Sequence record: PV764603.1
Length of the DNA stretch: 64,000 nt
Direction: 5' to 3' (one strand)
Shown: piece after piece, positions 1 to 64,000 of the stretch
Numbering within the stretch: the first letter of the stretch is position 1
Layout of the letters: every line of letters begins with the position of its first letter
Program-made: the position numbers and the translations under genes
Notes under the pieces: model-generated
Database searches by the model: none
Told to the model about the DNA's origin: nothing
What the model saw: the letters and a program-made list of their open reading frames with translations, nothing else

Positions 1-103
1 GCGAATTTCAGTATTTATGCCGCCGCCTCAGATGGTAGCATCGGATAGCAACTCCATCTTCTAGTAACAACCAAAACGTTTGACACAACAAGGGAGAAGA
101 AAC

Positions 104-781
104 ATGTTCCAAGAAAGGGACCAAACTACAGCCAAATGGAATCCCCTCTGCCACGAACAGGTCAACTTGATTAACTCTTCGCTGATCGCGCGCCTCAAGG
201 CGAAGGCAGATGAGTATCCGGTTAACCCTTACGGTTGTGGATGGGATAGTGGCGTTCCACTGGACCTGACTGCACCGACGGCCAGTGACGCGTCGCCAGA
301 AGCTGTGTTGATTCACGATACCCGAACGCTCATCGCAGAATGCGTCCATCGCCTATCGGGCTTCTATCCATTCGATTTGTATTTCAAGGATGCGGCCTTT
401 GTTGTTCCTGCACCGCAACCTGCTTCGGTACGCTTGGTGCGACTCGCTATGGGTGCGAAGCTTAATCCGCCCCACGCTGGTACGGCGGTTGCTCCCGGCG
501 CCACGAATCGCATTGATCTGAATACGCATAGTCAGGCTCATCAGAAGATTCATATGATGATCCCGCTCTCTGCTTACGAAGGTAACGACGTGTTCTTCCC
601 CTTCTTCGATCCGAACTTGCAGGAATGGAAAGACGTGTCGCCCACCATCACTAACGCACGGGCTGACTGGACAGGCATCACGTTGTCATGGCCTGCGTGG
701 CGGTTGTGTAGGTTCAGTCCCGTCGAGGACGGCGAAGCCTACCTCCTGCTAGTCACGTTGTACGGACCTCGCTTCCAGTAA
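104..781 (+). CDS. Hypothetical protein, probably virion/baseplate-associated (225 aa)
   Basis: ATG 104 follows AAGGGAG; ORF lies directly upstream of the baseplate genes; no family recognised. Confidence 0.6.
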   Translation: MFQERDQTTAKWNPLCHEQVNLINSSLIARLKAKADEYPVNPYGCGWDSGVPLDLTAPTASDASPEAVLIHDTRTLIAECVHRLSGFYPFDLYFKDAAFVVPAPQPASVRLVRLAMGAKLNPPHAGTAVAPGATNRIDLNTHSQAHQKIHMMIPLSAYEGNDVFFPFFDPNLQEWKDVSPTITNARADWTGITLSWPAWRLCRFSPVEDGEAYLLLVTLYGPRFQ

Positions 782-807
782 GTGCCCACATCTAATTCGG
801 AACCAAC

Positions 808-1212
808 ATGGCAACCACCAACAACATCCTGTTTAGTGACTTCAACACGCTAGTCGGGTTGAATAACAAGCAAGCCATCGTCATCAATGATGATGCAGTT
901 GCCAATGTGGTGCTCAACATTGTTCTGATCCAGAAGCGCAGCCGTAAGTTTCGGATTGGGTATGGAGCATCAAGTCACTTCTTCCTGCAAAAGCAGGTGA
1001 CTGCTGAGAACGCGGAGAAGTACAGGATGACCCTCTACCAAGACCTGACCAAATGGGCCGGGTCTGTAGCCAAGTTTGATATGGCGGGCATCCAAGTGAA
1101 GCCTCTCCAGAATTACGACGGTTACGGAGTGGTCATCCTGTACAAGTCCAACCTTTCGGGTTACTACAATCAGGTTTCAGTCCAGCTGCCGTCCACCTCG
1201 GTGGCACGCTAA
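808..1212 (+). CDS. Baseplate wedge initiator, T4 gp25/GPW-like
   Basis: 134 aa; VVLNIVLIQKRSRKFRIGYGASSHFFL resembles the gp25 'I.NIL.T..GER..RP.FGS.L..L' motif; precedes a gp6-like gene. Confidence 0.75.
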   Translation: MATTNNILFSDFNTLVGLNNKQAIVINDDAVANVVLNIVLIQKRSRKFRIGYGASSHFFLQKQVTAENAEKYRMTLYQDLTKWAGSVAKFDMAGIQVKPLQNYDGYGVVILYKSNLSGYYNQVSVQLPSTSVAR

Positions 1213-1285
1213 TACCGAAAATAGGGCCAAAATAGGCCCACAGCACCCTACCCACAGGGCGCCAAATTTAGAGGCTCCAGCTTCC

Positions 1286-1333
1286 ATCTACGACCCCAAT
1301 CCTTGCGTCAAAACGCATAGTTGGGGCGTAGAT
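1286..1333 (+). other. Long imperfect intergenic stem-loop
   Basis: ATCTACG/CGTAGAT, CCCCAA/TTGGGG and TGCGT/ACGCA nested stems around loop CAAA. Confidence 0.7.
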
Positions 1334-1395
1334 TTTGGCTACATTTTCCACTCCCCAACCCTCATTTTCCTATGGCCACTGACCGGAATTCAACC

Positions 1396-3153
1396 ATGAC
1401 AACTGTAACCGCGTTGTCCAATATCCGCCCTGACTTCGATGACATTGCAGCACAGCTGGGATCGAGTCTGACGCGCAAGGCGAACTGGGCTCCGCTGCTT
1501 CCTACTCAGACTGCAAGCCTCTTGATTGAAGGCGTGGCCGCCGCCACTGCGTTCCTGCAAACCGGTGTGCAGAACAGCTTTGAAGAAACGTTCCCTCAGA
1601 CCGCCCGTATGCCTTCGAGCCTGCGGGCGTCTGCGCGTCGGCTCGGTGTCCGTCTGACGCGCAAGTCCCCTGCACAGACTCGGGTACGGCTCACGCGAGC
1701 CACCGCAGCCACGTCCGTCCTGATCCCTGAGTTCTCGGCCTTCCAAGCGCCGGGTGTGTCTCTGTTCAACCGCTCTGCCATACTGTTCCCCGTCGGTACC
1801 CTCTCCGCTGAATTCGACTTGTACGAAGGCTTTATCACTCAGGTTTCGTACACGGGTCAAGGTGCTGACAGTCAGATGATCGTTGTATCTGTCCCCGGCT
1901 TCACCATCAGCAACATGGACGTGCGGGTCACTGTCAGTGGCCGTCCGCTGCAAGTGGTGACTGATGGCATCTGGCACTACCCCATCACGAACAGTGGCGA
2001 TCCTAACTACGTGGTATCGGACAACACGCTGCCTACGGGCGAGCTTCTGCTTGAGTTCGGTAACACTCAGTTCGGCATGATCCCTCAGCGTGGTGCGCAG
2101 ATTCTTGTGTCCTATGCTGTGACCAATGGTACCTCCGGCAACAACGTACAGTTTGAGAATCAGCGCATCACGTACTCGGCCAACGGTGTTGAGTTCACTG
2201 GCAGCGCGCTTACTCCACTCACCGGAGGTACTGACGAACTTGACGCAGAGCAGTACCGCGATAGTCCGTTGATCTACGCGTCCTACGAGCGCGCGGTTGC
2301 TATTCCAGACATGCCTGCTATTGCTACGAAGTATCCCGGCGTTGTCGATGCCATCTTCCTTGGTCAGAAGGACATTGCTCCGAATCTCAAGGAATTCATG
2401 AACGTTGTCTACACCTACGTTCTGATGGATACGGGTTCTCAGATTTCTGCTACGCAGTACACGGACTTCCTCAAGTGGTGGCAGCCTCGCTCGATGCCCC
2501 TTGAGTACGTCCGCCAAACCGCCAAGCAAATTGCAGTAGACGTTGCGGGCACCATCTACATCACTGGTCAGGGCGATCCGGATTCCATCTTGGCCAAGGC
2601 GCGCGCAGCAGTTGCCAAACTGTTCACTGCACGCCAAGGTTACTTGGGTCGCGATCTGTACGTGGACGACCTTATTGACTCCATCCGTACTTCGGACCCT
2701 TACGTTGACCACGTTACCCTGACTTCACCCACCGCTGACGTTATCTGTAAGATCAACGCACCGCAGGCCCCTACTGTTACTCCGGCTACTGGCGGTACGC
2801 TCCCCAACGGTACGTACATCTATTCGGTGTCTGCTGTCTCCAATCTCAGCCCTGTGCAAGAAACGTTCGCTTCGGTGAATGGTGCGGTGACGCTGACGGG
2901 AACGAACAACGCCGCACGTATCAAGTGGAATGCAGTGGCAGGTGCTGTGCAATACAAGGTGTACGGGCGCACTGCTTCCCAAGAAATGTTCCTGCTTGCC
3001 ACGGTCAGCGCATCTTCTGCGCTTGAATTCTTGGACACGGGTTCTGTTACTACTGGCGCTGCTGTCAACAAGATCAACACTGCGGGTATCTCTTACGTTA
3101 CCCTCAACAATACGAACTTGCAGGTGGCGTTCACTGATCGAGTAGGTGTCTGA
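1396..3153 (+). CDS. Baseplate wedge subunit, T4 gp6/baseplate J-like, with C-terminal FnIII-like module
   Basis: N-terminal PDFDDIAAQL...ETFPQTARMPSSLRASARRLG, GGTDELD, RAVAIPD and GRDLYVDDL motifs are typical of gp6/J; start re-assigned to ATG 1396. Confidence 0.85.
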   Translation: MTTVTALSNIRPDFDDIAAQLGSSLTRKANWAPLLPTQTASLLIEGVAAATAFLQTGVQNSFEETFPQTARMPSSLRASARRLGVRLTRKSPAQTRVRLTRATAATSVLIPEFSAFQAPGVSLFNRSAILFPVGTLSAEFDLYEGFITQVSYTGQGADSQMIVVSVPGFTISNMDVRVTVSGRPLQVVTDGIWHYPITNSGDPNYVVSDNTLPTGELLLEFGNTQFGMIPQRGAQILVSYAVTNGTSGNNVQFENQRITYSANGVEFTGSALTPLTGGTDELDAEQYRDSPLIYASYERAVAIPDMPAIATKYPGVVDAIFLGQKDIAPNLKEFMNVVYTYVLMDTGSQISATQYTDFLKWWQPRSMPLEYVRQTAKQIAVDVAGTIYITGQGDPDSILAKARAAVAKLFTARQGYLGRDLYVDDLIDSIRTSDPYVDHVTLTSPTADVICKINAPQAPTVTPATGGTLPNGTYIYSVSAVSNLSPVQETFASVNGAVTLTGTNNAARIKWNAVAGAVQYKVYGRTASQEMFLLATVSASSALEFLDTGSVTTGAAVNKINTAGISYVTLNNTNLQVAFTDRVGV

Positions 3154-4769
3154 TGACTATCTATAACGGCGATGATCCGAATACCTTGTTGCCTAATGCT
3201 TCATCCATCAACCCACTAATCACCTACGGCTTCCATCAAGTCTATGGCAAGATGGACGGGAATGGCGTTGTTGTGGATACGATGGGCATCATGCTGCCAG
3301 AAGGTTTCCGTGATCTTGACGTGTGGCGAGACTTCGCTGATAGCGTCGATGAGGTGATGAACAGCGAGATTGCAACGCAGATCGAAAGCCTGATGAGCAC
3401 GAACGACCCGTATGCGTCTTCGGTGAATCCTGCTATTGACCGCCGTACCCTCCTGTACCTCATTGGTGCAATCGGATTCAAGTACAAGCAAAACGACGTG
3501 TTTGACATTGATGATTTGAAGCGGTTCGTTCGTCATACTCCGCAATTTTGGGGTGAGAAGGGCAACCGCTTCTTCATTCAGTACATGAGCTATGTCGTTA
3601 ACGCCCAGCTTCAAATGCAATACCTGTGGACGCAGGACTACAAGGTGTTCGTCCCCGAGGGTAGTCCGCTGATTGGTCGCCCTGTATGGGAGTCCGCAGT
3701 AAATGCCACTGCCAACGTGGTCCCATTCGGTACAGGCGATGGTGCTCAGACTGTGTTCCCCCTGATGGTGATGAACTCCACCATCGACAGCGTTTCGGGA
3801 ACCCCTACGATCTACCGCGTTGACTGGGCAGGGCAAACGCGCCTATACAACACGCCACGCACCAACCGCATTAGGCGTAGTGTTGAAATCGGTAGTTCTG
3901 CTTGGTACAACGATAATCCCACCAACCTGATTGTGCAGACCACTTCGGCGTCGGCACCTGACGGTAGCGCGACTGCCAGCGTGCTCAAACCTATGACTAC
4001 CGGCGCTAACGCAGGCTCGCTTCTTGATGGTAGCGCAGTGACGCCCGGCCCTGTGACCTGTAGCGTTTATCAATCCTCCGAGGGATTGACCGCAGGACAG
4101 AAGGTTCGGTACGCTCTGTGGAGTGTGGACTCAAGCAACGTTATCAGTCTAGTGGGCCAAACGGATTTGGAATGGACGGGCACTCAGATGCGCGTGGCCG
4201 CATACAGTGGTCTTGCCTCCAGTGTCCTGCAATCCTTGGGTGATGGTTGGTATCGCATTGAGTACACGGGTACGACTGGCGTTGGTGCTCGACTCTCTAT
4301 CCAGCCCGGCCTAACCCACACCAATCCTGTTACGGTGTGGGGCGCTCAGTTGGAGCAGGGTAGCTCTGCGACTCGCCTCATCAAGACCTACGGCGTTGAA
4401 GTAACCACCACGGATTTCGCCTTTACCAACAATAATCGGAGTATCACCCTGTCTTCGCCGCTCCCCGTTGGCGCGAGCCTCAGCTGGAGCGGAACGTACA
4501 ATCAGGCAGGCACTTGGTATCCAACAAGTCACGTATACATCGTCTACGACGTTGATAAGTTCCGAGGCTCAGTCTCGAATAATTTCAATAGTCAAGACAG
4601 CTTGGCTGCATTTTTCTACACCATCGCTCCAATTGAACTGGTAATCCAGTCCTTCGTGCTCAACGTCAACTTTGATCCTACGGTTCTACAGTTGGCAGGT
4701 GACGTGCAGATTAGCGTATATACGCCGATGGAAGTGGAAGCTATTACTCCGATGAACACTAGGGCTTGA
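3153..4769 (+). CDS. Baseplate wedge subunit (gp7/tail protein I-like) with inserted carbohydrate-binding-like domain
   Basis: Helical N-terminus (LLYLIGAIGF...LKRFVRHTPQFWGEKG..FIQYMSYV), C-terminal FFYTIAPIELV; TGATG coupling to the gp6-like gene. Confidence 0.65.
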   Translation: MTIYNGDDPNTLLPNASSINPLITYGFHQVYGKMDGNGVVVDTMGIMLPEGFRDLDVWRDFADSVDEVMNSEIATQIESLMSTNDPYASSVNPAIDRRTLLYLIGAIGFKYKQNDVFDIDDLKRFVRHTPQFWGEKGNRFFIQYMSYVVNAQLQMQYLWTQDYKVFVPEGSPLIGRPVWESAVNATANVVPFGTGDGAQTVFPLMVMNSTIDSVSGTPTIYRVDWAGQTRLYNTPRTNRIRRSVEIGSSAWYNDNPTNLIVQTTSASAPDGSATASVLKPMTTGANAGSLLDGSAVTPGPVTCSVYQSSEGLTAGQKVRYALWSVDSSNVISLVGQTDLEWTGTQMRVAAYSGLASSVLQSLGDGWYRIEYTGTTGVGARLSIQPGLTHTNPVTVWGAQLEQGSSATRLIKTYGVEVTTTDFAFTNNNRSITLSSPLPVGASLSWSGTYNQAGTWYPTSHVYIVYDVDKFRGSVSNNFNSQDSLAAFFYTIAPIELVIQSFVLNVNFDPTVLQLAGDVQISVYTPMEVEAITPMNTRA

Positions 4770-4771
4770 CC

Positions 4772-5914
4772 ATGACCCAACTTTACATCACTGAGGCAGG
4801 CATCGCTGCTGCCAACTCGTCCAGTCCTAACGGACCTATGATCCAAATCGTGTCGTTCGCCCTAGGCAGCGATTACGGATACACCCCTCCACCGTCCTCC
4901 GTGTACCCGGGCGCCAACAGCGTCGTTACTTCGCAGAGTGCGCTACGCGGCACGGTACGCTATCCAGTTGGTACTCAGCGTGCCGTACCCAGTAACTACC
5001 ACCTCGCCGCTGATGGTATCACAGGCGTGTTCACGCTAGTGGTAGGTCTGGACGTGGGCGACTTCTCGTTTGGTGAAGTCGCACTCTACATGCCCGGCAA
5101 CGTCATGTTCGGTATTGCAGTTCTTCCTCAACTGCAAACCAAACTGACTACCACACAGAGTCAGACGGGCAACATCATCAACATGACGGTCAGCTTCCAG
5201 CTGAACGGTGTCAAGCCCAACATCACTGTGCAGAATGTCACGACCGCACTGGCTGATATTCGCACGGTCGGTACCGTTGACGTGATGAGTCCCCCTTCGG
5301 CCAGCCCTACCAACAACGCCATTTCTTTGCAGGTTGATGAATACAACCGCAGCAACTTGATGACGAAGCGTGACACCGACCTGTGGCAGTCCCAGCAGTA
5401 TGACTGGATTGTACATGAAGGTGTTGTGCAGGTATCGGGCGACAAGACTCTGAGTGATGCGACTCTGGCTACGTCGCCTATCTACGTTGCACCGGGCCGC
5501 TACATTCTGCAATTCACCAGTGGTGCGTTGAAAGGTCAGGTTCGCCAAATCACAGCCTTCCCTGTGTGGGCTGCAAGTGTGGTTCGTCGCGTGGGTGACG
5601 TTATTCAGCCTACCAACAATCCCAACGTCCTACTTAGGTGTACTACCGCTGGCACTTCGGGTACTGCACAGCCAACGTGGAACACTGGCACTTCGGGTGC
5701 CACCACTACGGATGGCACGGCGGTGTGGACGTATACGCCCAACAGGGATTCTCCGAATACCACGCTTTCGTGGGCGGGCTCTACCTCTTCCAATGCGCTG
5801 AACGGCGTTACCTACGCTGTGTACCGTGCCGCATCTTTCAGTGGCATTCGTCAGTACATCGGCGAATACATGCTAGACGCAATGCCCATCAACTATTACA
5901 ACCAACACCACTGA
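4772..5914 (+). CDS. Tail-collar fibre protein (P2 gpH N-terminus/DUF3751-like)
   Basis: MTQLYITEAGIAAA...IVSFALGSD...GDFSFGEVALY..GNVMFGIA pattern of tail-collar fibre N-termini. Confidence 0.7.
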   Translation: MTQLYITEAGIAAANSSSPNGPMIQIVSFALGSDYGYTPPPSSVYPGANSVVTSQSALRGTVRYPVGTQRAVPSNYHLAADGITGVFTLVVGLDVGDFSFGEVALYMPGNVMFGIAVLPQLQTKLTTTQSQTGNIINMTVSFQLNGVKPNITVQNVTTALADIRTVGTVDVMSPPSASPTNNAISLQVDEYNRSNLMTKRDTDLWQSQQYDWIVHEGVVQVSGDKTLSDATLATSPIYVAPGRYILQFTSGALKGQVRQITAFPVWAASVVRRVGDVIQPTNNPNVLLRCTTAGTSGTAQPTWNTGTSGATTTDGTAVWTYTPNRDSPNTTLSWAGSTSSNALNGVTYAVYRAASFSGIRQYIGEYMLDAMPINYYNQHH

Positions 5915-5926
5915 GGATTTCCCAAC

Positions 5927-6274
5927 ATGGCTTTCACTCCTTCCTCCGGCGTCCTCGGTCAGATCAGGCCCTCAGGCGCAACTGAGACTGTTCTCTACAC
6001 TTGCCCTGCTGATGCACGTGCCTCTGTCAGCATTACCTGCTGCAACACGGATAGCGGCTCTACCACTGTAACGGTCAAGGTGAGGTCAGGTTCCACGTCC
6101 ACTGCTCTTGTGAGCGGTGCTCAGTTGGCACCCGCAGGTGAACAGGGACACTCAATCGACATTCGTGCTCTGATTCTTGGGCCGGGCCAGTCGGTAGCAG
6201 TCACTAGCTTCAGTGGTACTGTAGATTTCAGCGCAATCGGGTACACGGCGCCTTCCAACGTCGTTGCGTTCTAA
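5927..6274 (+). CDS. Small beta-rich virion protein (115 aa)
   Basis: GAGG RBS, beta-rich sequence, located between fibre genes. Confidence 0.6.
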   Translation: MAFTPSSGVLGQIRPSGATETVLYTCPADARASVSITCCNTDSGSTTVTVKVRSGSTSTALVSGAQLAPAGEQGHSIDIRALILGPGQSVAVTSFSGTVDFSAIGYTAPSNVVAF

Positions 6275-6284
6275 GAGGTGACCG

Positions 6285-8570
6285 ATGATTACCCATCAGG
6301 ATACACTGTTCTCCAACATCCTATACGGAAATAATTGGAGTGCAGCTACCTACCAAGCCGCAAATCGGTTCACCATCCAAGGTGACAAGCGAACTTCGTA
6401 TGAGGTAGGTACCCAGGTTCAGATTCTCACGTCCGCCGTAGCTACCATGCAGTACAGCTACGTCAGTGCAGTCACATTCGCATCCAACGTCACTACGGTG
6501 ACAGTCAGCGACGGCCTGTTCGCCTCGGGTCAGAAGATCAATGTTCGTGCGTCGCCGTTTGGCGCCAACAACATGCCCCTCGGCCGACGCTTCAAAGAAA
6601 TCAGCGTGTTCGGTGCGAACGGTCTAACGATCTCGAATGCGAGTCCGAAGTTCACCTTGTTCGTGGAGGGCGTTGGCGCAGGCAAAGTCAACACGTTCAC
6701 TTTCCAGCCGGGCTCTGACGGTATCTCGTTCAAGGTGGGACGTGATGCGATTGGTCTCGATGCCATGCGCATCGACGCCACTTCGACTGCCATCACCAAG
6801 GTGACGTTGTTCTCGCCCCTGACCTTTGGCGCGACGTATACGGGCGCCCTGACTTCGCTGACCGACCTTCTGACGATTGGTCAATACGCACTGACCTATT
6901 CGGCTACGGGTTCTTCGACCGGCAGCAATCGTCTGTATATCTCCGGCCCTAATGGCGGCGAGTTCACCGTTGGTCCTACCAACGATGCTCAGGTATTCCG
7001 TCGTATTCGACTGCGTGCTACTGACGTTGTGGTCGAGAACAATCCCGGCGGTTCCTCGCAAGCAGGCTCGATCTGGCATAGCCTCAACTTCGATCCTGAC
7101 ACCCGTGTTACCAAGGGTCAGAATGGTTCTTGGATGGATTCGGCTTACACTGCGATCAACAACCTTAACAACGCTCAGGGGTATTTCAACCAGTGGGCAT
7201 CGGGCGCCGCACAGGCTCCTGTTGCAGGTTCGACGGGTGTTGTGCAAACCATGCACAGTGCGGGTGGCAACAACTTTAACCCTGTGGCTGGTGCTTCGCT
7301 GGTGCAGACGGCTTATGTCACCAATGGCACCGCACCTGCCCTGTATGTGCGACGCAACGTAGGTGCTTCGGGTTGGTCTGCATGGACTAAGCTGTATACC
7401 CAAGCAGATTTCTCGCTTGGCGATTACGTCAAGATCGCAGGCGGTGATACCATCCAGTCCCCGATCACTGTACGTACTGCCTTGTCCGTTGGCACGACTG
7501 CGGATGCAACGTCCACCCTGAACTTCGGTACCTCGGCCAGTCCCAACGGTCCTGCTGCTACCATTTCTGTTACGGGCGGCGCAGCGACCACGGGTCGTGG
7601 TGCAATGACTATCAACGCGCAGTCCATCGCGCTGCCTGCACTGAACGTCAACGGTACGATGAACGTTTCGGGCGCTGCTTCGATGGCGGGCCCACTGACC
7701 ATCACTACTGGCTCCATACTGCTGGGTAACGGCACGTATGGGGAATCGCGTATTAGCAATACCTTCGACGACTGGTATTTGTATTCCAGTCCTACGGGAC
7801 TTGGCTGGTACAGTATCAGTAAGGGTAGTGCTTTCTCACTGGACAAGAACAGCAAGGCGTTCACGTTCAATGGTGCGGGTACCATCAACGGTCAGACTAC
7901 CATCAATGGTGGTCTGAACGTGGCGAGCGGTAGCGGCATCATCACTTCGGGTAACGTTGTTGGCGCTAACGGCAACTTCTCCAATGACGTGTTTGCCCCG
8001 GGTGCTTTCCGTGGCGCTCGCCTGCACATCTATGCAAACTGTATTGCCTATGGCCAGGGTTTCCTCCCTAGTTGGAACGACTACGGTGATGGCGCAACGG
8101 TCCTGACTAACGCACGCGGCGGTGGTACGGGCGGCTTCAAGTTCCGTCAGATGAACAGTGATGGCGGTGGTCAGGTCTTCCTTGCCTTCATCAACCCGAA
8201 CGGTACCATCGGTTCGGCGTCGGACGAACGCATGAAGGAATTCGGTAAGGTACTCGACCTGTCTGACGCTCTTCGGTTCATCCGTGAGCAGCGAGTCAAG
8301 CACGTCAAGTGGAAGCACACCGGCGAGGAGGATATTGCGTTTGGTGCGCAGAGCATCTTCAAGACCACTAGATTCCTAGCCCACTACGACAAGGGTGCTG
8401 ACTTCTGGCAGCTGTACTACCCGAAGGTAGCTCTGTACCATCACGAAGCTCTCTTCCATATCCTTGAAGTGCAGAACAATCACGAAGCCGACATTCAGAT
8501 TCTGATTCGCAAGAACGAAAATCTGGAAGAGGAAGTGAAGCAGCTGCGCGAACGGTTGGATTCTCTCTAA
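6285..8570 (+). CDS. Tail fibre with C-terminal peptidase S74 intramolecular chaperone
   Basis: Gly/Thr/Asn-rich beta repeats; SDERMKE autocleavage motif, DIAFGAQ, and a C-terminal coiled coil (LEEEVKQLRERL). Confidence 0.88.
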   Translation: MITHQDTLFSNILYGNNWSAATYQAANRFTIQGDKRTSYEVGTQVQILTSAVATMQYSYVSAVTFASNVTTVTVSDGLFASGQKINVRASPFGANNMPLGRRFKEISVFGANGLTISNASPKFTLFVEGVGAGKVNTFTFQPGSDGISFKVGRDAIGLDAMRIDATSTAITKVTLFSPLTFGATYTGALTSLTDLLTIGQYALTYSATGSSTGSNRLYISGPNGGEFTVGPTNDAQVFRRIRLRATDVVVENNPGGSSQAGSIWHSLNFDPDTRVTKGQNGSWMDSAYTAINNLNNAQGYFNQWASGAAQAPVAGSTGVVQTMHSAGGNNFNPVAGASLVQTAYVTNGTAPALYVRRNVGASGWSAWTKLYTQADFSLGDYVKIAGGDTIQSPITVRTALSVGTTADATSTLNFGTSASPNGPAATISVTGGAATTGRGAMTINAQSIALPALNVNGTMNVSGAASMAGPLTITTGSILLGNGTYGESRISNTFDDWYLYSSPTGLGWYSISKGSAFSLDKNSKAFTFNGAGTINGQTTINGGLNVASGSGIITSGNVVGANGNFSNDVFAPGAFRGARLHIYANCIAYGQGFLPSWNDYGDGATVLTNARGGGTGGFKFRQMNSDGGGQVFLAFINPNGTIGSASDERMKEFGKVLDLSDALRFIREQRVKHVKWKHTGEEDIAFGAQSIFKTTRFLAHYDKGADFWQLYYPKVALYHHEALFHILEVQNNHEADIQILIRKNENLEEEVKQLRERLDSL

Positions 8571-8595
8571 GGACATTGGGCACAGGGACGTGCTC
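8569..8595 (+). promoter_or_regulatory. Tandem ANGGA sites with GCAC-AGGGAC-GTGC hairpin (CsrA/RsmA-type site)
   Basis: ACAGGGACGT matches (A/U)CANGGANG(U/A) exactly; a second AAGGAC lies 15 nt upstream. Confidence 0.6.
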
Positions 8596-8612
8596 CTTTT
8601 TAGGTAGAGGCT

Positions 8613-10004
8613 ATGTGGATCACCCCTCAGAATCAAACTCTTGATGACACGTTCGATCCATACTTTCCGGGTACAACTCGGTGGTATGGTTACACCGGCA
8701 TCCTCATCAACAACACGCAAGACACCTACGATCGGTACGCTCCTTTGCAGTATGGCAGGCAAGCTCCATCCACGGCGATCCTTGCGCAGAATCAGGTAGA
8801 CCTGAATCAGATTTACGCAGCCCGAGGTACAGCAGGCTACCTGCAAGGTATCTCTATCCCAAATTGCTACGTGGGCTGCTCTGGCGTTACCATCAACGAT
8901 CTTCTCGCTGCTCGATGCACCATCATCATCAAGAACGACGGTACGTGGCAGCAGTGGTTCTATTCCACCAACTACAAGACGGATAGCCCGGGTGCATATG
9001 CACCTCCTAATCGTGGCATCCCTCGAACCGAAACCAACTTCAGCAACGGACGCATGAACGCCGCCGGTAACTGGGCACAGATTCCGTTCGCTGGTGTGGG
9101 TAACAACTACGAGACTTTCTGCCACGCTCCTTGGGCCCCATACGAAAGCAAGAACCCACCTGATCTAGATTGGGGTACTGCCGATCACTATAATCGGTAT
9201 GATGCTGCACTCATCAACTATATCTGGCACAACTTTAAGGGCCAAGGACAGTTCGGTAGTGCTAGTGATCCATACGTGGTGCAGAACACTACACAGAACC
9301 CCAACGAAGACATTCCTGACGGTCGGGTATACCGCATCGACCGCGACATTCGGTTCACCCTTGGCTTGACTGCACAGGGACGCAACAACGTTCGTTGGAA
9401 CTACGACGACAACGGCGCTCTGTCATGGTACAACCGAGCCAACTTTTCGGTGTACATTCAGACACCCGGTGGTGGTCAGCGTGTAGGTGCCACGTGCTTG
9501 ATGGCCAATGAGATTCGATGGAACGCATGGAATTGGACGGGTGGTAGCGTCGGCGGCGGTGGTGGCGGTGGTGGCGGTGGTTGCGTTGCTGCTACCAGCT
9601 ATGTTGACTTCCAAAAGACCGCAGGCACTGTTGAGGCAGGCGACTACCTCATGGGTATGACGGATGATCTGCAATTTATGGAGCTACACGTCCTGAGTGT
9701 GCGTCGTCAAGTGCAACCGTGTGTCCGACTCTACTCAAAGAGTGGCGTCACCCTTGTGTGCTCAAAGTCCACGCCGCTGACCCTACAGAACGGAGATTGC
9801 GTGCTGGCAGGCGAAGCACGAGCAGGTATCAAGCTTCCGGTACGATTCTTCGCGGCTGATCCTGAGTGGGAAACCATCGTCAAGATCGAGGAGGTTGGCA
9901 ACCGGGAAGTGATGCTCATCAACTGCGGTGGACAGAGCTATGCTGCCGGTGAGTTGCCGGGCCGCTATATCTACACCCACAACAACAACCAGCAGAAGAT
10001 GTGA
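8613..10004 (+). CDS. Fibre-tip adhesin (gp38-like position) with poly-Gly linker and C-terminal Hint (intein-like) domain
   Basis: Directly follows the S74 fibre; 10 Gly then CVAATSYV (Cys324), VRLYSKSGVTLVCS, WETIVKIEEVG.REVMLINCGGQSYAAG and IYTHN. Confidence 0.75.
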   Translation: MWITPQNQTLDDTFDPYFPGTTRWYGYTGILINNTQDTYDRYAPLQYGRQAPSTAILAQNQVDLNQIYAARGTAGYLQGISIPNCYVGCSGVTINDLLAARCTIIIKNDGTWQQWFYSTNYKTDSPGAYAPPNRGIPRTETNFSNGRMNAAGNWAQIPFAGVGNNYETFCHAPWAPYESKNPPDLDWGTADHYNRYDAALINYIWHNFKGQGQFGSASDPYVVQNTTQNPNEDIPDGRVYRIDRDIRFTLGLTAQGRNNVRWNYDDNGALSWYNRANFSVYIQTPGGGQRVGATCLMANEIRWNAWNWTGGSVGGGGGGGGGGCVAATSYVDFQKTAGTVEAGDYLMGMTDDLQFMELHVLSVRRQVQPCVRLYSKSGVTLVCSKSTPLTLQNGDCVLAGEARAGIKLPVRFFAADPEWETIVKIEEVGNREVMLINCGGQSYAAGELPGRYIYTHNNNQQKM

Positions 10005-10423
10005 TGATTGGTTCTGACCAACTCTCAGAAGTAGGTGTACCTGTCGGAGAGCTCTCCATTGGGAGGACTCTCGACGTATATGCGGTGGACGATCTACACT
10101 CGGTCATCCGCCTGAAAGGAACCGTCTCAAATCGGGTCCTGCGCAGTGCAGAAGTAGTAACCATCACAACTGCCTCCGGCGCTTCCGTTGTGGTGGCTGC
10201 CCAAAGTCGCCTCCCTGTCTATAGCGGACAGACAGCGCTGGCTAAGAATGTTGGTGCCAACATGATTGCTGTGATGGCCCCTAATGGCGCTTTTCGGTGG
10301 GAGCGGGTTGCCACCATCGAGGCTGGTACTGAGGCCGTAGTGGACCTCAAGTGTGAAGGCTACATAGTAGCCGGTAACGATCCTAAAACCGGGCTAATCT
10401 TGGTGTCTGGATCGCTGCCGTGA
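10004..10423 (+). CDS. Stand-alone degenerate Hint-like protein (139 aa)
   Basis: TGATG overlap with the adhesin; VGELSIG, VVTITTASGASVVV and WERVATIEAGTEAVVDLKCEGYIVAG align by eye with the upstream Hint, but Cys1 and HN are absent. Confidence 0.55.
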   Translation: MIGSDQLSEVGVPVGELSIGRTLDVYAVDDLHSVIRLKGTVSNRVLRSAEVVTITTASGASVVVAAQSRLPVYSGQTALAKNVGANMIAVMAPNGAFRWERVATIEAGTEAVVDLKCEGYIVAGNDPKTGLILVSGSLP

Positions 10424-10428
10424 CAGTC

Positions 10429-10466
10429 AATTTTACGTAAGGACATAAGGCTACGGATAGCAGCCT
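10429..10466 (+). promoter_or_regulatory. AATTTTA motif followed by two ANGGAY sites (AAGGAC; GCT-ACGGAT-AGC hairpin)
   Basis: Seen directly in the leader of ORF 10503. Confidence 0.5.
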
Positions 10467-10502
10467 CACATAAAGACACTTCCCAACAAATAAGGAACGA
10501 TC

Positions 10503-11180
10503 ATGCAACTCCAGGTTCTTCTCTCCTCTGTCGAAGCTCTCAAGTACGTTGCCGGCCTGCGGCTGCCTGCTGTCAAGGCGTTCAAGGTCAGTTCATACCT
10601 GCAACGTGCTCAGGTCCATATTGACGCATGGCAGGCAACTGGCCGGACTCTGGCCCAGCGCCACTACGGCGAAGACCAGCAGCCGCTGTCTCCCGAAGAC
10701 GCCGTACAGTTCAAGGCAGCCACTGACGAAGTGCTTGCTTCGGACGTCGAAGTCGATACCGTCAAGCTCCTGAGCTACCCGGCAGACTTCAAGGAGGAAA
10801 GTTTCATCCCCCTGAATATGGCCATCCTGTCTGAGCACTTTGTTGACGTTACCAAGCCCGAAGCTACTGGCGTCACCAAGATTAGTCGGGGTAAGCTGAT
10901 TGGCGCTTACATGTCTCTTCAACAGTTGGGTCAGCAGGAACTGCCGAAGGCTGTTGGTGAGAATCTGCTGTTCAACCTGATGACGGTCCGAGACCTACTG
11001 AATTCGTTCTCGGAGCGCGACGTTGAACTGACTAAGCAGGGCGATGCGAAGGCTCTGGAGGAATATCGTTCCGAGGAAGTGGAGGTCAACTTCTATCCCA
11101 TCAACATCAATGCGTTTGGCGATGTTGAAGTGGCTCCGGCACTTCTCGTAGATGCCGCGTGGCTCATCACTGAGGAATGA
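10503..11180 (+). CDS. Tandem-duplicated DUF1617-like helical protein (possible fibre assembly chaperone)
   Basis: Two similar halves: L..L...LP...A..L...L...... ..L...DVEV / EEVEV...I...F.D....P..L. Confidence 0.5.
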   Translation: MQLQVLLSSVEALKYVAGLRLPAVKAFKVSSYLQRAQVHIDAWQATGRTLAQRHYGEDQQPLSPEDAVQFKAATDEVLASDVEVDTVKLLSYPADFKEESFIPLNMAILSEHFVDVTKPEATGVTKISRGKLIGAYMSLQQLGQQELPKAVGENLLFNLMTVRDLLNSFSERDVELTKQGDAKALEEYRSEEVEVNFYPININAFGDVEVAPALLVDAAWLITEE

Positions 11181-11183
11181 TTC

Positions 11184-11729
11184 ATGGCTGAGTTTGACAT
11201 TGCCTATAGGCAGCAGAACATCGAGTCGGATTTGATTGATGATCCTACTGATCCTGGGGCTGTGACAAACTATGGTTGGAACCTTGGCTCCCTCCGCTTG
11301 GTGGGAGTCGAGGCCGACTACGAATTCGTCAAGAGTATGACGGCGGCAACTGCCAAGGAATTATACCGTCAGTATTTCTGGCATCCACTTTGGACCGAAC
11401 TCAAATGTCAGCAGGCGGCAAACAAGCTGTTTACCCTCGCTGTGACAACGTGCGCACCCAACAATTTCAACTTGGCCACTCGCTGTTTGCAGAGGGCCTT
11501 GTGGGCATCGGGCGCTTACGTGCATGAGGATGGAAAGCTTACAGAGGATGTAATAAGCGCAGCTAACGCCGTTGAGTGTTCGGCCCTAAGCTCTGCCATG
11601 CGTAGTGAAATGGCTTCCTACTACAGGACGCTTAACGCGGAGTATGAACTGAGGGTCAAGTACAAGCTGCCTGTAGTGGTCCCCGTGAATCGTTACATTC
11701 GCGTGTGGCTTCACAACTCCTATCGCTGA
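11184..11729 (+). CDS. Divergent GH108 (TtsA-like) muramidase with PG_binding_3-like C-terminus
   Basis: ESDLIDDPTDPGAVTNYGW vs canonical EGGY.NDP.DPGG.TNYGI; LQRAL...EDGKL...I.AAN. Confidence 0.75.
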   Translation: MAEFDIAYRQQNIESDLIDDPTDPGAVTNYGWNLGSLRLVGVEADYEFVKSMTAATAKELYRQYFWHPLWTELKCQQAANKLFTLAVTTCAPNNFNLATRCLQRALWASGAYVHEDGKLTEDVISAANAVECSALSSAMRSEMASYYRTLNAEYELRVKYKLPVVVPVNRYIRVWLHNSYR

Positions 11730-11739
11730 AGAGGATGGC

Positions 11740-12465
11740 ATGACCATGAGCACGGAAACCGTTCTGATCGGTCTTGGCTGTCTACCTGATAACGCTCAAG
11801 CCCTTGAGGGGGCGTGCATTCGGTACGGCATCGAGACTACGTGGCACAAGTCCATTTTCATCGGACAGATCGCTGTAGAAACAGGTGGCTTCCGTGCCAC
11901 CCGCGAAAGCATGAATTACAGCGTTGAAGGTCTTATCAATGGTTTTGGCCGTCACCGTATCAGTGTGGCGGACGCTCAGAAATACGGGCGTATTGATAAG
12001 GTCGTGAACGGCAAGAAAACTGTTATCCGAGCAGCTAACCAAGTAGCCATCGCCAACATCCTGTACGGCGGTGAGTGGGGACGCAAGAATTTGGGTAATA
12101 CCGAGTTGAACGACGGATGGAATTTCAGGGGCGGCGGTGACAAGCAATTGACTGGCCGCGCTAATTGGACCAACTACAGCATGGACACCTATGGTGACTT
12201 GCGTGTGCTGGAGAATCCTACTCTGATCGAACTCTATCCCGACAAGAGCTACACTGCTGGTTGGTTCTGGCAACGCAACAAGCTGGGTGACATTGCTTCG
12301 CAATATGTGCTCCCTGATGATCCCAAATCTCCGGAGTACGATTCCATCCTGCGTTCTACTGTTACGGTAGTTACCAAGAAGGTCAACGGCGGTGACAAGG
12401 GTTTGGAGGATCGCATCATGTGGACGAAAAAGGCCCTGCAAGGCTTCAATCAACTCGTACTGTGA
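11740..12465 (+). CDS. GH19 endolysin (chitinase-like lysozyme)
   Basis: FIGQIAVETGGF....ESMNYS, NLGNTELNDGWNFRGGGDKQLTGRANW, AGWFW, VTKKVNGGDKGLEDR. Confidence 0.92.
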   Translation: MTMSTETVLIGLGCLPDNAQALEGACIRYGIETTWHKSIFIGQIAVETGGFRATRESMNYSVEGLINGFGRHRISVADAQKYGRIDKVVNGKKTVIRAANQVAIANILYGGEWGRKNLGNTELNDGWNFRGGGDKQLTGRANWTNYSMDTYGDLRVLENPTLIELYPDKSYTAGWFWQRNKLGDIASQYVLPDDPKSPEYDSILRSTVTVVTKKVNGGDKGLEDRIMWTKKALQGFNQLVL

Positions 12466-12471
12466 CTAACG

Positions 12472-12500
12472 TGCTGGGAACATTAGTTCCCAGCATTCTT
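12472..12500 (+). terminator. Probable intrinsic terminator
   Basis: TGCTGGGAA-CATTAG-TTCCCAGCA followed by TTCTT, after the endolysin. Confidence 0.6.
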
Positions 12501-12517
12501 CGTATAGGCCCCTGACT

Positions 12518-12883
12518 ATGAGAATTTTAGCCAATAGCACCAAGGTACGCGAAGGGGATTTCTCCAAGCTTCGTATCCCAAAAGCAAAGCAAGTCAAGGT
12601 GCACACGCATGACGCATGGCAGGGCCGAAAGAATCATCACCTGTCCTACGATTTTACTGCACCTAGCACTAGCATGCATCATCAAGCAGTCGGGAAGGCC
12701 ATCCATGAGCATCTTGCGTCTCATGGCCTGTCTCCACACAAACGCTCCAGTTCGGGCAACACGGTTACCATTGAGTACAGGCACCCATCGGGTCACCGCG
12801 CCGTTGTCAAGATGAAGCGTACAAAGCTCGCAGGCGATCCCAACCATCACGTGGAATTCGCCGTAGAGAAGACCGGTAACTAA
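12518..12883 (+). CDS. Basic His-rich hypothetical protein (possible internal head protein)
   Basis: 121 aa rich in H/K/R; composition resembles modules of ORF 23201. Confidence 0.6.
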   Translation: MRILANSTKVREGDFSKLRIPKAKQVKVHTHDAWQGRKNHHLSYDFTAPSTSMHHQAVGKAIHEHLASHGLSPHKRSSSGNTVTIEYRHPSGHRAVVKMKRTKLAGDPNHHVEFAVEKTGN

Positions 12884-12903
12884 CACTTCAATGAGGTAAC
12901 GTC

Positions 12904-13245
12904 ATGCCCTTGTGGTTGACTGCATGGTTTGCGAAAATGTGGGCCAAGTGCTCGCAGTATGTCATTGCCGCTGGCTCCATATTGGCGGCAATTGCTGGTA
13001 TCTTCCTGTACGGTCGCTTCAAGGGTAAGTCCGCCGCCGATGCAAAGCATGCGGAGCAGGATGCGAAACGAATTGAGGCTGAAACCAAGATCGTTGAGAA
13101 GATCGACCAAGCTCACGAATCTACCCGTGAGCAGGTCGAGGAAAAAATCGAGAAAATCCCTGCTCCAACTACGGATCCTAACGAGACAGTTAGGGTGGGG
13201 GATGCACCTAAAGATTCGGCCGCAGGCAAATTGAGGGGCTGGTAA
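12904..13245 (+). CDS. Inner-membrane spanin (Rz-like)
   Basis: N-terminal TM (YVIAAGSILAAIAGIFLYG) followed by a charged coiled coil; next to a lipoprotein. Confidence 0.8.
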   Translation: MPLWLTAWFAKMWAKCSQYVIAAGSILAAIAGIFLYGRFKGKSAADAKHAEQDAKRIEAETKIVEKIDQAHESTREQVEEKIEKIPAPTTDPNETVRVGDAPKDSAAGKLRGW

Positions 13246-13472
13246 TGAAAACTCTCCTGATTATCGCCATCGCCTTACTTGCAGGCTGCGCAACTACTCC
13301 ACAAGTGGTGGCTCAAACCGACATTTGCGCTGGCTGGAAGGCCATCAAGGTCAACGAAAACGACGAATTCACGGATGGAACTGCCAAGCAGATTCTAGCG
13401 CACAATTGTCAAGGCGCAGCCTTGAAGTGCTGGGCCTATCCGAGGAATGATCCCCAAATTTGTGAACGCTAA
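13245..13472 (+). CDS. Outer-membrane spanin lipoprotein (Rz1-like)
   Basis: MKTLLIIAIALLAGC lipobox; additional Cys residues; TAATG overlap with the i-spanin. Confidence 0.82.
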   Translation: MKTLLIIAIALLAGCATTPQVVAQTDICAGWKAIKVNENDEFTDGTAKQILAHNCQGAALKCWAYPRNDPQICER

Positions 13473-13481
13473 GAGGTAACA

Positions 13482-15866
13482 ATGCCGCTGCCCACTTCCA
13501 TCCAACCCATCATTGAGAATACTCCGGACATTCTCAAAGCATGTGTTGAAGTCTATCAGTCCATGTCTCTGCTACAGGACCGGGGCTTCATGTTCTTGAA
13601 CGAGCAGATTGAATTGCTCACGTCTACGGGTCAGGTGGCACACGTCACCACTGCGTATGGTACTCAGGTTGAGTTGCCCACGTATCATACTCTGGCAGCC
13701 ACCTCGAACGCCTCTACGGAATTGGTGCAGCAGTTTCAGCGCCAAATCTACGACGTGTTCACTAGCAACAACCCGACGGTAATCATTAGTGACGGTCTTG
13801 GTAACGACACTCAGGTGATCGGCTATCAGACCATGAACGACAAGGTTAACGCTACGTCGGACGTGGCTTCTATCGCCAACACCAACGCGCTCAACGCGCT
13901 GGGTAAGGCCACCGAAGCGCTGAACCGTGTTACCAACTCCGAGCTCAACGCCAACGTGGCTTTGGCGAACGGCACACCACCCACCTATCAGACGCGTTCG
14001 GTTCTCGATACTGTTACGACGATGCAACGCAATAGTATCGCCTACGTGATCGCTGATCCGGTTCCCACCAACAACACCATCTACCAGTACAACGGTACTG
14101 CATGGACTCCTCAGTATGATCGGCTGCTGACCGCCCTAGGTAGTCCGCGTGGCTATCTGGCCCCACTCACGGGCGCTATCTACCGTACCTATCAGAGCAA
14201 GCTAGAATCACTGGTTACTCCTGAAGACGTGGGGGCCAAGGGTGACGGCACTACTGATGACGGTCCCGCCTTCATCGCCGTCGCTGCGAACGGGCGCCTG
14301 ATTGTGCTGTCCCCCAACAAGACCTACCGTATCACCTCCAACGCCACTGTAGGCAGCATCATGCCTAATGGCTCCAAGATTTCCATCGGTCCGGGCGCTA
14401 CCCTGACTTTTGATGGCCTGATCGTGGACGATGCTACGGTTGTGTTTACGGGTGAGGGCAACGCCGTCAGCAGCACTAGCGTCTACAGCGTTGGCTGGTT
14501 CGCAGGTGATAGCTTTAACGCCAAGTGGCTCGCCATGAAGCGTGGTTTCACCCAGCAGGTAGTCAAGTACGTCACGCTGCCGATGCCGCACCGCACCGAT
14601 CCTGCGGCAACTACCGCAGCTTCGGACGGTCAGGCACGTTGGAAGCTTACGGACTCTGTGGTCTTCAACAATACGGAATCTAACCTGATCGTCAATGCGC
14701 TGGGCGAATTCCTTGTGGACCAGTCCGCCTCGCTGTCGGCAGGTGCTTTCATCCTTGGCGAGCTGACTGCCCCCTCCAGCATCAACTTCCCGAACGGCTT
14801 GCGCGTCCTGTGTAACGGTAGTGCAACTTACGGTCTGCGTGTTCGCGGCGGTAGCAGCATCAGTTTTGAGGAACTACTGGTTCTGGATAGTGCCACCAAC
14901 TCCGGTATCCTGTGGGACAACTACAACGGCCCGAGTCACCGAATCAGCTTCGACCGCGTGCGTATCGACGGCTTTGGTGTGGCAGGCGTAACCATCCAAC
15001 CGCAAGGTGGCCCGAGCTACCCGAACCAGTCGCCTCCGATCACTTCGTGTTCGATCAATTCGCTGCAAACGCGAGGCGGTCGTAGCGGCTGCACGAACTT
15101 CGTCAAGATCGCGGGTAACGTGGATGGCCTGACCATCACCAACGTCCTTGAAGATCGTCCGTCGGGTAGCCTGCTGTTCGACTGGAGCGATTCCATGTTC
15201 TCGCTGACTAACACTCAGTACGGCACGATTGGTCGCTCCGGTTTGGAGATTGGTCACATTCAGGCGACCAGCACCCAGCTGCCCATCATCCGTGCGTTCG
15301 ACAGCACTTCCGCTGCTGACCCTGCGAATGGCAAGATCACGTTCTCGGTAGAGCACATCTATCAGGCGTATCAGCAGAACATCGTTCCGGTCATCATGGA
15401 ATACTCGAAGAACTGCACCATCGGACGTATCAACGCAGGACGCCCCACCTCTAGTCAGGAAGTGCTTGTCCGTATCTTCCGCGACTGCGAGGGTATTTCT
15501 CTGACCGGTACACACTACACCGCTGTTCGTAGTCAGGCCCTGCGTACTCAGTTTGACGGACGCTTCGGCATGGTGGACGTGGTGCAGCAGAACTCTGCGA
15601 TCTTCACGGATCTAAACACTGCGGCACTGACGTTCAAGTTTGACCTAATCTGCCTCACCTCCGCGTCTACTTACGCTTCGGGTTGGGCAGGCGCCAACGC
15701 TCTCGATATTCCCACGTCGCTGACCAAGAATATCAACGTTGCCCAGGGTCCGCTGGAAGGAACGACCGGCCCTGAAAGCACCATCAGCATCAGTGCTGCG
15801 GAAAACAAGTTCTTTGTGGAAAACCGAACCGGACAGAATCAGCTCGTTGCGGTTCTCATGTCCTAA
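13482..15866 (+). CDS. Tailspike/depolymerase with pectate-lyase-3-like beta-helix
   Basis: VTPEDVGAKGDGTTDDGPAF...IVLSPNKTYRIT motif followed by beta-helix-like repeats. Confidence 0.82.
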   Translation: MPLPTSIQPIIENTPDILKACVEVYQSMSLLQDRGFMFLNEQIELLTSTGQVAHVTTAYGTQVELPTYHTLAATSNASTELVQQFQRQIYDVFTSNNPTVIISDGLGNDTQVIGYQTMNDKVNATSDVASIANTNALNALGKATEALNRVTNSELNANVALANGTPPTYQTRSVLDTVTTMQRNSIAYVIADPVPTNNTIYQYNGTAWTPQYDRLLTALGSPRGYLAPLTGAIYRTYQSKLESLVTPEDVGAKGDGTTDDGPAFIAVAANGRLIVLSPNKTYRITSNATVGSIMPNGSKISIGPGATLTFDGLIVDDATVVFTGEGNAVSSTSVYSVGWFAGDSFNAKWLAMKRGFTQQVVKYVTLPMPHRTDPAATTAASDGQARWKLTDSVVFNNTESNLIVNALGEFLVDQSASLSAGAFILGELTAPSSINFPNGLRVLCNGSATYGLRVRGGSSISFEELLVLDSATNSGILWDNYNGPSHRISFDRVRIDGFGVAGVTIQPQGGPSYPNQSPPITSCSINSLQTRGGRSGCTNFVKIAGNVDGLTITNVLEDRPSGSLLFDWSDSMFSLTNTQYGTIGRSGLEIGHIQATSTQLPIIRAFDSTSAADPANGKITFSVEHIYQAYQQNIVPVIMEYSKNCTIGRINAGRPTSSQEVLVRIFRDCEGISLTGTHYTAVRSQALRTQFDGRFGMVDVVQQNSAIFTDLNTAALTFKFDLICLTSASTYASGWAGANALDIPTSLTKNINVAQGPLEGTTGPESTISISAAENKFFVENRTGQNQLVAVLMS

Positions 15867-15872
15867 CGTGGT

Positions 15873-15890
15873 GGTCACATGGACGTGACC
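15873..15890 (+). promoter_or_regulatory. GGTCAC-ATGGAC-GTGACC hairpin (CsrA/RsmA-type site)
   Basis: Perfect 6-bp stem; ACATGGACGT matches (A/U)CANGGANG(U/A). Confidence 0.62.
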
Positions 15891-15907
15891 CTTTCTTGAG
15901 GTGCACA

Positions 15908-16051
15908 ATGAAGCTATTGGTATTGATCGGAGTGCTAGCTCTGGCAGGCTGCAACTCGATGCCTACGCCGTCCAAGCCGCTGAACACTGGGGACGAAACG
16001 CAACCTCCTCCGGGTTGTGTGGAACTACGTAAGCAAGGAGGCAAGTGCTAA
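15908..16051 (+). CDS. 47-aa lipoprotein (not in the supplied ORF track)
   Basis: GAGG RBS; MKLLVLIGVLALAGCNSMPTPSKPLNTGDETQPPPGCVELRKQGGKC; lipobox LAGC; stop overlaps the next ATG (TAATG). Confidence 0.75.
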   Translation: MKLLVLIGVLALAGCNSMPTPSKPLNTGDETQPPPGCVELRKQGGKC

Positions 16052-16473
16052 TGGCCCTGTCGGTACAAGATTACACGGCACTGCGACGCATCCACTCCAA
16101 GGCAATGTCTGCCTTCAAGTATGTGTCGGACAAAACCAAATGGGGACTGGTAGAGTATTGGGAACCCGAGGACGTACTGTTCCCCGTAGGTGCTAGGTTT
16201 ACGGGAGATTGCGAAGAATTCGCTAGAGTGTGCATGCAGGAAAGCATCAAGGCCGGTTACAAAGCACGGCTCGTTGCATGCCTTACTGAAGGTGGCGAAG
16301 GCCACTGCATCTGTGAGGTGGCGGATGAGGAAGAAACGGGATCGTTCTTCTTAGACAACCGCAAGACCAACATCGTTACCAAACTGGGATTGACTGGCTA
16401 CAAGTTCTACAGCGTGTCGCCTTGGAATCCCCAATTTAGCGAGACTCGGCCGTGGAGGCTGGTCAAGGAGTAA
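16051..16473 (+). CDS. Transglutaminase-like cysteine protease (BTLCP/peptidase C93, LapG-like)
   Basis: KYVSD..KWG..EYW, GDCEEFA (Cys), EGHCICEV (His), FLDN (Asp) match the BTLCP Cys-His-Asp triad motifs. Confidence 0.85.
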   Translation: MALSVQDYTALRRIHSKAMSAFKYVSDKTKWGLVEYWEPEDVLFPVGARFTGDCEEFARVCMQESIKAGYKARLVACLTEGGEGHCICEVADEEETGSFFLDNRKTNIVTKLGLTGYKFYSVSPWNPQFSETRPWRLVKE

Positions 16474-16476
16474 GGT

Positions 16477-16695
16477 ATGTCGCTGGTTCCAACCAACACA
16501 CCACGGCAAAAGATCGCTGCCAAATACAATCCTAGAATCACTAGGATTCGGAAGCAGAAAGCGCAACTGCGCAAGTCCTTGAAGAACGCCAATACGGCAC
16601 AGCGCAAGGTCATCGGTAACAAGATTCTGGCCATGAGTAATCAGATCGCTTTGCTTACGGTACAGCGCAACCGCGAGTTGCAGCGCCTCCGATAA
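16477..16695 (+). CDS. Small highly basic helical protein (72 aa)
   Basis: K/R-rich, almost no acidic residues; follows TAAGGT. Confidence 0.6.
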   Translation: MSLVPTNTPRQKIAAKYNPRITRIRKQKAQLRKSLKNANTAQRKVIGNKILAMSNQIALLTVQRNRELQRLR

Positions 16696-16705
16696 GCCAA
16701 AAGAA

Positions 16706-16733
16706 AAGGGCCACCCCTTTCGGAGCGGCCCTT
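16706..16733. terminator. Hairpin, candidate minus-strand or bidirectional terminator
   Basis: AAGGGCC...GGCCCTT stem preceded by an A-tract (a U-tract on the minus strand); between convergent genes. Confidence 0.55.
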
Positions 16734-16776
16734 ATGTTGTTGGGTTGGACTGCAAGGATGCTAGTGTCCAGGAGTT

Positions 16777-16806
16777 AAGGGGAGCACGATGCTCCCCTTC
16801 TTTTTT
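16777..16806 (+). terminator. Intrinsic terminator
   Basis: AAGGGGAGC-ACGAT-GCTCCCCTT followed by CTTTTTT. Confidence 0.8.
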
Positions 16807-16807
16807 A

Positions 16808-17509
16808 TCAGCCCTCGTACTCGTCAGCGTCAACCGGAGACGACTGCTTACGCAGCATCTGGCGTTCAGCCCAGCGGGCCAGCTTATCGAAGTTCTTGAT
16901 CTTGCTGGCTTCCTCGAAGACATAACGGTAGTCGGCCGCAGACAGACGTTCATCGCCACAGTTCTTGATGGACGCGTGCACTGCATCCATGTTCATATCC
17001 TTGGCCTGAACCATGATGTTCAAGATGACCGGATTGATCTGATTGGCGATCACCACGTCGTTCTCTGCATCCGGGTTGCGAATCGGCTTGCGGTTGCGAT
17101 CACCCAGCGCTGCCGGGGTCTTGCCACTGCCACCGTTCTCAATGCCCATCGACGCATTGATGACCTCGTTACGGATGTTCTGAATACGTGCATGCTCCGC
17201 ACGTGCATCGCTGCGCTCCATGAACTTGTTGGCCGCTTCCGGGTCGATGATGAGCAGCAGACCGCTGTTGACCGCACGCTTGAACGGAGCCGAATTGACG
17301 ATCACGTCACGGTCGCCGATTTCAACAAGGTTCTGAGGAATGAAGGAAGCTTCAATCATCAGTCGGTTGTTGTCGTCGATGTGCAGGGACACGCGCGAGC
17401 TATCCGAGTGTGCATTCACCGCCATGCGGTTTACGTTCAGCACCCACAGTTCGTCGTGCTCCGAACGAATGGCGTCCATGATGGTGATGGCGTGGTTTTC
17501 AAGACTCAT
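16808..17509 (-). CDS. Hypothetical protein (233 aa)
   Basis: Phage-like codon usage; overlapped in an operon with two other minus-strand genes; GGAG RBS. Confidence 0.7.
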   Translation of the reverse strand: MSLENHAITIMDAIRSEHDELWVLNVNRMAVNAHSDSSRVSLHIDDNNRLMIEASFIPQNLVEIGDRDVIVNSAPFKRAVNSGLLLIIDPEAANKFMERSDARAEHARIQNIRNEVINASMGIENGGSGKTPAALGDRNRKPIRNPDAENDVVIANQINPVILNIMVQAKDMNMDAVHASIKNCGDERLSAADYRYVFEEASKIKNFDKLARWAERQMLRKQSSPVDADEYEG

Positions 17510-18009
17510 GAGAAATCTCCGATGGGTTTAAGGATTTGATACTCCGCCTTTGTCAGGTTCAATACCCTGCGCAGGCGGTGATTGTGGGCATTGAGGAAAG
17601 CCAAGTCGCCTTCCTCTAACTTTTTGATTCCCGACAGGAATGCCTTCCAGTTCTTTCTAGACAAGGCAGCTATGAACTTGCTGACGGACCATTTCGATTG
17701 GCTAAACCAAGGCGAAGCTAGTTTGTCTCTGCACAGCTGCTCAATGTCATCCGGTAGCACTGTCGTGGCATACGGCACGCGCTCTAGGAATGTTGCATAC
17801 TCATCGAGAATCAGGATGCGGGCTATTCTTAACTTACCTCTCTCCCGAGAGGTACGCAGGGCAGCTAACGTGATGCCCTTGGTGGTTGCAATGAGCTTCG
17901 GGGTAGTAACACCTTTGATGCACATTCCCTGAGCCCAATACATGCAGGAGAAGTTCCCACATGATCCTGTATAAGAAGTACCGATAAGTGGACAGCGAAG
18001 CTTTGTCAC
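17506..18009 (-). CDS. Hypothetical protein with N-terminal Cys cluster (possible Zn-binding)
   Basis: CPLIGTSYTGSCGNFSCMYWAQGMC; 4-nt overlaps at both ends. Confidence 0.6.
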   Translation of the reverse strand: MTKLRCPLIGTSYTGSCGNFSCMYWAQGMCIKGVTTPKLIATTKGITLAALRTSRERGKLRIARILILDEYATFLERVPYATTVLPDDIEQLCRDKLASPWFSQSKWSVSKFIAALSRKNWKAFLSGIKKLEEGDLAFLNAHNHRLRRVLNLTKAEYQILKPIGDFS

Positions 18010-19244
18010 TTTCTCCCTTTCCGACTAATAGCTTTGAGTAGCTTGTTCAAAGTTGCCTTGGTGAATTGGTAGTGGGGCAGGCTGTAATATAGCTCGGACG
18101 CATACACACCAATAAGCATCGCATCAATAACGTGAGGCTCTTGATCCGTTTGCTTGTATACGTCCTCAAGGTTGAACTTGGCGTTGAATGCGTTTTTCCA
18201 CTGCGACGCAGGGAATACCACAGTCGGTTCTTTCGTTCGTACCATGAATGCCCCGATCATTGCGTTCACTGCTTCCATCGTGGTGCCGTTCAAGCCCATG
18301 CGATACATGAACCTTTCCGCCGCCCACGCAGAAGCACCGAACTCCTGACCTAGTGACTCAATCTCATTCAAGAAGCTCAATACTTGCATTCGATGTTCGC
18401 TTCCGACCATCGACTTAACTGTGCTGTTGATCTTCCCTGATCCACGTACTACTGGAAGTTTTCCATACTCCACGTTGAGGCATGCCCATGCACAGTTGGA
18501 CGTACCTGGGTCGAGACTGAGAATGGTCATCATTGGCCGCTCAACACGGCGAATGATTCCCGCAACCCAATCGAACCCTGATCTGAACCACCCTTCGGGA
18601 AGCTCATAGGCATTGCGTCCCTTGACCACAAAGACGCGCAGCTTTTTCTTCTTTCCAGCTTTAGCCAAACTGACGAACTTGTCCCATTCCGAGTACAGCT
18701 TGTTTACGCTCACTGCACAGATGGGGGCGCCGTTGGCCATAGCAGACGGAACATAGTGGCGGACGATCTTGTCAGTGGTAAAGGCGATGGAATCCCCATC
18801 CCTAGCCGCCGTGATCTTGCCACGTATACAATTAGTCGGAAGGCGTCCTGAGCGATATTTGGCAGGTAGGGCCTTGCATTTGGGGCAGCTGTCGAACTTG
18901 GTAGCCGCAGCCCAATTATGTGCCGCCACGAACTGCTTGTTGCACACCTTGCACAGGTAACGCCGTCCTTTAGCCTCAATCCGAATGGGTAGCACACGGT
19001 CGAATTTCTTGATGACCCGAGCTATCCATTCGGCTTGCTGCTGGCCTCCTGCATACATGCAAGCCTGACACTTGCCTGCACTCGACAACATAACCCGAGG
19101 GCTACGATTGAACGTCTTGCCACACCCCACGCACTTGTGGGCTATGGCTATGTCCCTGCCTCGATACTTACCCAGCATCAAGTTGGAACCAAATCGCTTA
19201 GTCAGCGCCGCAGTGTAGGCCGCTGCCTTAGCCCCTTTTGCCAC
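18006..19244 (-). CDS. RuvC-like Holliday junction resolvase fused to N-terminal Zn-ribbon repeats
   Basis: C-half ILSLDPGTSN, AAERF, FPASQWK, HVIDAMLIG (RuvC acidic motifs); N-half CVGC..CQAC and CKVC..CPKC. Confidence 0.75.
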   Translation of the reverse strand: MAKGAKAAAYTAALTKRFGSNLMLGKYRGRDIAIAHKCVGCGKTFNRSPRVMLSSAGKCQACMYAGGQQQAEWIARVIKKFDRVLPIRIEAKGRRYLCKVCNKQFVAAHNWAAATKFDSCPKCKALPAKYRSGRLPTNCIRGKITAARDGDSIAFTTDKIVRHYVPSAMANGAPICAVSVNKLYSEWDKFVSLAKAGKKKKLRVFVVKGRNAYELPEGWFRSGFDWVAGIIRRVERPMMTILSLDPGTSNCAWACLNVEYGKLPVVRGSGKINSTVKSMVGSEHRMQVLSFLNEIESLGQEFGASAWAAERFMYRMGLNGTTMEAVNAMIGAFMVRTKEPTVVFPASQWKNAFNAKFNLEDVYKQTDQEPHVIDAMLIGVYASELYYSLPHYQFTKATLNKLLKAISRKGRK

Positions 19245-19410
19245 AAATCCTCCGAAATTGGCGGTTAAACGTGCTATAGCTGGGATTGTCTAGATAGCCC
19301 CAGCAGTTAATTTTAGATGACAGGCAAGCTCCCCTTGAACGTAGCGGGACGCTTCCTACGCCTATTATTTACAGTATTGCCCTGAACCGATTTCCTCATA
19401 AGAGTTGCTC

Positions 19411-20643
19411 ATGGCCACTAGAGTTTCACGGCCGAAAAGGCCATATCTACCTCCCAAGAATAATCGGTTGGTGAGTGTAGGGCAGCGTAATCTACAAGCC
19501 CTGCATCACAACAATCGACAGAACGTAATCAACGCCATCAGCGCTACCGGGTACCCCATCACCCTCTACAACACTCTGAGGACGGGCATCAAATGTAGCT
19601 GCATGTTCGTACAGCAACCTCCGAACCAACTCCTAGATCAAGAGGGGAAGCTTTCGGAAAGCAATATGAACGCGCTTCTTGAGCCTAGCTCTGGCCTACT
19701 TGATTACGGACAAGACACGCTACCCTCTGAGAACCTGCAATCGGTTCTTCCGGTGGAGCGAATCGCGCTCAACGATACTTCGCGTCCGATCCTGAATCCA
19801 TACGAGCGCGCCGAACGCACTCAATTTGACCACATCGACACATCCACTGCACAGATGGATCGGATGGTGGACGATTGGGATACGCTCGAAATGGATACGG
19901 AGTTTGACGCAGTGCTGACCCCTGAACGCTTCATGGCTAATCAGGGACGCGCCTGCGCCGTGTGCTTCGGTACGGGTTACGTGGGTGGGTACGAACTGCT
20001 GCATGGCACTCGACTCATCCTGACGCCTCTGCATCCACATGAGCGCTCGGACACGATTGTACTTGATCGCAACGCCAGTCCTAACACGTTTGACAGCATG
20101 ACGGAAGGTTGGGTTCGTTTCCAAGTCACGCTGCCGCGAGGCACTGACTACGCCCTATTCCCCCGACTGTTCAACAACACGATCCCCATCCCCTACAAGG
20201 AATGGAAGCTGTTGGATAACGAGGGCATTCGGATGGACCCTGCACGTATCAAGGAATTGTGCATTGGTAAACCGATCTTCATTGAGGTACACGTAGGTAA
20301 GCTAGTGTTCACCCATCTGGAGATTCTTCTCAGCGGTCGGCCTCAGAATCAGCCGCTCAAAGCAGACAGTCCTGAAATCCAGACGATCACTGACGTGAAC
20401 CGAATGGACGCCAAGACGCCTGTTACGTGGATTCTCGGTGGCACCTACAATATCTCCAAGCGCGCTGTGGTGATTGACCACTTGCCGGGAATGAGTAGGC
20501 ACTGGCGAGTCAACGACATTCAAGCCCGTCGGGATAACCTCAACTGGATTTACGAAGAGACTCTATCGAGTCGATTGGTTGATCTGTACGAAATCACCCA
20601 ACTCCTACGTCCTGTCCGTTATGAAACGGCCCCACTAGACTAA
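19411..20643 (+). CDS. Virion structural protein, putative neck/head-completion
   Basis: GIKCSC ... CAVCFGTGYVGGY Zn-binding motif seen in large-myovirus neck proteins; first gene of a late block. Confidence 0.5.
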   Translation: MATRVSRPKRPYLPPKNNRLVSVGQRNLQALHHNNRQNVINAISATGYPITLYNTLRTGIKCSCMFVQQPPNQLLDQEGKLSESNMNALLEPSSGLLDYGQDTLPSENLQSVLPVERIALNDTSRPILNPYERAERTQFDHIDTSTAQMDRMVDDWDTLEMDTEFDAVLTPERFMANQGRACAVCFGTGYVGGYELLHGTRLILTPLHPHERSDTIVLDRNASPNTFDSMTEGWVRFQVTLPRGTDYALFPRLFNNTIPIPYKEWKLLDNEGIRMDPARIKELCIGKPIFIEVHVGKLVFTHLEILLSGRPQNQPLKADSPEIQTITDVNRMDAKTPVTWILGGTYNISKRAVVIDHLPGMSRHWRVNDIQARRDNLNWIYEETLSSRLVDLYEITQLLRPVRYETAPLD

Positions 20644-20651
20644 AACAACTT

Positions 20652-21959
20652 ATGAACAAGCTAAAGCGTCTCGGTCAGTCTACGGTGACTGCTCTCACTG
20701 ATTATCAGTTCCGCACTGTGGGTGAAGTGGAAAAGGTTCTGGCAAGCATGCCGCTGCCTACGATGGAAACTGCCACGTCCCTGCGTCGTCTCCCCATCTC
20801 CGACTCGAAGGAAGAAGTCCCCGTTGAGGACAACAAGCCAGAAGGTTGGACGCCGGGCCAGCGCCTGTCCACCAACAAGTTCAAGCATACTGGTGTTCCG
20901 GGTGAGCCGGTCAAGTTCAATCAGCGTGAATCGCGCGAGATTCGGGCCCTGACCAACCTGCACCACGACTTGGCGGATCAGGGCGAGAAGATCAACTCTC
21001 TCAAGGTCAACGCCCTAAATTCGTTCAAGGGTTCCAAGTTTGAATCTCAGATGGAACGCGCTCTTGGCCTGTTCGACAAGCGCGAGCGCGAACTGCTGGA
21101 ACACGAACTGGACGCACACGGTCGCCTGCACGAAATCGCAGAGAATGCGATCCCCGAGGACGCCCGTGTCACGTTCAACAAGACGGTCAACCCCATCGTC
21201 AAGAATCTGGCAGGCAAGTACAAGTCGCTGACCCGTCGCTACACCGTGACTCTGCTGCCGTCGGATCAGAATGTGGTGCAGTTCCAGCTGATCGTCTCGC
21301 TGGAGAAGCTCAAGAATGACAAGGGCTTTGTTTACCCGCACTTCTACATGATTGTCACCTGTATTATCGACAATCGGAATCATTACCACTACTACGTGGA
21401 CACTTCGACGGCCAAGCCGGTTCCCAATGTGACTCCTATCGAGCACGAAAGCCGTGGCTTCTCCTTCACCAAGGCTGATGACGGTCGCCGCCTGCTGCAA
21501 TCGCACCTGCTGGTGGACGAAAGCATCGACCTGAGTATCCCGACTGAACTGCCGCGCAGTAAGGAAGAGATTGAGGGCACCAAGTTCCGTAACGACAACA
21601 TCCGCACGGTCAAGGTCAACGCTGACGATCACACGATCACGTTTACCACGGATAAGGATGTTGGTCCTAAGCTGGTGGACAAGGTGGTAAAGGACATTCT
21701 CGCCGATCTTGCTGGTCTGTTCCTGAGCAAGAACCTGCATGAGAAGATGAAGCACAAGGTAACCAAGCTGAGCACCGGCGGTTACAAGGTGGTGGTGTGG
21801 GTTGGTACTCCGACTGCTCGCATCGGTAAGGAGTATCAGGCAGACAGCCATCGTCTCGACGTGTTGCAGCACGATCTGGGTCTGGATGAAACTCAGGTCA
21901 ATCAGATTCGCCGCATGCTGCGTGGCCGCTCGCAGATTCGTATTCCGGATCATGAGTAA
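20652..21959 (+). CDS. Hypothetical protein, putative processed head protein
   Basis: 435 aa; N-terminal TVTA, VLAS and METATSLRR motifs. Confidence 0.6.
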   Translation: MNKLKRLGQSTVTALTDYQFRTVGEVEKVLASMPLPTMETATSLRRLPISDSKEEVPVEDNKPEGWTPGQRLSTNKFKHTGVPGEPVKFNQRESREIRALTNLHHDLADQGEKINSLKVNALNSFKGSKFESQMERALGLFDKRERELLEHELDAHGRLHEIAENAIPEDARVTFNKTVNPIVKNLAGKYKSLTRRYTVTLLPSDQNVVQFQLIVSLEKLKNDKGFVYPHFYMIVTCIIDNRNHYHYYVDTSTAKPVPNVTPIEHESRGFSFTKADDGRRLLQSHLLVDESIDLSIPTELPRSKEEIEGTKFRNDNIRTVKVNADDHTITFTTDKDVGPKLVDKVVKDILADLAGLFLSKNLHEKMKHKVTKLSTGGYKVVVWVGTPTARIGKEYQADSHRLDVLQHDLGLDETQVNQIRRMLRGRSQIRIPDHE

Positions 21960-23190
21960 GCTTCGGCAGGTGCTGGTAGTGCAGGCGGACAAGGGCAACA
22001 ACGTAGATGACCCCAACATTACTCAGGACAGCACGGCGCTGGACAATCACGAACTGGCAATCTTCGGATTCGGCAAGAAGGCAGCGCATGAACGCAAGCG
22101 CACTGCTTTCTACAAGCACCAAGACTCCGAAGTCGAGCACCTGAAAAATCACGCACGCTCTACCGGCTTCAACGGACACATCATGCGCGGTGGCAAGTTC
22201 ACCAAACGATACATCGCGCACATCAAGAAAGTGAATGACCCTGCCATCGCCCACCGGGTCATTCAATTCCATCACAAGAACCAGCTTGGTGTGAAGCATC
22301 GCCTTGGCTATCATCATGGCTTTACTACCGCAGTAGTAGACGCCGGACCTGATCCGCACACGGATGACTTCCACGATCTAAACGCGGAGCATTCCATGAC
22401 TGAGAAGACTGAAAACGCTGCACTGTGGAACGGTGAAGCAACGCACACGATGGGTGACAACCTTGGCGAGATTATGGACGGTCGCCAGTTTGTTGGTACC
22501 TTGCTTGACTACGAGTTCAACGAAGTGCCCGTGTGGTATCAGCCGCGCAACAACACGCACTTCCGAGGTTCCTCCACACTGGTGATCCCTGATCGCACGG
22601 TGGCCTACGGTAACTGGAAGGTTCTGTCTACCAACGGCAAATTCCACGTGCGCAAGCTGCGTGCTTTCCTCGACAAGCAGCTGCCGCCCGACCGTCGTAC
22701 GCCTGACTACAAGGCACTCAAGATCGAAATCAATCCGTCGGAGCTGGTCAAGTCCGTGGACACCACGATCCAGCCCAAGACTCAGGTGGACCTGACGGGT
22801 GGCACGATGAAGGTCACTCAGGATCGCCGCCTGTGGGACGATGAAACTTCGGTACTGGCGAACGAACAGATCGACATGCTGCTCACTCAGATGACGGCGG
22901 CCGGCTTCAATTTTGTACGTAGCTACTACAGCGTACACTACGCGTTCTACAACGCCAAGCTGGATAACCACGTTCTGTTCAACCTCACCACCTCTCGGAC
23001 CAAGAGCATTCAGGAAATCGAGAATGCACTGAACGCAATCAGCTGGAACTTCCAGCCGTTGCCGTTCCAGTGGCCTGCGTACAACTACACCGCTCCCACG
23101 TGGCGCGCTATGGTGGAGTTGGATAACGGGCGTCGGCTTGTGATGGCATTGGACTACGCCAAGAGCACTTTGGTGTTCGACCTCCTGTAA
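21952..23190 (+). CDS. Hypothetical protein with His-rich N-terminal part (412 aa)
   Basis: Start re-assigned to ATG 21952, overlapping the upstream stop (ATGAGTAA). Confidence 0.65.
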   Translation: MSKLRQVLVVQADKGNNVDDPNITQDSTALDNHELAIFGFGKKAAHERKRTAFYKHQDSEVEHLKNHARSTGFNGHIMRGGKFTKRYIAHIKKVNDPAIAHRVIQFHHKNQLGVKHRLGYHHGFTTAVVDAGPDPHTDDFHDLNAEHSMTEKTENAALWNGEATHTMGDNLGEIMDGRQFVGTLLDYEFNEVPVWYQPRNNTHFRGSSTLVIPDRTVAYGNWKVLSTNGKFHVRKLRAFLDKQLPPDRRTPDYKALKIEINPSELVKSVDTTIQPKTQVDLTGGTMKVTQDRRLWDDETSVLANEQIDMLLTQMTAAGFNFVRSYYSVHYAFYNAKLDNHVLFNLTTSRTKSIQEIENALNAISWNFQPLPFQWPAYNYTAPTWRAMVELDNGRRLVMALDYAKSTLVFDLL

Positions 23191-23200
23191 CGGAACTTAT

Positions 23201-25144
23201 ATGGACAGGGAAAAAGAGCACCCATTCGACTATCATCTTCGGATGACGAATCTTGCTGCCAAGAAGGCGCACGAAGCTACGGCCCAAGGGCAGCACAACG
23301 AAGCGCACAAGTGGCATCTGAAAGTCCTGCATCACATAGGCGAAGCGCGCAAGCACAAGCCACCCACCATTCCACCTTCCATTGCCTCCGAGCTCGCTAA
23401 AATGGCACATAATTCCAAGATGCACACCGCATCTGCGAAGACTTCAACCCTACAGCATGCTCATCGCATCGTTAATGACCATGCTTCGGATATCCACGGT
23501 GGTGATTCGCACAGCGACGTTTCTAAGCGTCGCTTCACTCGTTATCAGCTCCGCGCTGGTGACCTTGAGAACGCTATGCACGAACTCAAGACCGCTGGTT
23601 TCAAGACTGCTACCAACCATGCCCCGAGAGCCAAGCATCACTTGGTAAACGGACGGACGCATGTTCTCATCAGTCATCCTGAAGGCAGGCACGAAACTCA
23701 CATCGTCAACGTTCAGCACGCAAGTGTTGATTCTTCTGAGAACTCCAACATGGCACTATCTGCGCAGGCACTCGCCAACCTCAAGTCTATGAATGAAACT
23801 GCCCGTGAGGATCATGAAGATCATGAGCCCTACGGCATGGAGAACAAGCCCCGTCCTAAGAAGACTACTGCAACCACGGAATCTCCTGCCGAACTCGCGG
23901 CGTATGGCACCTATCGGGGTTATCACCCGCATCGCGCCCTACATGACGAAGCGCGCCATCTGTTGGAATCCCGAGGCCACCACGCTAGTCATAGCTCTGA
24001 CCGCCTAGGTGCTCTCTCCGGGGTTAGGGGCATGCGTGTTCAACATCAAGTTGGCAGTACCGCAACTAAACTGCCCCGCCCCGAACAGCACGCCGAGCAC
24101 ATGGCTGCCACGCAAGAACTCCACAAGCTTGTTCAGAAGCATGGCTTCCAGCATACCTCTGGCGGTACATATCATCATCCTGAGACGGGCGCAAAGGTTC
24201 ATATCCATACCCCTCATGTAGGCAAGACGGGTGATAGTTATCTGGATCACTTCGATAATCATACCAATATGAGCATCACCCACAGCCTGAGTAAGCGAAA
24301 GGCTACGGCGGGTATGGAAGAAGAAGTCGCCCTGTTCAGCAAGGGTCCGAAGTTCGGCAAGAACTGGAAGGATCATGAGAGCGTGGACGATCACAACCAT
24401 CACATGCGCCATGCAGGTAAGCATCTTGCGGAGTACAACAAGTACGCTGCCAAGGTGAACGAAGCACGCGCCGCTGGTCGGGGCGACGAGGCTAACAAGT
24501 TGGCAGAGCGTGCTCAGCGCCACCTCGGGTGGAATCGCAACCACCTCGCACGCGCTCGCAAAATCTACCACAAGTCGATGGCCGCATTTGAGGCGGAAAT
24601 TGCTTCCCTGACTGTTGAAGCAGCCACTGGTTCTCAAAAGGCAGCAGACGCACGCGCTGACGCACGTAGGATGGAAAAGTTCCACGGGTATCACCGCCGC
24701 GCCAACGACGCTCACTCCAAGCTTGGTCTTCCGGGTGATCACGCCCACGCTCACCGTAGTGCTTCCAAGGACTACGGTACTGCCTTGCTGAATCATGTTG
24801 GTGTGCACGCCCCCGGCACCATTGATAGTAGTCCGGGAGAACACAAGGTAGGTACCCATCGTCACATCAAGGGCTCCTCTGCTTCGCACATCAGCCTGCA
24901 CTCTGTCCATAACAAGTTGACGGACCTAGGCTACGAGCACAAGGGCAAGGTAAATCATGATGACAAGGAACTGGAACATCATGAGTACCACCACCCGGAG
25001 CACAAGTTCACGGTGTCCCTGTATAAGCGTTCTACGCACGACGGCGGCAAGGCGCATCACAGTGTTGGCGCTATCGTACACCATGCACCTAATGGATACG
25101 AACACCATGCCAAGGGCCTGACTGCTACTAAGCCCACCACGTAA
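23201..25144 (+). CDS. His-rich modular protein, putative internal head polyprotein
   Basis: About 85 His in 647 aa by manual count; modules separated by ETA/ATA/VEAA motifs. Confidence 0.65.
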   Translation: MDREKEHPFDYHLRMTNLAAKKAHEATAQGQHNEAHKWHLKVLHHIGEARKHKPPTIPPSIASELAKMAHNSKMHTASAKTSTLQHAHRIVNDHASDIHGGDSHSDVSKRRFTRYQLRAGDLENAMHELKTAGFKTATNHAPRAKHHLVNGRTHVLISHPEGRHETHIVNVQHASVDSSENSNMALSAQALANLKSMNETAREDHEDHEPYGMENKPRPKKTTATTESPAELAAYGTYRGYHPHRALHDEARHLLESRGHHASHSSDRLGALSGVRGMRVQHQVGSTATKLPRPEQHAEHMAATQELHKLVQKHGFQHTSGGTYHHPETGAKVHIHTPHVGKTGDSYLDHFDNHTNMSITHSLSKRKATAGMEEEVALFSKGPKFGKNWKDHESVDDHNHHMRHAGKHLAEYNKYAAKVNEARAAGRGDEANKLAERAQRHLGWNRNHLARARKIYHKSMAAFEAEIASLTVEAATGSQKAADARADARRMEKFHGYHRRANDAHSKLGLPGDHAHAHRSASKDYGTALLNHVGVHAPGTIDSSPGEHKVGTHRHIKGSSASHISLHSVHNKLTDLGYEHKGKVNHDDKELEHHEYHHPEHKFTVSLYKRSTHDGGKAHHSVGAIVHHAPNGYEHHAKGLTATKPTT

Positions 25145-25983
25145 TGATCGGTGAACGTCTCGCGTACCCAACTGGATATGGCTTCCAGTTGGGTATTCGC
25201 ACAAGTGAACGTACCATGTGGTCAGATGACGGGCGCACTGTTCCTCTGGATCATAAGCCGCAGGTAGTTGCCAATCCTATCAACTGCCCGCATCCAATCC
25301 CCGAGGATCAATTGATCCCTGCTGATTGGCGCAATCTGCTCACGGCCAAGCTTCGGTGTCCTGCTTTTGGTACGCAACTTCTGTACGGCATGTGGGCGAC
25401 CATCGCTCACCTGAGCAACTTCAAAGCTGCACAGACGCCGTTGATCGAAATCACGGATGATCTACCTGCGCATAACCTTGGCAACTTCAACATTGTCCAC
25501 GGTCGGCCTCGCATACAGGTAGCCAAGTCGCGCATCTACACTTACGCGGCGCTGGCGTCGATTATCGCCCACGAAACTGCGCACCAAATTCAACGCACCG
25601 TGTTCAACTCTTCGGAAGAGTCCCACGGCGAACTGTTCGACAAGATTTGTAGGGAGATTACCTCCCGGACTGGCATTGCGATCCATCGTAGTGTCGATTT
25701 TGTTGGGGACAGGTCATTCGCTGTTAGCGATCCCCTGCCTAGCAAGTACCCCATTTACTACATCATCGCTGATGGGCGGGTATCGTACACGGATAGTCAT
25801 AGTGAAGTGACGGAAATAATCACTGCTCCTGACGCTATTGATGCAGACCTCCAAGTCTACAAGAGCCACGACATTAGCTTGATTGACTGGCTCCGTCCTG
25901 AAACTGACCTGAAACGATTTACCCGAGTTCGCCCGGACGTGCTAAAGGTCATCGCACACAGAGGCACACGCATTTACCCATGA
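25144..25983 (+). CDS. SprT-like zinc metalloprotease
   Basis: IIAHETAHQI (HExxH) followed by ESHGELF; upstream NLGNF..RPRIQVA strand typical of SprT. Confidence 0.8.
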   Translation: MIGERLAYPTGYGFQLGIRTSERTMWSDDGRTVPLDHKPQVVANPINCPHPIPEDQLIPADWRNLLTAKLRCPAFGTQLLYGMWATIAHLSNFKAAQTPLIEITDDLPAHNLGNFNIVHGRPRIQVAKSRIYTYAALASIIAHETAHQIQRTVFNSSEESHGELFDKICREITSRTGIAIHRSVDFVGDRSFAVSDPLPSKYPIYYIIADGRVSYTDSHSEVTEIITAPDAIDADLQVYKSHDISLIDWLRPETDLKRFTRVRPDVLKVIAHRGTRIYP

Positions 25984-27986
25984 GCAACATTCACGATTTC
26001 ATCAAGACCCAGCTGCTGGCTGCTGCCCATTTCCAAGAAACGCTGGATGCGGGTGGCAAGAAGTGGCTCAAGAGTGGTGGTATCGCCGACGGTCGGAAGT
26101 TCCTAGAGGAACGCAAGTTCCCTAAATCGGTCATCAAGGCATACGATACTGCCATGAAGAACGTCCTTGCAGGTAAGGACTTTGAGGAAGACGTTGATCC
26201 GCATTTGCAGGAAGTACAGAATGCAGTGAAGGAGCGTCTGCCCAAGCTGACCAAGGACACTTCTATTCCGATCGCAGACATCAAGACTCTGAAAGACGTG
26301 AGTCTGATCCTGCGCACTGAATCGGACTCTGCATGGGCACGTGTCGAGAAGGACATTGGCCGACTGCGTGACGAAGACCTCAACCGCATCATCGCTCCTG
26401 CTGTGGAATCCTCCAGCAAGTACGTCAAAGACCTCAAGGCAGCGTTCAAGAAACTGACGGGCAAAGATGGTACTGACTTCCGTGACCTAGAAGAACTGGC
26501 TGATCTTGATACTGATGAGTATCGGGAAGCAGTCAAGAAGATCATGGGCAAGAAGCCGGCTGCTGCTAAGGAATTCACCAAGGCACGCAGCGAGTACACC
26601 AAGGCCAGCAAGAAGGCCCACATGGCTCATGTACGTGCTTCCGGCAGTCACCTGATGGACGTGGAGACGGCCAAGAAACACCTTGAGTCTAAGGGCTTCC
26701 GTCACTCCATCCCTGAAGGCTTCAAGGGCAAGCTTGATGAAAACGGACGTATCCACACTGAGCATGGTGAACCCATCGCCGGTGGTATCTCCGGCACCGT
26801 CAAGATGAATCCGAAGTACGAGAAGGGTTCTAGCGTCAATGTCCTGACCTACTATCCTCCGGGTGCGAAGACGCCGCAGTACCTGTTCACCGCAGGTGCC
26901 AAGGCTAACGCCATCCAGAAGAAGAGTCAGAAGGTTGACGAACTGTCCGACAAGATTGGTGACCTGCGTAAGAAGTGGGGCGCTGACCTGAACAGTAAGG
27001 ATCCGAGCACTCGCATTGCTGCTGCCATTCTCGAAGCCTGCTACCACACGTCTGCACGTATCGGTAATCTGAGCAACAAGAATGATGGCATGACGACCTT
27101 GAAGGGTAGGAATGTCAAGGTCAACGGGGATACGGTCACCTTCAGCTACACTGGCAAATCGGACCAGCAGCAGAAGCACGTCATGAAGGGCGACGATCCC
27201 ATTTCCAAGAAGGCTGTGGAAATCATCAAGGCCCTCAAGGAAAACGCGAAGCCTGACGACCTGCTTTTCCGCAACAAGAATCGCCGCGTCGGTAGCCGTC
27301 AGGTCAACGATTACTTCACCTCCCTCGGTTCCCCCACCACGGTGCACAAGATGCGCCACGTTCGCGGCAACGCGATCATGAAGGAAGAACTGAAGAAGAA
27401 GCCGAAGACTGACGACGACAAGAAGATCACGGCCTTCCTGACTGCGGCTCTGGCCAAGGTTGGTGAGCAGCTGGGTCACTTCAACAAGGGCGAGGTCACC
27501 TTCGCCACTGCCCTGCAATCCTACGTCTCTCCGTCAATCGTTGAGAAGTATTATGACAGTTACAACATTCGTCCGCCCGCACGCATTCAGAAGGTTATTG
27601 ACCAAGCCAAGAAGGACAATGGTGAACCGACTACTAAGTTGCAGGACTTGCCGCATCACGGCGACGTGGCGGAAAAGCCTAAGGTACCTCGGGCGGTTAA
27701 GCGTGTAGCAAAGGAAGAAAAGGAAGCACCGAAGCCGCGTGTAGTGAAAAAGGTGGAGAAGCCTGCACCGAAGCCGCTGCGTCAAGTCAAGAAGGTGGAG
27801 AAGCCTGAACCCAAGGAACGCAAGCCCACACGCACGGTCAAGCACATTGAGCTGGGTCCCCTGTCTGCACAGCCTGTGAAGACGCCAGCTTGGTTCCAGA
27901 AGTTGAGCGGTAACGCACAGCGGACTTACATCAAGGAAAATCCGCACACCAAGTTGAAGCCCACCAAGCTGCCGGGCTCGAAGTAA
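25980..27986 (+). CDS. Type IB DNA topoisomerase with long N-terminal and K/P/E-rich C-terminal extensions
   Basis: Catalytic pentad motifs ARIG (R), YTGKS (K), HKMRH (R), QLGH (H), QSYV (Y); also TPQYLFT and PDDLLF. Confidence 0.88.
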   Translation: MSNIHDFIKTQLLAAAHFQETLDAGGKKWLKSGGIADGRKFLEERKFPKSVIKAYDTAMKNVLAGKDFEEDVDPHLQEVQNAVKERLPKLTKDTSIPIADIKTLKDVSLILRTESDSAWARVEKDIGRLRDEDLNRIIAPAVESSSKYVKDLKAAFKKLTGKDGTDFRDLEELADLDTDEYREAVKKIMGKKPAAAKEFTKARSEYTKASKKAHMAHVRASGSHLMDVETAKKHLESKGFRHSIPEGFKGKLDENGRIHTEHGEPIAGGISGTVKMNPKYEKGSSVNVLTYYPPGAKTPQYLFTAGAKANAIQKKSQKVDELSDKIGDLRKKWGADLNSKDPSTRIAAAILEACYHTSARIGNLSNKNDGMTTLKGRNVKVNGDTVTFSYTGKSDQQQKHVMKGDDPISKKAVEIIKALKENAKPDDLLFRNKNRRVGSRQVNDYFTSLGSPTTVHKMRHVRGNAIMKEELKKKPKTDDDKKITAFLTAALAKVGEQLGHFNKGEVTFATALQSYVSPSIVEKYYDSYNIRPPARIQKVIDQAKKDNGEPTTKLQDLPHHGDVAEKPKVPRAVKRVAKEEKEAPKPRVVKKVEKPAPKPLRQVKKVEKPEPKERKPTRTVKHIELGPLSAQPVKTPAWFQKLSGNAQRTYIKENPHTKLKPTKLPGSK

Positions 27987-27993
27987 GTAATAC

Positions 27994-28030
27994 CCCACCG
28001 ACTAACCCTCGGTGGGTTCTGTCTTTGCTT
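27994..28030 (+). terminator. Probable intrinsic terminator
   Basis: CCCACCGA-CTAACCC-TCGGTGGG followed by TTCTGTCTTTGCTT. Confidence 0.65.
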
Positions 28031-28046
28031 TGTAGGAGAATCAACA

Positions 28047-29006
28047 ATGCCTGTTCGTATGCTGCAAGGTATCGCCAAGAAAGCGGGTACCACGCACGAC
28101 CACGCAGAGAAGATTTGGGACGATAGCAAGAAAATCGTTGATAAGAAGTTCTCGGAAGATGACCCGAGCTACTACCCATACCTGACAGGGATCGTCAAAC
28201 GTCGCCTAGGCTTGTCGAAAGGTGAGAAGGCGATGTTCGACTCCCAAGACTCTACTAACGAGGAAGCTGACGTGGAAGAAACCGCAAAGAAGAATTGGAG
28301 TCAGGAAGTAACGGACAACGAAAAGTTCCATCCAAAGGAAGGTATCTTCAAGCAGAGCTCGGAGAAGATCGCCAAGTATCTGCTTAGTAAGGGTAAAGGA
28401 AAGGCCATGAGCCGCCTCACCTTCTACATCAACCGGGCTGGCAAGTCGCTGAGTCCTGAAGATCGTAATCGTCTTGAGCGTGCCAAGAAGATTATCTCCA
28501 ATGCTACTGGCAAGGAAACGGCCAAGGCGCACGACTATACCCCGCAGTACAAGACGCCTGAACAAATCGACAAGGGCCTGCGTATTACGGACAAGTTCTT
28601 CCGCACCATCTACTTCCCCAAGCTGGATAGCGACGGCAAGATCGTTGGCTACGATGAAGAACAAGTCAGTTCGGTGGACTTCGTGTTCCTGCAATCTGAT
28701 CCCGACACTGATCCTGTGTGGACTGATCCCCACACCAGTGCGGTTGTCAAGGCGAGCACCCTGCATCACTACATGGTTCACCACGCAACCCCTAACGCAC
28801 AGCGCCGTCGTCGGAACCTGCTGCAAGCTTACGCATCGGCAACCAACTTCAATGGCCCGATCATGAGCAACGGTTCTGTCACCGCTGAGTTCATGTGTCA
28901 CATGCACGGCCATAGCAGCATTGCTATGGCCGAAGTAAGCCGCTCCTTTGAGTACCACAACCGAGTTCATGCTGGCGTGGATGACGATCTGATTGCCTCC
29001 AGCTGA
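28047..29006 (+). CDS. Multi-module protein containing a DUF3175-like domain (putative head protein)
   Basis: KNWSQEVT...EGIF...EKIA...AMSRLTFYINRAGKSL...RLERAK matches the DUF3175 pattern; flanked by EETA and KETA. Confidence 0.65.
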   Translation: MPVRMLQGIAKKAGTTHDHAEKIWDDSKKIVDKKFSEDDPSYYPYLTGIVKRRLGLSKGEKAMFDSQDSTNEEADVEETAKKNWSQEVTDNEKFHPKEGIFKQSSEKIAKYLLSKGKGKAMSRLTFYINRAGKSLSPEDRNRLERAKKIISNATGKETAKAHDYTPQYKTPEQIDKGLRITDKFFRTIYFPKLDSDGKIVGYDEEQVSSVDFVFLQSDPDTDPVWTDPHTSAVVKASTLHHYMVHHATPNAQRRRRNLLQAYASATNFNGPIMSNGSVTAEFMCHMHGHSSIAMAEVSRSFEYHNRVHAGVDDDLIASS

Positions 29007-29063
29007 TACGGATGAATCCTCATAGTAGGGAGTGGCCAACCTAACTTTTTAATGAGGAGACCG

Positions 29064-29438
29064 ATGTTCGACCTGTCCATGATCGAAACGCTGAACAACT
29101 TCCTTGAGACGCCGACCGCTGCGCGCGCAATCGCCTTCGGTATGCTTATCTCTTGGGGTGGTACGCAACTCGTCAAGTTCAATCCGCTGGTTCGGAAGCT
29201 GCTGAATCATCTGCCGCCCGAAATGGGCCGGACGGTTGTGCAAGCAATCGCTTTCCTGCTGGCATTCATTCCTACGTTCCTGCTGTGGCCGGGTATGGGT
29301 ACGGTCAAGGTACTGGGTAGCATTGTTGTAGGCACGTGGTCCCCCAAGGCGTATCAAAAGGCGACGGTGGTTCTCTACCACTTCTTCCCTTACCTTGAGC
29401 CCAAGCTGAGTGCCACCCCTGTTCCGAAGGAGAAGTAA
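29064..29438 (+). CDS. Putative holin (about 3 hydrophobic segments, charged C-terminus)
   Basis: GAGGAG RBS; AIAFGMLISWGG, VVQAIAFLLAFIPTFLLW and VLGSIVVGTW segments. Confidence 0.55.
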   Translation: MFDLSMIETLNNFLETPTAARAIAFGMLISWGGTQLVKFNPLVRKLLNHLPPEMGRTVVQAIAFLLAFIPTFLLWPGMGTVKVLGSIVVGTWSPKAYQKATVVLYHFFPYLEPKLSATPVPKEK

Positions 29439-29503
29439 TCCTACTTGGAAGGTAGGAGTAGCAACAACATGGATGTTCCACCTACTACTAATGGAGATTC
29501 GCC
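29439..29503 (+). promoter_or_regulatory. GGA-dense leader with AAC-ATGGAT-GTT hairpin (CsrA/RsmA-type site)
   Basis: ACATGGATGT (29467-29476) matches the consensus exactly; four GGA within about 50 nt. Confidence 0.6.
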
Positions 29504-29758
29504 ATGTATAGCATCACCAATCTCGGCTTTGAACGTCTCGTTGTTGGCAGCCTGGGTTTCGAGCCGCAGGTTGCCCACCCGATCAGTGATCTGGACTTCG
29601 CCCGCCTGTCGGTAGAGGAAAAGTCCCTGATTAACGCCAAGGTTGCCGAGGGCACCTTCTCCGTGGTGCACACCGCTGAAAAGCAGCTGGTCTTCTCTCC
29701 GGCTCCCCTCTCGGCTGGCCTCGGTCCCATCGTTGCTGCGGAAAATCCGCAGGGCTGA
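29504..29758 (+). CDS. Small virion protein (84 aa), paralogous to the N-terminus of the next gene
   Basis: MYSITNLGFERLVVGSLGFEP vs MYVFTNTSANQMTFGDLTLAP. Confidence 0.6.
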   Translation: MYSITNLGFERLVVGSLGFEPQVAHPISDLDFARLSVEEKSLINAKVAEGTFSVVHTAEKQLVFSPAPLSAGLGPIVAAENPQG

Positions 29759-29781
29759 TCCACACTTAGAGGTTCTCCAGT

Positions 29782-30579
29782 ATGTATGTGTTTACCAACA
29801 CCTCAGCTAATCAGATGACGTTCGGCGACCTGACGCTGGCCCCGAACGCCACCACTGAATTCCCTGACGATCGGGTGGCTGCTCTGAGCACCCACAACCT
29901 GAAAGCGCTCAACGATTTTGCCAACGGCAATCCGCTGATCCTGAAGGTCGAGTATCAGGCTTCGGTTCCGCCGGTCACCATCGGTCCTGTATCCGCCGCT
30001 CCTGCCATTTCTACTCCGTTCGGTAACAAACTGATGCAGGCTGCTGATGCAGATGCTGCTAAGGAACTGCTCGGGGAAGGTCAAGGTAGTGGCTATACGT
30101 TGCCTGTCGCTACGGGCTCGGTCCTTGGTGGCGTCAAGATCGGTGCGGGCCTTAGTGCTACCGCCGATGGCACCCTGAGTCGCAGCGCCCTTGTTGCCGG
30201 AGACATTCCAGATTTGGACGCCGCCAAGATCGCCTCCGGCACTCTGGCGGTTGCGCGTTTGGGTACTGGCACTCCAAGTGCTGCTAACGTGCTTTTGGGT
30301 TCGGGCGCTTTTGGCGTACCTCCGACTGCTACTAAGGCAACCGCTCTGGCTACGGGCCGTACCTTCACTCTGAGTGGCGGGGCTTCCGGTACCACCGCCT
30401 CTCCGTTCGATGGCTCTGCTAACGCCACCCTCAACGTTACGCTGGCTACTCCAACAAGTGCTCTCCGTGGCGGTGTCCTCCAGCAGGCCGCCATTGCTGA
30501 CTTGACCGCCGCTCCTACCCAGCAGGATTTCAACGCCCTGCTGGCAGCCCTGCGTGCAGCCTCGGTAATCGCTTCCTGA
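29782..30579 (+). CDS. Head fibre/decoration fibre protein
   Basis: YTLPVAT..VLGGVKIG.GL...ADGTLS, ATKATALATGRTF..SG and C-terminal GGVLQQAAIADL..APTQQDFNALLAALRAA head-fibre motifs. Confidence 0.75.
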   Translation: MYVFTNTSANQMTFGDLTLAPNATTEFPDDRVAALSTHNLKALNDFANGNPLILKVEYQASVPPVTIGPVSAAPAISTPFGNKLMQAADADAAKELLGEGQGSGYTLPVATGSVLGGVKIGAGLSATADGTLSRSALVAGDIPDLDAAKIASGTLAVARLGTGTPSAANVLLGSGAFGVPPTATKATALATGRTFTLSGGASGTTASPFDGSANATLNVTLATPTSALRGGVLQQAAIADLTAAPTQQDFNALLAALRAASVIAS

Positions 30580-30587
30580 CAACAACC

Positions 30588-30603
30588 GGGCCAAGGACGG
30601 CCC
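30588..30603 (+). promoter_or_regulatory. GGGCC-AAGGAC-GGCCC hairpin (CsrA/RsmA-type site)
   Basis: 5-bp stem with CANGGANG core; same 14-mer as 41475-41488. Confidence 0.6.
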
Positions 30604-30746
30604 ACTAGTCGGGTAAACCTTTCAAATTAGCCGGGTAAGGGTGCCTCAAATACGGTACTTGGCAGCTAATTTTACTGTGAAGGCGAGGGCTATTCCTCCG
30701 TGCTTTTCAGGTGCAGGGATTCACCACTTCCTATGGCCTCAACTCA

Positions 30747-32057
30747 ATGTCAGCCTTTCCTAATGTAATCAATGACGCTGTTGTCGGACAACAAGTCGTA
30801 GCCAACGCGAGCTTCTTCATTGCTCCTAACACGGATACGACCGGATTGATTGCCCGGTACAGTATCGTAGACGCAGACGATGCGGAGTGGACTTCCGGCA
30901 TCGCCACAAACATTGTGGTGTCGCCTCTAGGTTCGCGCTCCAAGGTGAATGCCTCGGCTTCGGTCGATATTCCCTACACGCTACCTGTCGAGTTCTACGG
31001 TACCAAGTATCAACTGGCGTGGACCCTTGAAACTCAAGATGGTACATTCGTTTCCAGTTATATCGAGTCGTTCAACGTCAAGCCTGTCATGCAGGGTGGC
31101 GTGTTCGGCGTACCGGACATCGTAGAAGCAGCAACAGACAAAACGATTCTCAAAGCGGTACTGCCTTCCAACGATCAAGTGGAAGTGCTGGTGTTCAAGG
31201 GCAACGCCTGCCTTAACAACGGCAGCCCTGTCATCCTGCAACCGGGTGACAAGGTATTCAACGGTACGCAGTATCTGGGTAGTTTCAACCATGCTACCCT
31301 GCGTAACCCCGGAGCGTCCCCTCCCCCGAATTCTGCGTTGGGGATCAACCAGCCGTCCCCTGCTCTCATACAAGCGATGGCAGCAGCGCGCGGCTTGAAC
31401 CCCGCCGACATTACAGCCAGCAATGAATCGCTGACTCCTTCACTTGAGCCCTATAACTTGTGGTGGCAATACAAGGATGAGGATTCGGGTGAGGTAGTTG
31501 TCGAGGATAGCTATCTGTATCATGTGACTCCAATGATCCTACAGGCAGGACGGGAGCTACAACAGTTTGTGAACCGCGCTAACAACGAAGGCCGGTTGCA
31601 GGAACTGACCATCGACCTGAACGTAATCATTCACTTCCTGAAGCAAGGCGGCGACTACTTCAACAGTGTCGGTATGCCAACCTTCTTTGACTTCACCTGT
31701 GCTAATGGACCCTTCCGTCAATTCTGGGTCATGTGCAGTGCAGTGCGTCTCCTCCGTAGTCAGTACCTTCTGGAGGCCGAACGTAGTATGGTGATGCAGG
31801 GCCAGAGCGTTACACTGGACATTGACATTACTGCGTACTACGAAACTGCGGCATCGGATGCCCAAGCATTCGTTGACCAATACTTGCCGGAGTTCAAGCA
31901 GAATATCACACGCAAGGGTCTGCTGACCGGCGACGGTGACTACGGCAACGGCGGCATCATTTCGAGGAACGTGGGTGCTATGGGCATTCAGTTGTCCGCG
32001 ACCACCAACCTGTTCTTCGGTTGGCGTAATCAGTACGCACGCCGTGGCCTGTTCTAA
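30747..32057 (+). CDS. Virion structural protein, putative neck/head-tail adaptor
   Basis: Ig-like N-half plus helical C-half (HFLKQGGDYFN...AVRLLRSQYLLEAE...QSVTLDID); start ambiguous (GTG 30711 or ATG 30747). Confidence 0.5.
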   Translation: MSAFPNVINDAVVGQQVVANASFFIAPNTDTTGLIARYSIVDADDAEWTSGIATNIVVSPLGSRSKVNASASVDIPYTLPVEFYGTKYQLAWTLETQDGTFVSSYIESFNVKPVMQGGVFGVPDIVEAATDKTILKAVLPSNDQVEVLVFKGNACLNNGSPVILQPGDKVFNGTQYLGSFNHATLRNPGASPPPNSALGINQPSPALIQAMAAARGLNPADITASNESLTPSLEPYNLWWQYKDEDSGEVVVEDSYLYHVTPMILQAGRELQQFVNRANNEGRLQELTIDLNVIIHFLKQGGDYFNSVGMPTFFDFTCANGPFRQFWVMCSAVRLLRSQYLLEAERSMVMQGQSVTLDIDITAYYETAASDAQAFVDQYLPEFKQNITRKGLLTGDGDYGNGGIISRNVGAMGIQLSATTNLFFGWRNQYARRGLF

Positions 32058-32071
32058 GGGAAGGGACGATA

Positions 32072-32569
32072 ATGGATAACACAACGGCCGACTACGCGCG
32101 CGCTGTGTTTGAGTACCTCATCCAGCGGTTTCCGAAGGTGTGGGGTAAATGCAAGTACAGCACGAACTTCCTTGGTGGAGGGGCCACTAGATACAGATTG
32201 TTTTCCTCTACTCCCGACACCTGCGTGACCTATGGCAGCAGTTACTTCCAAGGTTATGCTTACCATGAAGTCATCCTCGACCACACGGTAAAGGGTGATT
32301 GCGAATGCCTGCTTTACACAGCACGGTCTATTTACGAAGACACAGGAAATAACAGCAGCACCACCTATCCGGTAGACATCGCTGCTGTCAAGGTTGACAT
32401 GAGCAAACCCAGTTCGGAAACGGCACAACAGATCGCTACCGAAATCTTGGAGTCTTTGCATGCCAATGCCGCACAGATTGAGGACGTGCCCAATGAAAGC
32501 TTTGTTCACGCCTGCGATTGGCACGCAAAGCAGTTGTATAGCGTGTCACCGGAGCAGACTGGTGGCTAA
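32072..32569 (+). CDS. Hypothetical protein (165 aa)
   Basis: AAGGGA RBS; fills the gap between late genes. Confidence 0.6.
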   Translation: MDNTTADYARAVFEYLIQRFPKVWGKCKYSTNFLGGGATRYRLFSSTPDTCVTYGSSYFQGYAYHEVILDHTVKGDCECLLYTARSIYEDTGNNSSTTYPVDIAAVKVDMSKPSSETAQQIATEILESLHANAAQIEDVPNESFVHACDWHAKQLYSVSPEQTGG

Positions 32570-32577
32570 TTTCAAAC

Positions 32578-33051
32578 ATGCCAAGACTTCAACTAATGTC
32601 CGAAGATGCTAACACTCGGACTGCTGTCGAGTTGGCGCAGGTACGCCGCGACCTTGATACCCTTCTCAAGATCGTTCGGGATGGCAACGGTACGGCGGCC
32701 CTCATCAACCGAATGCAGTCTGTAGAAAAAGACCTTACTCACCTTGTAGCCCGTGACAAGGAAGCAAAAGAAGAGCTTGAAAAGCTCAAGGTGCAGTACG
32801 CGGAGTTGTCAAAGACTCTAATTGACGTAAACCATTCTGTCGGCACCATCAGCGCAGATTTTGCTCGCTTTGTTCAGGAGTTCAAGATCAGCGAGGATGC
32901 ACGCGACAAGGCGCGCATCAAGAAGACCGATCTGCTGTGGGGCATGATTACCACGGTTGTCGTTTCCCTCGTTGTTAACTACGTGCTCAACCACAAGGTT
33001 GTTCCTTCCCAGCCCTCTGTTCCCACCACCGCTGAATCGCGGTCCAAGTAA
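32578..33051 (+). CDS. Coiled-coil protein with single C-terminal TM (holin/antiholin-like topology)
   Basis: Heptad-rich N-part; LLWGMITTVVVSLVVNYVL hydrophobic segment. Confidence 0.55.
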   Translation: MPRLQLMSEDANTRTAVELAQVRRDLDTLLKIVRDGNGTAALINRMQSVEKDLTHLVARDKEAKEELEKLKVQYAELSKTLIDVNHSVGTISADFARFVQEFKISEDARDKARIKKTDLLWGMITTVVVSLVVNYVLNHKVVPSQPSVPTTAESRSK

Positions 33052-33067
33052 TTCACTGGAGATAAAC

Positions 33068-33928
33068 ATGAACGCAAGCTTCAATGACCGCATCGGTGCT
33101 CGTCTGGCCCAGCGCACTAACGGCATCAAGCCGCACGCTGACATTCTGAGCTACGAACTGGTTAGCCCGACCGTGGCTAAGGTTGTCGTCGCCCACTCTC
33201 ACCGTGGCACCACTGCTGAGAATCGCGCCGCTCTGGCTTCGCTGCTGGAAGGCCGTGGCAACGTCATCCCGCACAGCTTCCGCGAAATCGAAACGGACAA
33301 CGCCCACCAGCGCCGTATGCTGTCGGTCGGTTTCGTTGGCGCCAACGTCCTGTCCGAGGAACTAAGCGAAGAACGCGCCAGTCAGCTGAAGGAGATTGCC
33401 AAGAACGTGCTGATGGACGACACCGACAACAGCATGTGGCAGGTTACGCAGGCTTCGGACGGCCGCAAGTTCATCCGCCGTCAGCACAACGAAGACCTTG
33501 CGGAGCTGATGACCGCTACCGCTTCGGTGAACCCGGCCGCCATCGTGCCGAAGCACTTCACCGAAATCGCTGGCACCACCGTCGATACCTCGGGCCCGTT
33601 CACCTATGCTGCTTACGTGGACGCTGACACCCATCAGGTGCGTTTCGGTTACGTGGTGGAACACGCTACCGTCTACAACGGCTACAAGCACACCATTCTG
33701 CCGCGTGACGCTTCGGAAGTCGAGTACGTGTCTGCCTCCCTGATCGTGGAAGCCGCCTACAACGTCGATCCGAACAACCGTCTGACCACCGCTCGCAACC
33801 GCTTGATGGAAACCGCCGGTATTCCGGACATTGATGCGGTCAAGAGCTACTTCCGTAAGGAATTCGGCTACGGCCCTGAGTTCCTGCGCGAACTGGAAGC
33901 CGAGATTGACGAGCACGCTGTCGCCTAA
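33068..33928 (+). CDS. Hypothetical protein, putative prohead core/structural (286 aa)
   Basis: GGAG RBS, strongly C-ending codons suggesting high expression, TATAS/VEAA/METAG motifs; start re-assigned to ATG 33068. Confidence 0.65.
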   Translation: MNASFNDRIGARLAQRTNGIKPHADILSYELVSPTVAKVVVAHSHRGTTAENRAALASLLEGRGNVIPHSFREIETDNAHQRRMLSVGFVGANVLSEELSEERASQLKEIAKNVLMDDTDNSMWQVTQASDGRKFIRRQHNEDLAELMTATASVNPAAIVPKHFTEIAGTTVDTSGPFTYAAYVDADTHQVRFGYVVEHATVYNGYKHTILPRDASEVEYVSASLIVEAAYNVDPNNRLTTARNRLMETAGIPDIDAVKSYFRKEFGYGPEFLRELEAEIDEHAVA

Positions 33929-33935
33929 CGAGCCT

Positions 33936-33965
33936 AGCCGCCCCTGAAAGATGGGGCGGCTTTGT
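33936..33965 (+). terminator. Probable intrinsic terminator
   Basis: AGCCGCCCC-TGAAAGAT-GGGGCGGCT followed by TTGTG. Confidence 0.65.
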
Positions 33966-34007
33966 GCCATCCACAACATTGATCCCAAGAAACACTGAGG
34001 ACTGCAC

Positions 34008-34496
34008 ATGCCTTCCATTACCACCAACCGTTCCAAGGCAACCCTGCTCGGTACCTACTTCCGCAAGGAAACGGTCATGGAGCCGAACGGTTTTTCGATT
34101 GCCCTCATCACTTCGGCTGGTGTCAGCACCAACCCGGGTGAGCAGGTTGCCCCCACTCCGTCGAACTGCCTGACTTGGTCCGACTGCTCGCAGAACGAAA
34201 TCCCGGCCGGTAACGGCTACGTGGCAGGCGGCATCGCCATTCAGCGTGGCACCGCCGACTGGACCTCGCTGACTGAGGACCCGACCAACAACCGTGCGTT
34301 CGTTACCCTCAAGAACGTTTCGTGGACTGCTACCGGCGGTAACCTGCCCGCCAGCGGCCCGGGTGCAGCCTATGCCGTGCTGATGGACGACACTGCGAAT
34401 CGCAACGTGCTGATCGTGCTGGACCTCGGCGGTGCACGTACTGTTTCGGACACCCAGCAGCTGATCCTCCAGAACGTCCAGTACATCGCAACCTAA
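34008..34496 (+). CDS. Fibre-associated virion structural protein (162 aa)
   Basis: IALITS...NEI.AGNGYVAGG..I...VSWTA.GG motif family common upstream of phage fibre genes. Confidence 0.65.
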   Translation: MPSITTNRSKATLLGTYFRKETVMEPNGFSIALITSAGVSTNPGEQVAPTPSNCLTWSDCSQNEIPAGNGYVAGGIAIQRGTADWTSLTEDPTNNRAFVTLKNVSWTATGGNLPASGPGAAYAVLMDDTANRNVLIVLDLGGARTVSDTQQLILQNVQYIAT

Positions 34497-34508
34497 TAGG
34501 AGTAACGC

Positions 34509-34862
34509 ATGACCGAGATTACGACTACGTTTGATGCTGACGCCGAACTTCCGGTGTGGGCATCCATCGTGAACGACTCCGACGGTCTTACCAAGGTTCG
34601 TGTGGATAGCGAGAAGGCATTCCCTGCTACTCTCCGCGAGCTTGACGGTGCAGTGCGTGACCAGTATTGGGTTGCCATCGCTCGGTACGTTATCGGGGAA
34701 GACCTCCGTCACCTCCTTGGTCCGGGTCTGAACATCGTCTTCTCTGCCGCGCCCCAGTATGCCAATGCGGCAATGCCGCGTGGTAAGGGTGAGGAACAAG
34801 GCCAGCAGGACGCCCCGTTCGCTTACATCCGCCTTCAGCAGAAGCGTGAAGGAACCAACTAA
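34509..34862 (+). CDS. Hypothetical protein (117 aa)
   Basis: AGGAG RBS. Confidence 0.6.
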   Translation: MTEITTTFDADAELPVWASIVNDSDGLTKVRVDSEKAFPATLRELDGAVRDQYWVAIARYVIGEDLRHLLGPGLNIVFSAAPQYANAAMPRGKGEEQGQQDAPFAYIRLQQKREGTN

Positions 34863-34874
34863 GAGTACCCCATA

Positions 34875-37352
34875 ATGAGCGTCCTGTTTTCTAACAACGC
34901 ATTGACGGTGTTGGCAGCAGCGGTCGGTCAGAACGAGGTTACCTCGACTATCACTGTAGCAACTGGTGCGGGGCAGCGTTTCGCTGCCCCCACCAACGGT
35001 GACTATCAGGTCATTACGCTCTCCGATCCCCTGTATACCCGATTCGAAATCTGCCATCTAACTGCGCGCACGGGCGATACCCTCACTGTGTTGCGAGGGC
35101 AGGAAGGTACTACCAAGCAAGCGTGGGACGTTGGCGACCGCATTTATGCGTCCTTCACGGCGTCTACGGTCGGTCTCTTCCTGCGCGCTGACACTCCTGC
35201 GTCAATTAGCGGGCTGTGGGACTTCAGTACGCCGCCGCTAATCAATGGTAACAACATTTGGCATTCCGGCAACGTCACGCCTGCTGATCGTACCAAGGCG
35301 CAGACTATCTCCGGGCTCTGGACGTTCACGACGCTGCCCAAGTTCAACGCATTTAATTTCGTGACGACTCAGGGCGCAACTATGGTTGGGCCCTTTTTGC
35401 TTTATGGGTCCCCGACTCAGGACAATGAGGCTGCCACCAAGCTGTATGTGGACAACCTCGCCGCCGGTCTGCACGATAAGGAAGCAGTGGTCGCAGCCAG
35501 TACCGATGCCGGTGGTAATGTCAATATCACCAGCGCCCCGAGTACGCTGGACGGTGTGACTCTTGTGGCAGGAAATCGCATTCTGCTCAAGAATCAGACG
35601 AACAAGACCCAGAATTTGATCTACGTGTTCAACGCAGTTGGCCAGCCCCTTACCGCTGCTTCGGACAGCGATGAGACGGGTGATCTAAAGGCAGGTAGTA
35701 CCGTATTCGTCACAGGCGGTACCGTCAACAAGAACTCGCGTTGGACCGTCATCACCACTGACCCGATCACCATTGGCACCACTCCCATCGAGTGGACTCA
35801 GACGTCGGGTGCTGGCCAGATTCGTTCTGGCCCCGGCATCAAGATCATTGGTGACCAAATCAGCGCAGACGTTCCTTCTGCTGGTGGCCTGACAGTATCG
35901 GTTGCAGATGGCATTGGCCTGTCTGTGATGCAAGACCTAGTGGTCAATACCGGGGCTGCCACCGCTGGAACCACGGGTGCCTCCCTGCGCTACAACAGCA
36001 TCACGGTGGATAAGTTTGGTCGGGTAGTTAACGCTACCAACCTACCTTATGCTCTGACCACTGGCGCAGTGTTTACGGGAGCCCTCACTCGCACTTCGAC
36101 TCCTTCTTCCGGCAACGACATTACCACTGTAGACTTTGTGCAGAATGCCATCGTCTCTATCAGCACCATGCGTCAGCCGGTTGCTGCGGTGGCTACGTCC
36201 AACGTTTCCCTAAGTGGCCTAGGCTTTATTGACGGGTATCAGGTCAAACTCGGCGAGCGTGTTCTCGTTGCAGGACAGACTACGCAGACTGCCAACGGTG
36301 TTTATGTCACCACGGCTAACGCGTGGGTGCGTGCTTCGGACTTTAACAGCACTTCGTCCCTCGCCGCTGGCGTCATGTTCCCGGTTCAGAACGGTACCAC
36401 GTTCAAGAATCAGATATTCATGCTGTCCACTCAGGGCACCATCAGTATCGGTACTACCCCGATCACCTTCCAGCGTGTAACGGGTACGGGCCTGATTAAC
36501 AAGGCTTCGGGTGGTGGCATTGATATTGTCAATGACTCTATCGGTCTCGAAACGCAGTCAGGACTGACCGCAGGCACCTACAACACTGCTCGCGTCACTG
36601 TGAACAGTAAGGGCATTATCACTGGCATCGAGGCAGGCTCCTCGGGCGTGACCTCGTTTAATGGCCGTAGTGGCGTTGTGATGCCCGCTACGAACGATTA
36701 CACCTTCGCTATGTTGGGTGGCAAGCCCACCACCCTCGCAGGCTACGGCATTACCGACCCGGTCATGCTCCGCACTGGCGGCACGATCACTGGTGTTGTG
36801 TCCATTGACTACGGCAATCCAGCTGCAACGGACGGTCCGTACCCACTGCTGTTCATGCGTCTTACCGAAGGTGAGCGCAATACCAACAAGGTTGGTATGA
36901 ACATCATCAAGGAGGATCGCAATTCTTGGGCCATCACTGCTGTAGCTGGTTCGGATGTAGTCAACATCACTAACGGCAGCAAGTTGAATCTGCGGTTCCA
37001 AACCGCAATGGTTAACGACGCTGAGATTCTCACTGACGCCAACTTTGATGCGTGGACTGCCGTTGCGTTCTCTACGGGTAACACCACTCGTAACGCGGTC
37101 GCGCGTGGGTGCTACATGGTAGACACTACCTCCCTTGCTGGTACGCTGGTACTGCCCTCCAATCCTGCTCCGGGCACAGCTGTTCGTGTTCTCGATGCTG
37201 GTGGTACGTTCGGTACCAAGAACCTGACTATCTCGCGCAACAACGCTAGGATCGTAGGCGCGCTGGAAGACTTGGTTTTGGACAAGAATAACGGTGGCGT
37301 CACGCTGGTTTACTACAACGCTGCACGTGGTTGGGTCCCGTTCTTTAGTTGA
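34875..37352 (+). CDS. Long/proximal tail fibre subunit
   Basis: FSNNALTVLAAA...EI...TAR.GDTLTV.RGQEGT N-terminus; two 'V.AA...N..LSG..IDG.....G.R.L...QT...N..YV' repeats; C-terminal gp34-like VDT......LP..P..G module. Confidence 0.8.
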   Translation: MSVLFSNNALTVLAAAVGQNEVTSTITVATGAGQRFAAPTNGDYQVITLSDPLYTRFEICHLTARTGDTLTVLRGQEGTTKQAWDVGDRIYASFTASTVGLFLRADTPASISGLWDFSTPPLINGNNIWHSGNVTPADRTKAQTISGLWTFTTLPKFNAFNFVTTQGATMVGPFLLYGSPTQDNEAATKLYVDNLAAGLHDKEAVVAASTDAGGNVNITSAPSTLDGVTLVAGNRILLKNQTNKTQNLIYVFNAVGQPLTAASDSDETGDLKAGSTVFVTGGTVNKNSRWTVITTDPITIGTTPIEWTQTSGAGQIRSGPGIKIIGDQISADVPSAGGLTVSVADGIGLSVMQDLVVNTGAATAGTTGASLRYNSITVDKFGRVVNATNLPYALTTGAVFTGALTRTSTPSSGNDITTVDFVQNAIVSISTMRQPVAAVATSNVSLSGLGFIDGYQVKLGERVLVAGQTTQTANGVYVTTANAWVRASDFNSTSSLAAGVMFPVQNGTTFKNQIFMLSTQGTISIGTTPITFQRVTGTGLINKASGGGIDIVNDSIGLETQSGLTAGTYNTARVTVNSKGIITGIEAGSSGVTSFNGRSGVVMPATNDYTFAMLGGKPTTLAGYGITDPVMLRTGGTITGVVSIDYGNPAATDGPYPLLFMRLTEGERNTNKVGMNIIKEDRNSWAITAVAGSDVVNITNGSKLNLRFQTAMVNDAEILTDANFDAWTAVAFSTGNTTRNAVARGCYMVDTTSLAGTLVLPSNPAPGTAVRVLDAGGTFGTKNLTISRNNARIVGALEDLVLDKNNGGVTLVYYNAARGWVPFFS

Positions 37353-37357
37353 TTCAC

Positions 37358-37390
37358 AGGCAGGTCCACCACGGGCCTGCCTTTCCTTTG
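37358..37390 (+). terminator. Probable terminator/attenuator
   Basis: AGGCAGGTCC-ACCAC-GGGCCTGCCT followed by TTCCTTTG. Confidence 0.55.
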
Positions 37391-37402
37391 GTGGACTATC
37401 CA

Positions 37403-39340
37403 ATGACGATTCTTCAAACGCTGTACCCAATCCCGGATAACGTCCCACGAACTGATGCTTCGTTCAACACCTTCACCGGCGTCAACCGATTTACTCGGGT
37501 GGTGGCAGGGGCTTCAACCTCTAATGAAGCATACGATCTATGTGCTGGGACTACAAAGATCGGAAGCACCCTAACCGTTATTGGCGATACTACGCTCAAC
37601 ATTGCCAAAGCTGCGTTACTGACAATTACGGGTAGTAACGCCATGATCTTCCAAGGCTTTGGAAGCTCTCAGGGCCGTATCACCCTGTTCGGTTGGCTAG
37701 GTGTCGATTCCGGCGATACTCTGGCCATCATCGACCGCGTAGGTATGTCCAACTATCGCTGGGCGCTCAGTGCAAGTCAGATGACGCTCAACGATAATGC
37801 TGTGTGGCATGCAGGCAACTTCAATCCCGATCTGTACCTCAAGGTCGCTGACGCGTCTTCTACTTACGTCAAGCTTGCCAACAGTAACAACAACATCACG
37901 GGCACGGTGTGGGGACTTCGCTCGGTCACTGCATCGGGCTCCGACACCTTGTCCATACAGATTCAGTCGGGCGGTGCCTATCAGTACGGACGTGGCGCTG
38001 TATTGGAATTGAATGGCAAGAACGCAACTGGCAGCAACGCTGGCGGCTTCCGTCTGCTCAGTGACGGTCCCTCGGCGATCAATTCGTACTCCGGCACTCT
38101 ATCCCTAGCTGCCTCGGGCGGTGGTCAGATTACGTTCAACAGCTCCGGCCTGTCTCTGCAAGGGGCCACGCGTGTTGCAGGTGCAACCACATTTGCCTCT
38201 ACGGTAGCAGTTACTGGCCTCATCACTGCCACTGGCCAACTAAAGGTTGGGCCTGCTTCCGGCGAAGCGCGTATCAACTTTGGTCTGGACACGGGCTACA
38301 TCTACAGTAGTGCCACCTCAATTGGCTACTATTGGCCCGGCAGTAGCGCTGTCAACTTGTGGCGTCTTATTAAACCGGGCCAAAGCGAAGGTGTTTACCC
38401 TGCCTTGTCTATGATCGTGTCGGGAGGGGGTTATTTCGACGGTATTGTTCGGGCTACCTCTAGTCTCATCAGCATCCACCCGGACGCCCTGCGTATGCGG
38501 CAATCCGCCCGCACCGTTATTCACCGCTTTGACGGCAACGCTTATTACTGGCTTCGTACTGCGGCTGACGACCCCGATGGTGTCTGGGATTCCGCACGTC
38601 CTATGACCTATAATGTTGGTGGGGACCAGTTGACGTTCAACCCTGCTGGTGGCGTAACCATGCAGACCCAGCTGACACTTTCCTTTAATGCGCCATTCCG
38701 ACTCACGGGCTTTGGTGCAGCAGGCGCTATATACATTCACGGTACCAATGGTGCAGGCGATGACGTTTGCAGCATCTTACGCAACAATGCCAACTCTAAC
38801 TACACGCTGACGTGGAACGGTGGTGTCACGATCACTGGTGCTCAGACAGTAGCAGGCGAAGCTTACTGCAACAATTGGTTCCGCAGCAATAGCTCCGGCA
38901 CTGGCTGGTATCATCAGGTACATGGCGGTGGTTGGTACATGTCGGATAACGATTACGTGCGTTCGTACAATCAGAAGGCAGTGGCTGGCTCTGATTTCGT
39001 GATTTGGTCCGATCGCCGTTCCAAGACCGAAGACCATGACCTGAACATTGCTGACGTGCTTCCCAAGTTCATGGAACTTGCCCCCAAGTGGTATGTCAAG
39101 AACGGCACGAAAGCGGAGTACGGCATGTTCGCACAAGACGTGCGTGCACTGTTCCCCGATATGGTCAGCCTGACCAACAACGAAGGATACGACGATTACC
39201 ACTTCCTCTGGATCAACATGCTTCATGCTCCACACATTCTTGTGACCCAGGATAACGTGCGCCGCATCGAAGAACTGGAGGGTATCGTGGCCTCGCAGCA
39301 GCACCAGATCACGCAGCTGCAATCTAGGCTTGAGGTGTAA
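37403..39340 (+). CDS. Distal tail fibre with S74 chaperone (variant A)
   Basis: Start MTILQTLYPIPDNVPR; gp37-like RFDG..YY..T..D..G.W...RP module; NNWFRS..TGWY...GGGWYMSD; WSDRRSK; coiled-coil end. Confidence 0.85.
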   Translation: MTILQTLYPIPDNVPRTDASFNTFTGVNRFTRVVAGASTSNEAYDLCAGTTKIGSTLTVIGDTTLNIAKAALLTITGSNAMIFQGFGSSQGRITLFGWLGVDSGDTLAIIDRVGMSNYRWALSASQMTLNDNAVWHAGNFNPDLYLKVADASSTYVKLANSNNNITGTVWGLRSVTASGSDTLSIQIQSGGAYQYGRGAVLELNGKNATGSNAGGFRLLSDGPSAINSYSGTLSLAASGGGQITFNSSGLSLQGATRVAGATTFASTVAVTGLITATGQLKVGPASGEARINFGLDTGYIYSSATSIGYYWPGSSAVNLWRLIKPGQSEGVYPALSMIVSGGGYFDGIVRATSSLISIHPDALRMRQSARTVIHRFDGNAYYWLRTAADDPDGVWDSARPMTYNVGGDQLTFNPAGGVTMQTQLTLSFNAPFRLTGFGAAGAIYIHGTNGAGDDVCSILRNNANSNYTLTWNGGVTITGAQTVAGEAYCNNWFRSNSSGTGWYHQVHGGGWYMSDNDYVRSYNQKAVAGSDFVIWSDRRSKTEDHDLNIADVLPKFMELAPKWYVKNGTKAEYGMFAQDVRALFPDMVSLTNNEGYDDYHFLWINMLHAPHILVTQDNVRRIEELEGIVASQQHQITQLQSRLEV

Positions 39341-39341
39341 C

Positions 39342-41468
39342 ATGACGATTCTCCAGACTCTGTATCCCATCCCCGATAATGTTCCACGTCTGGACGCAAC
39401 TGGCGTGCAGACTTTTGCCAACACGGTTCGTTTCGGTCGAGTGCTAGCAGGAACTAGCGTGGCGGAAGAATCGGGCTTCGGCCTAATCACCACCAACGCC
39501 AAGGTCACAGGCTATCTTAACGTAGCCTTAGCCGCCACACTGACCAGCACGTCTAACGTGTTCGGTGGCTTCTCGGTCGCAGGTAACGCAATCTTTGGTG
39601 GCAGCAGCTTGCAGATCGTTGGTGATGGCAACATTTATCTGACCTTCCGCACTACCTCGAACCAAACGGACACTCAGTTAATTACGGACCGGGGTGCTAA
39701 GGGTTTCATCATCCGTAATTGGGTGACTCTTGGTACTGGTTCGTACACCGACTTCTCATTGAATGCGGCAACGGGTGCTCTCAAGTGGGGCGCGCAGGAT
39801 ATTTACCACTCGGGTACCTTTAACTGGAAAACCTTCGCGGTCAAAGATGATCGAAACCGCTTCTCCATTCTAGACCTAGCCTCTTACGTTAGTTGGGGTA
39901 CTCTCCGATTCCTTGACCCTGCTGACCTGTCAGCCACTGGCCTTCGCTATTACGTAACTACCGATACTACCTCGTGGGCTTTGAACACTGCGAATGATGA
40001 TGGGAACTGGCGACGCACTCGTTTTCGCGTTCCCCGAGATAGTGCCTCACCTGTGCAAATCGACGGCGGAGCTGCTTGGTTCGCTGGGAATCTTCCGTCT
40101 CCTGCTGATACGACCAAGGCTGCCATCATTGAAAGCAGCAGCTTCGCTTGGGAATTCCGCGCTGCTCCTGTACCCCAGGAAGTTAACAGTTGGCAGTGGG
40201 GCCCCTTCGTACTGCGAGGTTATGACTCCGCGGGCAATAACGTGCGTTCGTTTGCACGACGGGCGGAGGCGGGTACGGATGCGTCTTCCATCGCTACGGG
40301 TCTTCGGAGTCAGCTAGGTGGTGTCAATCGTGCATGGATTGAGTGGTATCTCAATTCCTTCCGTATCTGTGGTGCTGATGGTACGATTTCGGCTTCTTTT
40401 AGCGACTCTGCCATCTGGCTACAGAAGCCGCTTACTTTCAGTTCTACTGCGCTGTTCAACGGCGTGGCCACCTTCTCCTCCGTCATAAGTTCACGCACCG
40501 GCACTCCTAATACTCAAATGATTTTCCACTCGATCGGGTGGAATAATGGTGTGCAGCGTTGGGCGCAGGTGATGGAAGCGACGGGTGCTTATGTGTGGTA
40601 CTGCTACAATGCCACTGGCGGTAATCCTACTTCTGTGTTGTCGATGACTAACCCCGCCAACGGGCTCGGGGGCAATAACCCCGGCATCGGCGTGGCAGGT
40701 TCGATCTATGTAACCCAAGGCATCATTGCGCCTAACTGGGGCTTCACTACCAACGATGCCAACAAGGCGTCGTTCATCGCTACCGGTAGTTACGGTGGTG
40801 GTTTCATGTGTCAAGATAACGCAGGTGCTGGTATCTACTACGGAGGTATGTATGCTGCAAGCGGCTGGGTCGGTATTGGCCTAACCGCTGCCAACTCGGT
40901 TGGCCTTAACAAGATTCTACGACTTACGCAAGAACAGTACATGACGGTACAGACTGAAGGTGGCTTCGCCGCCCGAGGTGGCTCCGCTGTCATGGTTGTA
41001 GAGGAGCGCAGTAGCACCAACGTGCAGTTCCATATGTACGCTACAGGTGGTGCGTGGCGTGTTTGGGATAACGTTACCGGTGCCGACAACCTCACTTGCT
41101 ATCGGACTACTGGTGACTTGTACATCCGTAGTTGGGGTTACGCTGCCAACTTTGCCATCAACTCAGATCGTAGAATCAAGACGTGGATTTCTGATCTGGA
41201 CCCCGAGGAAGAACTGGACAAGGTGGTGACGCTGGTTCCACGCCTGTACCTCAAGGACAACAAGCTGGAATCTGGCGTGTACGCGCAGGACGTGCAGGAA
41301 CGGTGGGCCCACATGGTTACCGTGAGCGAGTCAAATCCCTATGGCATTGACGGACTCCTGACTGTGGCCCACACCATGCTACACGCTCCACTGGTTGCGT
41401 CCATCCAAGCCTTGCACGCTCGCATCGAAAAGCTGCAAGCCCGACTGCAAGAGCTTGAACCCCGATAA
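39342..41468 (+). CDS. Distal tail fibre with S74 chaperone (variant B)
   Basis: Same first 16 aa as variant A; NSDRRIK, ESGVYAQDV and a coiled-coil end. Confidence 0.85.
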   Translation: MTILQTLYPIPDNVPRLDATGVQTFANTVRFGRVLAGTSVAEESGFGLITTNAKVTGYLNVALAATLTSTSNVFGGFSVAGNAIFGGSSLQIVGDGNIYLTFRTTSNQTDTQLITDRGAKGFIIRNWVTLGTGSYTDFSLNAATGALKWGAQDIYHSGTFNWKTFAVKDDRNRFSILDLASYVSWGTLRFLDPADLSATGLRYYVTTDTTSWALNTANDDGNWRRTRFRVPRDSASPVQIDGGAAWFAGNLPSPADTTKAAIIESSSFAWEFRAAPVPQEVNSWQWGPFVLRGYDSAGNNVRSFARRAEAGTDASSIATGLRSQLGGVNRAWIEWYLNSFRICGADGTISASFSDSAIWLQKPLTFSSTALFNGVATFSSVISSRTGTPNTQMIFHSIGWNNGVQRWAQVMEATGAYVWYCYNATGGNPTSVLSMTNPANGLGGNNPGIGVAGSIYVTQGIIAPNWGFTTNDANKASFIATGSYGGGFMCQDNAGAGIYYGGMYAASGWVGIGLTAANSVGLNKILRLTQEQYMTVQTEGGFAARGGSAVMVVEERSSTNVQFHMYATGGAWRVWDNVTGADNLTCYRTTGDLYIRSWGYAANFAINSDRRIKTWISDLDPEEELDKVVTLVPRLYLKDNKLESGVYAQDVQERWAHMVTVSESNPYGIDGLLTVAHTMLHAPLVASIQALHARIEKLQARLQELEPR

Positions 41469-41497
41469 GGATACGGCCAAGGACGGCCTCAATTTTA
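41467..41497 (+). promoter_or_regulatory. Tandem AAGGAT plus GGCC-AAGGAC-GGCC hairpin, followed by AATTTTA
   Basis: Seen directly in the leader of ORF 41522. Confidence 0.58.
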
Positions 41498-41521
41498 GGG
41501 TAGCCCTATAGAGAGTATGAC

Positions 41522-43207
41522 ATGCTACTCAACGGTACTCCGTTTAACTTTGTTCCATTCAACCAGCCCGAGTTGGCACCGTTGGGAGTTTTCATCAACG
41601 ATACCCAGCCGGTGCAAATGTCGGTGTCAGGCATTGGCTACCTGACAACCGCTATTATCCCGATTCAGGATAATCAGGCCATCCGCACCTCGACCACGTT
41701 CAAGTTGGTCATCCCGTATCACTTCACCACTGAATCTCCTGTTGTTGGTATCGGGCTGCTACAAGGCACTACCATCAACTACGGTTGGAAAATGCCCATT
41801 GCTGATCCGGTCCTTGGCGTCGGCCTGTTGCAGTACCCCAGCAACATCATTGGTCAGCACTTCGAGAGCCAAGGCGAAACGGGCATAGGCATCACGCAAG
41901 AAGCGACTGTTCGCATCAACTTCCACGAGGAAGCTGGATTCAGCGATTACGCCGTTGGTAAGCTGCAAATCTCTACAGTCAAGCTCGGCTACCGTGGCGA
42001 GTCTGACTACATGCAGGGCTATGGTATCACGCAGACTACATACACCTCTGTTGGTACGAACATTATCTCGTTTACGGGTGCTGGTCGCATCGTCACCAGT
42101 ATCGGGCCTGTGTTCGCCGTGTTCTATAGCGGTATCCGAATCTCTCCTGATCCAGCATTCGTTAAGCTGACCACTATCGAGGACCAACCCCGTGTTATCC
42201 TTGGTACGGTCACGCCGCGTAACCTTACTCCACGCATCCACACGTCCACCTCGTTCAGTGCGAGTCCGGTACTGTCTACGGTGCGGCCGCGCCTCAAGCC
42301 TTCGCATATCATCACGAAGGCCGAGGCCTCCGTCAAAATCTACAAGCGCCCTGAGCCTCTAATCATCGCTGCTTCCGCTGGTCAGCATAGCGTGATTACG
42401 AAGGCGGGTAATGTGGTGGTGCATCAGGCTACGCTCAAGCTTTCTCCCCAGCAAGCCCCTGCCATCGCCACTGCCCCCTCGGGCGGTACGTTCTTCACTA
42501 CAGCTATCGTCGAGCCTGCACCTGCAACGATGCACCTCAAGGCCCTGCGTGGTACGGAGTTCCAAGAAGTGGTTGTCGAAGGCGCTGCCTCCATGCAGAC
42601 CTCGGCTTCCGCTGAAATCAAGTGGGCTCCTTACATTGTAGACCAGCAAGTCACCGTCCAGACTAACGCAAACTTCGGTCTGTACGTTGGCTCCATCGTG
42701 GTTGATGTAGGTGTGATCCCCCCTGTCTCTATGAAGGTTGGGTTGGAAAAGGTGGTGCAGACCACGCTGACTATCGAAGACCACGTAACGTCCGCTACGT
42801 CGGCGTCGGGCGATGGCTTGATGGGAAGCATGGCGTTCTCTTACGAAGCGTCTGCGCAGGTATCGGTTGCTAACGATCCTGTGTTCCTGACTACGGCAGT
42901 TCTTAAGCCGGAGCCTGCTTCGATTACTACCAGTGCAGGTGGCCCCAAGATTCAGATGCCGCCCTTGGTTCTCGACAATGAGTTCCAAGGAAGCGTTCAA
43001 ACTGACTCCGAAGGCGATGTACTGCTCGGTACAATCAATGCAAGTTTCGTCTCTGCCAAGATCAAGACGACGGCCGAAGGTCAATTTAAGAGAGGAACGG
43101 CAAGCCCCTATAAGGGCGGTCCTGTTGTAGATACGGATGATCGACACATACTCAACGTTGAACCATTGAACAAACCCGGATTGAGAAGTATTAACATCCA
43201 GAACTAG
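41522..43207 (+). CDS. Beta-strand-repeat virion structural protein (fibre/baseplate-associated)
   Basis: MLLNGTPFNF..FN N-terminus and alternating hydrophobic/small repeats. Confidence 0.55.
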   Translation: MLLNGTPFNFVPFNQPELAPLGVFINDTQPVQMSVSGIGYLTTAIIPIQDNQAIRTSTTFKLVIPYHFTTESPVVGIGLLQGTTINYGWKMPIADPVLGVGLLQYPSNIIGQHFESQGETGIGITQEATVRINFHEEAGFSDYAVGKLQISTVKLGYRGESDYMQGYGITQTTYTSVGTNIISFTGAGRIVTSIGPVFAVFYSGIRISPDPAFVKLTTIEDQPRVILGTVTPRNLTPRIHTSTSFSASPVLSTVRPRLKPSHIITKAEASVKIYKRPEPLIIAASAGQHSVITKAGNVVVHQATLKLSPQQAPAIATAPSGGTFFTTAIVEPAPATMHLKALRGTEFQEVVVEGAASMQTSASAEIKWAPYIVDQQVTVQTNANFGLYVGSIVVDVGVIPPVSMKVGLEKVVQTTLTIEDHVTSATSASGDGLMGSMAFSYEASAQVSVANDPVFLTTAVLKPEPASITTSAGGPKIQMPPLVLDNEFQGSVQTDSEGDVLLGTINASFVSAKIKTTAEGQFKRGTASPYKGGPVVDTDDRHILNVEPLNKPGLRSINIQN

Positions 43208-43219
43208 GACCATTGACTC

Positions 43220-43948
43220 ATGCGCGGCATCTACATTTCGACCTTCGCTACACAGAAGACGCAGGACCGTCTTTCCTATCTTCTCGCGCAGGCAGCCTCC
43301 GCTGGCATTCCCGCCCTGCTTCCGAACGATATTCACGTCACCCTAGCGCACGATAGGGATACCTTGCACACGCCGCCGGAGTTGTCCGCAGAGTCCGATC
43401 CTCTGCGCATCTACACTGCACGTGTGTTGATGGTGGAGCAATGGGAAACCGGAAACGGCAATCCCATTCTCGTCGCTTCACTGTTCTGCCCTGAACTGCA
43501 CGAACGTTGGGAATACTGGCGATCCCTCGGGTTGGAGTGGGACTTCCCCACCTTCCGTCCACACTTCAGTCTCACCGACGGAATCAAGGGTATTCCGCGA
43601 AAGGATGTTGCCAAATGGTGCCGCATCTTCAACGAAGCCCTGCAAGATTTTGAGTTTGAATTCACCCACGAATACGTGCAATACATTCGTGCTGACGCCT
43701 TCAAGGACCCGACCGATGACGACGAGGAAGACCTTGACGGCGATGAGCATCCTGTAGAGTCGAGCACTTCGCACAAGACGAAAGGCGGTAAGAAGAGCAC
43801 CATCCTGCTTGAGGGAGTGCCTGTTCACCGGCCCAAGTTGAGTGACCATGAAGCTCGCAGCATGAAGAAGTTTGGCTTCAACGCACACGGTATCATGGAT
43901 CGTGTCCATGACCTAAGGAACGATGATGACGAAACCGAAGAAGAGTAA
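43220..43948 (+). CDS. Acb1-like (T4 57B-like) 2H phosphodiesterase, candidate anti-CBASS
   Basis: GIYIS, IHVTLAHDR and EQWETGNG..ILV.SL..PELHERW...RSLGLEWDFPTFRPHFSL parallel T4 Acb1 GLYVA, IHSTICYSR and EVWKTQDG..LV..L....L..RH...RALGATHDFDDYTPHITL; two HxT/S motifs. Confidence 0.8.
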   Translation: MRGIYISTFATQKTQDRLSYLLAQAASAGIPALLPNDIHVTLAHDRDTLHTPPELSAESDPLRIYTARVLMVEQWETGNGNPILVASLFCPELHERWEYWRSLGLEWDFPTFRPHFSLTDGIKGIPRKDVAKWCRIFNEALQDFEFEFTHEYVQYIRADAFKDPTDDDEEDLDGDEHPVESSTSHKTKGGKKSTILLEGVPVHRPKLSDHEARSMKKFGFNAHGIMDRVHDLRNDDDETEEE

Positions 43949-44723
43949 GCTCAAGAAAATTCCTCTTCTGCTGGGAACCGGAGAAGCACAGGTGAGTGCT
44001 TCTGCCTTCGACCTCGGGGCGCTTAAGCGCCCCGGGGTGGTAAAGAAGAAAAAGAAAAAGGAGGTTGTTGAGGAAGAACCTGTCAAGAAGAAGCGGAAGA
44101 AGAAATCGCAGGCCAATTTTGCTCCCGAAGAGAGTGCGATGGCTGAGGTGCGTGAACGCGCCGAGCAGCTACCTGCCTTGAAGCACCACGAACCCAACGA
44201 TCTTGAACTGCAAAAGCTGCGCGACGCTAAACGGTCTATGCGCAACCTTGAAGGCACGTTCAAGAAGTATTCACCCGAAGCTGCCATGCTTATCGAGCGT
44301 GAGCAGATCGGTAGTAGTGCACAGCTGATTCAGCGAGGCATGCTGATGATGCTGCTAGACAGTATCCCGATTGCAGAAGACGCGTACCACTCGCGTCCTA
44401 GCCAGAGTAATGCCATTGCCTTGCAGGCCCTAATCAATACGGGTCGAGACGTGCTGGCTGAAATCGAGCAAACCAACGACGGTACGGAACTTCTGTCTGC
44501 TCTCATGAACGAAGTGATGCTCCCCAACTTCCATGAGATTGCACACCACCTTGTTATGGCCCTGTTCCACCTACGTGAGCAGGTGCAGAACGTAGTGCCG
44601 GACAACATGCGGCGCGTGGTTGACGGAAAGTTCAACGACATTGCACAAGAGATCCGAGTCTACCTCAGTGAGAAATTCGTTGACCTGCGCGAGCGTACTA
44701 TGGAACGCTTGAAGGAAGGTTAA
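43923..44723 (+). CDS. Putative terminase small subunit (T4 gp16-like helical core) with Lys-rich N-terminus
   Basis: Helix pair MLMMLLDSIPIAEDAYHSRPSQSNAIALQALINTGRDVLAEI resembles the gp16 oligomerisation helices; adjacent HNH gene. Confidence 0.4.
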   Translation: MMTKPKKSKLKKIPLLLGTGEAQVSASAFDLGALKRPGVVKKKKKKEVVEEEPVKKKRKKKSQANFAPEESAMAEVRERAEQLPALKHHEPNDLELQKLRDAKRSMRNLEGTFKKYSPEAAMLIEREQIGSSAQLIQRGMLMMLLDSIPIAEDAYHSRPSQSNAIALQALINTGRDVLAEIEQTNDGTELLSALMNEVMLPNFHEIAHHLVMALFHLREQVQNVVPDNMRRVVDGKFNDIAQEIRVYLSEKFVDLRERTMERLKEG

Positions 44724-44725
44724 GT

Positions 44726-45100
44726 ATGCCCATACGGAAAACGGGAACGGTCAAGGTCAACCGCCGCTCTGGAGGAACCCATCGAATCGTTCGGGGCAAG
44801 TACACGGGCACTAAGGAAGGGTGGCGCTCCCTGTCGGACAAGATCAAGAAAAGAGACGGCTGGTGCTGCCGCAAATGTGGCAGGAACAAACTGGCTGTGC
44901 GCGCCCGAGGTGACTTCCTAGAGGTTGACCACATCATCCCGATTTCCAAGGGCGGCACTGATTCTCCCAGCAATCTATGGACGCTTTGTAGCACCTGCCA
45001 CGGAAAGCGTCCCGGCCATAAACACCTGCAAAAACGTAGGCAACCAAATGCGAATTCTCCAAAACCTGCGCCATACCGGATCGGCTCCTACTCAGGATAG
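44726..45100 (+). CDS. HNH endonuclease (HK97 gp74/McrA-like)
   Basis: W..L...IKKRDGWCCRKCG...LEVDHIIPISKGGTDSPSNLWTLCSTCHGKR. Confidence 0.92.
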   Translation: MPIRKTGTVKVNRRSGGTHRIVRGKYTGTKEGWRSLSDKIKKRDGWCCRKCGRNKLAVRARGDFLEVDHIIPISKGGTDSPSNLWTLCSTCHGKRPGHKHLQKRRQPNANSPKPAPYRIGSYSG

Positions 45101-45614
45101 CCCCGAAACTGCCTCCTTGCGCCGCCTCACCAATACTGTAAAGAAGGGGGAAGTGCAGAAAAACCCAATTTCGTCCAAGCGGCTAGAGGTTCTCTCCGGA
45201 GAGGCTCCAGTTGCTTTCGACGTTATCGAGCCTCCGGCATCTGACCTTACCCCGCTGCCTACTGTATATGGGCCGCCGGTCATCCCGGAAGGTGACGTGG
45301 TTCCTGTCTTCAAGAAGCGCAATCTTGCGAACGAGAATCGGAGAGAGATACGCCTGCTGAAAGAGCAGCTGCGTGACCTGTCTGAACCCTCCGAGGACGA
45401 ACAGCTTGATCGTATCCTCGACTGGCTCAGTTCCAAGAATCTGGATGACGGATTCAACTACGCGCAGACGTTCTACAACACCACGTTCCTTGAGAGTCTG
45501 GACAAGAGCTTCGCCATCCGACTCGCTCAGAACCTATACGCCATGTTCGCCAGTCAGGGGCGCGTTTACGCTCCGTGGGCGGACTTCGTTTCACATACTC
45601 CGGTGCTGGCATGA
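45048..45614 (+). CDS. Hypothetical protein (188 aa), putative processed head protein
   Basis: Start re-assigned to ATG 45048 (MRILQNL...PETASLRR); overlaps the HNH end by 53 nt. Confidence 0.6.
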   Translation: MRILQNLRHTGSAPTQDSPETASLRRLTNTVKKGEVQKNPISSKRLEVLSGEAPVAFDVIEPPASDLTPLPTVYGPPVIPEGDVVPVFKKRNLANENRREIRLLKEQLRDLSEPSEDEQLDRILDWLSSKNLDDGFNYAQTFYNTTFLESLDKSFAIRLAQNLYAMFASQGRVYAPWADFVSHTPVLA

Positions 45615-48600
45615 AAGAGATAGCGGCAACGCTGACTAACAACCCCATTGAACGTCCGGAAGGCATTGACGAAACTTACCTGTATCCGCTGCTGCATGAT
45701 GGCGAGGCGGTGCAGTCGGTCCTTGGCCTGCTGGTCGCCGGTTGGAAGGGCTACTTGGCGGAAAGCGCCAAGAAGACGGGTAAGTATGCAGTCAACCTTC
45801 TAGATCGTAAGGACCCCGATCGCAGCCTGTTCATGCCTGATGAAGACTATCTGGCAGACTTGGGCGAGAACATCGGTAGCATCGAAAACTCTGCGCGCGT
45901 GCAGGTGCGTCGTGAGGGTAAGGGCTTCACGCTTTCCTTCCCGATCCTTGCTATGCACAAGGAAGACTACAAGAACAACACGCTCTCCCCGACCTCCCTG
46001 AGCAACCTTGCCAAGACCTTTCCCGCTACGGGAGACACGGGTTCCGCGATGGTGTCTCATAGCTCGCCGGAGAGCTATCAGCATTTCTACGAACTGCTGA
46101 CCAAGGTGATCCCGAAGGCTTCGCAGGCTCAGTTCTTCAACCCTGCTGAACCCATCGACATTTTCATCCCGGTTGACGTGACCAAGGAACACATTGGTTA
46201 CACCCCGAAGCTGGAGGCGCAGTTCGTTAGCGCTGAAACTCTACGGGCTGCTGAGAAGTACATCAAGGGCTATCGTCTGATCGGCCCACCGATTCCTTCC
46301 CGTCATCAGTACCTTGGCGAACTGTCGGTTACGCACGACGACGAAGAGACTCGCTACACCCCGACGTCCATCAAGGACGTGGTTAACAAGGGTGACTACG
46401 CAACTTGGGTTGCGATGAATCGTGAAGTCTTTGTCTACGCCGATCTGCACCTGCCGGAAGACTTCGCCAAGTTTGTTGGCCAGAGCCACAATCCGTCGCC
46501 GTCCATGATCTTTGTGTGGTTCATGGCGTGGATGCGCTATTGGGTTGGCGACAGCGCGAACGCTCACGTTGAGGCCGTTCGGCCCATGTCGTCCATTCGT
46601 GACGAGAACCTGCATCGTCCGAACAAGCCCAAAGTCAACAAAGACGGCTTGATGATTTCCCCGGACGGGTACATCTACTACATCCCGACCGTGGATAACG
46701 TAGACCTGTACGAGCAGGCATTCCACGAATTTGTGGAACGCGACGGTGGCGTGTTCACTCTTGCGGACATGCGTAGCACGGTCAAGCCGACCAAGAAGCT
46801 GCCTGCCAACAAGCTGATCTACACCGATTGGGAGAACAACAAGATCGCCTACTCCAACTCGGATGGTTTGGTCAACATCCTGAATCTGGACGGCTATCAG
46901 CCTGTGACTTCTACGCAGGCCCGTAACTTCCTAGACCTGCCGATCATGAAGGTGCAGCAGCGCACTCGCGTCAAGCATCTGGCTTCGGTACTTACCTACA
47001 CCCTGCGCAACCGTGTGCCTGAGCGTCAGATCACGGATATGTCGGAGGAGACTCGCCGTGGGTTGGTCGCCCTGAACGTTAGCTCCCACCAAGTCGGGGG
47101 TGCCTACGTGAATGGCGAAGTCGGTCCGTTCATGGCCACCTTGGACAAGTCGGTCAAGGTGCTTGGCGAAATGTATGCACAGGCACCTAATAGCGTTCCT
47201 GCTTTGTTCCGTGACTACGCTGACACCTACGGTCACGAACTACAGGACGTGAAGTTCCACAACCTGTTCGACTTTGCGCCTATCAAGTGGATCGGTAACG
47301 CTCTGCAAGGTGCCTTCCAAGCAGTTTCCCCGTCGCTTGTTCTGGCCGAACACGCCAGCGAGCACGATCAGGAAGCCATCGTCAACTTTATCGAGTCGCG
47401 CTACCCACTGTCGGGCATGGAAGAACTAGGCACCCTCATCGCCCTAGTCAAGTACGGCACGAACTACCCGAAGATCGTTTCCTACGATCTGGCACGTCGC
47501 CGCCAGTACCTTGAGCCTGTGATTCCGGGCTATGACTGGCAGCCCAAGCCGCTTCCCTACGTCGCTGAGAACCGAGCCTTGATGCCGCATCAGGCACGCA
47601 TCGACGGCATCCTGACGCTGAACAAGCCGGACTGGACGATCCTTGACGTTGACGCTGGTGGTGGTAAGACGGGTATTGGCCTGCGCTACATCATCACCCT
47701 GTTGGAAGGCAAGGACGTGAAGCGGGCGTGCATTACTTGCCCCAGCTTCTTGGTGAAGAACTACATCGAAGAGAACGTGTACTTCTACGATGGCCGGATC
47801 AACATGATCGTCATCAGCACGGACACCCTCAACACCTACGGTGAGGATGGCCTGCGCACGATGATTGAGAACTCGCCTCCGAACACCATCCTGCTGACTG
47901 ACTTTGGGTTCCTGTCCAACCATCACCGCAACCGCGTCGTGTTCTACGGCAGCGGCGAAGTGACCATCAACCTCAATGCGGAATTCCTGACCACGCTGGG
48001 CATCGACTACATGATCGTAGACGAATCGCACGGCCTGCGCAACGAGGAAAGCAACAAGAGTCAAGCAGCCCGTAAGCTCGCCCTGACGATGGACAAGAAG
48101 GCCATCGCTACGGGTACGTTCATCAACAACCAAATCAGCGACACCGCTGGTCAGTTCGCCCTGTTTGACCCCTCGGTCTTTGGCAACAAGCAGGACTTCA
48201 TTGACGAATTCGCAGAAGTGATCGTCGGTGGCAAGGTGGTCAAGTGGAAGGACAACGCTGAGGCCGAGATTCGTAAGCGCATTGGCATGCAGTCGTGTCT
48301 CATCAGCGCACGTCGTAAGGAATGGGGCGCAATGCTTCCGCATCTACGCGAGAGCATCATCCCTATCTATCAGGACGAACTGAACCCTGATTGGGTCGCT
48401 GCGTATCAAGCCATTCTGGAAGAAACGATTGAGGCCATCAAGGCCAACAAGTCGTTGGTAAAGCAGCTGCAAGATGACAACGTAGACGAACTGGACTTGG
48501 CAGGTGCGCTGAATCCATACCTCGCACGCCTCGAAATGTTCATGACCGCTCCCGGGTCTGACCCGCTGGGCGCGAAGGTGCTAAAGGGTGACGCTGCTAT

Positions 48601-50482
48601 CGGTCCCAAGGTCAAGGTGGTGGCTCAGATTGTTGATGAGCACGTGACTGATCCGGAGGCTAAGGACGGCAAAATCCTCATCATCACGAACTACCATGCG
48701 TCCGCAGATGCGCTCTACAACAACCTGCCTGCGCACCTCAAGTCCAAGTTTATCCGCTACCATGCGGAGAACAAGGATCGGGATATCAGTAAGTTCAAGC
48801 GTGACCCAGACATCATCGGCATGATCGGTGTGGAAGACAGTCTCGGTACGGGCCACAACTTCCAGTTCTGCTCGCGCATCGTGCGTATCGAAACCAAGTG
48901 GAACCCCGGTGATCTGGAACAGGCCAACGCGCGTATCTGGCGCCCTGATCCGAAGAACATCGGCAGTGAAGCACGCACTGTGTTTATTGATTGGGTGGTG
49001 GTTGATCGCACCATCGACGTGTGCAAGTTTGCTCGTCTGATTTCCAAGGTTATTTCCAAGGTCAAGTTTGACGAAGCAGACAATCCGAAGTACGACGATC
49101 TGGAAGCGCTGCCGATCATCAAGATGAACCTTGACACGATCCGATCGCTCAACTCGATCACGAAGCATCTGGCCGCGTATCACCAAGAGTACACGACGTA
49201 CAAGAACATCTACAACAAGGAAATGAAGGAGTTCCGCGAGAAGCACAAGGATACCTTCAAGTTCAAGCCCATTGAGAACAGCGGTGAACCGCTGCCGGGC
49301 GGCGCAATGATGCGTCATATTACCTATGTCCCTGAAATGCACCTGCCGGATACCAAGCAACTTGGCATCGTGCGCTACTCCGACTATGTGGATTCCCACG
49401 CAGGCGAGAATCAGGGCATCGTTGACTTTGACACCGTAGGCAAGTACGTCCATACGGAATTCGGCGACGGCAAGATCATCGGCATGAGCGGCTCGACCCT
49501 AAAGGTCAAGCTGAAAGATGGAACTATCATCAAGAGCATCAACAAGCTCAAGACGTTCATCATCCCCGACAAGAAGACCTATGACGCTGACGGAGACACC
49601 ATCCGTGACCGCATGGCTCACTTGATCGGTGTGCCTATGAAGAAGGCGAAGAAGAAAAAGGAAGTGCCTGCCGAAGAAGCTCCGAAGCCTGTGCAGAAGG
49701 TCAAGCGACTCAAGACGGTTGAAGAACCTGTCGAAGAGAAGCCCAAGAAGGCCAAGAAGCAGGAAGAGGAAGCTCCTAAGCTGCGCACGCTCAAGCCTAA
49801 GAAGGCGCCGCCTGCCCCGAAGGTCAAGAAGAAGCCAGAGGTCGATGCTGAACTGGAGTTCTTTGTGGAGGTGGCCTACGATCAAGTCACCCTCGGTACG
49901 TACAAGGATGAGGCAGACGAAGATGAGGCCGCGGTTGGCGTGCTGGAGTCGCTTGGTTTCAAGGATACGGGTGCGTACTCCTTCGCTATCATCAAGACTC
50001 GGAAGCACTTGGTCAACTTCCTCGAAGTGCTGCAAAGTAAGTTCGTGGTGAAGCCGGACTTCCTTGAACGTCTGGAAGACCTGCAAGCTTTCTTCAACAA
50101 GGGACCGAAGAACGCATTCAACGCTCGCAGTGCGCTCAAGGCAATGGACGTGCGTAACTTCTGGCGCATGAAGCGAAACAAGGCGGGTGCCAACGAAGTC
50201 AGGCCGTATGCTGTCGTGCTCAACCACGAACTGCACATTGCCTTCGCGTTGTCTTCCAACCAGCCCGCAAATCGCAAGGTGGCACGTCAAGTGCGTGTAC
50301 CGGGCGTCAAGTGGGATTCCTCGGATGGCGATTACATCAAATTCCTGCCCAACAAGGGCGCTGTAACTTCCACCCTTTCCGAACTGTCCAAGGCAGGCAT
50401 CACCGTTGCCAACCTCAAGGACGTGAAGAAGGTACTCTCGGAGCTCAAGCTCCACACCCCAGCCAAGAAAGAAGAGGAGTAA
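45611..50482 (+). CDS. Giant SNF2-family (SF2) ATPase/helicase (1623 aa)
   Basis: LMPHQ, DVDAGGGKT, MIVDESH, ATGTFINN, SLGTGHNFQ, WNPGDLEQANARIWR; about 640-aa unknown N-terminus; SH3-like VHTEFGDGKI; K/P/E linker. Confidence 0.88.
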   Translation: MKEIAATLTNNPIERPEGIDETYLYPLLHDGEAVQSVLGLLVAGWKGYLAESAKKTGKYAVNLLDRKDPDRSLFMPDEDYLADLGENIGSIENSARVQVRREGKGFTLSFPILAMHKEDYKNNTLSPTSLSNLAKTFPATGDTGSAMVSHSSPESYQHFYELLTKVIPKASQAQFFNPAEPIDIFIPVDVTKEHIGYTPKLEAQFVSAETLRAAEKYIKGYRLIGPPIPSRHQYLGELSVTHDDEETRYTPTSIKDVVNKGDYATWVAMNREVFVYADLHLPEDFAKFVGQSHNPSPSMIFVWFMAWMRYWVGDSANAHVEAVRPMSSIRDENLHRPNKPKVNKDGLMISPDGYIYYIPTVDNVDLYEQAFHEFVERDGGVFTLADMRSTVKPTKKLPANKLIYTDWENNKIAYSNSDGLVNILNLDGYQPVTSTQARNFLDLPIMKVQQRTRVKHLASVLTYTLRNRVPERQITDMSEETRRGLVALNVSSHQVGGAYVNGEVGPFMATLDKSVKVLGEMYAQAPNSVPALFRDYADTYGHELQDVKFHNLFDFAPIKWIGNALQGAFQAVSPSLVLAEHASEHDQEAIVNFIESRYPLSGMEELGTLIALVKYGTNYPKIVSYDLARRRQYLEPVIPGYDWQPKPLPYVAENRALMPHQARIDGILTLNKPDWTILDVDAGGGKTGIGLRYIITLLEGKDVKRACITCPSFLVKNYIEENVYFYDGRINMIVISTDTLNTYGEDGLRTMIENSPPNTILLTDFGFLSNHHRNRVVFYGSGEVTINLNAEFLTTLGIDYMIVDESHGLRNEESNKSQAARKLALTMDKKAIATGTFINNQISDTAGQFALFDPSVFGNKQDFIDEFAEVIVGGKVVKWKDNAEAEIRKRIGMQSCLISARRKEWGAMLPHLRESIIPIYQDELNPDWVAAYQAILEETIEAIKANKSLVKQLQDDNVDELDLAGALNPYLARLEMFMTAPGSDPLGAKVLKGDAAIGPKVKVVAQIVDEHVTDPEAKDGKILIITNYHASADALYNNLPAHLKSKFIRYHAENKDRDISKFKRDPDIIGMIGVEDSLGTGHNFQFCSRIVRIETKWNPGDLEQANARIWRPDPKNIGSEARTVFIDWVVVDRTIDVCKFARLISKVISKVKFDEADNPKYDDLEALPIIKMNLDTIRSLNSITKHLAAYHQEYTTYKNIYNKEMKEFREKHKDTFKFKPIENSGEPLPGGAMMRHITYVPEMHLPDTKQLGIVRYSDYVDSHAGENQGIVDFDTVGKYVHTEFGDGKIIGMSGSTLKVKLKDGTIIKSINKLKTFIIPDKKTYDADGDTIRDRMAHLIGVPMKKAKKKKEVPAEEAPKPVQKVKRLKTVEEPVEEKPKKAKKQEEEAPKLRTLKPKKAPPAPKVKKKPEVDAELEFFVEVAYDQVTLGTYKDEADEDEAAVGVLESLGFKDTGAYSFAIIKTRKHLVNFLEVLQSKFVVKPDFLERLEDLQAFFNKGPKNAFNARSALKAMDVRNFWRMKRNKAGANEVRPYAVVLNHELHIAFALSSNQPANRKVARQVRVPGVKWDSSDGDYIKFLPNKGAVTSTLSELSKAGITVANLKDVKKVLSELKLHTPAKKEEE

Positions 50483-50487
50483 TACCA

Positions 50488-51129
50488 ATGCTGTCCAAAT
50501 TCCAAGTTACCAAGGTGCAGCAGGCGCTGGTCAACCTCGGCCTTGTGGTCGAAGGCTACCTGCCGGAGGGTGAATGGGACGCTATGACCAACACCCTGTA
50601 CTGGCGTTACGCCACCAACACCCCGCCTTTCGTGGCAGCCAACGCTATCGGCTTTGTGCCGGGTGACGTGTACCTGCTGCATCCGGGTGTAGTGGAAGCG
50701 GTAGGTGGTGCCGAGGCGTTCTACGATGAGAATTTCGTCGCTCCCGTCGCGGATGAGGAACTGGATGAGGAACTGGATGACACCCCGGCTCTCGATCCTG
50801 CTGTCTTCGCAGCCCTGAACGCCGCTGTGCCAGAAGCCACTGACCTGCCTCCGGCCGACGATCAGCTGACTGCATCGCAGACTGGCCTCATCGACGAAGC
50901 CCCATCGAGCGCAGAGCCGGACGCTGCCCCGCCGCCGGTGAACGCTGATGCACAGGACGCTGGCACCCAGCAGGAAGAGGCAGAGGAAGAAGAGTACGAC
51001 GACGAATCGGATGAAGCGGAGGAAGAAGACGAAGACGATTCGGAAGATGAAGACAGCACCAAGGATGAGGTGACCGAGCCGGTTGCTCCGCCGACTGGTG
51101 CTAAGAAGAAGAAAAAGAAGAAGCGCTAA
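50488..51129 (+). CDS. Highly acidic protein with PG-binding-like N-terminus and poly-Lys tail (213 aa)
   Basis: VTKVQQALVNLG...EGEWDAMT; long D/E tract; ends GAKKKKKKKR; start re-assigned to ATG 50488. Confidence 0.6.
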   Translation: MLSKFQVTKVQQALVNLGLVVEGYLPEGEWDAMTNTLYWRYATNTPPFVAANAIGFVPGDVYLLHPGVVEAVGGAEAFYDENFVAPVADEELDEELDDTPALDPAVFAALNAAVPEATDLPPADDQLTASQTGLIDEAPSSAEPDAAPPPVNADAQDAGTQQEEAEEEEYDDESDEAEEEDEDDSEDEDSTKDEVTEPVAPPTGAKKKKKKKR

Positions 51130-51147
51130 CCCTTCGGGTTAAGCATT

Positions 51148-51180
51148 GAAAGGGGCGTCTTAGGGCGCCCCTTTCTCGTT
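51148..51180 (+). terminator. Terminator at the late/replication module boundary
   Basis: GAAAGGGGCGTC-TTAG-GGCGCCCCTTTC followed by TCGTT; small hairpin TAACCC/GGGTTA just upstream. Confidence 0.7.
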
Positions 51181-51245
51181 GCTGGAATCCTGTAAACGAT
51201 AACTGTAGTGTGTATGCAAGCGTACCATCCTAACAGGAGTTTTGA

Positions 51246-54200
51246 ATGCCCTTTCAACGGGTGAAAACCACCAAGTTCAAGAACAAGGTTCCTTCGCATT
51301 TGCGGGAACTGCATTGTTCACCGTTTGACCTGAGTGTTCCGTATGAGCCCTCGACCAAAGGCAAGCGGTGTCTGATTGTAACGGGTCACGTTTCAAGGCA
51401 CGACCTTGAAGCGAATCGCTTGCTTTCCAGCGCTGAGGACAAGCACGCGCTGTCGGTAACTCTCGAAATGGCCCGCAAGTGGGCCAAGCACTTTGCCAAG
51501 GATGGGCAGTCGGTAGAGAACTACTCGTTCTCCACTATCAACTTCAACTACCACAAGAACTATCACCTGTCCTCCGAGCACCACGCCGAGTCTGTCCGCC
51601 TGTCGGTCAAGCGCGTGAAGGAGTACATCGAAGAGGTGAAGCCGGACATCATCTTGGTAATGGGCGACTCTGCATCGCGTCATCTGCTCAAGACGAAGAC
51701 CGGTCACATCAACCACGGCCTTGTCCACAAAATCTCTGTCGGGGATACTGACTACAAGGCAATCCCTACGATTGAACTGTCTACGCTCACTATGGATCCG
51801 TATATGGAGAATGGTGAGAAGTACGAGATTGCCAAAACCAATCTCTTCATGTACGCGGTTCGGACGATCTCCAGCATCTACCTTGGTAAGCCGTGCGTAA
51901 GCTTGAAGGGCGTGAAGCCCAACGCGGTATTCGTCAATACGATGAAGCGCTTCAAGAAGATGATGACCGAGGTGTACGCAGCCTCTGCCGTCTCTGTCGA
52001 TACTGAAACCATCGGCTTGAAGGTGCTGGACAACGACATTCTGACCATTCAGTTTGCCACTAGCTCCGAGAAGGGTTACGTCCTCGCGCTCAAACACAAG
52101 GACTGTCCGTTCAACGCCAAGGAACTGAAATACATCTATGCGGAACTGCGCAAGTTCTTCTCGCAGAAGCGACTGCCGCATAAGAAGTGGAAGAAGCAGC
52201 CGTATCTCATCATGCAGAACGGCAAGTTTGATTTGCGCGTGCTCCGAGAAGACCTCAAGGTTCCCTGCATCCAGATGCCGGTATGGGACGTGCTCGCTGG
52301 CGAGTTCGTGTTGGATGAGAACCTCATTGACCTCCGAATCCACACTGACCTCAAGGGTGCGTGGGGCTTGGAAGTTATGTCGGCCCGATACAACAACACG
52401 TGGTATCAGACTGCTGAATTCGGTAAGGCAGATCGCGTCACCATCAAGGAAGTATCGCTGAACCAAGCGGAACTTGACTACTGCGCAATGGACGTGCAGA
52501 TGCCGTTCGCTATCCATCTGGCCCAGCAGAAGATCGCACAGGCAATGGAACACGAAGGCGGAAACTATCTGGCGGACTACCGCCGCATGATGCTTGTCCA
52601 GATGAGCAACATGGTGCACCAGCTGTCATCCATGAAGCAGCGCGGTATGCCGCTGGATATGAACTACCTCATGCTGCTGCGTAGCAAGGCCAGTCCGCTC
52701 CGCAAGATGATTGTTGAGGTGGAGAAGAAGCTCAAGGAAATGCCGAACGTAAAGAAGGCCAACTCCATGTTGCTTTCGGAACGAGGCGCACCCTCCAAGG
52801 GCCTGTTTGGTGCAGTCACTAGCTGGATGTTCGACCTCGGCAAGTCTGCTCACAAGATTCTTCTCTTCATCGACTTGCTCAAGCTCAAGCCCGTCAACTA
52901 TGGCAAGGATGGCACGACGCCTGCGATTGACAAGGTGTTCCAAGGCGCCTACGCTGACGTGCCCGAAGTTGCAGTGCTGACTGAACGCTCGAAGATCAAG
53001 AAGCTGGATGACAGTTACGGTAAGGGCATCTGGAATCAGGTCAAGGCAGACCCTGACGTGAAGAAGGACGGACGTATTCGCCCCGAGTACGGCTTCCTGC
53101 TGGTGACTGGCCGTACCAACTGTACCGGTCCTAACCTACAGCAGATTCCTGAGCACGGCAAGCTGGCGCCAATCATCAAGCGCCTGTTCTACGCACCCGA
53201 GGGCACGCTGCGAATCAAGTTCGACTTCTCGGTGCACGAAGTTCGTGGCTGGGGTATCGTGGCTAACGATAACGTCCTCCTGAGCACCTTCAACAACATC
53301 AACGATCTTGTGCTGCGCTTCCGTAAAAAGAAGAACCCCACTGAGGCAGACAAGACCGAGGTGGAAGTCAAGGGCGACATGCACAAGCTGAACTACTCGG
53401 CGTTTACTGGCGTGCCGGTGGAGAAGGTAACGAAGGAAGAACGTCAGGGCGCGAAGGGTATTACCTTCGGTTCGATTTACGGCCAGTCGGTGAAGGCTCT
53501 TGCCGAGACGTTGAAGAAGACTGTCAAGGAAGCGCAGGAACTGACTGATCGGTTCTTCAAGAAGTTCAGCATGGCGAAGAAGTGGCTGGATCGAGTCGGT
53601 GAACAGGCGGTCAAGCGTGGTTACGTTACGAGTCCGCTGGGCCGTCGCCGTAACATGTGGGCAGGCATCCTCGGCTACGAGCGTCTGCACAATGCGTTGA
53701 AGCGTCGTGGTCAGAACAGCCCGATTCAGGGTATGTCGTCTGACATTGCAATTGACGCAGCCCGATTGATGGAAGAAGCGATCTACGATTTCCTGCTTGA
53801 TATGGATGAACTGCCGGAAGAGTGCAGCCGTCCGCCGATGGGTGTGTGCGCAATGGTGCATGACGCCACGGAAGCCGAAGCCCAGTATCGTCACGTGATG
53901 GCCCTGATTTGGATGATGGAATACTTCGCCATCCACGGTGTCCGCAAGTTCCTCAAGGACGTGTTCGACCTTGAAACGCATGTGGACTTCGCAATCGAAT
54001 TCGCCGTTGGCGCACTCGGTAGCGAAATGCGCAAGTGGGACTGGACCCAGGAGTGTCTATACGACATTATCTATAAGGCATTGCAGGATCAGAAAAACGA
54101 ACTCAAGTTCAAGGTCGATCCTGACACCGAGATTCTCAACATCTACAAGTGGGGTGCCAAGTATGCGCCGGAACTGCGCAAGCGCTTCCCACTGCCTGTA

Positions 54201-54314
54201 GAACCGGACTTCGATTATCCTGCCAAGCGTAAGGAAGCCAAGAAGGCTACCGACAAGCTGCTGGACAAGGTAAAGAAGGGCAAGAAGGACAAAAAGAAGA
54301 AGGAGAAAGCATGA
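51246..54314 (+). CDS. polA: Family A DNA polymerase with N-terminal UDG-like domain and 3'-5' exonuclease
   Basis: Exo VDTETIG, QNGKFDL, YCAMDV; pol TGR...PNLQQIP, DFSVHEVR (A), RQGAKGITFGSIYG (B), MVHDA (C); N-terminal KPDIILVMGDSA UDG4-like motif. Confidence 0.92.
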   Translation: MPFQRVKTTKFKNKVPSHLRELHCSPFDLSVPYEPSTKGKRCLIVTGHVSRHDLEANRLLSSAEDKHALSVTLEMARKWAKHFAKDGQSVENYSFSTINFNYHKNYHLSSEHHAESVRLSVKRVKEYIEEVKPDIILVMGDSASRHLLKTKTGHINHGLVHKISVGDTDYKAIPTIELSTLTMDPYMENGEKYEIAKTNLFMYAVRTISSIYLGKPCVSLKGVKPNAVFVNTMKRFKKMMTEVYAASAVSVDTETIGLKVLDNDILTIQFATSSEKGYVLALKHKDCPFNAKELKYIYAELRKFFSQKRLPHKKWKKQPYLIMQNGKFDLRVLREDLKVPCIQMPVWDVLAGEFVLDENLIDLRIHTDLKGAWGLEVMSARYNNTWYQTAEFGKADRVTIKEVSLNQAELDYCAMDVQMPFAIHLAQQKIAQAMEHEGGNYLADYRRMMLVQMSNMVHQLSSMKQRGMPLDMNYLMLLRSKASPLRKMIVEVEKKLKEMPNVKKANSMLLSERGAPSKGLFGAVTSWMFDLGKSAHKILLFIDLLKLKPVNYGKDGTTPAIDKVFQGAYADVPEVAVLTERSKIKKLDDSYGKGIWNQVKADPDVKKDGRIRPEYGFLLVTGRTNCTGPNLQQIPEHGKLAPIIKRLFYAPEGTLRIKFDFSVHEVRGWGIVANDNVLLSTFNNINDLVLRFRKKKNPTEADKTEVEVKGDMHKLNYSAFTGVPVEKVTKEERQGAKGITFGSIYGQSVKALAETLKKTVKEAQELTDRFFKKFSMAKKWLDRVGEQAVKRGYVTSPLGRRRNMWAGILGYERLHNALKRRGQNSPIQGMSSDIAIDAARLMEEAIYDFLLDMDELPEECSRPPMGVCAMVHDATEAEAQYRHVMALIWMMEYFAIHGVRKFLKDVFDLETHVDFAIEFAVGALGSEMRKWDWTQECLYDIIYKALQDQKNELKFKVDPDTEILNIYKWGAKYAPELRKRFPLPVEPDFDYPAKRKEAKKATDKLLDKVKKGKKDKKKKEKA

Positions 54315-54862
54315 TTGCTCCAATGACTGTGCGCGTAGGGGATGAGGAATTCCCGATGCGCGACCTGTTTGCCAGTGAACAGTCGGTGTTTCAGCAGCAG
54401 ATTGATGCAGTTACCTCAGCGTTGCAGGTCACGGAATTCGACCTGCTGCGTCGAGCAGAGACTCTGTTCAATCAACGCTTGCAGCACCGATTCTCCAAAT
54501 CGCAGAACCTCAGCTACGAAAAGCGAGTGTACCCTGCTTTCGGTCCAGAAGAATTCATGAAAGTGGCTGCTACTGGCTGGGCTGACGCGGACAAATCCCT
54601 GTGGATGGAAGCCGCCCGGAGGGCTTACCTAAACGATGCCATCAATGCGCTCGGTGGGGTGAACTACTCCAACGTTCCGTGCCCGCACCCTGATCCATTC
54701 GTCACCTACACGCACGGCGCGAATACGGGCGGATGGTCTACCAACGGTGACCGGTACTGGACAGACTTCCACTGCAATGCGTGCGTCAAGAGTTGGCGCA
54801 TGGAGGGAACCTACAATCCGAATCGTCATTCGAGGTACGGCCTAGATGAAAGCGCAAATTAG
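54311..54862 (+). CDS. Hypothetical protein with C-terminal Zn-ribbon-like motif
   Basis: CPH...HCNAC; ATGA overlaps. Confidence 0.6.
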   Translation: MIAPMTVRVGDEEFPMRDLFASEQSVFQQQIDAVTSALQVTEFDLLRRAETLFNQRLQHRFSKSQNLSYEKRVYPAFGPEEFMKVAATGWADADKSLWMEAARRAYLNDAINALGGVNYSNVPCPHPDPFVTYTHGANTGGWSTNGDRYWTDFHCNACVKSWRMEGTYNPNRHSRYGLDESAN

Positions 54863-55745
54863 TGAGATTTTCTTGTCGGTAGAAGGTGAGGGTCCGCTGC
54901 TGGGATGCCCCATGTTGTTCATCAGAACTTGGAGTTGTAACCTGACGTGTCCGGGATTTGGTGGCCATGAAGGTAAGCAGCAGTACGAAGGCGCAGCTAC
55001 GTTGAATGATGTGGTGCCTGCTGCTACCGGGTGCGATAGTGCGTATGCGTGGCATCCTTCCTTCAAGAACCTTCGGCAGCCAATCACTGTCGAGGATATG
55101 GTGCAGCAGATCATCGCTGCGCTGCCGGGAGGCAAGTTCTTCTACCCAAGCGGTACTCCGATTGTCCTGTGCTGGACTGGCGGCGAGCCCCTCATGTGGC
55201 AGCCCTTCATTCAAGCAGTGATGACGCACCCGGATATGCCACCTGTGGATAGGGTGCTGTTTGAAACCAACGGTACACTGCTGTGGTCGATGGATCACAA
55301 CAACTGGTCGGGCTATCCCACTGTCCAACTCAGCATCAGCCCCAAGCTGACCAATAGCGGGGAGACATGGGAACGTCGGTACAAGTACAAGGCGTTGATG
55401 AGTTACGTTGAGCACGTTCCGGCTAACGATATTTACCTCAAGTTCGTCAGCAATGGCAGTGAGGAATCCTTCGAGGAAATCAATCGTTGGCTGGATCAGG
55501 TCAAGACGGACGTGCACGCACAGATGGACATTGCGGGCATTGATGAAGAACACGAAATGTACGATGACTTCCACACGCACATGCACGACCGCAGGATACT
55601 GCCTGTGTACGTGATGCCGGAGGGAGTCTACAAGGAACAATGCAGGGAGGTGCAAGGCAAGGTTGTGCAAATGTGCATGCAGCACGGGTACAACTTCACC
55701 CCACGCGCTCATCTTGAACTATTTTCAGAGCTAATTGGGACTTAG
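54846..55745 (+). CDS. queE: 7-carboxy-7-deazaguanine synthase (radical SAM, QueE-like)
   Basis: ISEIFLSVEGEG..LG.PMLFIR..SCNLTC...GCDSAYAW, WTGGEPL, FETNGT, SISPKL, YLKFV, VYVMPEG, FTPRAH. Confidence 0.85.
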   Translation: MKAQISEIFLSVEGEGPLLGCPMLFIRTWSCNLTCPGFGGHEGKQQYEGAATLNDVVPAATGCDSAYAWHPSFKNLRQPITVEDMVQQIIAALPGGKFFYPSGTPIVLCWTGGEPLMWQPFIQAVMTHPDMPPVDRVLFETNGTLLWSMDHNNWSGYPTVQLSISPKLTNSGETWERRYKYKALMSYVEHVPANDIYLKFVSNGSEESFEEINRWLDQVKTDVHAQMDIAGIDEEHEMYDDFHTHMHDRRILPVYVMPEGVYKEQCREVQGKVVQMCMQHGYNFTPRAHLELFSELIGT

Positions 55746-55746
55746 T

Positions 55747-56235
55747 ATGAAGCTGTCAATGATCGCCGCCGTGTCGAAGAACGATTGGGTTATCGGGCAG
55801 GATGGCCAGTTGCCTTGGCATATCCCCTCGGACCTTGAGTTCTTCAAGGAGTACACGCAGGGTAAGACCGTAATCATGGGTAGGCGCACGGCTCAAAGCC
55901 TGCGCCGTGCATTGCCCAAGCGAACCAACGTCGTTATCTCTTCGGGGTACGAACGCGAAGGATTCACTACGGTCCGTAACTTCCTTGCAGCCTTAGATGC
56001 CGTCCCTGCTGGTCAAGACGCAGTGATTATCGGTGGCCATCACGTATACGCCACCGCGATGCCTGTAGTGTCAGAAGTGTGCATCAGTTGGGTCCACCAC
56101 GTCCGTCCGTCCGCTCCGGATGCTTTCTTCCCTGACACCTTCCGTGACTTCAAATGGAAGGCTATCTCCGAAGAACTCATTCGAGACACGCGTGACGAAT
56201 TCCCATATACTCGGACGATCTACCGCAAGGTGTGA
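55747..56235 (+). CDS. folA: Dihydrofolate reductase
   Basis: MIAAVS.N.VIG.DGQLPWHIPSDLEFFK..T.GK.VIMGRRT..SL..ALP.R.NVVIS; IIGG..VY. Confidence 0.95.
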   Translation: MKLSMIAAVSKNDWVIGQDGQLPWHIPSDLEFFKEYTQGKTVIMGRRTAQSLRRALPKRTNVVISSGYEREGFTTVRNFLAALDAVPAGQDAVIIGGHHVYATAMPVVSEVCISWVHHVRPSAPDAFFPDTFRDFKWKAISEELIRDTRDEFPYTRTIYRKV

Positions 56236-56240
56236 CTAAT

Positions 56241-56699
56241 ATGACCAAAGTTATCTGTGGATTCCCCGGCATAGGCAAGTCCACTGTAGTTAAGGAAAGC
56301 AAAGACCATGGGTTGAAACTGCTCGATAGTGACAGCAGCGCCTTCCCGAAAGATGCCTTCCCTGAGAACTACATTAATCACATTAAAGAGAAGACTTCCG
56401 ATGGATACACCATCCTAGCCTCTTCTCACGATAGTGTGCGCAATGCGCTCACGGAAGCGGGCATACCCTTTGTCATCTTCATGCCCCATGTAAGTGCCTT
56501 AGACGAGTACGTGCGCCGGTATAGGAAACGGGGAAGCCCCGAAAGCTTCATCAATACAGTAAGTTCTAACTGGCGAAAGTGGTTAGAGGGTTGCGCAGAA
56601 CAAGGTGGGACTTGTATCGGTAAGGTCATACTTCCCGGCAACTATTACCTTAGTCTTGACCTTATTCGACAAGCTGGTATTAGCATCAATAAACTGTAA
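56241..56699 (+). CDS. Small P-loop nucleotide-kinase-like protein
   Basis: VICGFPGIGKST Walker A, LDSDSS, kinase-like lid EYVRRYRKRG. Confidence 0.7.
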   Translation: MTKVICGFPGIGKSTVVKESKDHGLKLLDSDSSAFPKDAFPENYINHIKEKTSDGYTILASSHDSVRNALTEAGIPFVIFMPHVSALDEYVRRYRKRGSPESFINTVSSNWRKWLEGCAEQGGTCIGKVILPGNYYLSLDLIRQAGISINKL

Positions 56700-56729
56700 A
56701 TATAGATACACGCAATAACTGGAGAAGTC

Positions 56730-57797
56730 ATGCAGGCTACCGTCGGTGTAAAAGAACTCACCAAAGCAATCTCGCAAGTAAAGAACCTGACTGGCGCGGA
56801 ACACATCAGCATGATCGCGGACCCCGCTGGTCTGCATGTGTGCGCGGCTGGTAATGGTGTCAACGTGTCACTGACGCTTGAAGCCGAAGTGCGTAACAAT
56901 GGCAAGGTCACTCTGGATCACCTGCTGCTGTCGGGTGTCATCAAGGGACGCAAGAAGGTCGAAATGACCTTGAAGTCCAGCGACCTGAGCTTCAAGGAAG
57001 TGGATGGTCGGAAGTACAGCGGCAACATCGTTGTGCTGCCGTTTGAAGACGTGATGGTCAACGACGCGTCGAGCAAGCCGATCAAGATCAGTTCGGACGC
57101 ACAGGCTACCCTGAATCAGGCGGTGGAACTGGTCGGCCTGACCAACATCTACACTGATGATCCGATGTATGTGTGGGTCATCAGCACGAAGAAGGCGACT
57201 ACGGTTACTTGCTTCGATGACTTCCACATGGCGCACTACCACAACCCGAGTATGTCGCTGGGTCAAGTGGAGTTCCAGCTGTCTCTCGCCACGTTCAAGA
57301 CGCTCAACACCCTTAGCAACGGCAAGAGCTACAAGCTGGAATTGAACGATGGTACGCTGACGGCATACAACGATGCGTTCAAGGCCAACATGCCGCTGAC
57401 GCAGAGTGAATCGTCGCTGACCCCGGATCAGGTGAAGCAGCTGCTGTCGAATCTCAAGACCGATGGTTACTTCGAGGTTGAGCGCGATACCTTCCAGACC
57501 ATTCTGGAGAACGCCGCTAGTGCGTATGAAGGCAACAATACCCCGCTGACCATTTCGTCCAACGCCAAGAAGAAGCTGGAACTGGCGATCAAGGGCAACT
57601 ACGTCAACATGCGGGAAGTGCTGCCGAACAAGCACAAGATCAAGAAGCCGCTACAGCTGGACCCGTCCCTGATGCTGGACATTATGGAGCATGTGGAAGC
57701 CAAGGAAGTGAAGGTGGAAATCGTCACCGACAAGTCGCTGTTCATTCGTCAAGAGCTTGGTGCTGCTACCGTCGTGTACGCGGGCTCCCTTATCTAA
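56730..57797 (+). CDS. DNA sliding clamp (beta-clamp/DnaN-like)
   Basis: 355 aa, three similar alpha/beta units (L..AI..V; TL.QAV..V; F..IL..A); in the replication cluster. Confidence 0.65.
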   Translation: MQATVGVKELTKAISQVKNLTGAEHISMIADPAGLHVCAAGNGVNVSLTLEAEVRNNGKVTLDHLLLSGVIKGRKKVEMTLKSSDLSFKEVDGRKYSGNIVVLPFEDVMVNDASSKPIKISSDAQATLNQAVELVGLTNIYTDDPMYVWVISTKKATTVTCFDDFHMAHYHNPSMSLGQVEFQLSLATFKTLNTLSNGKSYKLELNDGTLTAYNDAFKANMPLTQSESSLTPDQVKQLLSNLKTDGYFEVERDTFQTILENAASAYEGNNTPLTISSNAKKKLELAIKGNYVNMREVLPNKHKIKKPLQLDPSLMLDIMEHVEAKEVKVEIVTDKSLFIRQELGAATVVYAGSLI

Positions 57798-57798
57798 G

Positions 57799-58200
57799 AT
57801 GATAGACCTGTCAGTTGCTACATTCCAAACTGACTGCTTCTATAGGATCGGTGCTTACTACGTCCTCCTTAACGTACCTTGCGCGCTACCTGTCCACGTC
57901 CAACCCAGCCCGCATTTGCAGCTGGGTTGGGTTCGTGTGAATACGCTGCACCTCGGTGAAGGCGGGATGCAGGTAGGGTATGCCATCGAGGCTACGGGTA
58001 AGGTAAAGCGAGACACCTATTTCCTTTTGGCGGCTAGAAAGTCAGTAGCTAAGGTTCCGATCAAGGAACTAGAGAAGCAGAAAGGATACCCGGAGCTACG
58101 TTACAAGCTACCCGGCATCAAGATTCTGACCACACCCCATACAGTGCTTTTCCTGAGCACAAAACCTTTAGACATTACGGAACATTTGGACAACCCATGA
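57799..58200 (+). CDS. Hypothetical protein (133 aa)
   Basis: Starts 1 nt after the clamp stop; ATGA overlap with folE. Confidence 0.55.
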   Translation: MIDLSVATFQTDCFYRIGAYYVLLNVPCALPVHVQPSPHLQLGWVRVNTLHLGEGGMQVGYAIEATGKVKRDTYFLLAARKSVAKVPIKELEKQKGYPELRYKLPGIKILTTPHTVLFLSTKPLDITEHLDNP

Positions 58201-58877
58201 GCAAGACTCTTGCTGGAATTCCAGCTACGAAGGAACAGTTGAAGGATGCGTACACGGTGATCGTCAATCACCTGCGCAGTAACACCAAGAATCCGGAACT
58301 GCTGGCGAATTTTGTTGGCACCGAAGATCGCGCTGTACGCGCTCTGATTGAAACCTGTCTGAGCGATGATGAAATCTCCAAGCTGCTCGCTCCGATCGTG
58401 GCTGTGGAATTCCCGGTCAGCCGTCATAAGCCCAAGGCACGTGGTCAGCGTGTCCCCGCCGGTTCCGTTACTCAGGGCCCGATCACTGTCAACTCCTGCT
58501 GCCCGCACCACCTGATGCCGGTTCGATACCATGCACACGTGGCGTACATTCCGGGTGACAATGGCGGCGTGCTTGGGCTGTCCAAGCTTGCTCGCATCTG
58601 CAAGCTGCTGGGTCGCCGCCCCGTCCTGCAAGAACAGCTTGCCGAAGACATTGCGGATGTGCTGTCTCTGACTAACGGCGAAGGCGCATTCCCCTCCCTC
58701 GCAAGTGCTGGCGCGGCTGTGTCACTGGTCGGTATGCACACCTGCATGGCCTGCCGTGGCGTTGAAGAGAACGCGCTCACCTCGGTCACTGCTCTGCGCG
58801 GCGACTATTGGGAGCCTGAAATGGAACAGAAGTTCCAGAACTCGGTGCAAGGTATCAAGACCACCAATCTGCGGTGA
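58197..58877 (+). CDS. folE: GTP cyclohydrolase I
   Basis: VNSCCPHHLMPV...HVAYIP...VLGLSKLARI...GRRPVLQEQLAEDIAD.L...HTCMACRGV. Confidence 0.92.
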   Translation: MSKTLAGIPATKEQLKDAYTVIVNHLRSNTKNPELLANFVGTEDRAVRALIETCLSDDEISKLLAPIVAVEFPVSRHKPKARGQRVPAGSVTQGPITVNSCCPHHLMPVRYHAHVAYIPGDNGGVLGLSKLARICKLLGRRPVLQEQLAEDIADVLSLTNGEGAFPSLASAGAAVSLVGMHTCMACRGVEENALTSVTALRGDYWEPEMEQKFQNSVQGIKTTNLR

Positions 58878-58882
58878 CCAAC

Positions 58883-59431
58883 ATGGCCGGTAAGCGCAAG
58901 AGCACGAAAGGCATCAAGTTCAAGCCGCAGCCCGTGGCGAAAGCCCCTGCTGGGTTGGAGGACGATGCAACGTATCAGAAGTACACCCGAGTCGTTAAGA
59001 ATTGCACCCTTGACATTCCGGCCCTGTACGCCGAGTTGACCACCATCCACTCCTCGCGTCCCATGCGTACTGCTACTACGCCGGGACCGAAGAAGGCTGC
59101 CAAGTTCTCCATGCAAGAGACGGCCCATCGTAGCCGTCTCGTTGAAATGCGTCAGCTGGCTGCATACGAATTCGCGGTCCTTGATATGGGCCACGGTGCG
59201 ATTCAGGATCACATTACCCACAAGCACCCCGACCTGATCGGCGGTCGTACCGTGGATGATCGGAATCGAGCTATGCGCCGTCTGCTACATAAGGGCGAGC
59301 GCAGGTTGAAGGAATTGGAAGCAGTCATCGAAGCTATTGATTTTGTGATCGAAGACATTGATAAGGCCGGCTTCTCCCTGCATCGGACCATCGAGGCTTT
59401 GGCCATCACGAATCGAGGAGAGTACACCTAA
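58883..59431 (+). CDS. Coiled-coil protein, UvsY-like recombination mediator candidate
   Basis: All-helical, ends LEAVIEAIDFVIEDIDKAGFSL; coupled (TAATG) to a UvsW-like helicase as in T4. Confidence 0.4.
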   Translation: MAGKRKSTKGIKFKPQPVAKAPAGLEDDATYQKYTRVVKNCTLDIPALYAELTTIHSSRPMRTATTPGPKKAAKFSMQETAHRSRLVEMRQLAAYEFAVLDMGHGAIQDHITHKHPDLIGGRTVDDRNRAMRRLLHKGERRLKELEAVIEAIDFVIEDIDKAGFSLHRTIEALAITNRGEYT

Positions 59432-61044
59432 TGGGTAAGAAGATTCCCTCGGTAACCGTAGTGGCGCTCGACCGCTTCTATGTGCCGGAGAATCGGGTTG
59501 ATCCTGAGAAGCTAGAGAGGCTGTACCACAAGACGGTGTTCAATGACAACGGGTGTCGCAAGTGTGAGTTCCGGGAGGAACGCCTCACTGACGAATGCCT
59601 TGATTGTGAGAACCTCGTTGGCGACTTCACTTTCTGGAATACCAAAGAAATTGATGGGAAGCCGCACATCGGACTTCCTGTTGGGCACCACAAGGCCCTT
59701 AGTGAGTTGATGGATGGGTACCGTCTCATCCTAGACGAACGACGTGCCAAGGGGCGCAAGCTACATCCCGATCTTAGCTTCGACTACAAGCTGCTGCACA
59801 AGTTCCAGAAGGGTGCTATCAAAGACCTGAAAAGCACAGGGCACGGTCAGCTGGAGAGTCCGCCGCGTTCGGGCAAGACGGTCATGGGCACTGCGCTGAT
59901 TTTCAAGAAGGGCCGAAAGGCCCTAATCCTCGTTCACCAAGAGGATTTGGCCGAGCAGTTCATTGAAACGTTCCGCAGCAAGAAGCCGAAGTTCACCAAC
60001 ATCGCTGACATTGAGAAGATGGAGAAGCGGGAACTGGTGGGCATCGCACGCAAGTACGAGCAGTTCAAAAAGTATGACATTGCGGTAGCTACCTATCAGA
60101 CGTTCCTGTCGCCGGGTGGTCGCAAGTTGCTGCGCAAGATTCGCCGCCTGTTTGGCATTGTCATGGTGGATGAGGTGCACCGTGCAGGTGCATCAGGTTA
60201 CGCCAAGGTCATCAACTCGTTTGAGTCTCGCAGCCGCTATGGACTGTCGGGTACGATTGAGCGAAAGGATGGCCGTCACGTGCTGCCTCGTTATATCATC
60301 GGTCCTGTCGCGCACAAGACTGAGGTGGAGACGATGGCACCGAAGATCGACGTGATGGACTCGGGCTTCTCAAGCAACAAGAACTACAATCTCTGGACCT
60401 ACGCCATGAAGGCGTTGGAAAAGGATGCGAAGCGGCAAGCCTTGATTGTGAACGAGGCGATTGCGATGATGAAATCCGATGGTGGGCGTAGCATCCTGAT
60501 CCCGGTCACGTTTGTCAATCAAGCAATCCAGATTCGTGATGCGATCAATCGTAAGATGGGTAAGAAGGTCGCAATCGAATTCACGGGGCGACAGGGCAAG
60601 AAGCAGCGTCGTCAGATCATTCTGGACGCCCGGGAGGGTAAGTACAAGTGCGTCATTGCGATGCGACAGCTGCTTACGGGTGTGAACGTTCCCATCTGGA
60701 GTGGCCTGCTAGAGTGCATGCCTATGAACAATCCTCCGAACTTCGTGCAGGAGTTCAATCGAGTTTGTACGCCGCACCCAAGCAAGCCTGCCCCGGTTGT
60801 CAAATTCCTCATTGACGACTTCTCGCCGTCTCGGAATTGCGTCATCAACATGTTTGACGTTCTTGTAAACTACAGTCAGCAACGGAAGGCTAAGAAACAA
60901 AAGCCGCTTGACTTCACGCCGCAGGGCCTTGACGTGATCGCACGTCATCGGGCACTGAAAGGCAACAGGTATCAAGCCAAGTTGAAGAGAGCGGGTCAGT
61001 GGGATCAGGTAGACAACCCACGCCCGTACCGTACCGATTACTAG
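59431..61044 (+). CDS. SF2 helicase (UvsW/XPB-like) with N-terminal Cys cluster
   Basis: ESPPRSGKT, LILVH..DL.EQF, MVDEVH, GLSGTIERKDG, LLTGVNVP; CRKC...CLDC. Confidence 0.85.
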   Translation: MGKKIPSVTVVALDRFYVPENRVDPEKLERLYHKTVFNDNGCRKCEFREERLTDECLDCENLVGDFTFWNTKEIDGKPHIGLPVGHHKALSELMDGYRLILDERRAKGRKLHPDLSFDYKLLHKFQKGAIKDLKSTGHGQLESPPRSGKTVMGTALIFKKGRKALILVHQEDLAEQFIETFRSKKPKFTNIADIEKMEKRELVGIARKYEQFKKYDIAVATYQTFLSPGGRKLLRKIRRLFGIVMVDEVHRAGASGYAKVINSFESRSRYGLSGTIERKDGRHVLPRYIIGPVAHKTEVETMAPKIDVMDSGFSSNKNYNLWTYAMKALEKDAKRQALIVNEAIAMMKSDGGRSILIPVTFVNQAIQIRDAINRKMGKKVAIEFTGRQGKKQRRQIILDAREGKYKCVIAMRQLLTGVNVPIWSGLLECMPMNNPPNFVQEFNRVCTPHPSKPAPVVKFLIDDFSPSRNCVINMFDVLVNYSQQRKAKKQKPLDFTPQGLDVIARHRALKGNRYQAKLKRAGQWDQVDNPRPYRTDY

Positions 61045-61051
61045 GTGACAA

Positions 61052-61657
61052 GTGAAGCTAACCCTAAAGAAAAGTGAGCTTCGGAATCTGCGGCTGGAGC
61101 GAGTGCCCCTGCCGCAGTTCTCCACCCTCGACGTAGACGCGGAACGCATCGTCTCCAAGTCAGGAAATGGCAAGGTTCGTACCATCAAGCCAAAGGCACA
61201 GTTGGACGCGCTCGCCAAATTCGCTCCGCAACTAATTTCAAACTATACGTTCTGCATCAGCGGCACTGGCACCGACAGCACTGCCAAGTTCGTTGCTGCA
61301 TGGATGTACGCCCAGCTTCTGACCGCCTACAAAGAGCTTGCATCCAAAGAGGCGTTCGCCTTTGGCAAGCCGGTGTGGCACACCCTGACAGGCAGCTTTA
61401 AGGATGAGTACCGTGATGAACGCAGGCATGGCAAATCCAAGCCAAGTGCTTTCATCCTGACCAACGTTCCATCCGATAGTAGCCAGATCAAGATCGAGAA
61501 GCTGCGAGACATTCTGGAACTGTATAACGACGTGCCTCGCATTGTCGTTACAACGGGTATGGACCCCGTTGAATTCTTCACCAACAAATTGCACTTCCCC
61601 TTGAATGGCGGCATCATGGTTGCCAACAAGAGCCGGCGTGTTACTGAGTCCATCTAA
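61052..61657 (+). CDS. Degenerate DnaC/IstB-like AAA+ helicase loader candidate
   Basis: FCISGTGTDSTAKFVAA (eroded Walker A), FILTNV (eroded Walker B), PRIVVTT; directly upstream of DnaB. Confidence 0.45.
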   Translation: MKLTLKKSELRNLRLERVPLPQFSTLDVDAERIVSKSGNGKVRTIKPKAQLDALAKFAPQLISNYTFCISGTGTDSTAKFVAAWMYAQLLTAYKELASKEAFAFGKPVWHTLTGSFKDEYRDERRHGKSKPSAFILTNVPSDSSQIKIEKLRDILELYNDVPRIVVTTGMDPVEFFTNKLHFPLNGGIMVANKSRRVTESI

Positions 61658-61706
61658 GTAGTAACTACGTCTATGCGCACCAAACGAGGATAAGACAATT
61701 AGACTT

Positions 61707-63083
61707 TTGACGTTGATCGGAGAGAAGCAGGCACTGAAAGGCATCTGCTCGGATAATGAGAAGGTGTCGAGTCAGCTGCTCGGTACACTACGCGAAGAAC
61801 ACTTCCACAGCGGGCCATGTAAGGAAGCGTTTAAGCGAGTGCTGAACGTTGTACGCAAGAAGGGTGAAGTGCCTGAGTTCGGTGAACTGTGCACTGACCC
61901 AGCCCTGTCGGAGAACACACGCAAGATTCTGACGAAGGAACTGAACAACAAGAAGAGCAAGATACCGAAGGACAAAGCTGCTGCACGCAACTTGATCGCT
62001 ACGCTGGATCAGTATCGCAAGATGCGCGGCCTGTACTTCAACGCCAAGGAAGTGCTGGAGAAGCTGGACGGTGACAAGGTTGACATTGACGAAATGATCG
62101 ACTCGTCTGCCGACGTTATCACCGGGCTGCGTAGTAGCGCAGGTGCCACGGCCAAGGTGTATCACCTTGGTGTCGGTAACAACATGGATCGCCTCATCAA
62201 GAACATCCTGTACGGTGAGAAGGCGTCCATCATTCCGACTGGCTACCGTGCATGGGATGACGTAAACGGTGGCATCCTGCGTGGCTCGTTCTTTGTTATG
62301 TCGGCAACTACGGGTGGTGGTAAATCGACCGTAGCCAATCAGACCTTGATGAATATGGCCGAACGCGGTCATCGTGTCTGCCTCGTCGCGCTGGAAATGA
62401 CCAGCGAGCAAACGATGATGCGAACGATTGCGGCAGAGACCGGTATCGAAGTCAACAAGATCGCCCAGCAGAAGCTATCGAAGGGCGAGAAGAAGAAGAT
62501 CGAAAAGGCGTACAAGAAGAAGCGCGGTCACTTCAAGGAAATCAATGCTCGGTACAGTATCTTCTCTCCCGAAGAGGATATGTCACTGGAAGAGATTCTG
62601 TTCACGCTCAAGCCGCACAAGTTCGACGTTATCTGTATCGACTATATCTCCCTGTTGAAGGGCGTGGATGCAGATGAGAACTCGGTCAAGCAGCTGGGTG
62701 CTATCTCGCGTGCGGGCAAGATTTGGGCGAACAACACTGAGACTGTGCTCATCATGCTGGCGCAGCTTTCGGAAGAAGGCAAGATCAAGTACGCACGATC
62801 CATCGCAGAAAACGCTGACGTTGCATGGCTGTGGGTGTACACCGATGAGTCGCGTGAGACAGGCATCATCGACATCCGAACTACCAAATCTCGAAACCTT
62901 ACCCCAATCAACTTCCAGCTGCTCACCGACTACAGCATCATGAAGGTTACAGACCTTGAGGATGCAGATGGTAATCGGGATGAGCGTGCGCCTGAGCCTA
63001 CCAAGAAGGGCGACAAGCGACGTGCAGAACTGGATCGTCTGACGGAAGAGATTAACCTTCCCGACGATGGAGACGACGACTAA
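61707..63083 (+). CDS. dnaB: Replicative DNA helicase (DnaB-like)
   Basis: SATTGGGKST, VALEM, ICIDYISLL, MLAQLS, IAENAD, TKSRN; TTG start. Confidence 0.92.
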   Translation: MTLIGEKQALKGICSDNEKVSSQLLGTLREEHFHSGPCKEAFKRVLNVVRKKGEVPEFGELCTDPALSENTRKILTKELNNKKSKIPKDKAAARNLIATLDQYRKMRGLYFNAKEVLEKLDGDKVDIDEMIDSSADVITGLRSSAGATAKVYHLGVGNNMDRLIKNILYGEKASIIPTGYRAWDDVNGGILRGSFFVMSATTGGGKSTVANQTLMNMAERGHRVCLVALEMTSEQTMMRTIAAETGIEVNKIAQQKLSKGEKKKIEKAYKKKRGHFKEINARYSIFSPEEDMSLEEILFTLKPHKFDVICIDYISLLKGVDADENSVKQLGAISRAGKIWANNTETVLIMLAQLSEEGKIKYARSIAENADVAWLWVYTDESRETGIIDIRTTKSRNLTPINFQLLTDYSIMKVTDLEDADGNRDERAPEPTKKGDKRRAELDRLTEEINLPDDGDDD

Positions 63084-63094
63084 CCGGAGCCAAC

Positions 63095-63361
63095 ATGAAA
63101 GTACGAGCCGAAGTAATTACCCGTGAGAACGTTGATGTTGAAATCAACGTCAACGACGTGTTCACCAACATCCTGTCCAAGCTGCGTACCGAGAGTAACG
63201 TTCCCTCTGACGCCTATATCAACAACAATGGGGAGTGGGAATCTTGGGATGACCTTGGGGGCCGTGGCAGTGGTCTTACCACCGTACACCGTCCGGCGAC
63301 CGCTACTGAGCGCTCCCTGTACGAATCCATTGCACAGGTTCGGTCCTACACTAACGCATGA
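63095..63361 (+). CDS. Hypothetical protein (88 aa)
   Basis: GGAG RBS; ATGA overlap with the next gene. Confidence 0.65.
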   Translation: MKVRAEVITRENVDVEINVNDVFTNILSKLRTESNVPSDAYINNNGEWESWDDLGGRGSGLTTVHRPATATERSLYESIAQVRSYTNA

Positions 63362-64000
63362 GTACCGAAGCGGGCGGCGAGGTTACACCGTTTCAGCCTC
63401 GTGACCATTCGCCCCTCCTAGCGGAACTAGGAAGTCTGGACGCAGCCGCTCTCATGGAGCGGTTGGGTTCGGGAAGCATGGTGCGGGCAGATGAGGATGA
63501 ATACAAGACGCAGAGCAAGCCAGTTCGGTCTCCCAACGTCTACTGGCAGGCTCCAACCGATTGTTGGATTTTCCTTTCCGGAAAAGCCGCCGATCAATTT
63601 GATGTAACAGGGCAGCGCGTCTGGAAGACTGAGGAAGAACGCCAGCAGGCCCTCATGCGCGAGCTAGTCATTGACGAACTGGATGTCTCTGACGAAGACA
63701 AGGAATCATTTACCAAGACGTTGGAGCAAAGCTCCAACGCGTTCTACAGGGAGCTACTGCGACTGTGTGCGGTCCAACTCGGATACAACTCCGCGACGGA
63801 CAAGATCATGCAGACGATGCAACTGCTCCTTGACGATCCGCATTTCACATTGAAGGACGTACAGATCAAGTCTACCCTACGCGACCTCGTAGACCTCAAG
63901 TTCACGGAAGCTATAGCCAAGCAGCTTAGGCTAGGCGACGTTAACGGGGTTTTGAACGCACGCATGGCAGCCTTGGCTCAATTCATTCCAAGAAATCCTG
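63358..64000 (+). CDS. Hypothetical protein, truncated by the window end (not in the ORF track)
   Basis: Open from ATG 63358 (MSTEAGGEVTPFQPRDHS...) to the window end with no stop. Confidence 0.65.
   Translation, partial: MSTEAGGEVTPFQPRDHSPLLAELGSLDAAALMERLGSGSMVRADEDEYKTQSKPVRSPNVYWQAPTDCWIFLSGKAADQFDVTGQRVWKTEEERQQALMRELVIDELDVSDEDKESFTKTLEQSSNAFYRELLRLCAVQLGYNSATDKIMQTMQLLLDDPHFTLKDVQIKSTLRDLVDLKFTEAIAKQLRLGDVNGVLNARMAALAQFIPRNP

Follow-up and report, generated by a model that had tools for sequence, protein, structure and literature searches.

High-affinity CsrA/RsmA/RsmE sites consist of an ANGGAX hexaloop placed directly on a C-G-closed stem, with N and X looping out in the RsmE–RNA structures (Duss et al., 2014, PMC4005645). 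A CsrA-repressed mRNA usually carries at least two GGA sites, including one that covers the Shine-Dalgarno sequence, and the sponges CsrB, RsmY, RsmZ and Xanthomonas RsmU (PMC7694677) gather many hairpins on one small RNA. CsrA homologues are also carried by phages and plasmids (Campa et al., 2021, PMC8450108), among them the plasmid CsrA/RsmA homologue RsmQ (PMC9928087) and the CsrA-family protein gp28 of phage PTXU04 (Adler et al., 2025, PMC11879866); these reports treat effects on the host, for instance on its CRISPR-Cas systems and motility, and call a role in the phage life cycle untested (PMC8450108; PMC9928087; PMC11879866). Like those elements, the jumbo Xanthomonas phage PhiXhv-16 (genome 229 kb; PV764603.1) encodes a regulator close to bacterial CsrA; unlike them, it displays conserved candidate cis-targets on its own mRNAs, the csrA transcript included. 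Our literature search found no published description of conserved candidate CsrA cis-targets on a phage's own mRNAs.

The window analysed is the terminal 64 kb of this genome. An earlier sequence-only reading had located six CANGGAYG octamers in plus-strand spacers and proposed that they mark a family of CsrA/RsmA-like hairpins; all six are confirmed in annotated spacers (8583, 15878, 16753, 29468, 30592 and 41478). We scanned the whole genome for the published consensus, an ANGGAN hexaloop on a stem of 4 bp or more that ends in a C-G closing pair. The 128 same-strand spacers yielded five such hairpins and the antisense strand of the spacers none, whereas 2000 dinucleotide shuffles averaged 0.12 and never gave more than 2, which bears out the supposed enrichment. 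ANGGAY loops likewise account for 5 of 165 hexaloop hairpins in sense spacers versus 20 of 9287 in coding sequence (either strand). A covariance model (R1) built without the csrA-adjacent hairpin retrieved that hairpin at 23.3 bits, the next genomic match scoring 13 bits. The family in PhiXhv-16 comprises six hairpins, four in the window and two outside it (Table 1), which begin 6–10 nt past a stop codon and lie 17–40 nt ahead of the next start (143 nt at one site); it is far beyond chance. Their context fold energies are not better than those of shuffles, and an Rfam scan of the whole PhiXhv-16 genome matched nothing except one tRNA.

Table 1. Hairpin family members and further candidate sites in PhiXhv-16 (window positions unless marked as record positions).
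Position	Strand	Element	R1	In MFE	Assessment or location
8578..8595	+	GGGCAC-AGGGAC-GTGCTC, then CTTTTT	23.7 bits	yes	strong
10448..10466	+	irregular GGCUA...CAGCC structure with GGA (first read as GCT-ACGGAT-AGC, 3-bp stem)	no match		weak variant, membership doubtful
15873..15890	+	GGTCAC-ATGGAC-GTGACC, then CTTTCTT	23.3 bits		strong
16746..16770	+	GC-AAGGAT-GC inside TGGAC/GTCCA	no match		unsupported member, 2-bp inner stem
29466..29477	+	AAC-ATGGAT-GTT	no match	no	unsupported member, 3-bp stem
30588..30603	+	GGGCC-AAGGAC-GGCCC	27.6 bits (top match)	yes	strong
30710..30725	+	GGTGC-AGGGAT-TCACC	no match		variant with loop-adjacent mismatch, membership doubtful
41475..41488	+	GGCC-AAGGAC-GGCC	22.5 bits	yes	strong
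record 69010-69023					between ribonucleotide-reductase small-subunit gene and primase gene
record 127178-127193	-		found by R1		10 nt past stop of phage csrA

In each of the four strong hairpins a short G+C stem (4 bp or longer) that ends in a C-G pair carries an A-N-G-G-A-Y hexaloop, and the element begins 6–8 nt past a stop codon. The first starts 7 nt past the stop of a 761-aa gene (6285–8570) and ends 17 nt ahead of ATG 8613. At 15873 the distances are 6 nt from the stop of a tail-spike-like gene (13482–15866) and 17 nt to ATG 15908, which opens the gene for a 47-aa spanin-like lipoprotein; in the MFE of its context this hairpin gives way to a competing pairing with coding sequence upstream of it. 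The hairpin at 30588 begins 8 nt past the stop of a head-fibre-like gene (29782–30579), upstream of the head–tail connector gene, and that at 41475 lies 6 nt past the stop of a tail-fibre gene (39342–41468; Peptidase_S74 C-terminus) and 33 nt ahead of ATG 41522. The position after fibre or spike genes, as first proposed, holds for three of these four sites; the gene at 6285–8570 is without a family match.

Eight hairpins had been listed in the sequence-only reading, of which these four are real and the other four are weak. The 10448 site retains GGA motifs but no conserved hairpin in orthologous spacers. The 30710 variant belongs to the 5′ leader of the connector gene, which actually starts at about 30747, and is common only to the 86% relative L007, within an insert of roughly 100 nt. 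At 16746, in a 3′ region between two strong terminators, the proposed hairpin is absent from the MFE, in which the GGA is partly paired, and the energy is not below that of shuffles, and the region at 29466 pairs with the start of the next gene. A second ANGGAY 12–15 nt upstream does exist at 8569, 10439 and 41467, each time as a TAA stop codon followed by GGAY; the TAAGGAY is missing from the relatives' orthologous spacers, so that this arrangement is lineage-specific rather than conserved. Fold prediction pairs the copy at 8569 with the T-tract.

We compared PhiXhv-16 with seven metagenomic relatives (50–86% protein identity) and found hairpins at the same syntenic places, with stems changed and pairing kept, as would be expected of the conserved, covarying elements first supposed. 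Past the roughly 760-aa gene, stems of three unrelated sequences bear the loops AGGGAC, ATGGAC and ACGGAC (orthologues of 8578 with entirely different stems: L015:9970-9985, L016:9967-9984). Counterparts of the 15873 hairpin occur at L016:19116-19138 (7-nt loop ACGGAAC) and L015:18516-18531, and orthologues of the 41475 hairpin at L009:8602-8617 (GGGCC/GGCCC) and L010:20926-20939 (GGGC/GCCC, a compensatory change). The connector-upstream hairpin, present in six of seven phages, is the sole invariant island of an otherwise unalignable spacer (six phages, 62–100% connector identity); because its stem (GGCC) is invariant, this site alone lacks covariation. In an alignment of 15 hairpins, pairing is 100% at the four inner stem positions, a count inflated by the stem filter with which members were selected; at three of the four, both partners have changed, and covariation scores 0.467 versus 0.149 in shuffles. 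The A, G, G and A of the loop are invariant and only N and X vary, X being a pyrimidine at every site but one; the closing pair is C-G in 14 of 15. The analysis shows that the elements exist and are non-random, strand-specific and conserved with covarying stems.

Chance matches, Shine-Dalgarno-like AGGA sequences or a protein-binding palindrome at the DNA level are refuted for practical purposes as sources of this pattern, and we regard them as extremely improbable. The spacers are indeed GGA-rich owing to their ribosome-binding sites, AAGGA can base-pair with the 16S rRNA 3′ end, and the GGCC...GGCC of the connector site is a fixed inverted repeat. However, chance is countered by the excess over shuffles; the hairpins end 17–40 nt or more before starts whose genes each have their own ribosome-binding site, and in 7 of the 15 aligned hairpins a C, G or T at N disrupts Shine-Dalgarno pairing, whereas the first A never varies. 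The half-sites are wholly different between sites, and the asymmetric loop is sense-oriented in each of the 18 family members, two of which belong to gene blocks on the minus strand.

The positions that vary in the loop, N and X, are the very bases looped out in the RsmE–RNA structures, and the likeness to the CsrA/RsmA consensus noted at the outset extends to a point-for-point agreement with the published high-affinity CsrA/RsmE site. The C-G closing pair and A-N-G-G-A-X hexaloop are shared with the hcnA RBS stem-loop, whose loop is identical to the family loop ACGGAU, and with RsmZ SL2 (PMC4005645), which serves as an RsmA-binding control and is resembled by family GC stems with AAGGAU. The penultimate pair differs, being C-G, A-U or G-C in the phage and U-A in the hcnA/RsmZ-type sites. 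Moreover, the phage sites are single and intercistronic, just past stops, neither over a ribosome-binding site nor clustered in a sponge: the downstream ribosome-binding sites have no conserved second GGA and no GGA over the Shine-Dalgarno sequence, unlike the usual CsrA-repressed mRNA. As in the Csr/Rsm sponges, the loop-displayed GGA could titrate CsrA if the carrier RNA were abundant, but the phage has one hairpin per spacer over 140 kb of mRNA. Since the hairpins share the published high-affinity element, we propose, with moderate confidence, that they act in cis on phage mRNAs as sites where a CsrA-family protein binds.

A csrA gene elsewhere in the genome, which the sequence-only reading had thought worth seeking, is encoded by PhiXhv-16 outside the window, with the sixth hairpin 3′ of it. 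Its product is a bona fide CsrA (Pfam PF02599, 66.9 bits against a cutoff of 27, E=1.5e-18) that aligns to solved CsrA/RsmE chains (E about 1e-15) and keeps the RNA-contacting residues equivalent to Thr5, Arg6, Gln29, Arg44 and Glu46; CsrA is rare among phages (77 of 50,697 records). The anticipated CsrA-containing host is also correct: it is a gammaproteobacterium with RsmA, and RsmA of the genus Xanthomonas acts via GGA motifs. A different reader of the loops, be it another phage or host RNA-binding protein or an endoribonuclease (antitermination factors of the boxB/N kind and mRNA-processing enzymes would be examples), with the CsrA likeness coincidental, appears unlikely. A conserved loop on free stems demands some loop reader without specifying which; the sites are single rather than paired, a search of the hairpin-bearing metagenomic relatives yielded no demonstrable csrA gene, and most of the roughly 330 phage genes are without assigned function. 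No hairpin family of this kind occurs in two unrelated Vibrio phages that carry csrA. Set against such a factor are the agreement with the CsrA site in every defined feature (hexaloop, invariant AGGA, free N/X, C-G closing), the matching protein encoded by the phage itself and the hairpin adjoining its gene; as to a boxB/N-like factor, the boxB loops of lambdoid nut sites are GNRA-like pentaloops, which the A-N-GGA-X loops are not.

Other hairpins are known between phage cistrons, namely intrinsic terminators and attenuators, T7 RNase III sites and lambda boxB, and the family resembles these elements, which set relative expression, in being small, structured and intercistronic. T7 RNase III sites are long duplexes and terminators or attenuators are defined by stem stability and a U-tract, whereas what defines the phage family is its fixed A-N-GGA-X loop, the stem being short and variable. 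The hairpins could act as weak intrinsic terminators, attenuators or 3′-end stabilisers with a ligand-free loop, setting the ratio of upstream to downstream cistrons, because a T-rich tract (at least five T within the next 10 nt) follows 8 of 18, the csrA-adjacent hairpin included. All start 6–14 nt past a stop codon, a scan for terminator-like structures accepts those at 8578 and 15873, and the 69010 hairpin lies directly ahead of a promoter-like CCTGTAAATA motif, as do the genome's long-stem terminators elsewhere. We nevertheless hold this to be quite improbable: a terminator needs no fixed loop, yet four loop bases are invariant while stems vary and flanking proteins are 50–86% identical; 10 of 18 have no T-tract; and the family (stems of 4–7 bp, -4 to -13 kcal/mol) is of another class than the evident PhiXhv-16 terminators (7–12 bp stems, tetraloops, -12 to -23 kcal/mol), whose stability 4-bp stems at -6 kcal/mol do not approach. 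A dual role, with CsrA acting on a weak terminator, may also apply.

Every hairpin is transcribed within a polycistronic mRNA and displays the hexaloop on a C-G-closed G+C stem; if the hairpins are CsrA-family sites, they would be bound by phage CsrA, host RsmA or both. The most likely consequence, we think, would be that binding controls what becomes of the cistrons on either side, via mRNA stability, read-through of weak terminators or access to the downstream start; the hairpin on the csrA transcript would afford feedback, and abundant late mRNAs may also titrate free CsrA. The stoichiometry tuning, distributed sponge and biofilm/motility rewiring first suggested for these hairpins are conjecture. 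The phage's own csrA together with six conserved hairpins suggests that PhiXhv-16 regulates its own mRNAs through a CsrA circuit of its own, an arrangement of which we found no earlier description. The CANGGAYG octamer is itself over-represented in the window, with 38 copies on the two strands together versus 21.1 ± 4.8 in shuffles (0 of 100 reaching 38); 6 of the 23 plus-strand copies fall inside spacers, which make up roughly 3% of the window.

Between the genes of PhiXhv-16 we recovered six members of a family of short intercistronic RNA hairpins, each presenting an ANGGAX hexaloop on a C-G closing pair (table below). The window matches bases 165155-229154 of the record of this 229,154-bp jumbo phage of X. 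hortorum pv. vitians at 100% identity, and carries baseplate, tail-fibre, lysis, head-fibre and connector genes plus a replication block, almost throughout on the plus strand. The phage is under development as a biocontrol agent against lettuce leaf spot, and the paper describing it makes no mention of CsrA, hairpins, promoters or terminators. We analyzed the whole record as six separate, unjoined pieces, for which sense-strand gene calling per piece gave 339 ORFs (330 are annotated) and about 8 kb of spacer. The six CANGGAYG octamers from which the sequence-only reading set out are indeed all on the plus strand and all within annotated spacers; the octamer occurs 38 times on both strands of the window against 21.1 +/- 4.8 in shuffles, and 6 of its 23 plus-strand copies fall in spacer, which makes up about 3% of the window. 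That reading had listed eight hairpin sites, of which four (8578, 15873, 30588 and 41475) form clean hairpins that start 6-8 nt 3' of the stop codon of the upstream gene. The other four (10450, 16746, 29466 and 30710) are weak, with 2-3 bp stems or loop mismatches, lie outside the minimum-free-energy (MFE) folds, give no match to the covariance model described below, and are doubtful or unsupported as family members.

Hairpin family members and promoter-like motif copies in PhiXhv-16; plain coordinates are window positions, R1 is the covariance model of the family, and L003, L004 and L005 are record pieces, of which L003 counts from record base 1 and L005 from 100 kb on
Feature	Position	Strand	Context	Source
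GGGCAC-AGGGAC-GTGCTC	8578-8595	+		raw sequence, R1 match
GGTCAC-ATGGAC-GTGACC	15873-15890	+		raw sequence, R1 match
GGGCC-AAGGAC-GGCCC	30588-30603	+		raw sequence, R1 match
GGCC-AAGGAC-GGCC	41475-41488	+		raw sequence, R1 match
GGCC-AAGGAT-GGCC	record 69010-69023, outside window		between ribonucleotide-reductase small-subunit and primase genes	pattern scan, R1
GGGCC-ACGGAG-GGCCC, then T-rich tract	record 127178, outside window	minus (sense)	10 nt past csrA TGA	R1
YCCTGTAAAYA	L003:6597, 11757, 26248, 36040, 43207			
YCCTGTAAAYA	L004:615, 7942, 19025, 30315(-), 35928(-)			
YCCTGTAAAYA	L005:2019(-), 15987(-)			

Among hexaloop hairpins whose stem has 4 bp or more, ANGGAY loops made up 5 of 165 in sense spacers, as against 12 of 4287 in sense coding sequence, 8 of 5000 in antisense coding sequence and 0 of 226 in antisense spacers. 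The enrichment that the sequence-only reading had proposed holds genome-wide: a scan with the literature consensus (ANGGAN hexaloop closed by C-G on a stem of 4 bp or more) found 5 hairpins in 128 same-strand spacers against a mean of 0.12 in 2000 dinucleotide-preserving shuffles (maximum 2; Poisson tail about 2e-7), and 0 on the antisense strand. One of these five falls outside the window. R1 was derived from 15 hairpins that came from eight phages; across all 229 kb it scored the five known sites at 22.5-27.6 bits and added a new site at 23.3 bits, with the next best hit at 13 bits. Pattern scans had missed this sixth site because a TTG start extends the next ORF across the 51-nt spacer that follows csrA. 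Taken together, the six hairpins begin 6-10 nt after a stop codon and lie 17, 17, 24, 33, 40 and 143 nt from the next start; they follow fibre, spike and head-fibre genes or precede the connector and primase genes, and one is on the csrA message. The MFE fold contains the hairpin at 8578, 30588, 41475 and the csrA-adjacent site, and the prediction places the 15873 hairpin in competition with an alternative pairing. The spacer contexts have no significant thermodynamic z-scores; the case for the family is one of motif, position and conservation, not of stability.

For the conservation analysis, relatives of the connector protein, encoded downstream of the 30588 hairpin, were sought in several collections. 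GenBank phages included only relatives of 98-100% or 24-26% identity (the latter in phiRSL1, BCSR5 and Motura), useless for covariation, and IMG/VR had none. A large protein database yielded relatives at 86, 72, 68, 63, 62 and 57% identity, as well as relatives of the 8613-10004 protein, encoded downstream of the 8578 hairpin, at 57 and 50%; the contigs of both sets were retrieved. Two further candidates (L093 and L094) were discarded as unrelated low-GC phages with only an N-terminal domain in common with the gene at 8613. Covariation in related phages, which the sequence-only reading had suggested looking for, is borne out: hairpins occupy orthologous sites with stems that differ yet pair. 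Upstream of the connector gene the hairpin is found in 6 of 7 phages, the 57% relative having no spacer there, and GGCC-A-N-GGA-Y-GGCC is the sole invariant island in otherwise unalignable surroundings. After a gene of ~760 aa, three phages have the stems GGGCAC/GTGCTC, GGCCT/GGGCC and AGGCGC/GCGCCT with the loops AGGGAC, ATGGAC and ACGGAC, respectively, and at the tail-fibre-gene site the stems read GGCC/GGCC, GGGCC/GGCCC and GGGC/GCCC. At the site after a spike-like gene of ~800 aa, the relative L016 has a 7-nt loop, ACGGAAC, and a second relative an AAGGAT hairpin immediately before the next gene; a further member in L016 lies 3' of a minus-strand gene, on the sense strand of that gene.

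In the alignment of 15 hairpins the four inner pairs are 100% paired, three of them with changes on both sides, and the covariation score reaches 0.467 (shuffles: 0.149 +/- 0.044) and drops to 0.15 or less once pairing partners are slid. Since the aligned members were ascertained through a stem filter, the orthologous-site comparisons are the stronger evidence. The element is a conserved, sense-strand, structured RNA with a loop-specific constraint; chance, a Shine-Dalgarno-like sequence or a DNA site is a highly improbable account of a family whose 18 members (six in PhiXhv-16 and twelve in relatives) all lie on the sense strand. The family is not general to phages with csrA, because two unrelated csrA-carrying Vibrio phages have no such hairpins (best R1 score 17 bits). 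When csrA was sought in the relatives with hairpins, a protein search returned only the phage's own cluster and generic bacterial CsrA, and the 243-kb contig of the relative L013 was not among the contigs that a metagenome scan retrieved. A full-length-looking CsrA homologue (P0081) was set aside as a bacterial csrA that adjoins alaS. Two of the relatives encode a protein with an ADP-ribosyltransferase-type Pfam match, PF03496 (L010:6719-7855 and, weakly, L015:13881-14720), which has no obvious window counterpart at the same place.

All six hairpins of PhiXhv-16 and the twelve of the relatives have GGA within the loop. Across the 15 aligned hairpins loop positions 1, 3, 4 and 5 (A9, G11, G12 and A13) are invariant, and the only variable loop columns are position 2 (N), which takes A, C, G and T, and position 6 (X), which is C or T; X is G at the csrA site (ACGGAG) and A in the 7-nt loop of L016. 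The closing pair is C-G in 14 of the 15 and U-G in one, and again C-G at the csrA-adjacent and L016 minus-strand sites, while the stems of all 18 members span 4-7 bp (-4.3 to -13.0 kcal/mol). The high-affinity site of CsrA/RsmE is an ANGGAX hexaloop directly on a stem; the stem-loops studied are C-G closed, the hcnA loop being ACGGAU, and in the complex the protein reads all loop bases other than N and X, which are looped out (Duss et al., 2014; PMC4005645). The phage family agrees with this site on every point, and its varying positions are exactly N and X. SL2 of RsmZ, a standard positive control for RsmA binding, has an AAGGAU hexaloop on a G+C stem.

The arrangement of the sites differs from that of the known Csr/Rsm targets. 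Classic repressed mRNAs have a second GGA within reach of the dimer, usually over the Shine-Dalgarno sequence of the regulated gene, an arrangement absent here: no conserved second GGA site accompanies the hairpins, and the downstream ribosome-binding sites read AGAGG, GAGG or GAGAG, with no GGA, the exception being the ribosome-binding region of csrA itself (CACGGAG). The second ANGGAY that the sequence-only reading had noted upstream of some sites is present at 8569, 10439 and 41467, where it consists of the TAA stop plus GGAY, and is not retained in the orthologous spacers; the copy at 8569 is predicted to pair with a T-tract. Whereas Csr/Rsm sponge RNAs gather several GGA hairpins in one short RNA, the phage sites are single and dispersed, and Rfam scans of all 229 kb at gathering thresholds found one tRNA and no sponge RNA of the Csr type. 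The densest non-coding cluster of the motif in the genome, six ANGGA copies in 150 nt (AGGGAA/AGGGAC repeats), lies outside the window at record 35090-35277, where a pyrimidine-rich half precedes a purine-rich one; this candidate sponge-like RNA folds no better than shuffles and has no Rfam match.

A loop under such constraint might also be read by another protein. The nut site of lambda offers a model in boxB, a 5-bp stem with a GNRA-like pentaloop that has boxA nearby and an arginine-rich N-like protein. The phage loop, by contrast, reads as an ANGGAX hexaloop and is not GNRA-like, and the cell that makes the RNA has CsrA-family proteins, from the phage csrA and from the RsmA documented in the host genus; a different loop-reading protein is unlikely. 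The csrA gene, for which the sequence-only reading had recommended a search of the rest of the genome, was found outside the window, annotated as 'translational regulator CsrA' on the minus strand at record 127204-127440. Its product matches Pfam CsrA (E=1.5e-18, 66.9 bits, cutoff 27), aligns with the solved CsrA, RsmA and RsmE chains at E of about 1e-15 with a 3-residue insertion in one loop, and retains Arg44, a residue important in CsrA. It is further identical at the positions of Thr5, Arg6, Gln29 and Glu46, the RNA contacts named by Duss et al. (2014; PMC4005645). PhiXhv-16 thus encodes a CsrA with canonical RNA-contact residues and bears one of the elements on the csrA transcript. The gene after csrA is annotated from TTG 127164; ATG 127152 (minus strand), 12 nt further on and preceded by a GGAGG Shine-Dalgarno sequence, is more likely its true start, which gives the 51-nt spacer.

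A Rho-independent terminator pairs a stable G+C-rich stem with an immediately adjoining U-tract. In eight of the 18 family hairpins the 10 nt that follow contain 5 T or more, as weak terminators or 3' stabilisers might. The evident terminators of this genome form a separate class, with 7-12 bp stems, UUCG- or GNRA-like tetraloops, T-tracts and -12 to -23 kcal/mol, and a terminator or stabiliser role, which would leave the fixed loop unexplained, is unlikely. From the match of the loops to the CsrA/RsmE site we infer that they are bound by a protein of the CsrA family, be it phage CsrA, host RsmA or both. The bound protein could shield the intercistronic region from RNases or expose it (RsmA of Xanthomonas stabilises the hrpG leader), modulate weak termination where a T-tract follows, or control access to the next start; abundant late mRNA could in addition titrate free CsrA, with feedback via the csrA-adjacent site. 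Given the known footprint of the ribosome, termination of translation 6-10 nt upstream would open the hairpin, so that occupancy may be linked to whether the upstream gene is being translated.

CsrA homologues carried by phages and plasmids are already known, published ideas on their action concern host targets, and a 2025 functional-genomics paper describes the role of phage CsrA in the phage life cycle as untested to date; our literature search turned up no description of phage mRNAs with conserved cis-sites of the CsrA type. What is new here is a concrete set of conserved candidate cis-targets on the phage's own transcripts, that of csrA included, by which the question of what a phage does with CsrA becomes addressable through binding and transcript maps. 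We tentatively consider a virus-borne, self-contained Csr circuit, in which the phage brings both CsrA and conserved candidate high-affinity cis-sites on its own mRNAs. If so, late and replication genes would be timed or balanced post-transcriptionally whatever the state of host RsmA, with abundant late mRNA in turn acting as a buffer for free CsrA and RsmA. The high-affinity type of ANGGAX hairpin may be usable singly, between cistrons and just past stop codons, a placement in single post-stop spacers that differs from the classic occlusion of ribosome-binding sites by CsrA. Given the biocontrol use of PhiXhv-16, its gene regulation and interplay with host RsmA are also of practical interest.

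Several further elements were observed in the same spacers or in comparable ones. At 1225-1240, upstream of a baseplate gene, GGGCC-AAAATA-GGCCC has the stem of the 30588 hairpin and a loop without GGA; GGA is present in the corresponding spacers of L016 (AAGGATTA loop) and L015 (GCAAGGAT), and the hairpin at 1225 may be a decayed or divergent family member. The connector gene is annotated from GTG 30711, and the alignment of six relatives puts the conserved N-terminus at an ATG near 30747, making 30711-30746 probably leader rather than coding sequence. Between the 30588 hairpin and the connector start, ~100 nt (30604-30730) are common only to the 86% relative (L007:500-630) and missing in relatives of 72% identity or less, whose spacers measure 45-65 nt; this stretch could be a promoter or small RNA. 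A 47-aa ORF (15908-16051) directly 3' of the 15873 hairpin, separate from the annotated spanin pair (12904-13472), combines a lipoprotein-like signal peptide with a weak match to Rz-like spanins (PHROG E=4e-4). The first late structural operon, outside the window, has a leader (record 142496-142726) with the mutually exclusive hairpins GGGTC-AGGATC-GACCC, GACCC-AGGA-GGGTC and GGGTC-AGAATG-GGTCC, two with GGA in the loop; this leader looks switch-like and could be a CsrA-responsive element of different shape.

At 16703-16799, where the plus-strand late block adjoins the minus-strand genes 16808-19244, strong terminator hairpins of 12 bp and 10 bp stand opposed, both with a T-run. Each is placed past the other, so that transcripts converging here would share ~90 nt. 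A promoter-like motif, YCCTGTAAAYA, likened to the T4 late promoter TATAAATA, has 12 copies in record 1-150 kb, all in sense orientation and most of them 15-35 nt upstream of the starts of genes such as DnaA, primase and other early or middle genes. It often follows a terminator hairpin and is missing from the late structural block, and a variant, CCTGTAAACG, lies upstream of the DNA polymerase gene (window 51189-51196). PhiXhv-16 also encodes a sigma factor (record 15075-16091).

What the first reader, a model, noticed from the sequence alone, without database searches (positions are those of the whole stretch)
10004..10423. Translationally coupled stand-alone pseudo-Hint partner
Seen: the next ORF overlaps by TGATG and aligns by eye with the Hint just upstream (VGELSIG vs AGTVEAGD; VVTITTASGASVVV vs VRLYSKSGVTLVC; WERVATIEAG...VVDLKCEGYIVAG vs WETIVKIEEVG...VMLINCGGQSYAAG). 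It lacks Cys1 and the terminal HN. Inference: an active-Hint/inactive-Hint pair may form a heterodimer (domain swap) that gates or assists adhesin maturation. I do not recognise this two-gene module as described.
Basis: partly seen in the sequence, partly recalled or inferred. Interest (0 to 1): 0.75.

Follow-up and report, generated by a model that had tools for sequence, protein, structure and literature searches.

The report
Dead Hint domain beside phage fibre
A Xanthomonas jumbo phage encodes, right after a tail-fibre-like gene that ends in a self-cleaving Hint (intein/Hedgehog-type) domain, a small separate protein that is a complete but catalytically dead copy of that domain; eight phage lineages keep the pair, and no paper found describes it.

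Summary
ORF 10004..10423 (139 aa) starts in a TGATG overlap with the stop of the upstream 463-aa gene. It is homologous to that gene's C-terminal 140-aa domain: hhalign probability 94.7%, E 6e-8. A whole-library phmmer search also hits the same domain on an unrelated 1763-aa tail protein.

Both fold as Hint domains. The small ORF's AlphaFold2 model has pLDDT 90.5, and its top 50 PDB matches are all Hedgehog, intein or BIL structures. Pfam and NCBIfam recognise neither.

The small protein spans the whole domain. Its initiator Met sits where Cys1 would be, and it ends where Thr-His-Asn would be. It has no catalytic residues.

All eight lineages that have this fibre N-domain carry the pair, always with touching stop and start codons. 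The dead copies form one clade that co-diverges with the fibre and evolves faster. The same Hint module on other N-domains has no partner in any locus examined, so it does not generally need one.

My best reading is a non-catalytic, co-translated fibre maturation or assembly factor. The heterodimer/gating idea is untested. I rate it a new variant of a known kind, of moderate interest.

The parts
8613..10004 (+). Fibre-like gene (463 aa): about 312-aa N-domain, 10-Gly linker, C-terminal Hint domain, stop TGA at 10002..10004.
   Evidence: It lies in the baseplate/tail-fibre module: PHROG baseplate wedge, tail and tail-fibre hits on the ORFs at 1321, 3153, 4766 and 5927. Its N-terminus hits phrog_11610, function unknown. 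Homologues at 50-57% identity.
9552..9581 (+). Poly-glycine linker (G314-G323) directly before Cys1. The scissile bond would be Gly323|Cys324.
   Evidence: A Gly run precedes Cys1 in nearly all of the 22 aligned family members.
9582..10001 (+). Putatively active Hint domain (C324-M463). Cys1 codon at 9582..9584; block-B equivalent S384-L391 at 9762..9785, with no His; T455-H456-N457 at 9975..9983; six-residue tail NNQQKM with the conserved Lys at 9984..10001.
   Evidence: Profile against PDB: top hit is the gp41-1 intein, E 0.0057. AlphaFold2 pLDDT is only 58, but the Foldseek top 50 are all inteins, Hog or BIL, TM about 0.7. Invariant residues over 22 members are.
10002..10006 (+). TGATG stop/start overlap, the site of translational coupling.
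   Evidence: Equivalent junctions ATGA, TAATG, TGAccATG and TAAaccATG occur in the other seven lineages, and no GGAG-type Shine-Dalgarno precedes any of them.
10004..10423 (+). Stand-alone pseudo-Hint (139 aa): a complete Hint fold with Met1 at the Cys1 position, no block-B motif and no terminal His-Asn.
   Evidence: AlphaFold2 pLDDT 90.5, pTM 0.85. Foldseek against PDB: top 50 are all Hog, intein or BIL; best is 6tyy, E 1.5e-6, TM 0.75. Foldseek against BFVD: the best hits are phage proteins of 285-912 aa, TM 0.79-0.85. hhalign result. Orthologues P0010-P0014 and the L020/L021 ORFs.

Best explanation
ORF 10004..10423 encodes a full-length, catalytically dead paralogue of the self-processing Hint module that ends the upstream tail-fibre-like protein. 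Shown: it has the Hint fold. It covers the whole domain from position 1 (initiator Met in place of Cys1) to the last strand, ending where Thr-His-Asn would be. It has none of the family's invariant catalytic residues. It arose once, co-diverges with the fibre gene, and keeps a start codon that touches the fibre's stop codon in all eight lineages found. Inferred: ribosomes finishing the fibre re-initiate on it, so it is made beside the nascent fibre C-terminus, at up to one copy per fibre chain if re-initiation is efficient. It acts by binding rather than catalysis, as a fibre-specific maturation or assembly factor, which is the role that genes just downstream of fibre genes usually have. Because it occurs only with this fibre N-domain, and not in the examined loci where the same Hint module sits on other N-domains, its partner surface is more likely the fibre body or tip, or the fibre-Hint junction, than the Hint domain as such. 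The chemistry stays in the cis Hint: thioester formation at Gly323|Cys324 and Asn457 cyclisation, which would remove the Hint from the mature fibre. That is inferred from the invariant Cys1 and THN, not shown.
For: Fold. Homology to the neighbour's domain and to other members. Domain boundaries and loss of motifs. Linkage in eight lineages with overlapping or abutting stop and start. Single origin and co-divergence: both groups are monophyletic at 100/100, and the window+L016 and L003+L015 pairings recur in each. Selection: the ORF keeps 137-141 aa at 26-60% identity; against Ep026 there are 5 synonymous and 2 non-synonymous changes, dN/dS 0.14. No partner in the loci examined for other N-domains. 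No Shine-Dalgarno before the start. The neighbouring long fibre gene in sister phages carries a Peptidase_S74 self-cleaving chaperone domain, so self-removing C-terminal modules are already used in this gene cluster.
Against: There is no direct evidence of binding, of fibre cleavage, or of whether the protein is in virions. No similarity to known tail-fibre assembly proteins appears in Pfam, PHROGs or NCBIfam. The cis Hint lacks the block-B His, so even its activity is unproven. The dN/dS estimate rests on 7 differences. Faster evolution (37% against 55% mean identity) fits a host-facing structural role as well as a chaperone role.
Confidence: 0.5

Rival explanations
1. One reading: the dead Hint pairs with the fibre's active Hint, as a pseudo-symmetric or strand-swapped heterodimer. 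In that way it gates autocleavage, either holding it off until assembly or triggering it.
For: The two are homologous Hint folds made one after the other on the same mRNA. Domain-swapped intein dimers exist; 5bkh is among the fold matches. The last strands of the pseudo-Hint, which would line the active-site cleft, are its most conserved part.
Against: The same Hint module has no partner on the other N-domain types whose loci I examined. Presence of the partner correlates with the fibre N-domain. The two domains show no consistent charge complementarity. The partner is only 18-24% identical to its neighbour. No multimer prediction could be run.
Confidence: 0.2
2. The pseudo-Hint is a structural virion subunit. 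After the cis Hint leaves, it caps or forms the distal tip of the fibre and contributes to receptor binding, as the T2-type gp38 adhesin does.
For: Its position is directly after the fibre gene. It evolves markedly faster than either fibre domain, 37% against 55% mean identity, as host-facing parts often do. Coupled translation could supply up to one copy per fibre chain.
Against: No virion proteomics exists for this clade. No hypervariable-loop pattern was examined or seen. Relaxed constraint after loss of catalysis would also explain the faster rate.
Confidence: 0.2
3. The ORF is a non-functional remnant, an orphan C-terminal cassette left behind by fibre-module replacement. Alternatively it is expressed only as a frameshift extension of the fibre.
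For: It is not closest to its neighbour's Hint, which suggests a different source. It is in the same relative frame (-1) in all lineages, and the open frame extends 17 codons upstream of the ATG.
Against: Eight lineages down to 26% identity keep an intact 137-141 aa ORF with an ATG exactly at Hint position 1. The fold is predicted confidently. The group is monophyletic and co-diverges with the fibre. There is no slippery heptamer before the stop, and in two lineages the ATG lies 2-3 nt after the stop.
Confidence: 0.05

Closest known systems
Bacterial intein-like (BIL) domains, B-type, and Hedgehog Hog/Hint autoprocessing domains
   Same: For the upstream fibre domain: a Hint fold placed at the C-terminus of a variable extracellular-type protein, a Gly|Cys scissile site as in Hedgehog, a terminal His-Asn, and no conserved +1 nucleophile. 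That predicts cleavage rather than classical splicing (mechanism from established knowledge of BIL and Hog domains). The pseudo-Hint shares the fold: matches to 1at0, 6tyy, 2lwy and 6y75.
   Different: No Pfam or NCBIfam Hint model matches either protein. The active family has Thr where the block-B His should be. It also carries a short tail with an invariant Lys after His-Asn. The pseudo-Hint has no catalytic residue at all and is a separate gene.
Tail-fibre assembly proteins encoded just downstream of fibre genes (lambda Tfa, Mu U', T4/T2 gp38; 'transient chaperone caps' of Alteromonas phages, PMC10579305)
   Same: Gene position immediately after the fibre gene, small size, lineage-specific co-evolution with the fibre, and tight translational linkage.
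   Different: No sequence or family match. The fold is Hint, which as far as I know has not been reported for such chaperones. It is a paralogue of a domain of the fibre itself.
Peptidase S74 intramolecular chaperone autocleavage domain of phage tailspikes and fibres
   Same: It is the functional analogue for the upstream Hint: a C-terminal module that would help the fibre mature and then cut itself off. S74 is present on the neighbouring long fibre in sister phages (PMC7824862).
   Different: Unrelated fold and chemistry: a Ser-Lys dyad in S74 against a Cys thioester and Asn cyclisation here. To my knowledge S74 has no free-standing dead paralogue.
Split inteins
   Same: Two adjacent genes carrying Hint-related sequence in a phage.
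   Different: Each product here is a complete Hint domain; the alignment covers positions 1-137 of about 140. They are not complementary halves, and the second has no splice residues.

Membership tests
Hint (Hedgehog/intein) fold superfamily: small ORF | Hint beta-fold | tested here: met
   AlphaFold2 pLDDT 90.5. The Foldseek PDB top 50 are all Hog, intein or BIL structures, TM up to 0.75, E 1.5e-6.
Hint (Hedgehog/intein) fold superfamily: small ORF | Sequence-profile similarity to known Hint domains | tested here: met
   The profile of 6 orthologues against PDB has the NpuDnaB intein as top hit, E 0.0065, and five of the seven hits listed are inteins. hhalign to the neighbour's Hint family gives 94.7%, E 6e-8.
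Hint (Hedgehog/intein) fold superfamily: small ORF | Match to a curated Hint model (Pfam Hint, Hint_2, PT-HINT, Intein_splicing, Vint; NCBIfam) | tested here: not met
   No Hint model hit at E <= 1.
Active intein / BIL / Hog autoprocessing domain: small ORF | Cys/Ser/Thr nucleophile at position 1 | tested here: not met
   The initiator Met aligns with Cys1 in all the orthologues found.
Active intein / BIL / Hog autoprocessing domain: small ORF | Block-B Thr-x-x-His, or the family's S-x-S/T-T-P-L-T-L equivalent | tested here: not met
   The aligned segment is variable and lacks the motif.
Active intein / BIL / Hog autoprocessing domain: small ORF | C-terminal His-Asn | tested here: not met
   It ends ...L-I-L-V-S or similar, where Y-T-H-N aligns.
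Active intein / BIL-type domain: upstream fibre C-terminus | Cys1 and terminal His-Asn | tested here: met
   C324 and H456-N457. Both are invariant in 22 family members.
Active intein / BIL-type domain: upstream fibre C-terminus | Block-B histidine | tested here: not met
   The gp41-1 motif S-E-E-H aligns to S-K-S-T. No His occurs in the invariant S..TPLTL block.
Classical splicing intein: upstream fibre C-terminus | Cys/Ser/Thr at +1 and a C-extein to ligate | tested here: not met
   The +1 residue is N, M, A, L, V, I or P, and only occasionally S or T. Only 3-8 residues follow the Asn.
Autoprocessing activity: upstream fibre C-terminus | Demonstrated cleavage at Gly|Cys and/or after Asn | not testable with these tools
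   This needs expression and mass spectrometry.
Tail-fibre assembly chaperone (Tfa / gp38 type) | Encoded immediately downstream of the cognate fibre gene | tested here: met
Tail-fibre assembly chaperone (Tfa / gp38 type) | Homology to a known assembly-protein family | tested here: not met
   No Pfam, PHROG or NCBIfam hit.
Tail-fibre assembly chaperone (Tfa / gp38 type) | Required for folding or assembly of the fibre | not testable with these tools
   This needs co-expression and knock-out experiments.
Split intein pair | Two fragments that together make one Hint fold | tested here: not met
   Each protein aligns over the full domain.

The most novel reading that the evidence does not exclude
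The dead Hint is the obligate trans partner of a new fibre-maturation chemistry. The cis Hint makes a Gly323 thioester. The pseudo-Hint, docked in its place or beside it, decides how that thioester is resolved. The outcomes could be hydrolysis, transfer to the conserved tail peptide or its Lys, or attachment to another virion protein. Fibre release or covalent anchoring would then depend on a catalytically inert Hint paralogue, which would be the first Hint enzyme/pseudoenzyme pair.
Probability: 0.12. Interest if true: 0.8.

Novelty: new variant of a known kind. Interest (0 to 1): 0.55.

Why it matters
Hint domains are known as self-contained, single-turnover machines in inteins, Hedgehog and BIL domains. 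A conserved, separately encoded, catalytically dead Hint paralogue, coupled to a Hint-terminated virion protein, would be a pseudoenzyme use of this fold. It gives a simple two-gene system for asking how Hint autoprocessing serves phage fibre maturation.

The work also exposes a C-terminal Hint module that current domain libraries miss. Its signature is polyGly-Cys ... Thr-His-Asn plus a Lys-containing tail. It sits on tail or adhesin-like proteins of several unrelated Xanthomonas and Stenotrophomonas phages: XacN1, LucasX, RTH11, DLP_6 and the PhiXhv jumbo phages. This bears on annotation of receptor-binding proteins in phages being developed for crop biocontrol. It could also offer a natural self-removing tag.

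Tried and rejected
- **Curated libraries.** Pfam, PHROGs and NCBIfam scans of both proteins gave no Hint hit and no chaperone hit. The only signals were spurious weak ones: CrmD_SECRET and HelR.
- **IMG/VR.** Scans with both alignments found nothing.
- **JGI metagenomes.** The scan with the pseudo-Hint alignment returned one short locus, L015.
- **RCC1-repeat hits.** P0015 and P0016 in the phmmer search are repeat-driven false positives.
- **Distant 139/140-aa ORFs.** The ORFs about 5 kb downstream in L007 and L009 are unrelated coiled-coil or membrane proteins.
- **ORFs after other Hint proteins.** The 55-57-aa ORFs after the XacN1-type Hint protein and the 197-aa ORF after the 1763-aa protein are not pseudo-Hints.
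- **Virion proteomics.** The PhiXhv, XacN1 and LucasX papers say nothing about these genes.
- **Literature.** Searches found no description of a Hint-terminated phage fibre or of a stand-alone dead Hint partner.
- **Charge complementarity.** None between the Hint and the pseudo-Hint.
- **Frameshift fusion.** Rejected for lack of a slippery site.
- **Weak model.** The AlphaFold2 model of the cis Hint was poor (pLDDT 58), so I used only its fold-level matches.

Full report
**What the window is**

The region is 100% identical to Xanthomonas phage PhiXhv-16, a 229-kb jumbo myovirus, and 96-99.9% identical to PhiXhv-12, PhiXhv-15, Ep026 and Ep032. The paper describing the PhiXhv phages does not discuss these genes.

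The finding lies at the end of a baseplate/tail-fibre module. PHROG hits on the ORFs at 1321, 3153, 4766 and 5927 are baseplate wedge, tail and tail-fibre families. Just downstream come two glycoside-hydrolase endolysin-like genes and the spanins.

**Observation**

The upstream ORF 8613..10004 encodes 463 aa in three parts:
- an N-domain;
- ten glycines;
- a 140-aa C-terminal domain that starts at Cys324 and ends Thr455-His456-Asn457 plus six residues.

The small ORF starts at the ATG at 10004, inside TGATG, and ends at 10423 (139 aa). GenBank annotates the same start.

- BLASTP of the two segments gives E 0.002.
- hhalign of six small-ORF orthologues against five fibre C-terminal domains gives probability 94.7%, E 6e-8 over 124 columns, with the same blocks aligned.
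- phmmer of the small ORF against 1.84 billion representatives returns five 137-139-aa orthologues. It also returns, at E 4e-4, the C-terminal domain of an unrelated 1763-aa tail protein. Pairwise, that match is 37% identity, E 5e-13.
- Two RCC1-repeat hits in that search are spurious.
- Local HMMs of each group hit the other group.

**Both domains are Hint folds, and libraries miss them**

No Hint model in Pfam, PHROGs or NCBIfam matches either protein. Profile searches of PDB sequences nevertheless put inteins first for both:
- fibre domain: gp41-1 intein, E 0.0057, then DnaB inteins;
- small ORF: NpuDnaB intein, E 0.0065, then the TvoVMA intein.

The AlphaFold2 model of the small ORF is confident, with pLDDT 90.5 and pTM 0.85. 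Its 50 best PDB matches are all Hedgehog autoprocessing domains, inteins or BIL domains; the best is 6tyy at E 1.5e-6, TM 0.75.

The fibre-domain model is weak, pLDDT 58. Its matches are still of the same kind, TM about 0.7.

Against predicted viral structures, the small ORF's best matches (TM 0.79-0.85) are larger phage proteins. By their lengths, several look like the LucasX, DLP_6 and XacN1 proteins found. That identification is my inference.

**Anatomy**

In the joint alignment the small proteins span the whole domain:
- the initiator Met occupies the Cys1 column (M-I-A/G against C-V-A);
- the family's invariant S-x-S/T-T-P-L-T-L block is absent;
- the chain stops where Y-T-H-N aligns.

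Shared structural landmarks remain: the W-E motif, several glycines and the A-G of Y-A-A-G.

The active family was aligned over 22 members carrying several different N-domain types. Its invariant features are:
- a poly-Gly run before Cys1-Val;
- S..T-P-(L)-T-L;
- Trp, then Y-A-A-G, then T-H-N;
- a 3-8-residue tail with a Lys one or two residues from the end.

This family has no block-B His. The gp41-1 motif S-E-E-H aligns to S-K-S-T. It also has no conserved +1 nucleophile. It therefore resembles B-type BIL or Hog-like cleavage modules rather than splicing inteins. Its activity is inferred, not shown.

**Distribution**

The pair occurs in eight lineages:

| Lineage |
|---|
| window clade |
| L016/L017 |
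| L002 |
| L003-L006 |
| L015 |
| L012/L013 |
| L020 |
| L021 |

- The L020 and L021 small ORFs were not used to build the pseudo-Hint HMM, yet they score E 1e-42 against it.
- Wherever the fibre's N-terminus is on the contig, it is the same roughly 310-aa N-domain, beginning W-I-T-P-Q or a close variant.
- In every lineage the small gene's ATG overlaps the fibre stop or lies within 3 nt of it (ATGA, TGATG, TAATG, TGAccATG, TAAaccATG). No GGAG-type ribosome-binding site precedes it. I infer termination-reinitiation coupling from this.

The same Hint module on other N-domains has no pseudo-Hint nearby:
- the 280-aa XacN1 ORF231 type;
- the 1763-aa tail protein;
- two tandem Hint proteins of 322 and 331 aa;
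- DLP_6 'VlrC' and LucasX LUCX_306.

The window itself holds no further copy.

**Evolution**

- In a maximum-likelihood tree the pseudo-Hints and the active Hints are each monophyletic at 100/100. Sub-groupings are mirrored between the two: window+L016 and L003+L015.
- Mean pairwise identity across six complete lineages is 55% for the N-domain, 55% for the Hint and 37% for the pseudo-Hint. Each pseudo-Hint is only 18-24% identical to its own neighbour.
- The dead copy therefore arose once, long ago, and has been kept. It is not a recent tandem duplication.
- Against Ep026 the small gene has 5 synonymous and 2 non-synonymous changes, dN/dS 0.14 on few sites. The fibre's dN/dS is 0.01.

**Mechanism**

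Shown: a catalytically inert, complete Hint fold, co-inherited with one fibre family, whose start codon touches that fibre gene's stop codon.

Inferred: the cis Hint removes itself from the fibre by a Gly323|Cys324 thioester and Asn457 cyclisation. The small protein, made at the same ribosome, acts by binding as a fibre-specific maturation or assembly factor.

Its presence tracks the fibre N-domain and not the Hint module. I therefore favour a target on the fibre body, the tip or the junction (confidence 0.5) over a Hint-Hint heterodimer that gates cleavage (0.2). A retained tip or adhesin subunit is also possible (0.2), since the faster evolution fits it. A dead remnant or a frameshift extension is unlikely (0.05).

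**Comparison and novelty**

The fold and the upstream chemistry are classical Hint/BIL/Hog. The gene position is that of tail-fibre assembly proteins. The role of the cis domain parallels Peptidase_S74 chaperone domains, which sister phages carry on the adjacent long fibre (PMC7824862).

I found no description of a Hint-terminated phage fibre with a separately encoded dead Hint partner. I rate it a new variant of a known kind, of moderate interest.

**Limits**

- No multimer prediction, coordinates or proteomics were available.
- Bacterial genomes were not surveyed.

Noticed in passing
window 9984..10001, and tails of P0002-P0032: After the terminal His-Asn, almost every active family member has a 3-8-residue tail with a Lys one or two residues from the C-terminus (QQKM, DQKQ, EKI, KP ...). 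This holds regardless of the N-domain, and the +1 residue is usually not a nucleophile. Such conservation suggests the tail or its Lys takes part in resolving the thioester, or in docking.
   Followed up: partly
window 9762..9785 (S384-L391): The putatively active Hint family has an invariant S-x-S/T-T-P-L-T-L where inteins have Thr-x-x-His. The block-B histidine, normally the best-conserved intein residue, is replaced by Thr.
   Followed up: partly
L023 (XacN1 ORF231), L024 (DLP_6 AAY80_267/268 'VlrC'), L025 (LucasX LUCX_306), RTH11 (hit H17): The same unannotated C-terminal Hint module ends tail or virion-associated proteins in four other cultured Xanthomonas and Stenotrophomonas phages of unrelated types. 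All are deposited as hypothetical or VlrC proteins.
   Followed up: partly
L022:4927-6894: One metagenomic phage has two tandem genes (322 and 331 aa), each with its own N-domain, poly-Gly run and a complete active-type Hint. This could be the kind of arrangement from which a stand-alone copy arises.
   Followed up: partly
window 8613..10423 against L018 (Ep026): Synonymous divergence from Ep026 is uneven: dS is 0.19-0.30 in the fibre gene but 0.05 in the small ORF. This suggests a recombination boundary near the gene junction.
   Followed up: no
L012:2292-4652, L020:2632-5004, L021:2632-5004; compare window 6285..8570: In sister jumbo phages the long fibre gene just upstream of the Hint fibre carries a Peptidase_S74 self-cleaving chaperone domain. 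The window's 761-aa counterpart gave no Pfam S74 hit.
   Followed up: no
BFVD entries A0A1C3NFC5 (153 aa) beside A0A1C3NFC6 (506 aa); A0A2Z3EFP0 (172 aa) with A0A2Z3EFR4 (695 aa): Small stand-alone Hint-fold viral proteins have accession numbers adjacent to larger Hint-containing proteins. They may be analogous pairs in other phages. The sequences could not be fetched with the tools at hand.
   Followed up: no
L002:9881-10720: A related phage has a 279-aa gene with a weak ADP-ribosyltransferase exotoxin-family Pfam hit (PF03496) inserted after the endolysin genes. The window has no equivalent.
   Followed up: no
hits H4/H5 (OQ603353 Ep026, OQ603359 Ep032): Two phage records that score identically against this region are labelled with different host genera, Xanthomonas sp. 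Q and Erwinia sp. YA1.
   Followed up: no
window 10503..11180: A 221-226-aa ORF of unknown function with no family hits follows the pseudo-Hint in every lineage whose contig extends past the pair. It may belong to the same module.
   Followed up: no

Follow-up and report, generated by a model that had tools for sequence, protein, structure and literature searches.

A predicted Hint-fold module, possibly a self-removing pro-domain, at the C-terminus of a tail-fibre-associated protein of Xanthomonas phage PhiXhv-16

The window analysed here is the whole stretch of 64,000 nucleotides taken from sequence record PV764603.1, and all positions refer to it. The record is that of PhiXhv-16, a Xanthomonas jumbo phage, and the gene under study codes for a protein of 463 aa that is annotated as hypothetical. 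The features of the locus are:

6285..8570, plus strand: 761-aa fibre, with sub-threshold resemblance to a divergent S74-type intramolecular chaperone over its C-terminal ~115 aa (from 8220)
8613..10004, plus strand: whole gene for the 463-aa protein (XYR93579.1), within the tail-fibre/baseplate block
8613..9539, plus strand: N-terminal part, residues 1-309, presumed to be receptor-binding or fibre-associated
9540..9581, plus strand: Gly-rich linker, GGSV followed by Gly10, residues 310-323 (Gly10 is residues 314-323, 9552-9581)
9582..9983, plus strand: predicted Hint-fold module of 134 aa, Cys324 to Asn457 (AF2, Foldseek and profile against the PDB)
9582..9584, plus strand: Cys324, the putative position-1 nucleophile, which starts CVAATSYV
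9762..9776, plus strand: block B variant S384-K-S-T387-P388 (C-S-K-S-T-P is residues 383-388)
9978..9983, plus strand: His456-Asn457, the end of block G, within T455-H456-N457
9984..10001, plus strand: six-residue tail NNQQKM with the penultimate Lys462 at 9996-9998 (stop codon at 10002-10004)
10004..10423, plus strand: 139-aa ORF, a putative degenerate Hint paralogue, translationally coupled through a TGATG overlap (HMM, hhalign and synteny)

The initial annotation described the protein length, the ten Gly, Cys324 with CVAATSYV, the THN motif and the NNQQKM tail, and all of these sequence statements were correct. The name 'adhesin' that it gave to the 463-aa protein is one that we infer from gene order. 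The 463-aa ORF runs uninterrupted in five phages and in distant relatives, and on this ground we rejected an annotation artefact or a gene fusion. Residues 10-120 matched PHROG 11610 (listed as of unknown function) and a protein of Xanthomonas phage Rb1, while searches of Pfam, NCBIfam and the PDB found no relative of the N-terminal 309 aa.

For the C-terminal 140 aa, structure prediction gave a Hint fold at high confidence, in agreement with the Hint-like domain that had been proposed from the sequence blocks; the initial annotation passed its own check on the predicted fold. The AlphaFold (AF2) model of residues 305-463 had a pLDDT of 88.9 and a pTM of 0.83, with the last three tail residues placed at low confidence (pLDDT below 50). 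The best 50 Foldseek matches of this model in the PDB were all inteins, BIL domains (2lwy, 6y75) or hedgehog Hint (1at0), with a probability of 1.00 and a TM of 0.6-0.8 (TM to target 0.65-0.82); 2lwy was match 6, at 14% identity. Some of the BFVD matches were proteins named Hint. At the level of sequence, the relationship to known Hint members is detectable and weak: (i) a domain-only profile (A8) searched against the PDB had inteins filling the top 7 places (best E 7.7e-4); (ii) Pfam Intein_splicing/PT-HINT was matched by 1 of 126 relatives and (iii) the module itself had no Hint match in Pfam, NCBIfam or PHROGs, even at E 10. A phmmer search of the PDB with the whole 463-aa protein returned mostly artificial Gly-Ser linkers, and it was the trimmed domain and the profiles that were informative.

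HMM alignments to the solved inteins gp41-1 and PhoCDC21-1, made independently, agree that S384 takes the place of the block B Thr and T387 that of the block B His. This bears out the suggestion that the His of block B, which among the catalytic residues of inteins is the one most conserved, has been replaced. Across the family the intein T-x-x-H gives way to S-x-x-T-P, and the His position is occupied by Thr in 142 members, Ala in 23 and His in 1. At the position aligned to gp41-1 Asp107 (the block F Asp, engineered to the class 3 Cys in 6riz) the PhiXhv-16 protein has Leu435, and the family varies there. Given the loss of the block B His and the variability at the block F Asp position, the catalytic apparatus departs from the canonical one, and that it is competent is an assumption. 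The nucleophile at position 1 and the terminal His-Asn, both pointed out from the start, are conserved across the family: position 1 is Cys in 130 and Ser in 27 members (n = 160), the terminal His is found in 163/167 and the terminal Asn in 160/167. The residue at -1, which is Gly323 at the predicted scissile bond of the PhiXhv-16 protein, is Gly in 79/160, with a median of 6 Gly among the 12 upstream residues.

The residue at +1 (Asn458 in PhiXhv-16) was correctly described as lacking a nucleophile, and the same holds for most of the family, in which it is never Cys, is Ser or Thr in 14/158 and is Pro in 22; canonical splicing is therefore excluded. The broader claim that the domain 'cannot splice' was overstated: according to PMC7664689 and its references 11 and 16, BIL domains without a +1 nucleophile predominantly undergo N- and C-terminal cleavage but are able to ligate as well, and Tetrahymena BIL2, a BIL domain from a ciliate, reportedly joins a Lys epsilon-amine to a C-terminus in an isopeptide bond (PMC8616854). 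The tail that follows the Asn is 3-8 residues long in 127/158 members. Of the short tails, 150/151 contain Lys, although Lys makes up only 2.9% of the residues of the domain; in 117/151 it is the second-last residue, independently of tail length (3-8), and in 156/159 modules it occurs within 12 residues after the Asn. One viral sub-lineage has conserved tails of 12 residues that end in K-K or K-N. The identity of the last residue of the module is coupled to the presence of a tail, being Asn in all 159 modules with following residues and Asp or Ser in all four that end the protein, as would be expected if the Asn exists to cut what follows. The near-invariant tail Lys, this coupling, the size of the family with its association with phage receptor-binding proteins and a downstream dead Hint paralogue are observations that go beyond the initial annotation.

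The module was found in at least 746 clusters at 50% identity and in 32 IMG/VR viral contigs, as well as in the cultured phages XacN1, RTH11, LucasX and DLP_6. About 147 of 163 modules lie no more than 15 residues from the C-terminus. The identical layout is seen in 8 plus 13 homologues with unrelated N-terminal parts, and its recurrence is far beyond chance; the module is approximately 50% identical between phages whose N-terminal parts are unrelated. Named N-terminal domains of phage type include Phage-tail_3 (7), GpJ FNIII-A (4), Rcc01698_C (3), Phage_Tail_Tip, Mtd_N and Gp53-like_C (2); pilin N_methyl/PilS and PKD/cadherin domains are also joined to the module. It is a conserved cassette carried on many unrelated N-terminal domains, and neither a mobile intein nor a specificity determinant. 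A cluster look-up of ten relatives gave metagenomic sources only, under the name 'hypothetical protein' and in one case 'predicted phage tail protein'. A scan of GTDB genomes had no match because the pattern used, which was derived from alignment A3, was too narrow.

The 463-aa protein had been described as following an 'S74 fibre', and a fibre gene does lie 5' of the ORF. The putative S74 domain on this 761-aa fibre is weakly supported: Pfam PF13884 matched it below threshold (E 0.063, 14 bits against a cut-off of 22) at an S-D-E-R-M-K site, the Ser, Asp and Lys of which are invariant across three relatives, and in the PDB the fibre matched an L-shaped tail fibre chain at E 0.17. The 463-aa protein had no S74 match and its predicted fold is Hint. 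Downstream, the 139-aa ORF is without Cys1, S-x-x-T-P and His-Asn. The family HMM scored it at 46.7 bits, compared to at most 7.2 for 900 shuffles, hhalign gave 86%, and its synteny is kept in L004 and L006; single-sequence AF2 gave a pLDDT of 32.7, and a word-based homologue search matched only the ORF itself. The HMM and hhalign scores identify it as an apparent, catalytically dead Hint paralogue. The next-gene position is usual for fibre assembly factors, and the 139-aa protein probably acts together with the 463-aa protein in assembly.

We favor, with some reserve, the scenario in which the C-terminal 140 residues form a BIL-like domain of the Hint (hedgehog/intein) superfamily that serves as a self-removing C-terminal pro-domain of a tail-fibre-associated, and probably receptor-binding, protein. 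The chemistry and biological purpose that we infer for the module would run as follows. After folding, Cys324 would attack the carbonyl of Gly323 in an N-S acyl shift, with the flexible Gly10 linker keeping the scissile bond accessible, and the resulting thioester would be resolved, most simply by hydrolysis, to leave a mature protein of approximately 34 kDa with a poly-Gly end. Asn457, helped by His456, would cyclise and cut off the hexapeptide tail, such that cuts are expected at Gly323|Cys324 and at Asn457. Simple hydrolysis leaves the conserved Lys-bearing tail (150/151) unexplained. The flexible linker also speaks against a tight chaperone role, and the benefit of a removable domain is left unexplained by the pro-domain scenario.

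The tail is where a different outcome suggests itself. The epsilon-amine of Lys462, which the meeting of both Hint junctions at the active site would bring close, may attack the Gly323 thioester in an 'isopeptide splicing' reaction, after which cyclisation of Asn457 would free the Hint domain; the hexapeptide would be kept through a Gly-(epsilon)Lys bond, giving a branched, exopeptidase-resistant C-terminus. In a variant of this scheme the attacker would be the free alpha-amine of the released tail, as has been proposed for A-type BIL domains. We consider Lys transfer unlikely on present evidence, although it accounts for the excess and penultimate placement of Lys in the short tails, and the strict coupling of Asn and tail suggests that the tail matters rather than being discarded. 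A +1 residue that is often Pro, a poor alpha-amine nucleophile, favors the side chain, and the long conserved tails of the viral sub-lineage that end in K-K or K-N point the same way. There is precedent in Tetrahymena BIL2 (PMC8616854), the structure of which (6y75) is among the fold matches. The argument is nevertheless drawn from conservation, the tail is placed at low confidence in the AF2 model, and the Lys could instead be catalytic or structural, for example in compensating for the missing block B His. Extended to the whole family, the idea becomes somewhat more speculative still: the family would be an undescribed Lys-directed splicing variant in which the Gly of a receptor-binding protein (or pilus adhesin) is joined to its own tail Lys and Asn cyclisation excises the domain, leaving an isopeptide-capped end or sometimes a cross-link to a partner, with the dead paralogue as a dedicated assembly partner. 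We know of no Lys-isopeptide splicing product described for a phage protein.

Other fates of the domain can be weighed against the same features. If the module were a non-catalytic knob, staying on the virion as a distal structural or binding domain, the absence of a conserved block B His and block F Asp would be natural, and dead Hint domains do exist, one of them apparently encoded next door. This is improbable in our view, as a domain that does no chemistry would hardly be expected to alternate between Cys and Ser at position 1, to keep His-Asn near-invariant, to couple Asn to a tail and to retain Lys in that tail; these catalytic residues are the very ones missing from the truly dead paralogue, and 50% identity between phages with unrelated N-termini is unlike a host-specific tip. 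The hedgehog-like transfer raised in the initial annotation is possible as chemistry, and the acceptor that first suggests itself is the tail Lys. In its external form, in which the Gly323 acyl passes to a Lys of a fibre or baseplate partner, another subunit or a small molecule and the adhesin is covalently fixed to the virion, we think it quite improbable. Thioester chemistry is shared with hedgehog (1at0 is among the fold matches), the Gly10 tether could let the activated end reach a partner, and the gene lies after a fibre gene; but there is no sterol-recognition or other adaptor region past the Hint core, the conserved Asn and tail, which are absent from hedgehog, would be needless, and the module is carried by such different proteins that no common external acceptor is evident. 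The flexible Gly/Ser linker that separates the two parts makes a folding-chaperone role like that of S74, also put forward initially, less likely. Finally, that a true (mini-)intein or another mobile Hint element has inserted into the gene is hardly credible: inteins are the best sequence and fold matches, but a +1 Cys, Ser or Thr is lacking here and almost throughout the family, the 'C-extein' would be 3-8 residues, there is no homing endonuclease, and the module sits at the protein end rather than at a conserved site of an essential enzyme. Among named classes, we rejected (i) a canonical (class 1) intein, there being no +1 nucleophile, no block B T-x-x-H and no joined exteins; (ii) a class 3 intein (Trp-Cys-Thr triad), because position 1 is a nucleophile and the block F Cys position is Leu435 and variable; (iii) hedgehog Hog, as only six residues lie past the core and His-Asn is present and (iv) PT-HINT, as no toxin domain follows.

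The closest known relatives by arrangement are the A-type BIL domains, reportedly described by Amitai et al. in 2003, with a solved example in 2lwy of Clostridium thermocellum. They have in common with the module the Hint fold, Cys or Ser at position 1, a C-terminal His-Asn and the lack of a +1 nucleophile, and they too are found in variable surface or secreted proteins and not in conserved enzymes. The module differs in having S-x-x-T-P in place of T-x-x-H in block B (with Thr or Ala for His), in being terminal and not internal, in its 3-8 residue tail with a near-invariant Lys, and in the poly-Gly before it and the association with phage tail proteins. N- and C-terminal cleavage, reported as the main outcome for the A-type domains (PMC7664689), is predicted for the module. 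Pfam, NCBIfam and PHROGs as searched contained no BIL profile, and the link between the module and 2lwy is by fold only. In the Tetrahymena BUBL polyubiquitin-like locus, BIL2 (6y75, 6tmm) resembles the module in its fold and in following a Gly-ended N-extein, but is eukaryotic, is internal with a ubiquitin-like domain on either side, retains the block B His (H69) and is regulated by zinc; its transfer to Lys has been reported (PMC8616854), whereas in the module the candidate acceptor is within the short tail and the reaction is hypothetical. The class 1 mini-inteins (gp41-1, 6qaz/6riz; NpuDnaB, 4o1r; PhoCDC21-1, 6rpq) are the best sequence and fold matches and share Cys1 and His-Asn, but the module has no +1 nucleophile, real C-extein, block B His or conserved host-protein site and is therefore not to be filed as an intein. 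Hedgehog Hog and the pretoxin PT-HINT likewise use the Hint fold for release rather than splicing; the former has a sterol-recognition region and no terminal His-Asn, the latter precedes a toxin domain, and the module differs on both counts.

To our knowledge, the S74 chaperone-protease is the only widely recognised self-cleaving C-terminal module of phage fibres. The logic of S74 (endosialidase, T5 pb1), a self-cutting C-terminal domain on a phage fibre protein, is the same as that expected here for the module, for which cleavage is a prediction, but its fold and chemistry are unrelated (a Ser-Lys dyad in a trimeric helical domain) and it directly abuts the fibre, whereas a flexible Gly linker intervenes in the 463-aa protein. 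The Hint module would thus add a second, chemically unrelated candidate beside S74. In the literature that we searched, no phage fibre or receptor-binding protein is described as carrying a Hint or BIL module; the PhiXhv paper does not mention the module, nor do the searched sections of the XacN1 and jumbo-phage review papers, and the proteomic results that we looked for in the papers on these phages did not include any relevant to cleavage. As the module spans at least 746 clusters and goes unseen by Pfam and NCBIfam, annotation could now be extended to hundreds of tail proteins listed as 'hypothetical'. Intein biochemists gain from it a natural family without the block B His and with a tail Lys coupled to the terminal Asn, and it frames a testable question: whether the thioester goes to water or to Lys. 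The pairing of a live with a dead Hint gene raises a further, smaller question, namely how domains for autoprocessing come to serve as assembly factors. Receptor-binding proteins are determinants of host recognition, and their maturation matters for describing biocontrol phages; PhiXhv-12, a near-identical sister of PhiXhv-16, is part of a lettuce leaf-spot cocktail.

The 463-aa protein lies in a plus-strand block whose genes run in the order baseplate protein, tail protein, 115-aa fibre-like protein, 761-aa fibre, 463-aa protein, 139-aa ORF, 225-aa ORF, two glycoside-hydrolase endolysins, spanins and a 794-aa tailspike-like protein. Positions 6000-12500 are 100% identical to PhiXhv-16 (PV764603.1), a 229-kb jumbo myovirus of X. 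hortorum pv. vitians, and 97-99.7% identical to PhiXhv-12, PhiXhv-15, Ep026 and Ep032. The ORF and all of the motifs quoted in the initial annotation were found where it had placed them.

Features of the locus and of the 463-aa protein
6285-8570, plus strand: 761-aa fibre (C-terminus at 8220-8567)
8613-10004, plus strand: 463-aa protein (XYR93579.1, annotated 'hypothetical protein')
9552-9581, plus strand: ten Gly, preceded by GGSV
9582-9584, plus strand: Cys324
Residues 383-388: C-S-K-S-T-P
Module end: T-H-N457, then NNQQKM and the stop codon
10004-10423, plus strand: 139-aa ORF, starting inside the stop codon of the preceding gene (TGATG)
11184-11729, plus strand: lysis enzyme with GH108 and PG_binding_3
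11740-12465, plus strand: PHROG 181 endolysin, adjoining the previous gene
12904-13472: Rz-like spanins, after the two lysis enzymes and directly 3' of the fibre module

The N-terminal 309 residues have no relative in Pfam, NCBIfam or the PDB, and their only matches are PHROG 11610, of unknown function, and part of a protein from Xanthomonas phage Rb1; the label 'adhesin' therefore has gene order as its sole basis. The ten Gly are encoded by an imperfect (GGY)10 repeat, in which slippage could change tract length. In a 57%-identical phage relative (metagenomic contig L006) the endolysin genes are followed by a 279-aa gene (9881-10720) with a weak match to Pfam ADPrib_exo_Tox, and the corresponding place in the window holds no counterpart.

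We predict with high confidence that the C-terminal module, Cys324-Asn457, has the Hint (hedgehog/intein) fold, as had been proposed from the sequence; the refuting outcome named in the initial annotation, lack of a predicted Hint fold, did not arise. The module has no match in Pfam or NCBIfam even at E 10 or 1, and a phmmer search of all PDB sequences with the C-terminal 141 residues returned the gp41-1 intein only (E 0.03). A profile of 49 relatives ranked the PhoCDC21-1 intein first, and another profile, restricted to the domain and built from 27 modules of phages and viral contigs, had only inteins as its top seven matches (6rpq, E 7.7e-4; gp41-1, E 5e-3; then the KlbA, DnaE and DnaB inteins). 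AlphaFold2 modelled residues 305-463 from the 49-sequence alignment with a pLDDT of 88.9 and a pTM of 0.83, with uncertainty confined to the Gly linker and the three final residues. Foldseek gave 57 PDB matches at E <= 0.001, and the best 50 of these (probability 1.00, TM 0.6-0.8) were all inteins, bacterial intein-like (BIL) domains (2lwy, 6y75/6tmm) or the hedgehog autoprocessing domain (1at0). Among predicted viral structures, uncharacterised phage proteins with this module matched best; next came phage proteins carrying the name 'Hint' and terminases that contain inteins.

Word-based searches yielded 21 proteins in which the module follows N-terminal parts of at least three unrelated kinds. 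An exhaustive search with the 141-residue module against 1.84 billion cluster representatives yielded 746 at E <= 0.001 and 175 at E <= 1e-10, the whole proteins spanning 92 to 2819 residues. The signature described here was counted in 166 re-aligned domain instances from the best 150 of the 746 representatives. The module ends within 15 residues of the protein C-terminus in about 147 of 163 genuine modules; Gly accounts for a median of 6 of the 12 preceding residues and occupies position -1 in 79 of 160. Position 1 is Cys (130) or Ser (27). Block B opens with Ser in 158/167, and Ser-x-x is followed by Thr (142), Ala (23) or His (1) and then by Pro (165/167). In each of two independent alignments with inteins of known structure, the intein Thr is matched by the module Ser and the intein His by the module Thr, which bears out the earlier suggestion that the block B His is replaced. 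The family position aligned with the block F Asp of gp41-1 is variable.

The module terminates in (T/H)-H-N, with His in 163/167 and Asn in 160/167. The +1 residue is Ala, Pro, Val, Ile, Lys or another, never Cys, and Ser or Thr in only 14 of 158. A tail of 3-8 residues follows in 127/158; Lys is present in 150 of 151 short tails and is the penultimate residue of the protein in 117 of those 151, regardless of tail length (K-P being commonest), against a Lys share of 2.9% within the domains themselves. Asn ends every module that has any residue after it (159/159), whereas the modules forming the very end of a protein finish in Asp or Ser (4/4). The same signature (at least five Gly, Cys-Val, C-S-x-(S/T)-(T/A)-P, H-N and a tail ending K-x) was present in 32 IMG/VR viral contigs. 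Five metagenomic relatives (P0040, P0048, P0077, P0152 and P0071) have tandem Hint-Hint C-termini, in which the H-H-N of the first module is joined by a five-residue K-K-x-G-F/Y linker to Cys1 of the second, and the second forms the protein end with H-H-D or H-H-S in place of H-N; in P0071 both modules are complete.

The family thus conserves the residues of Hint junction chemistry, a position-1 nucleophile (alternating Cys and Ser) and a terminal His-Asn, and exactly these are lost in the putative dead paralogue encoded by the 139-aa ORF. Cleaved products are described as predominant for BIL domains (PMC7664689), and by analogy the junction residues, terminal position and lack of a +1 nucleophile match such cleavage behaviour. 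In the most probable scenario, an N-S acyl shift at Gly323|Cys324 would produce a thioester, which would then be resolved; the tail would be cut by cyclisation of Asn457, and the Hint domain would be lost to leave a mature protein ending in the poly-Gly stretch. The flexibility of the linker suggests a Hint domain on a tether, not packed against the functional part, and a removable pro-domain fits this better than a folding nucleus of the S74 kind. The missing block B His is a real caveat for this chemistry. The Tko CDC21-1 intein is one case in which that His is compensated. A study cited in PMC8616854 (its reference 67) deals with compensation for this His through the interplay of extein and intein.

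If the thioester were simply hydrolysed, neither the Lys-bearing tail nor its strict coupling to Asn would be explained; a tail that was waste could do without both residues. In a Hint domain the two junctions come together at the active site, which makes the tail Lys the obvious acceptor inside the molecule; it could take the Gly thioester to give a protein joined to the tail peptide by a Gly-(epsilon)Lys bond. The Tetrahymena BIL2 domain, whose structure is one of our fold matches, has been reported to yield a Lys isopeptide (PMC8616854). We nevertheless regard such a transfer as unlikely, but if real it would raise the interest of the finding. Alternatively, the Lys may stand in for the missing His in catalysis or serve to anchor the structure. 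Less likely are passage of the Gly thioester to an external acceptor, the hedgehog-like idea of the initial annotation, and a retained Hint knob without catalysis. A true intein is excluded.

The predicted fold places the module in the Hint superfamily, and its relatives form a large subfamily with a distinctive active-site pattern, undetected by Pfam and NCBIfam. By their defining tests it is not a canonical intein, a class 3 intein, a hedgehog Hog domain or a PT-HINT. In its presumed working it is closest to an A-type BIL domain, but is set apart by its block B and Lys tail, by being terminal and by its link with phage tail proteins. No description of phage fibres bearing a Hint or BIL module was found in the literature searched, and the module goes unmentioned in the PhiXhv paper and in those sections of the XacN1 and jumbo-phage papers that were searched.

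Pfam scans of 126 relatives, only one of which reached Hint models (Intein_splicing, 1.3e-5; PT-HINT, 4.1e-5), identified as N-terminal domains Phage-tail_3 (7 relatives), GpJ FNIII-A (4), Rcc01698_C (3), Gp53-like_C (2), Phage_Tail_Tip (1), Mtd_N (1), type IV pilin N_methyl (3), PilS (2) and, in several, PKD, cadherin and Big domains. Cultured phages carrying the module are XacN1, RTH11, LucasX and Stenotrophomonas phage DLP_6. These domains and occurrences indicate that the module is a cassette capping host-recognition proteins of phages and, less often, pilus or surface adhesins. In XacN1 ORF231 the module is 50% identical and the N-terminal part different, and in XacN1-like contigs the module gene is the last in a row of five large structural genes. 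In DLP_6 (KU682439.2, 157096-162570) it ends an 1824-aa protein annotated 'VlrC protein'; tblastn found a second, weaker match in that genome. P0040 (contig L041, 8001-10643) is type-IV-pilin-like, with N_methyl and PilS N-terminal domains and two Hint modules, on a contig with a large helicase and a 2OG-Fe oxygenase. Phage genes are not evident there, and the module is therefore not restricted to phage tails.

The 139-aa ORF appears to be a catalytically dead Hint paralogue of the module, and sits where genes for fibre assembly factors usually lie. It matches the module by BLASTP (E 0.002) and hhalign (86%, E 4.7e-6, 114 columns), and the family HMM scores it at 46.7 bits and its counterparts in two related contigs at 35.2 and 26.6 bits, against a maximum of 7.2 in 900 shuffles. 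It lacks Cys1, S-x-x-T-P and H-N. The same coupled position is kept in two metagenomic phage relatives (L004, 9374-9793; L006, 7425-7844; 30-41% identity), and no counterpart was found in the XacN1 lineage or the IMG/VR loci.

The upstream gene had been described as an S74 fibre, S74 being a self-cleaving fibre chaperone-protease. Its S-D-E-R-M-K site is conserved, with Ser, Asp and Lys invariant in three relatives, and a helical/coiled-coil tail follows the S-D-x-x-x-K site; however, the Pfam Peptidase_S74 match starting there falls below the cut-off (E 0.063, 14 bits against 22), and the fibre profile matches a solved L-shaped tail fibre weakly (E 0.17). The S74 assignment is plausible, and two adjoining fibre genes may thus carry two different self-cleaving C-terminal modules.
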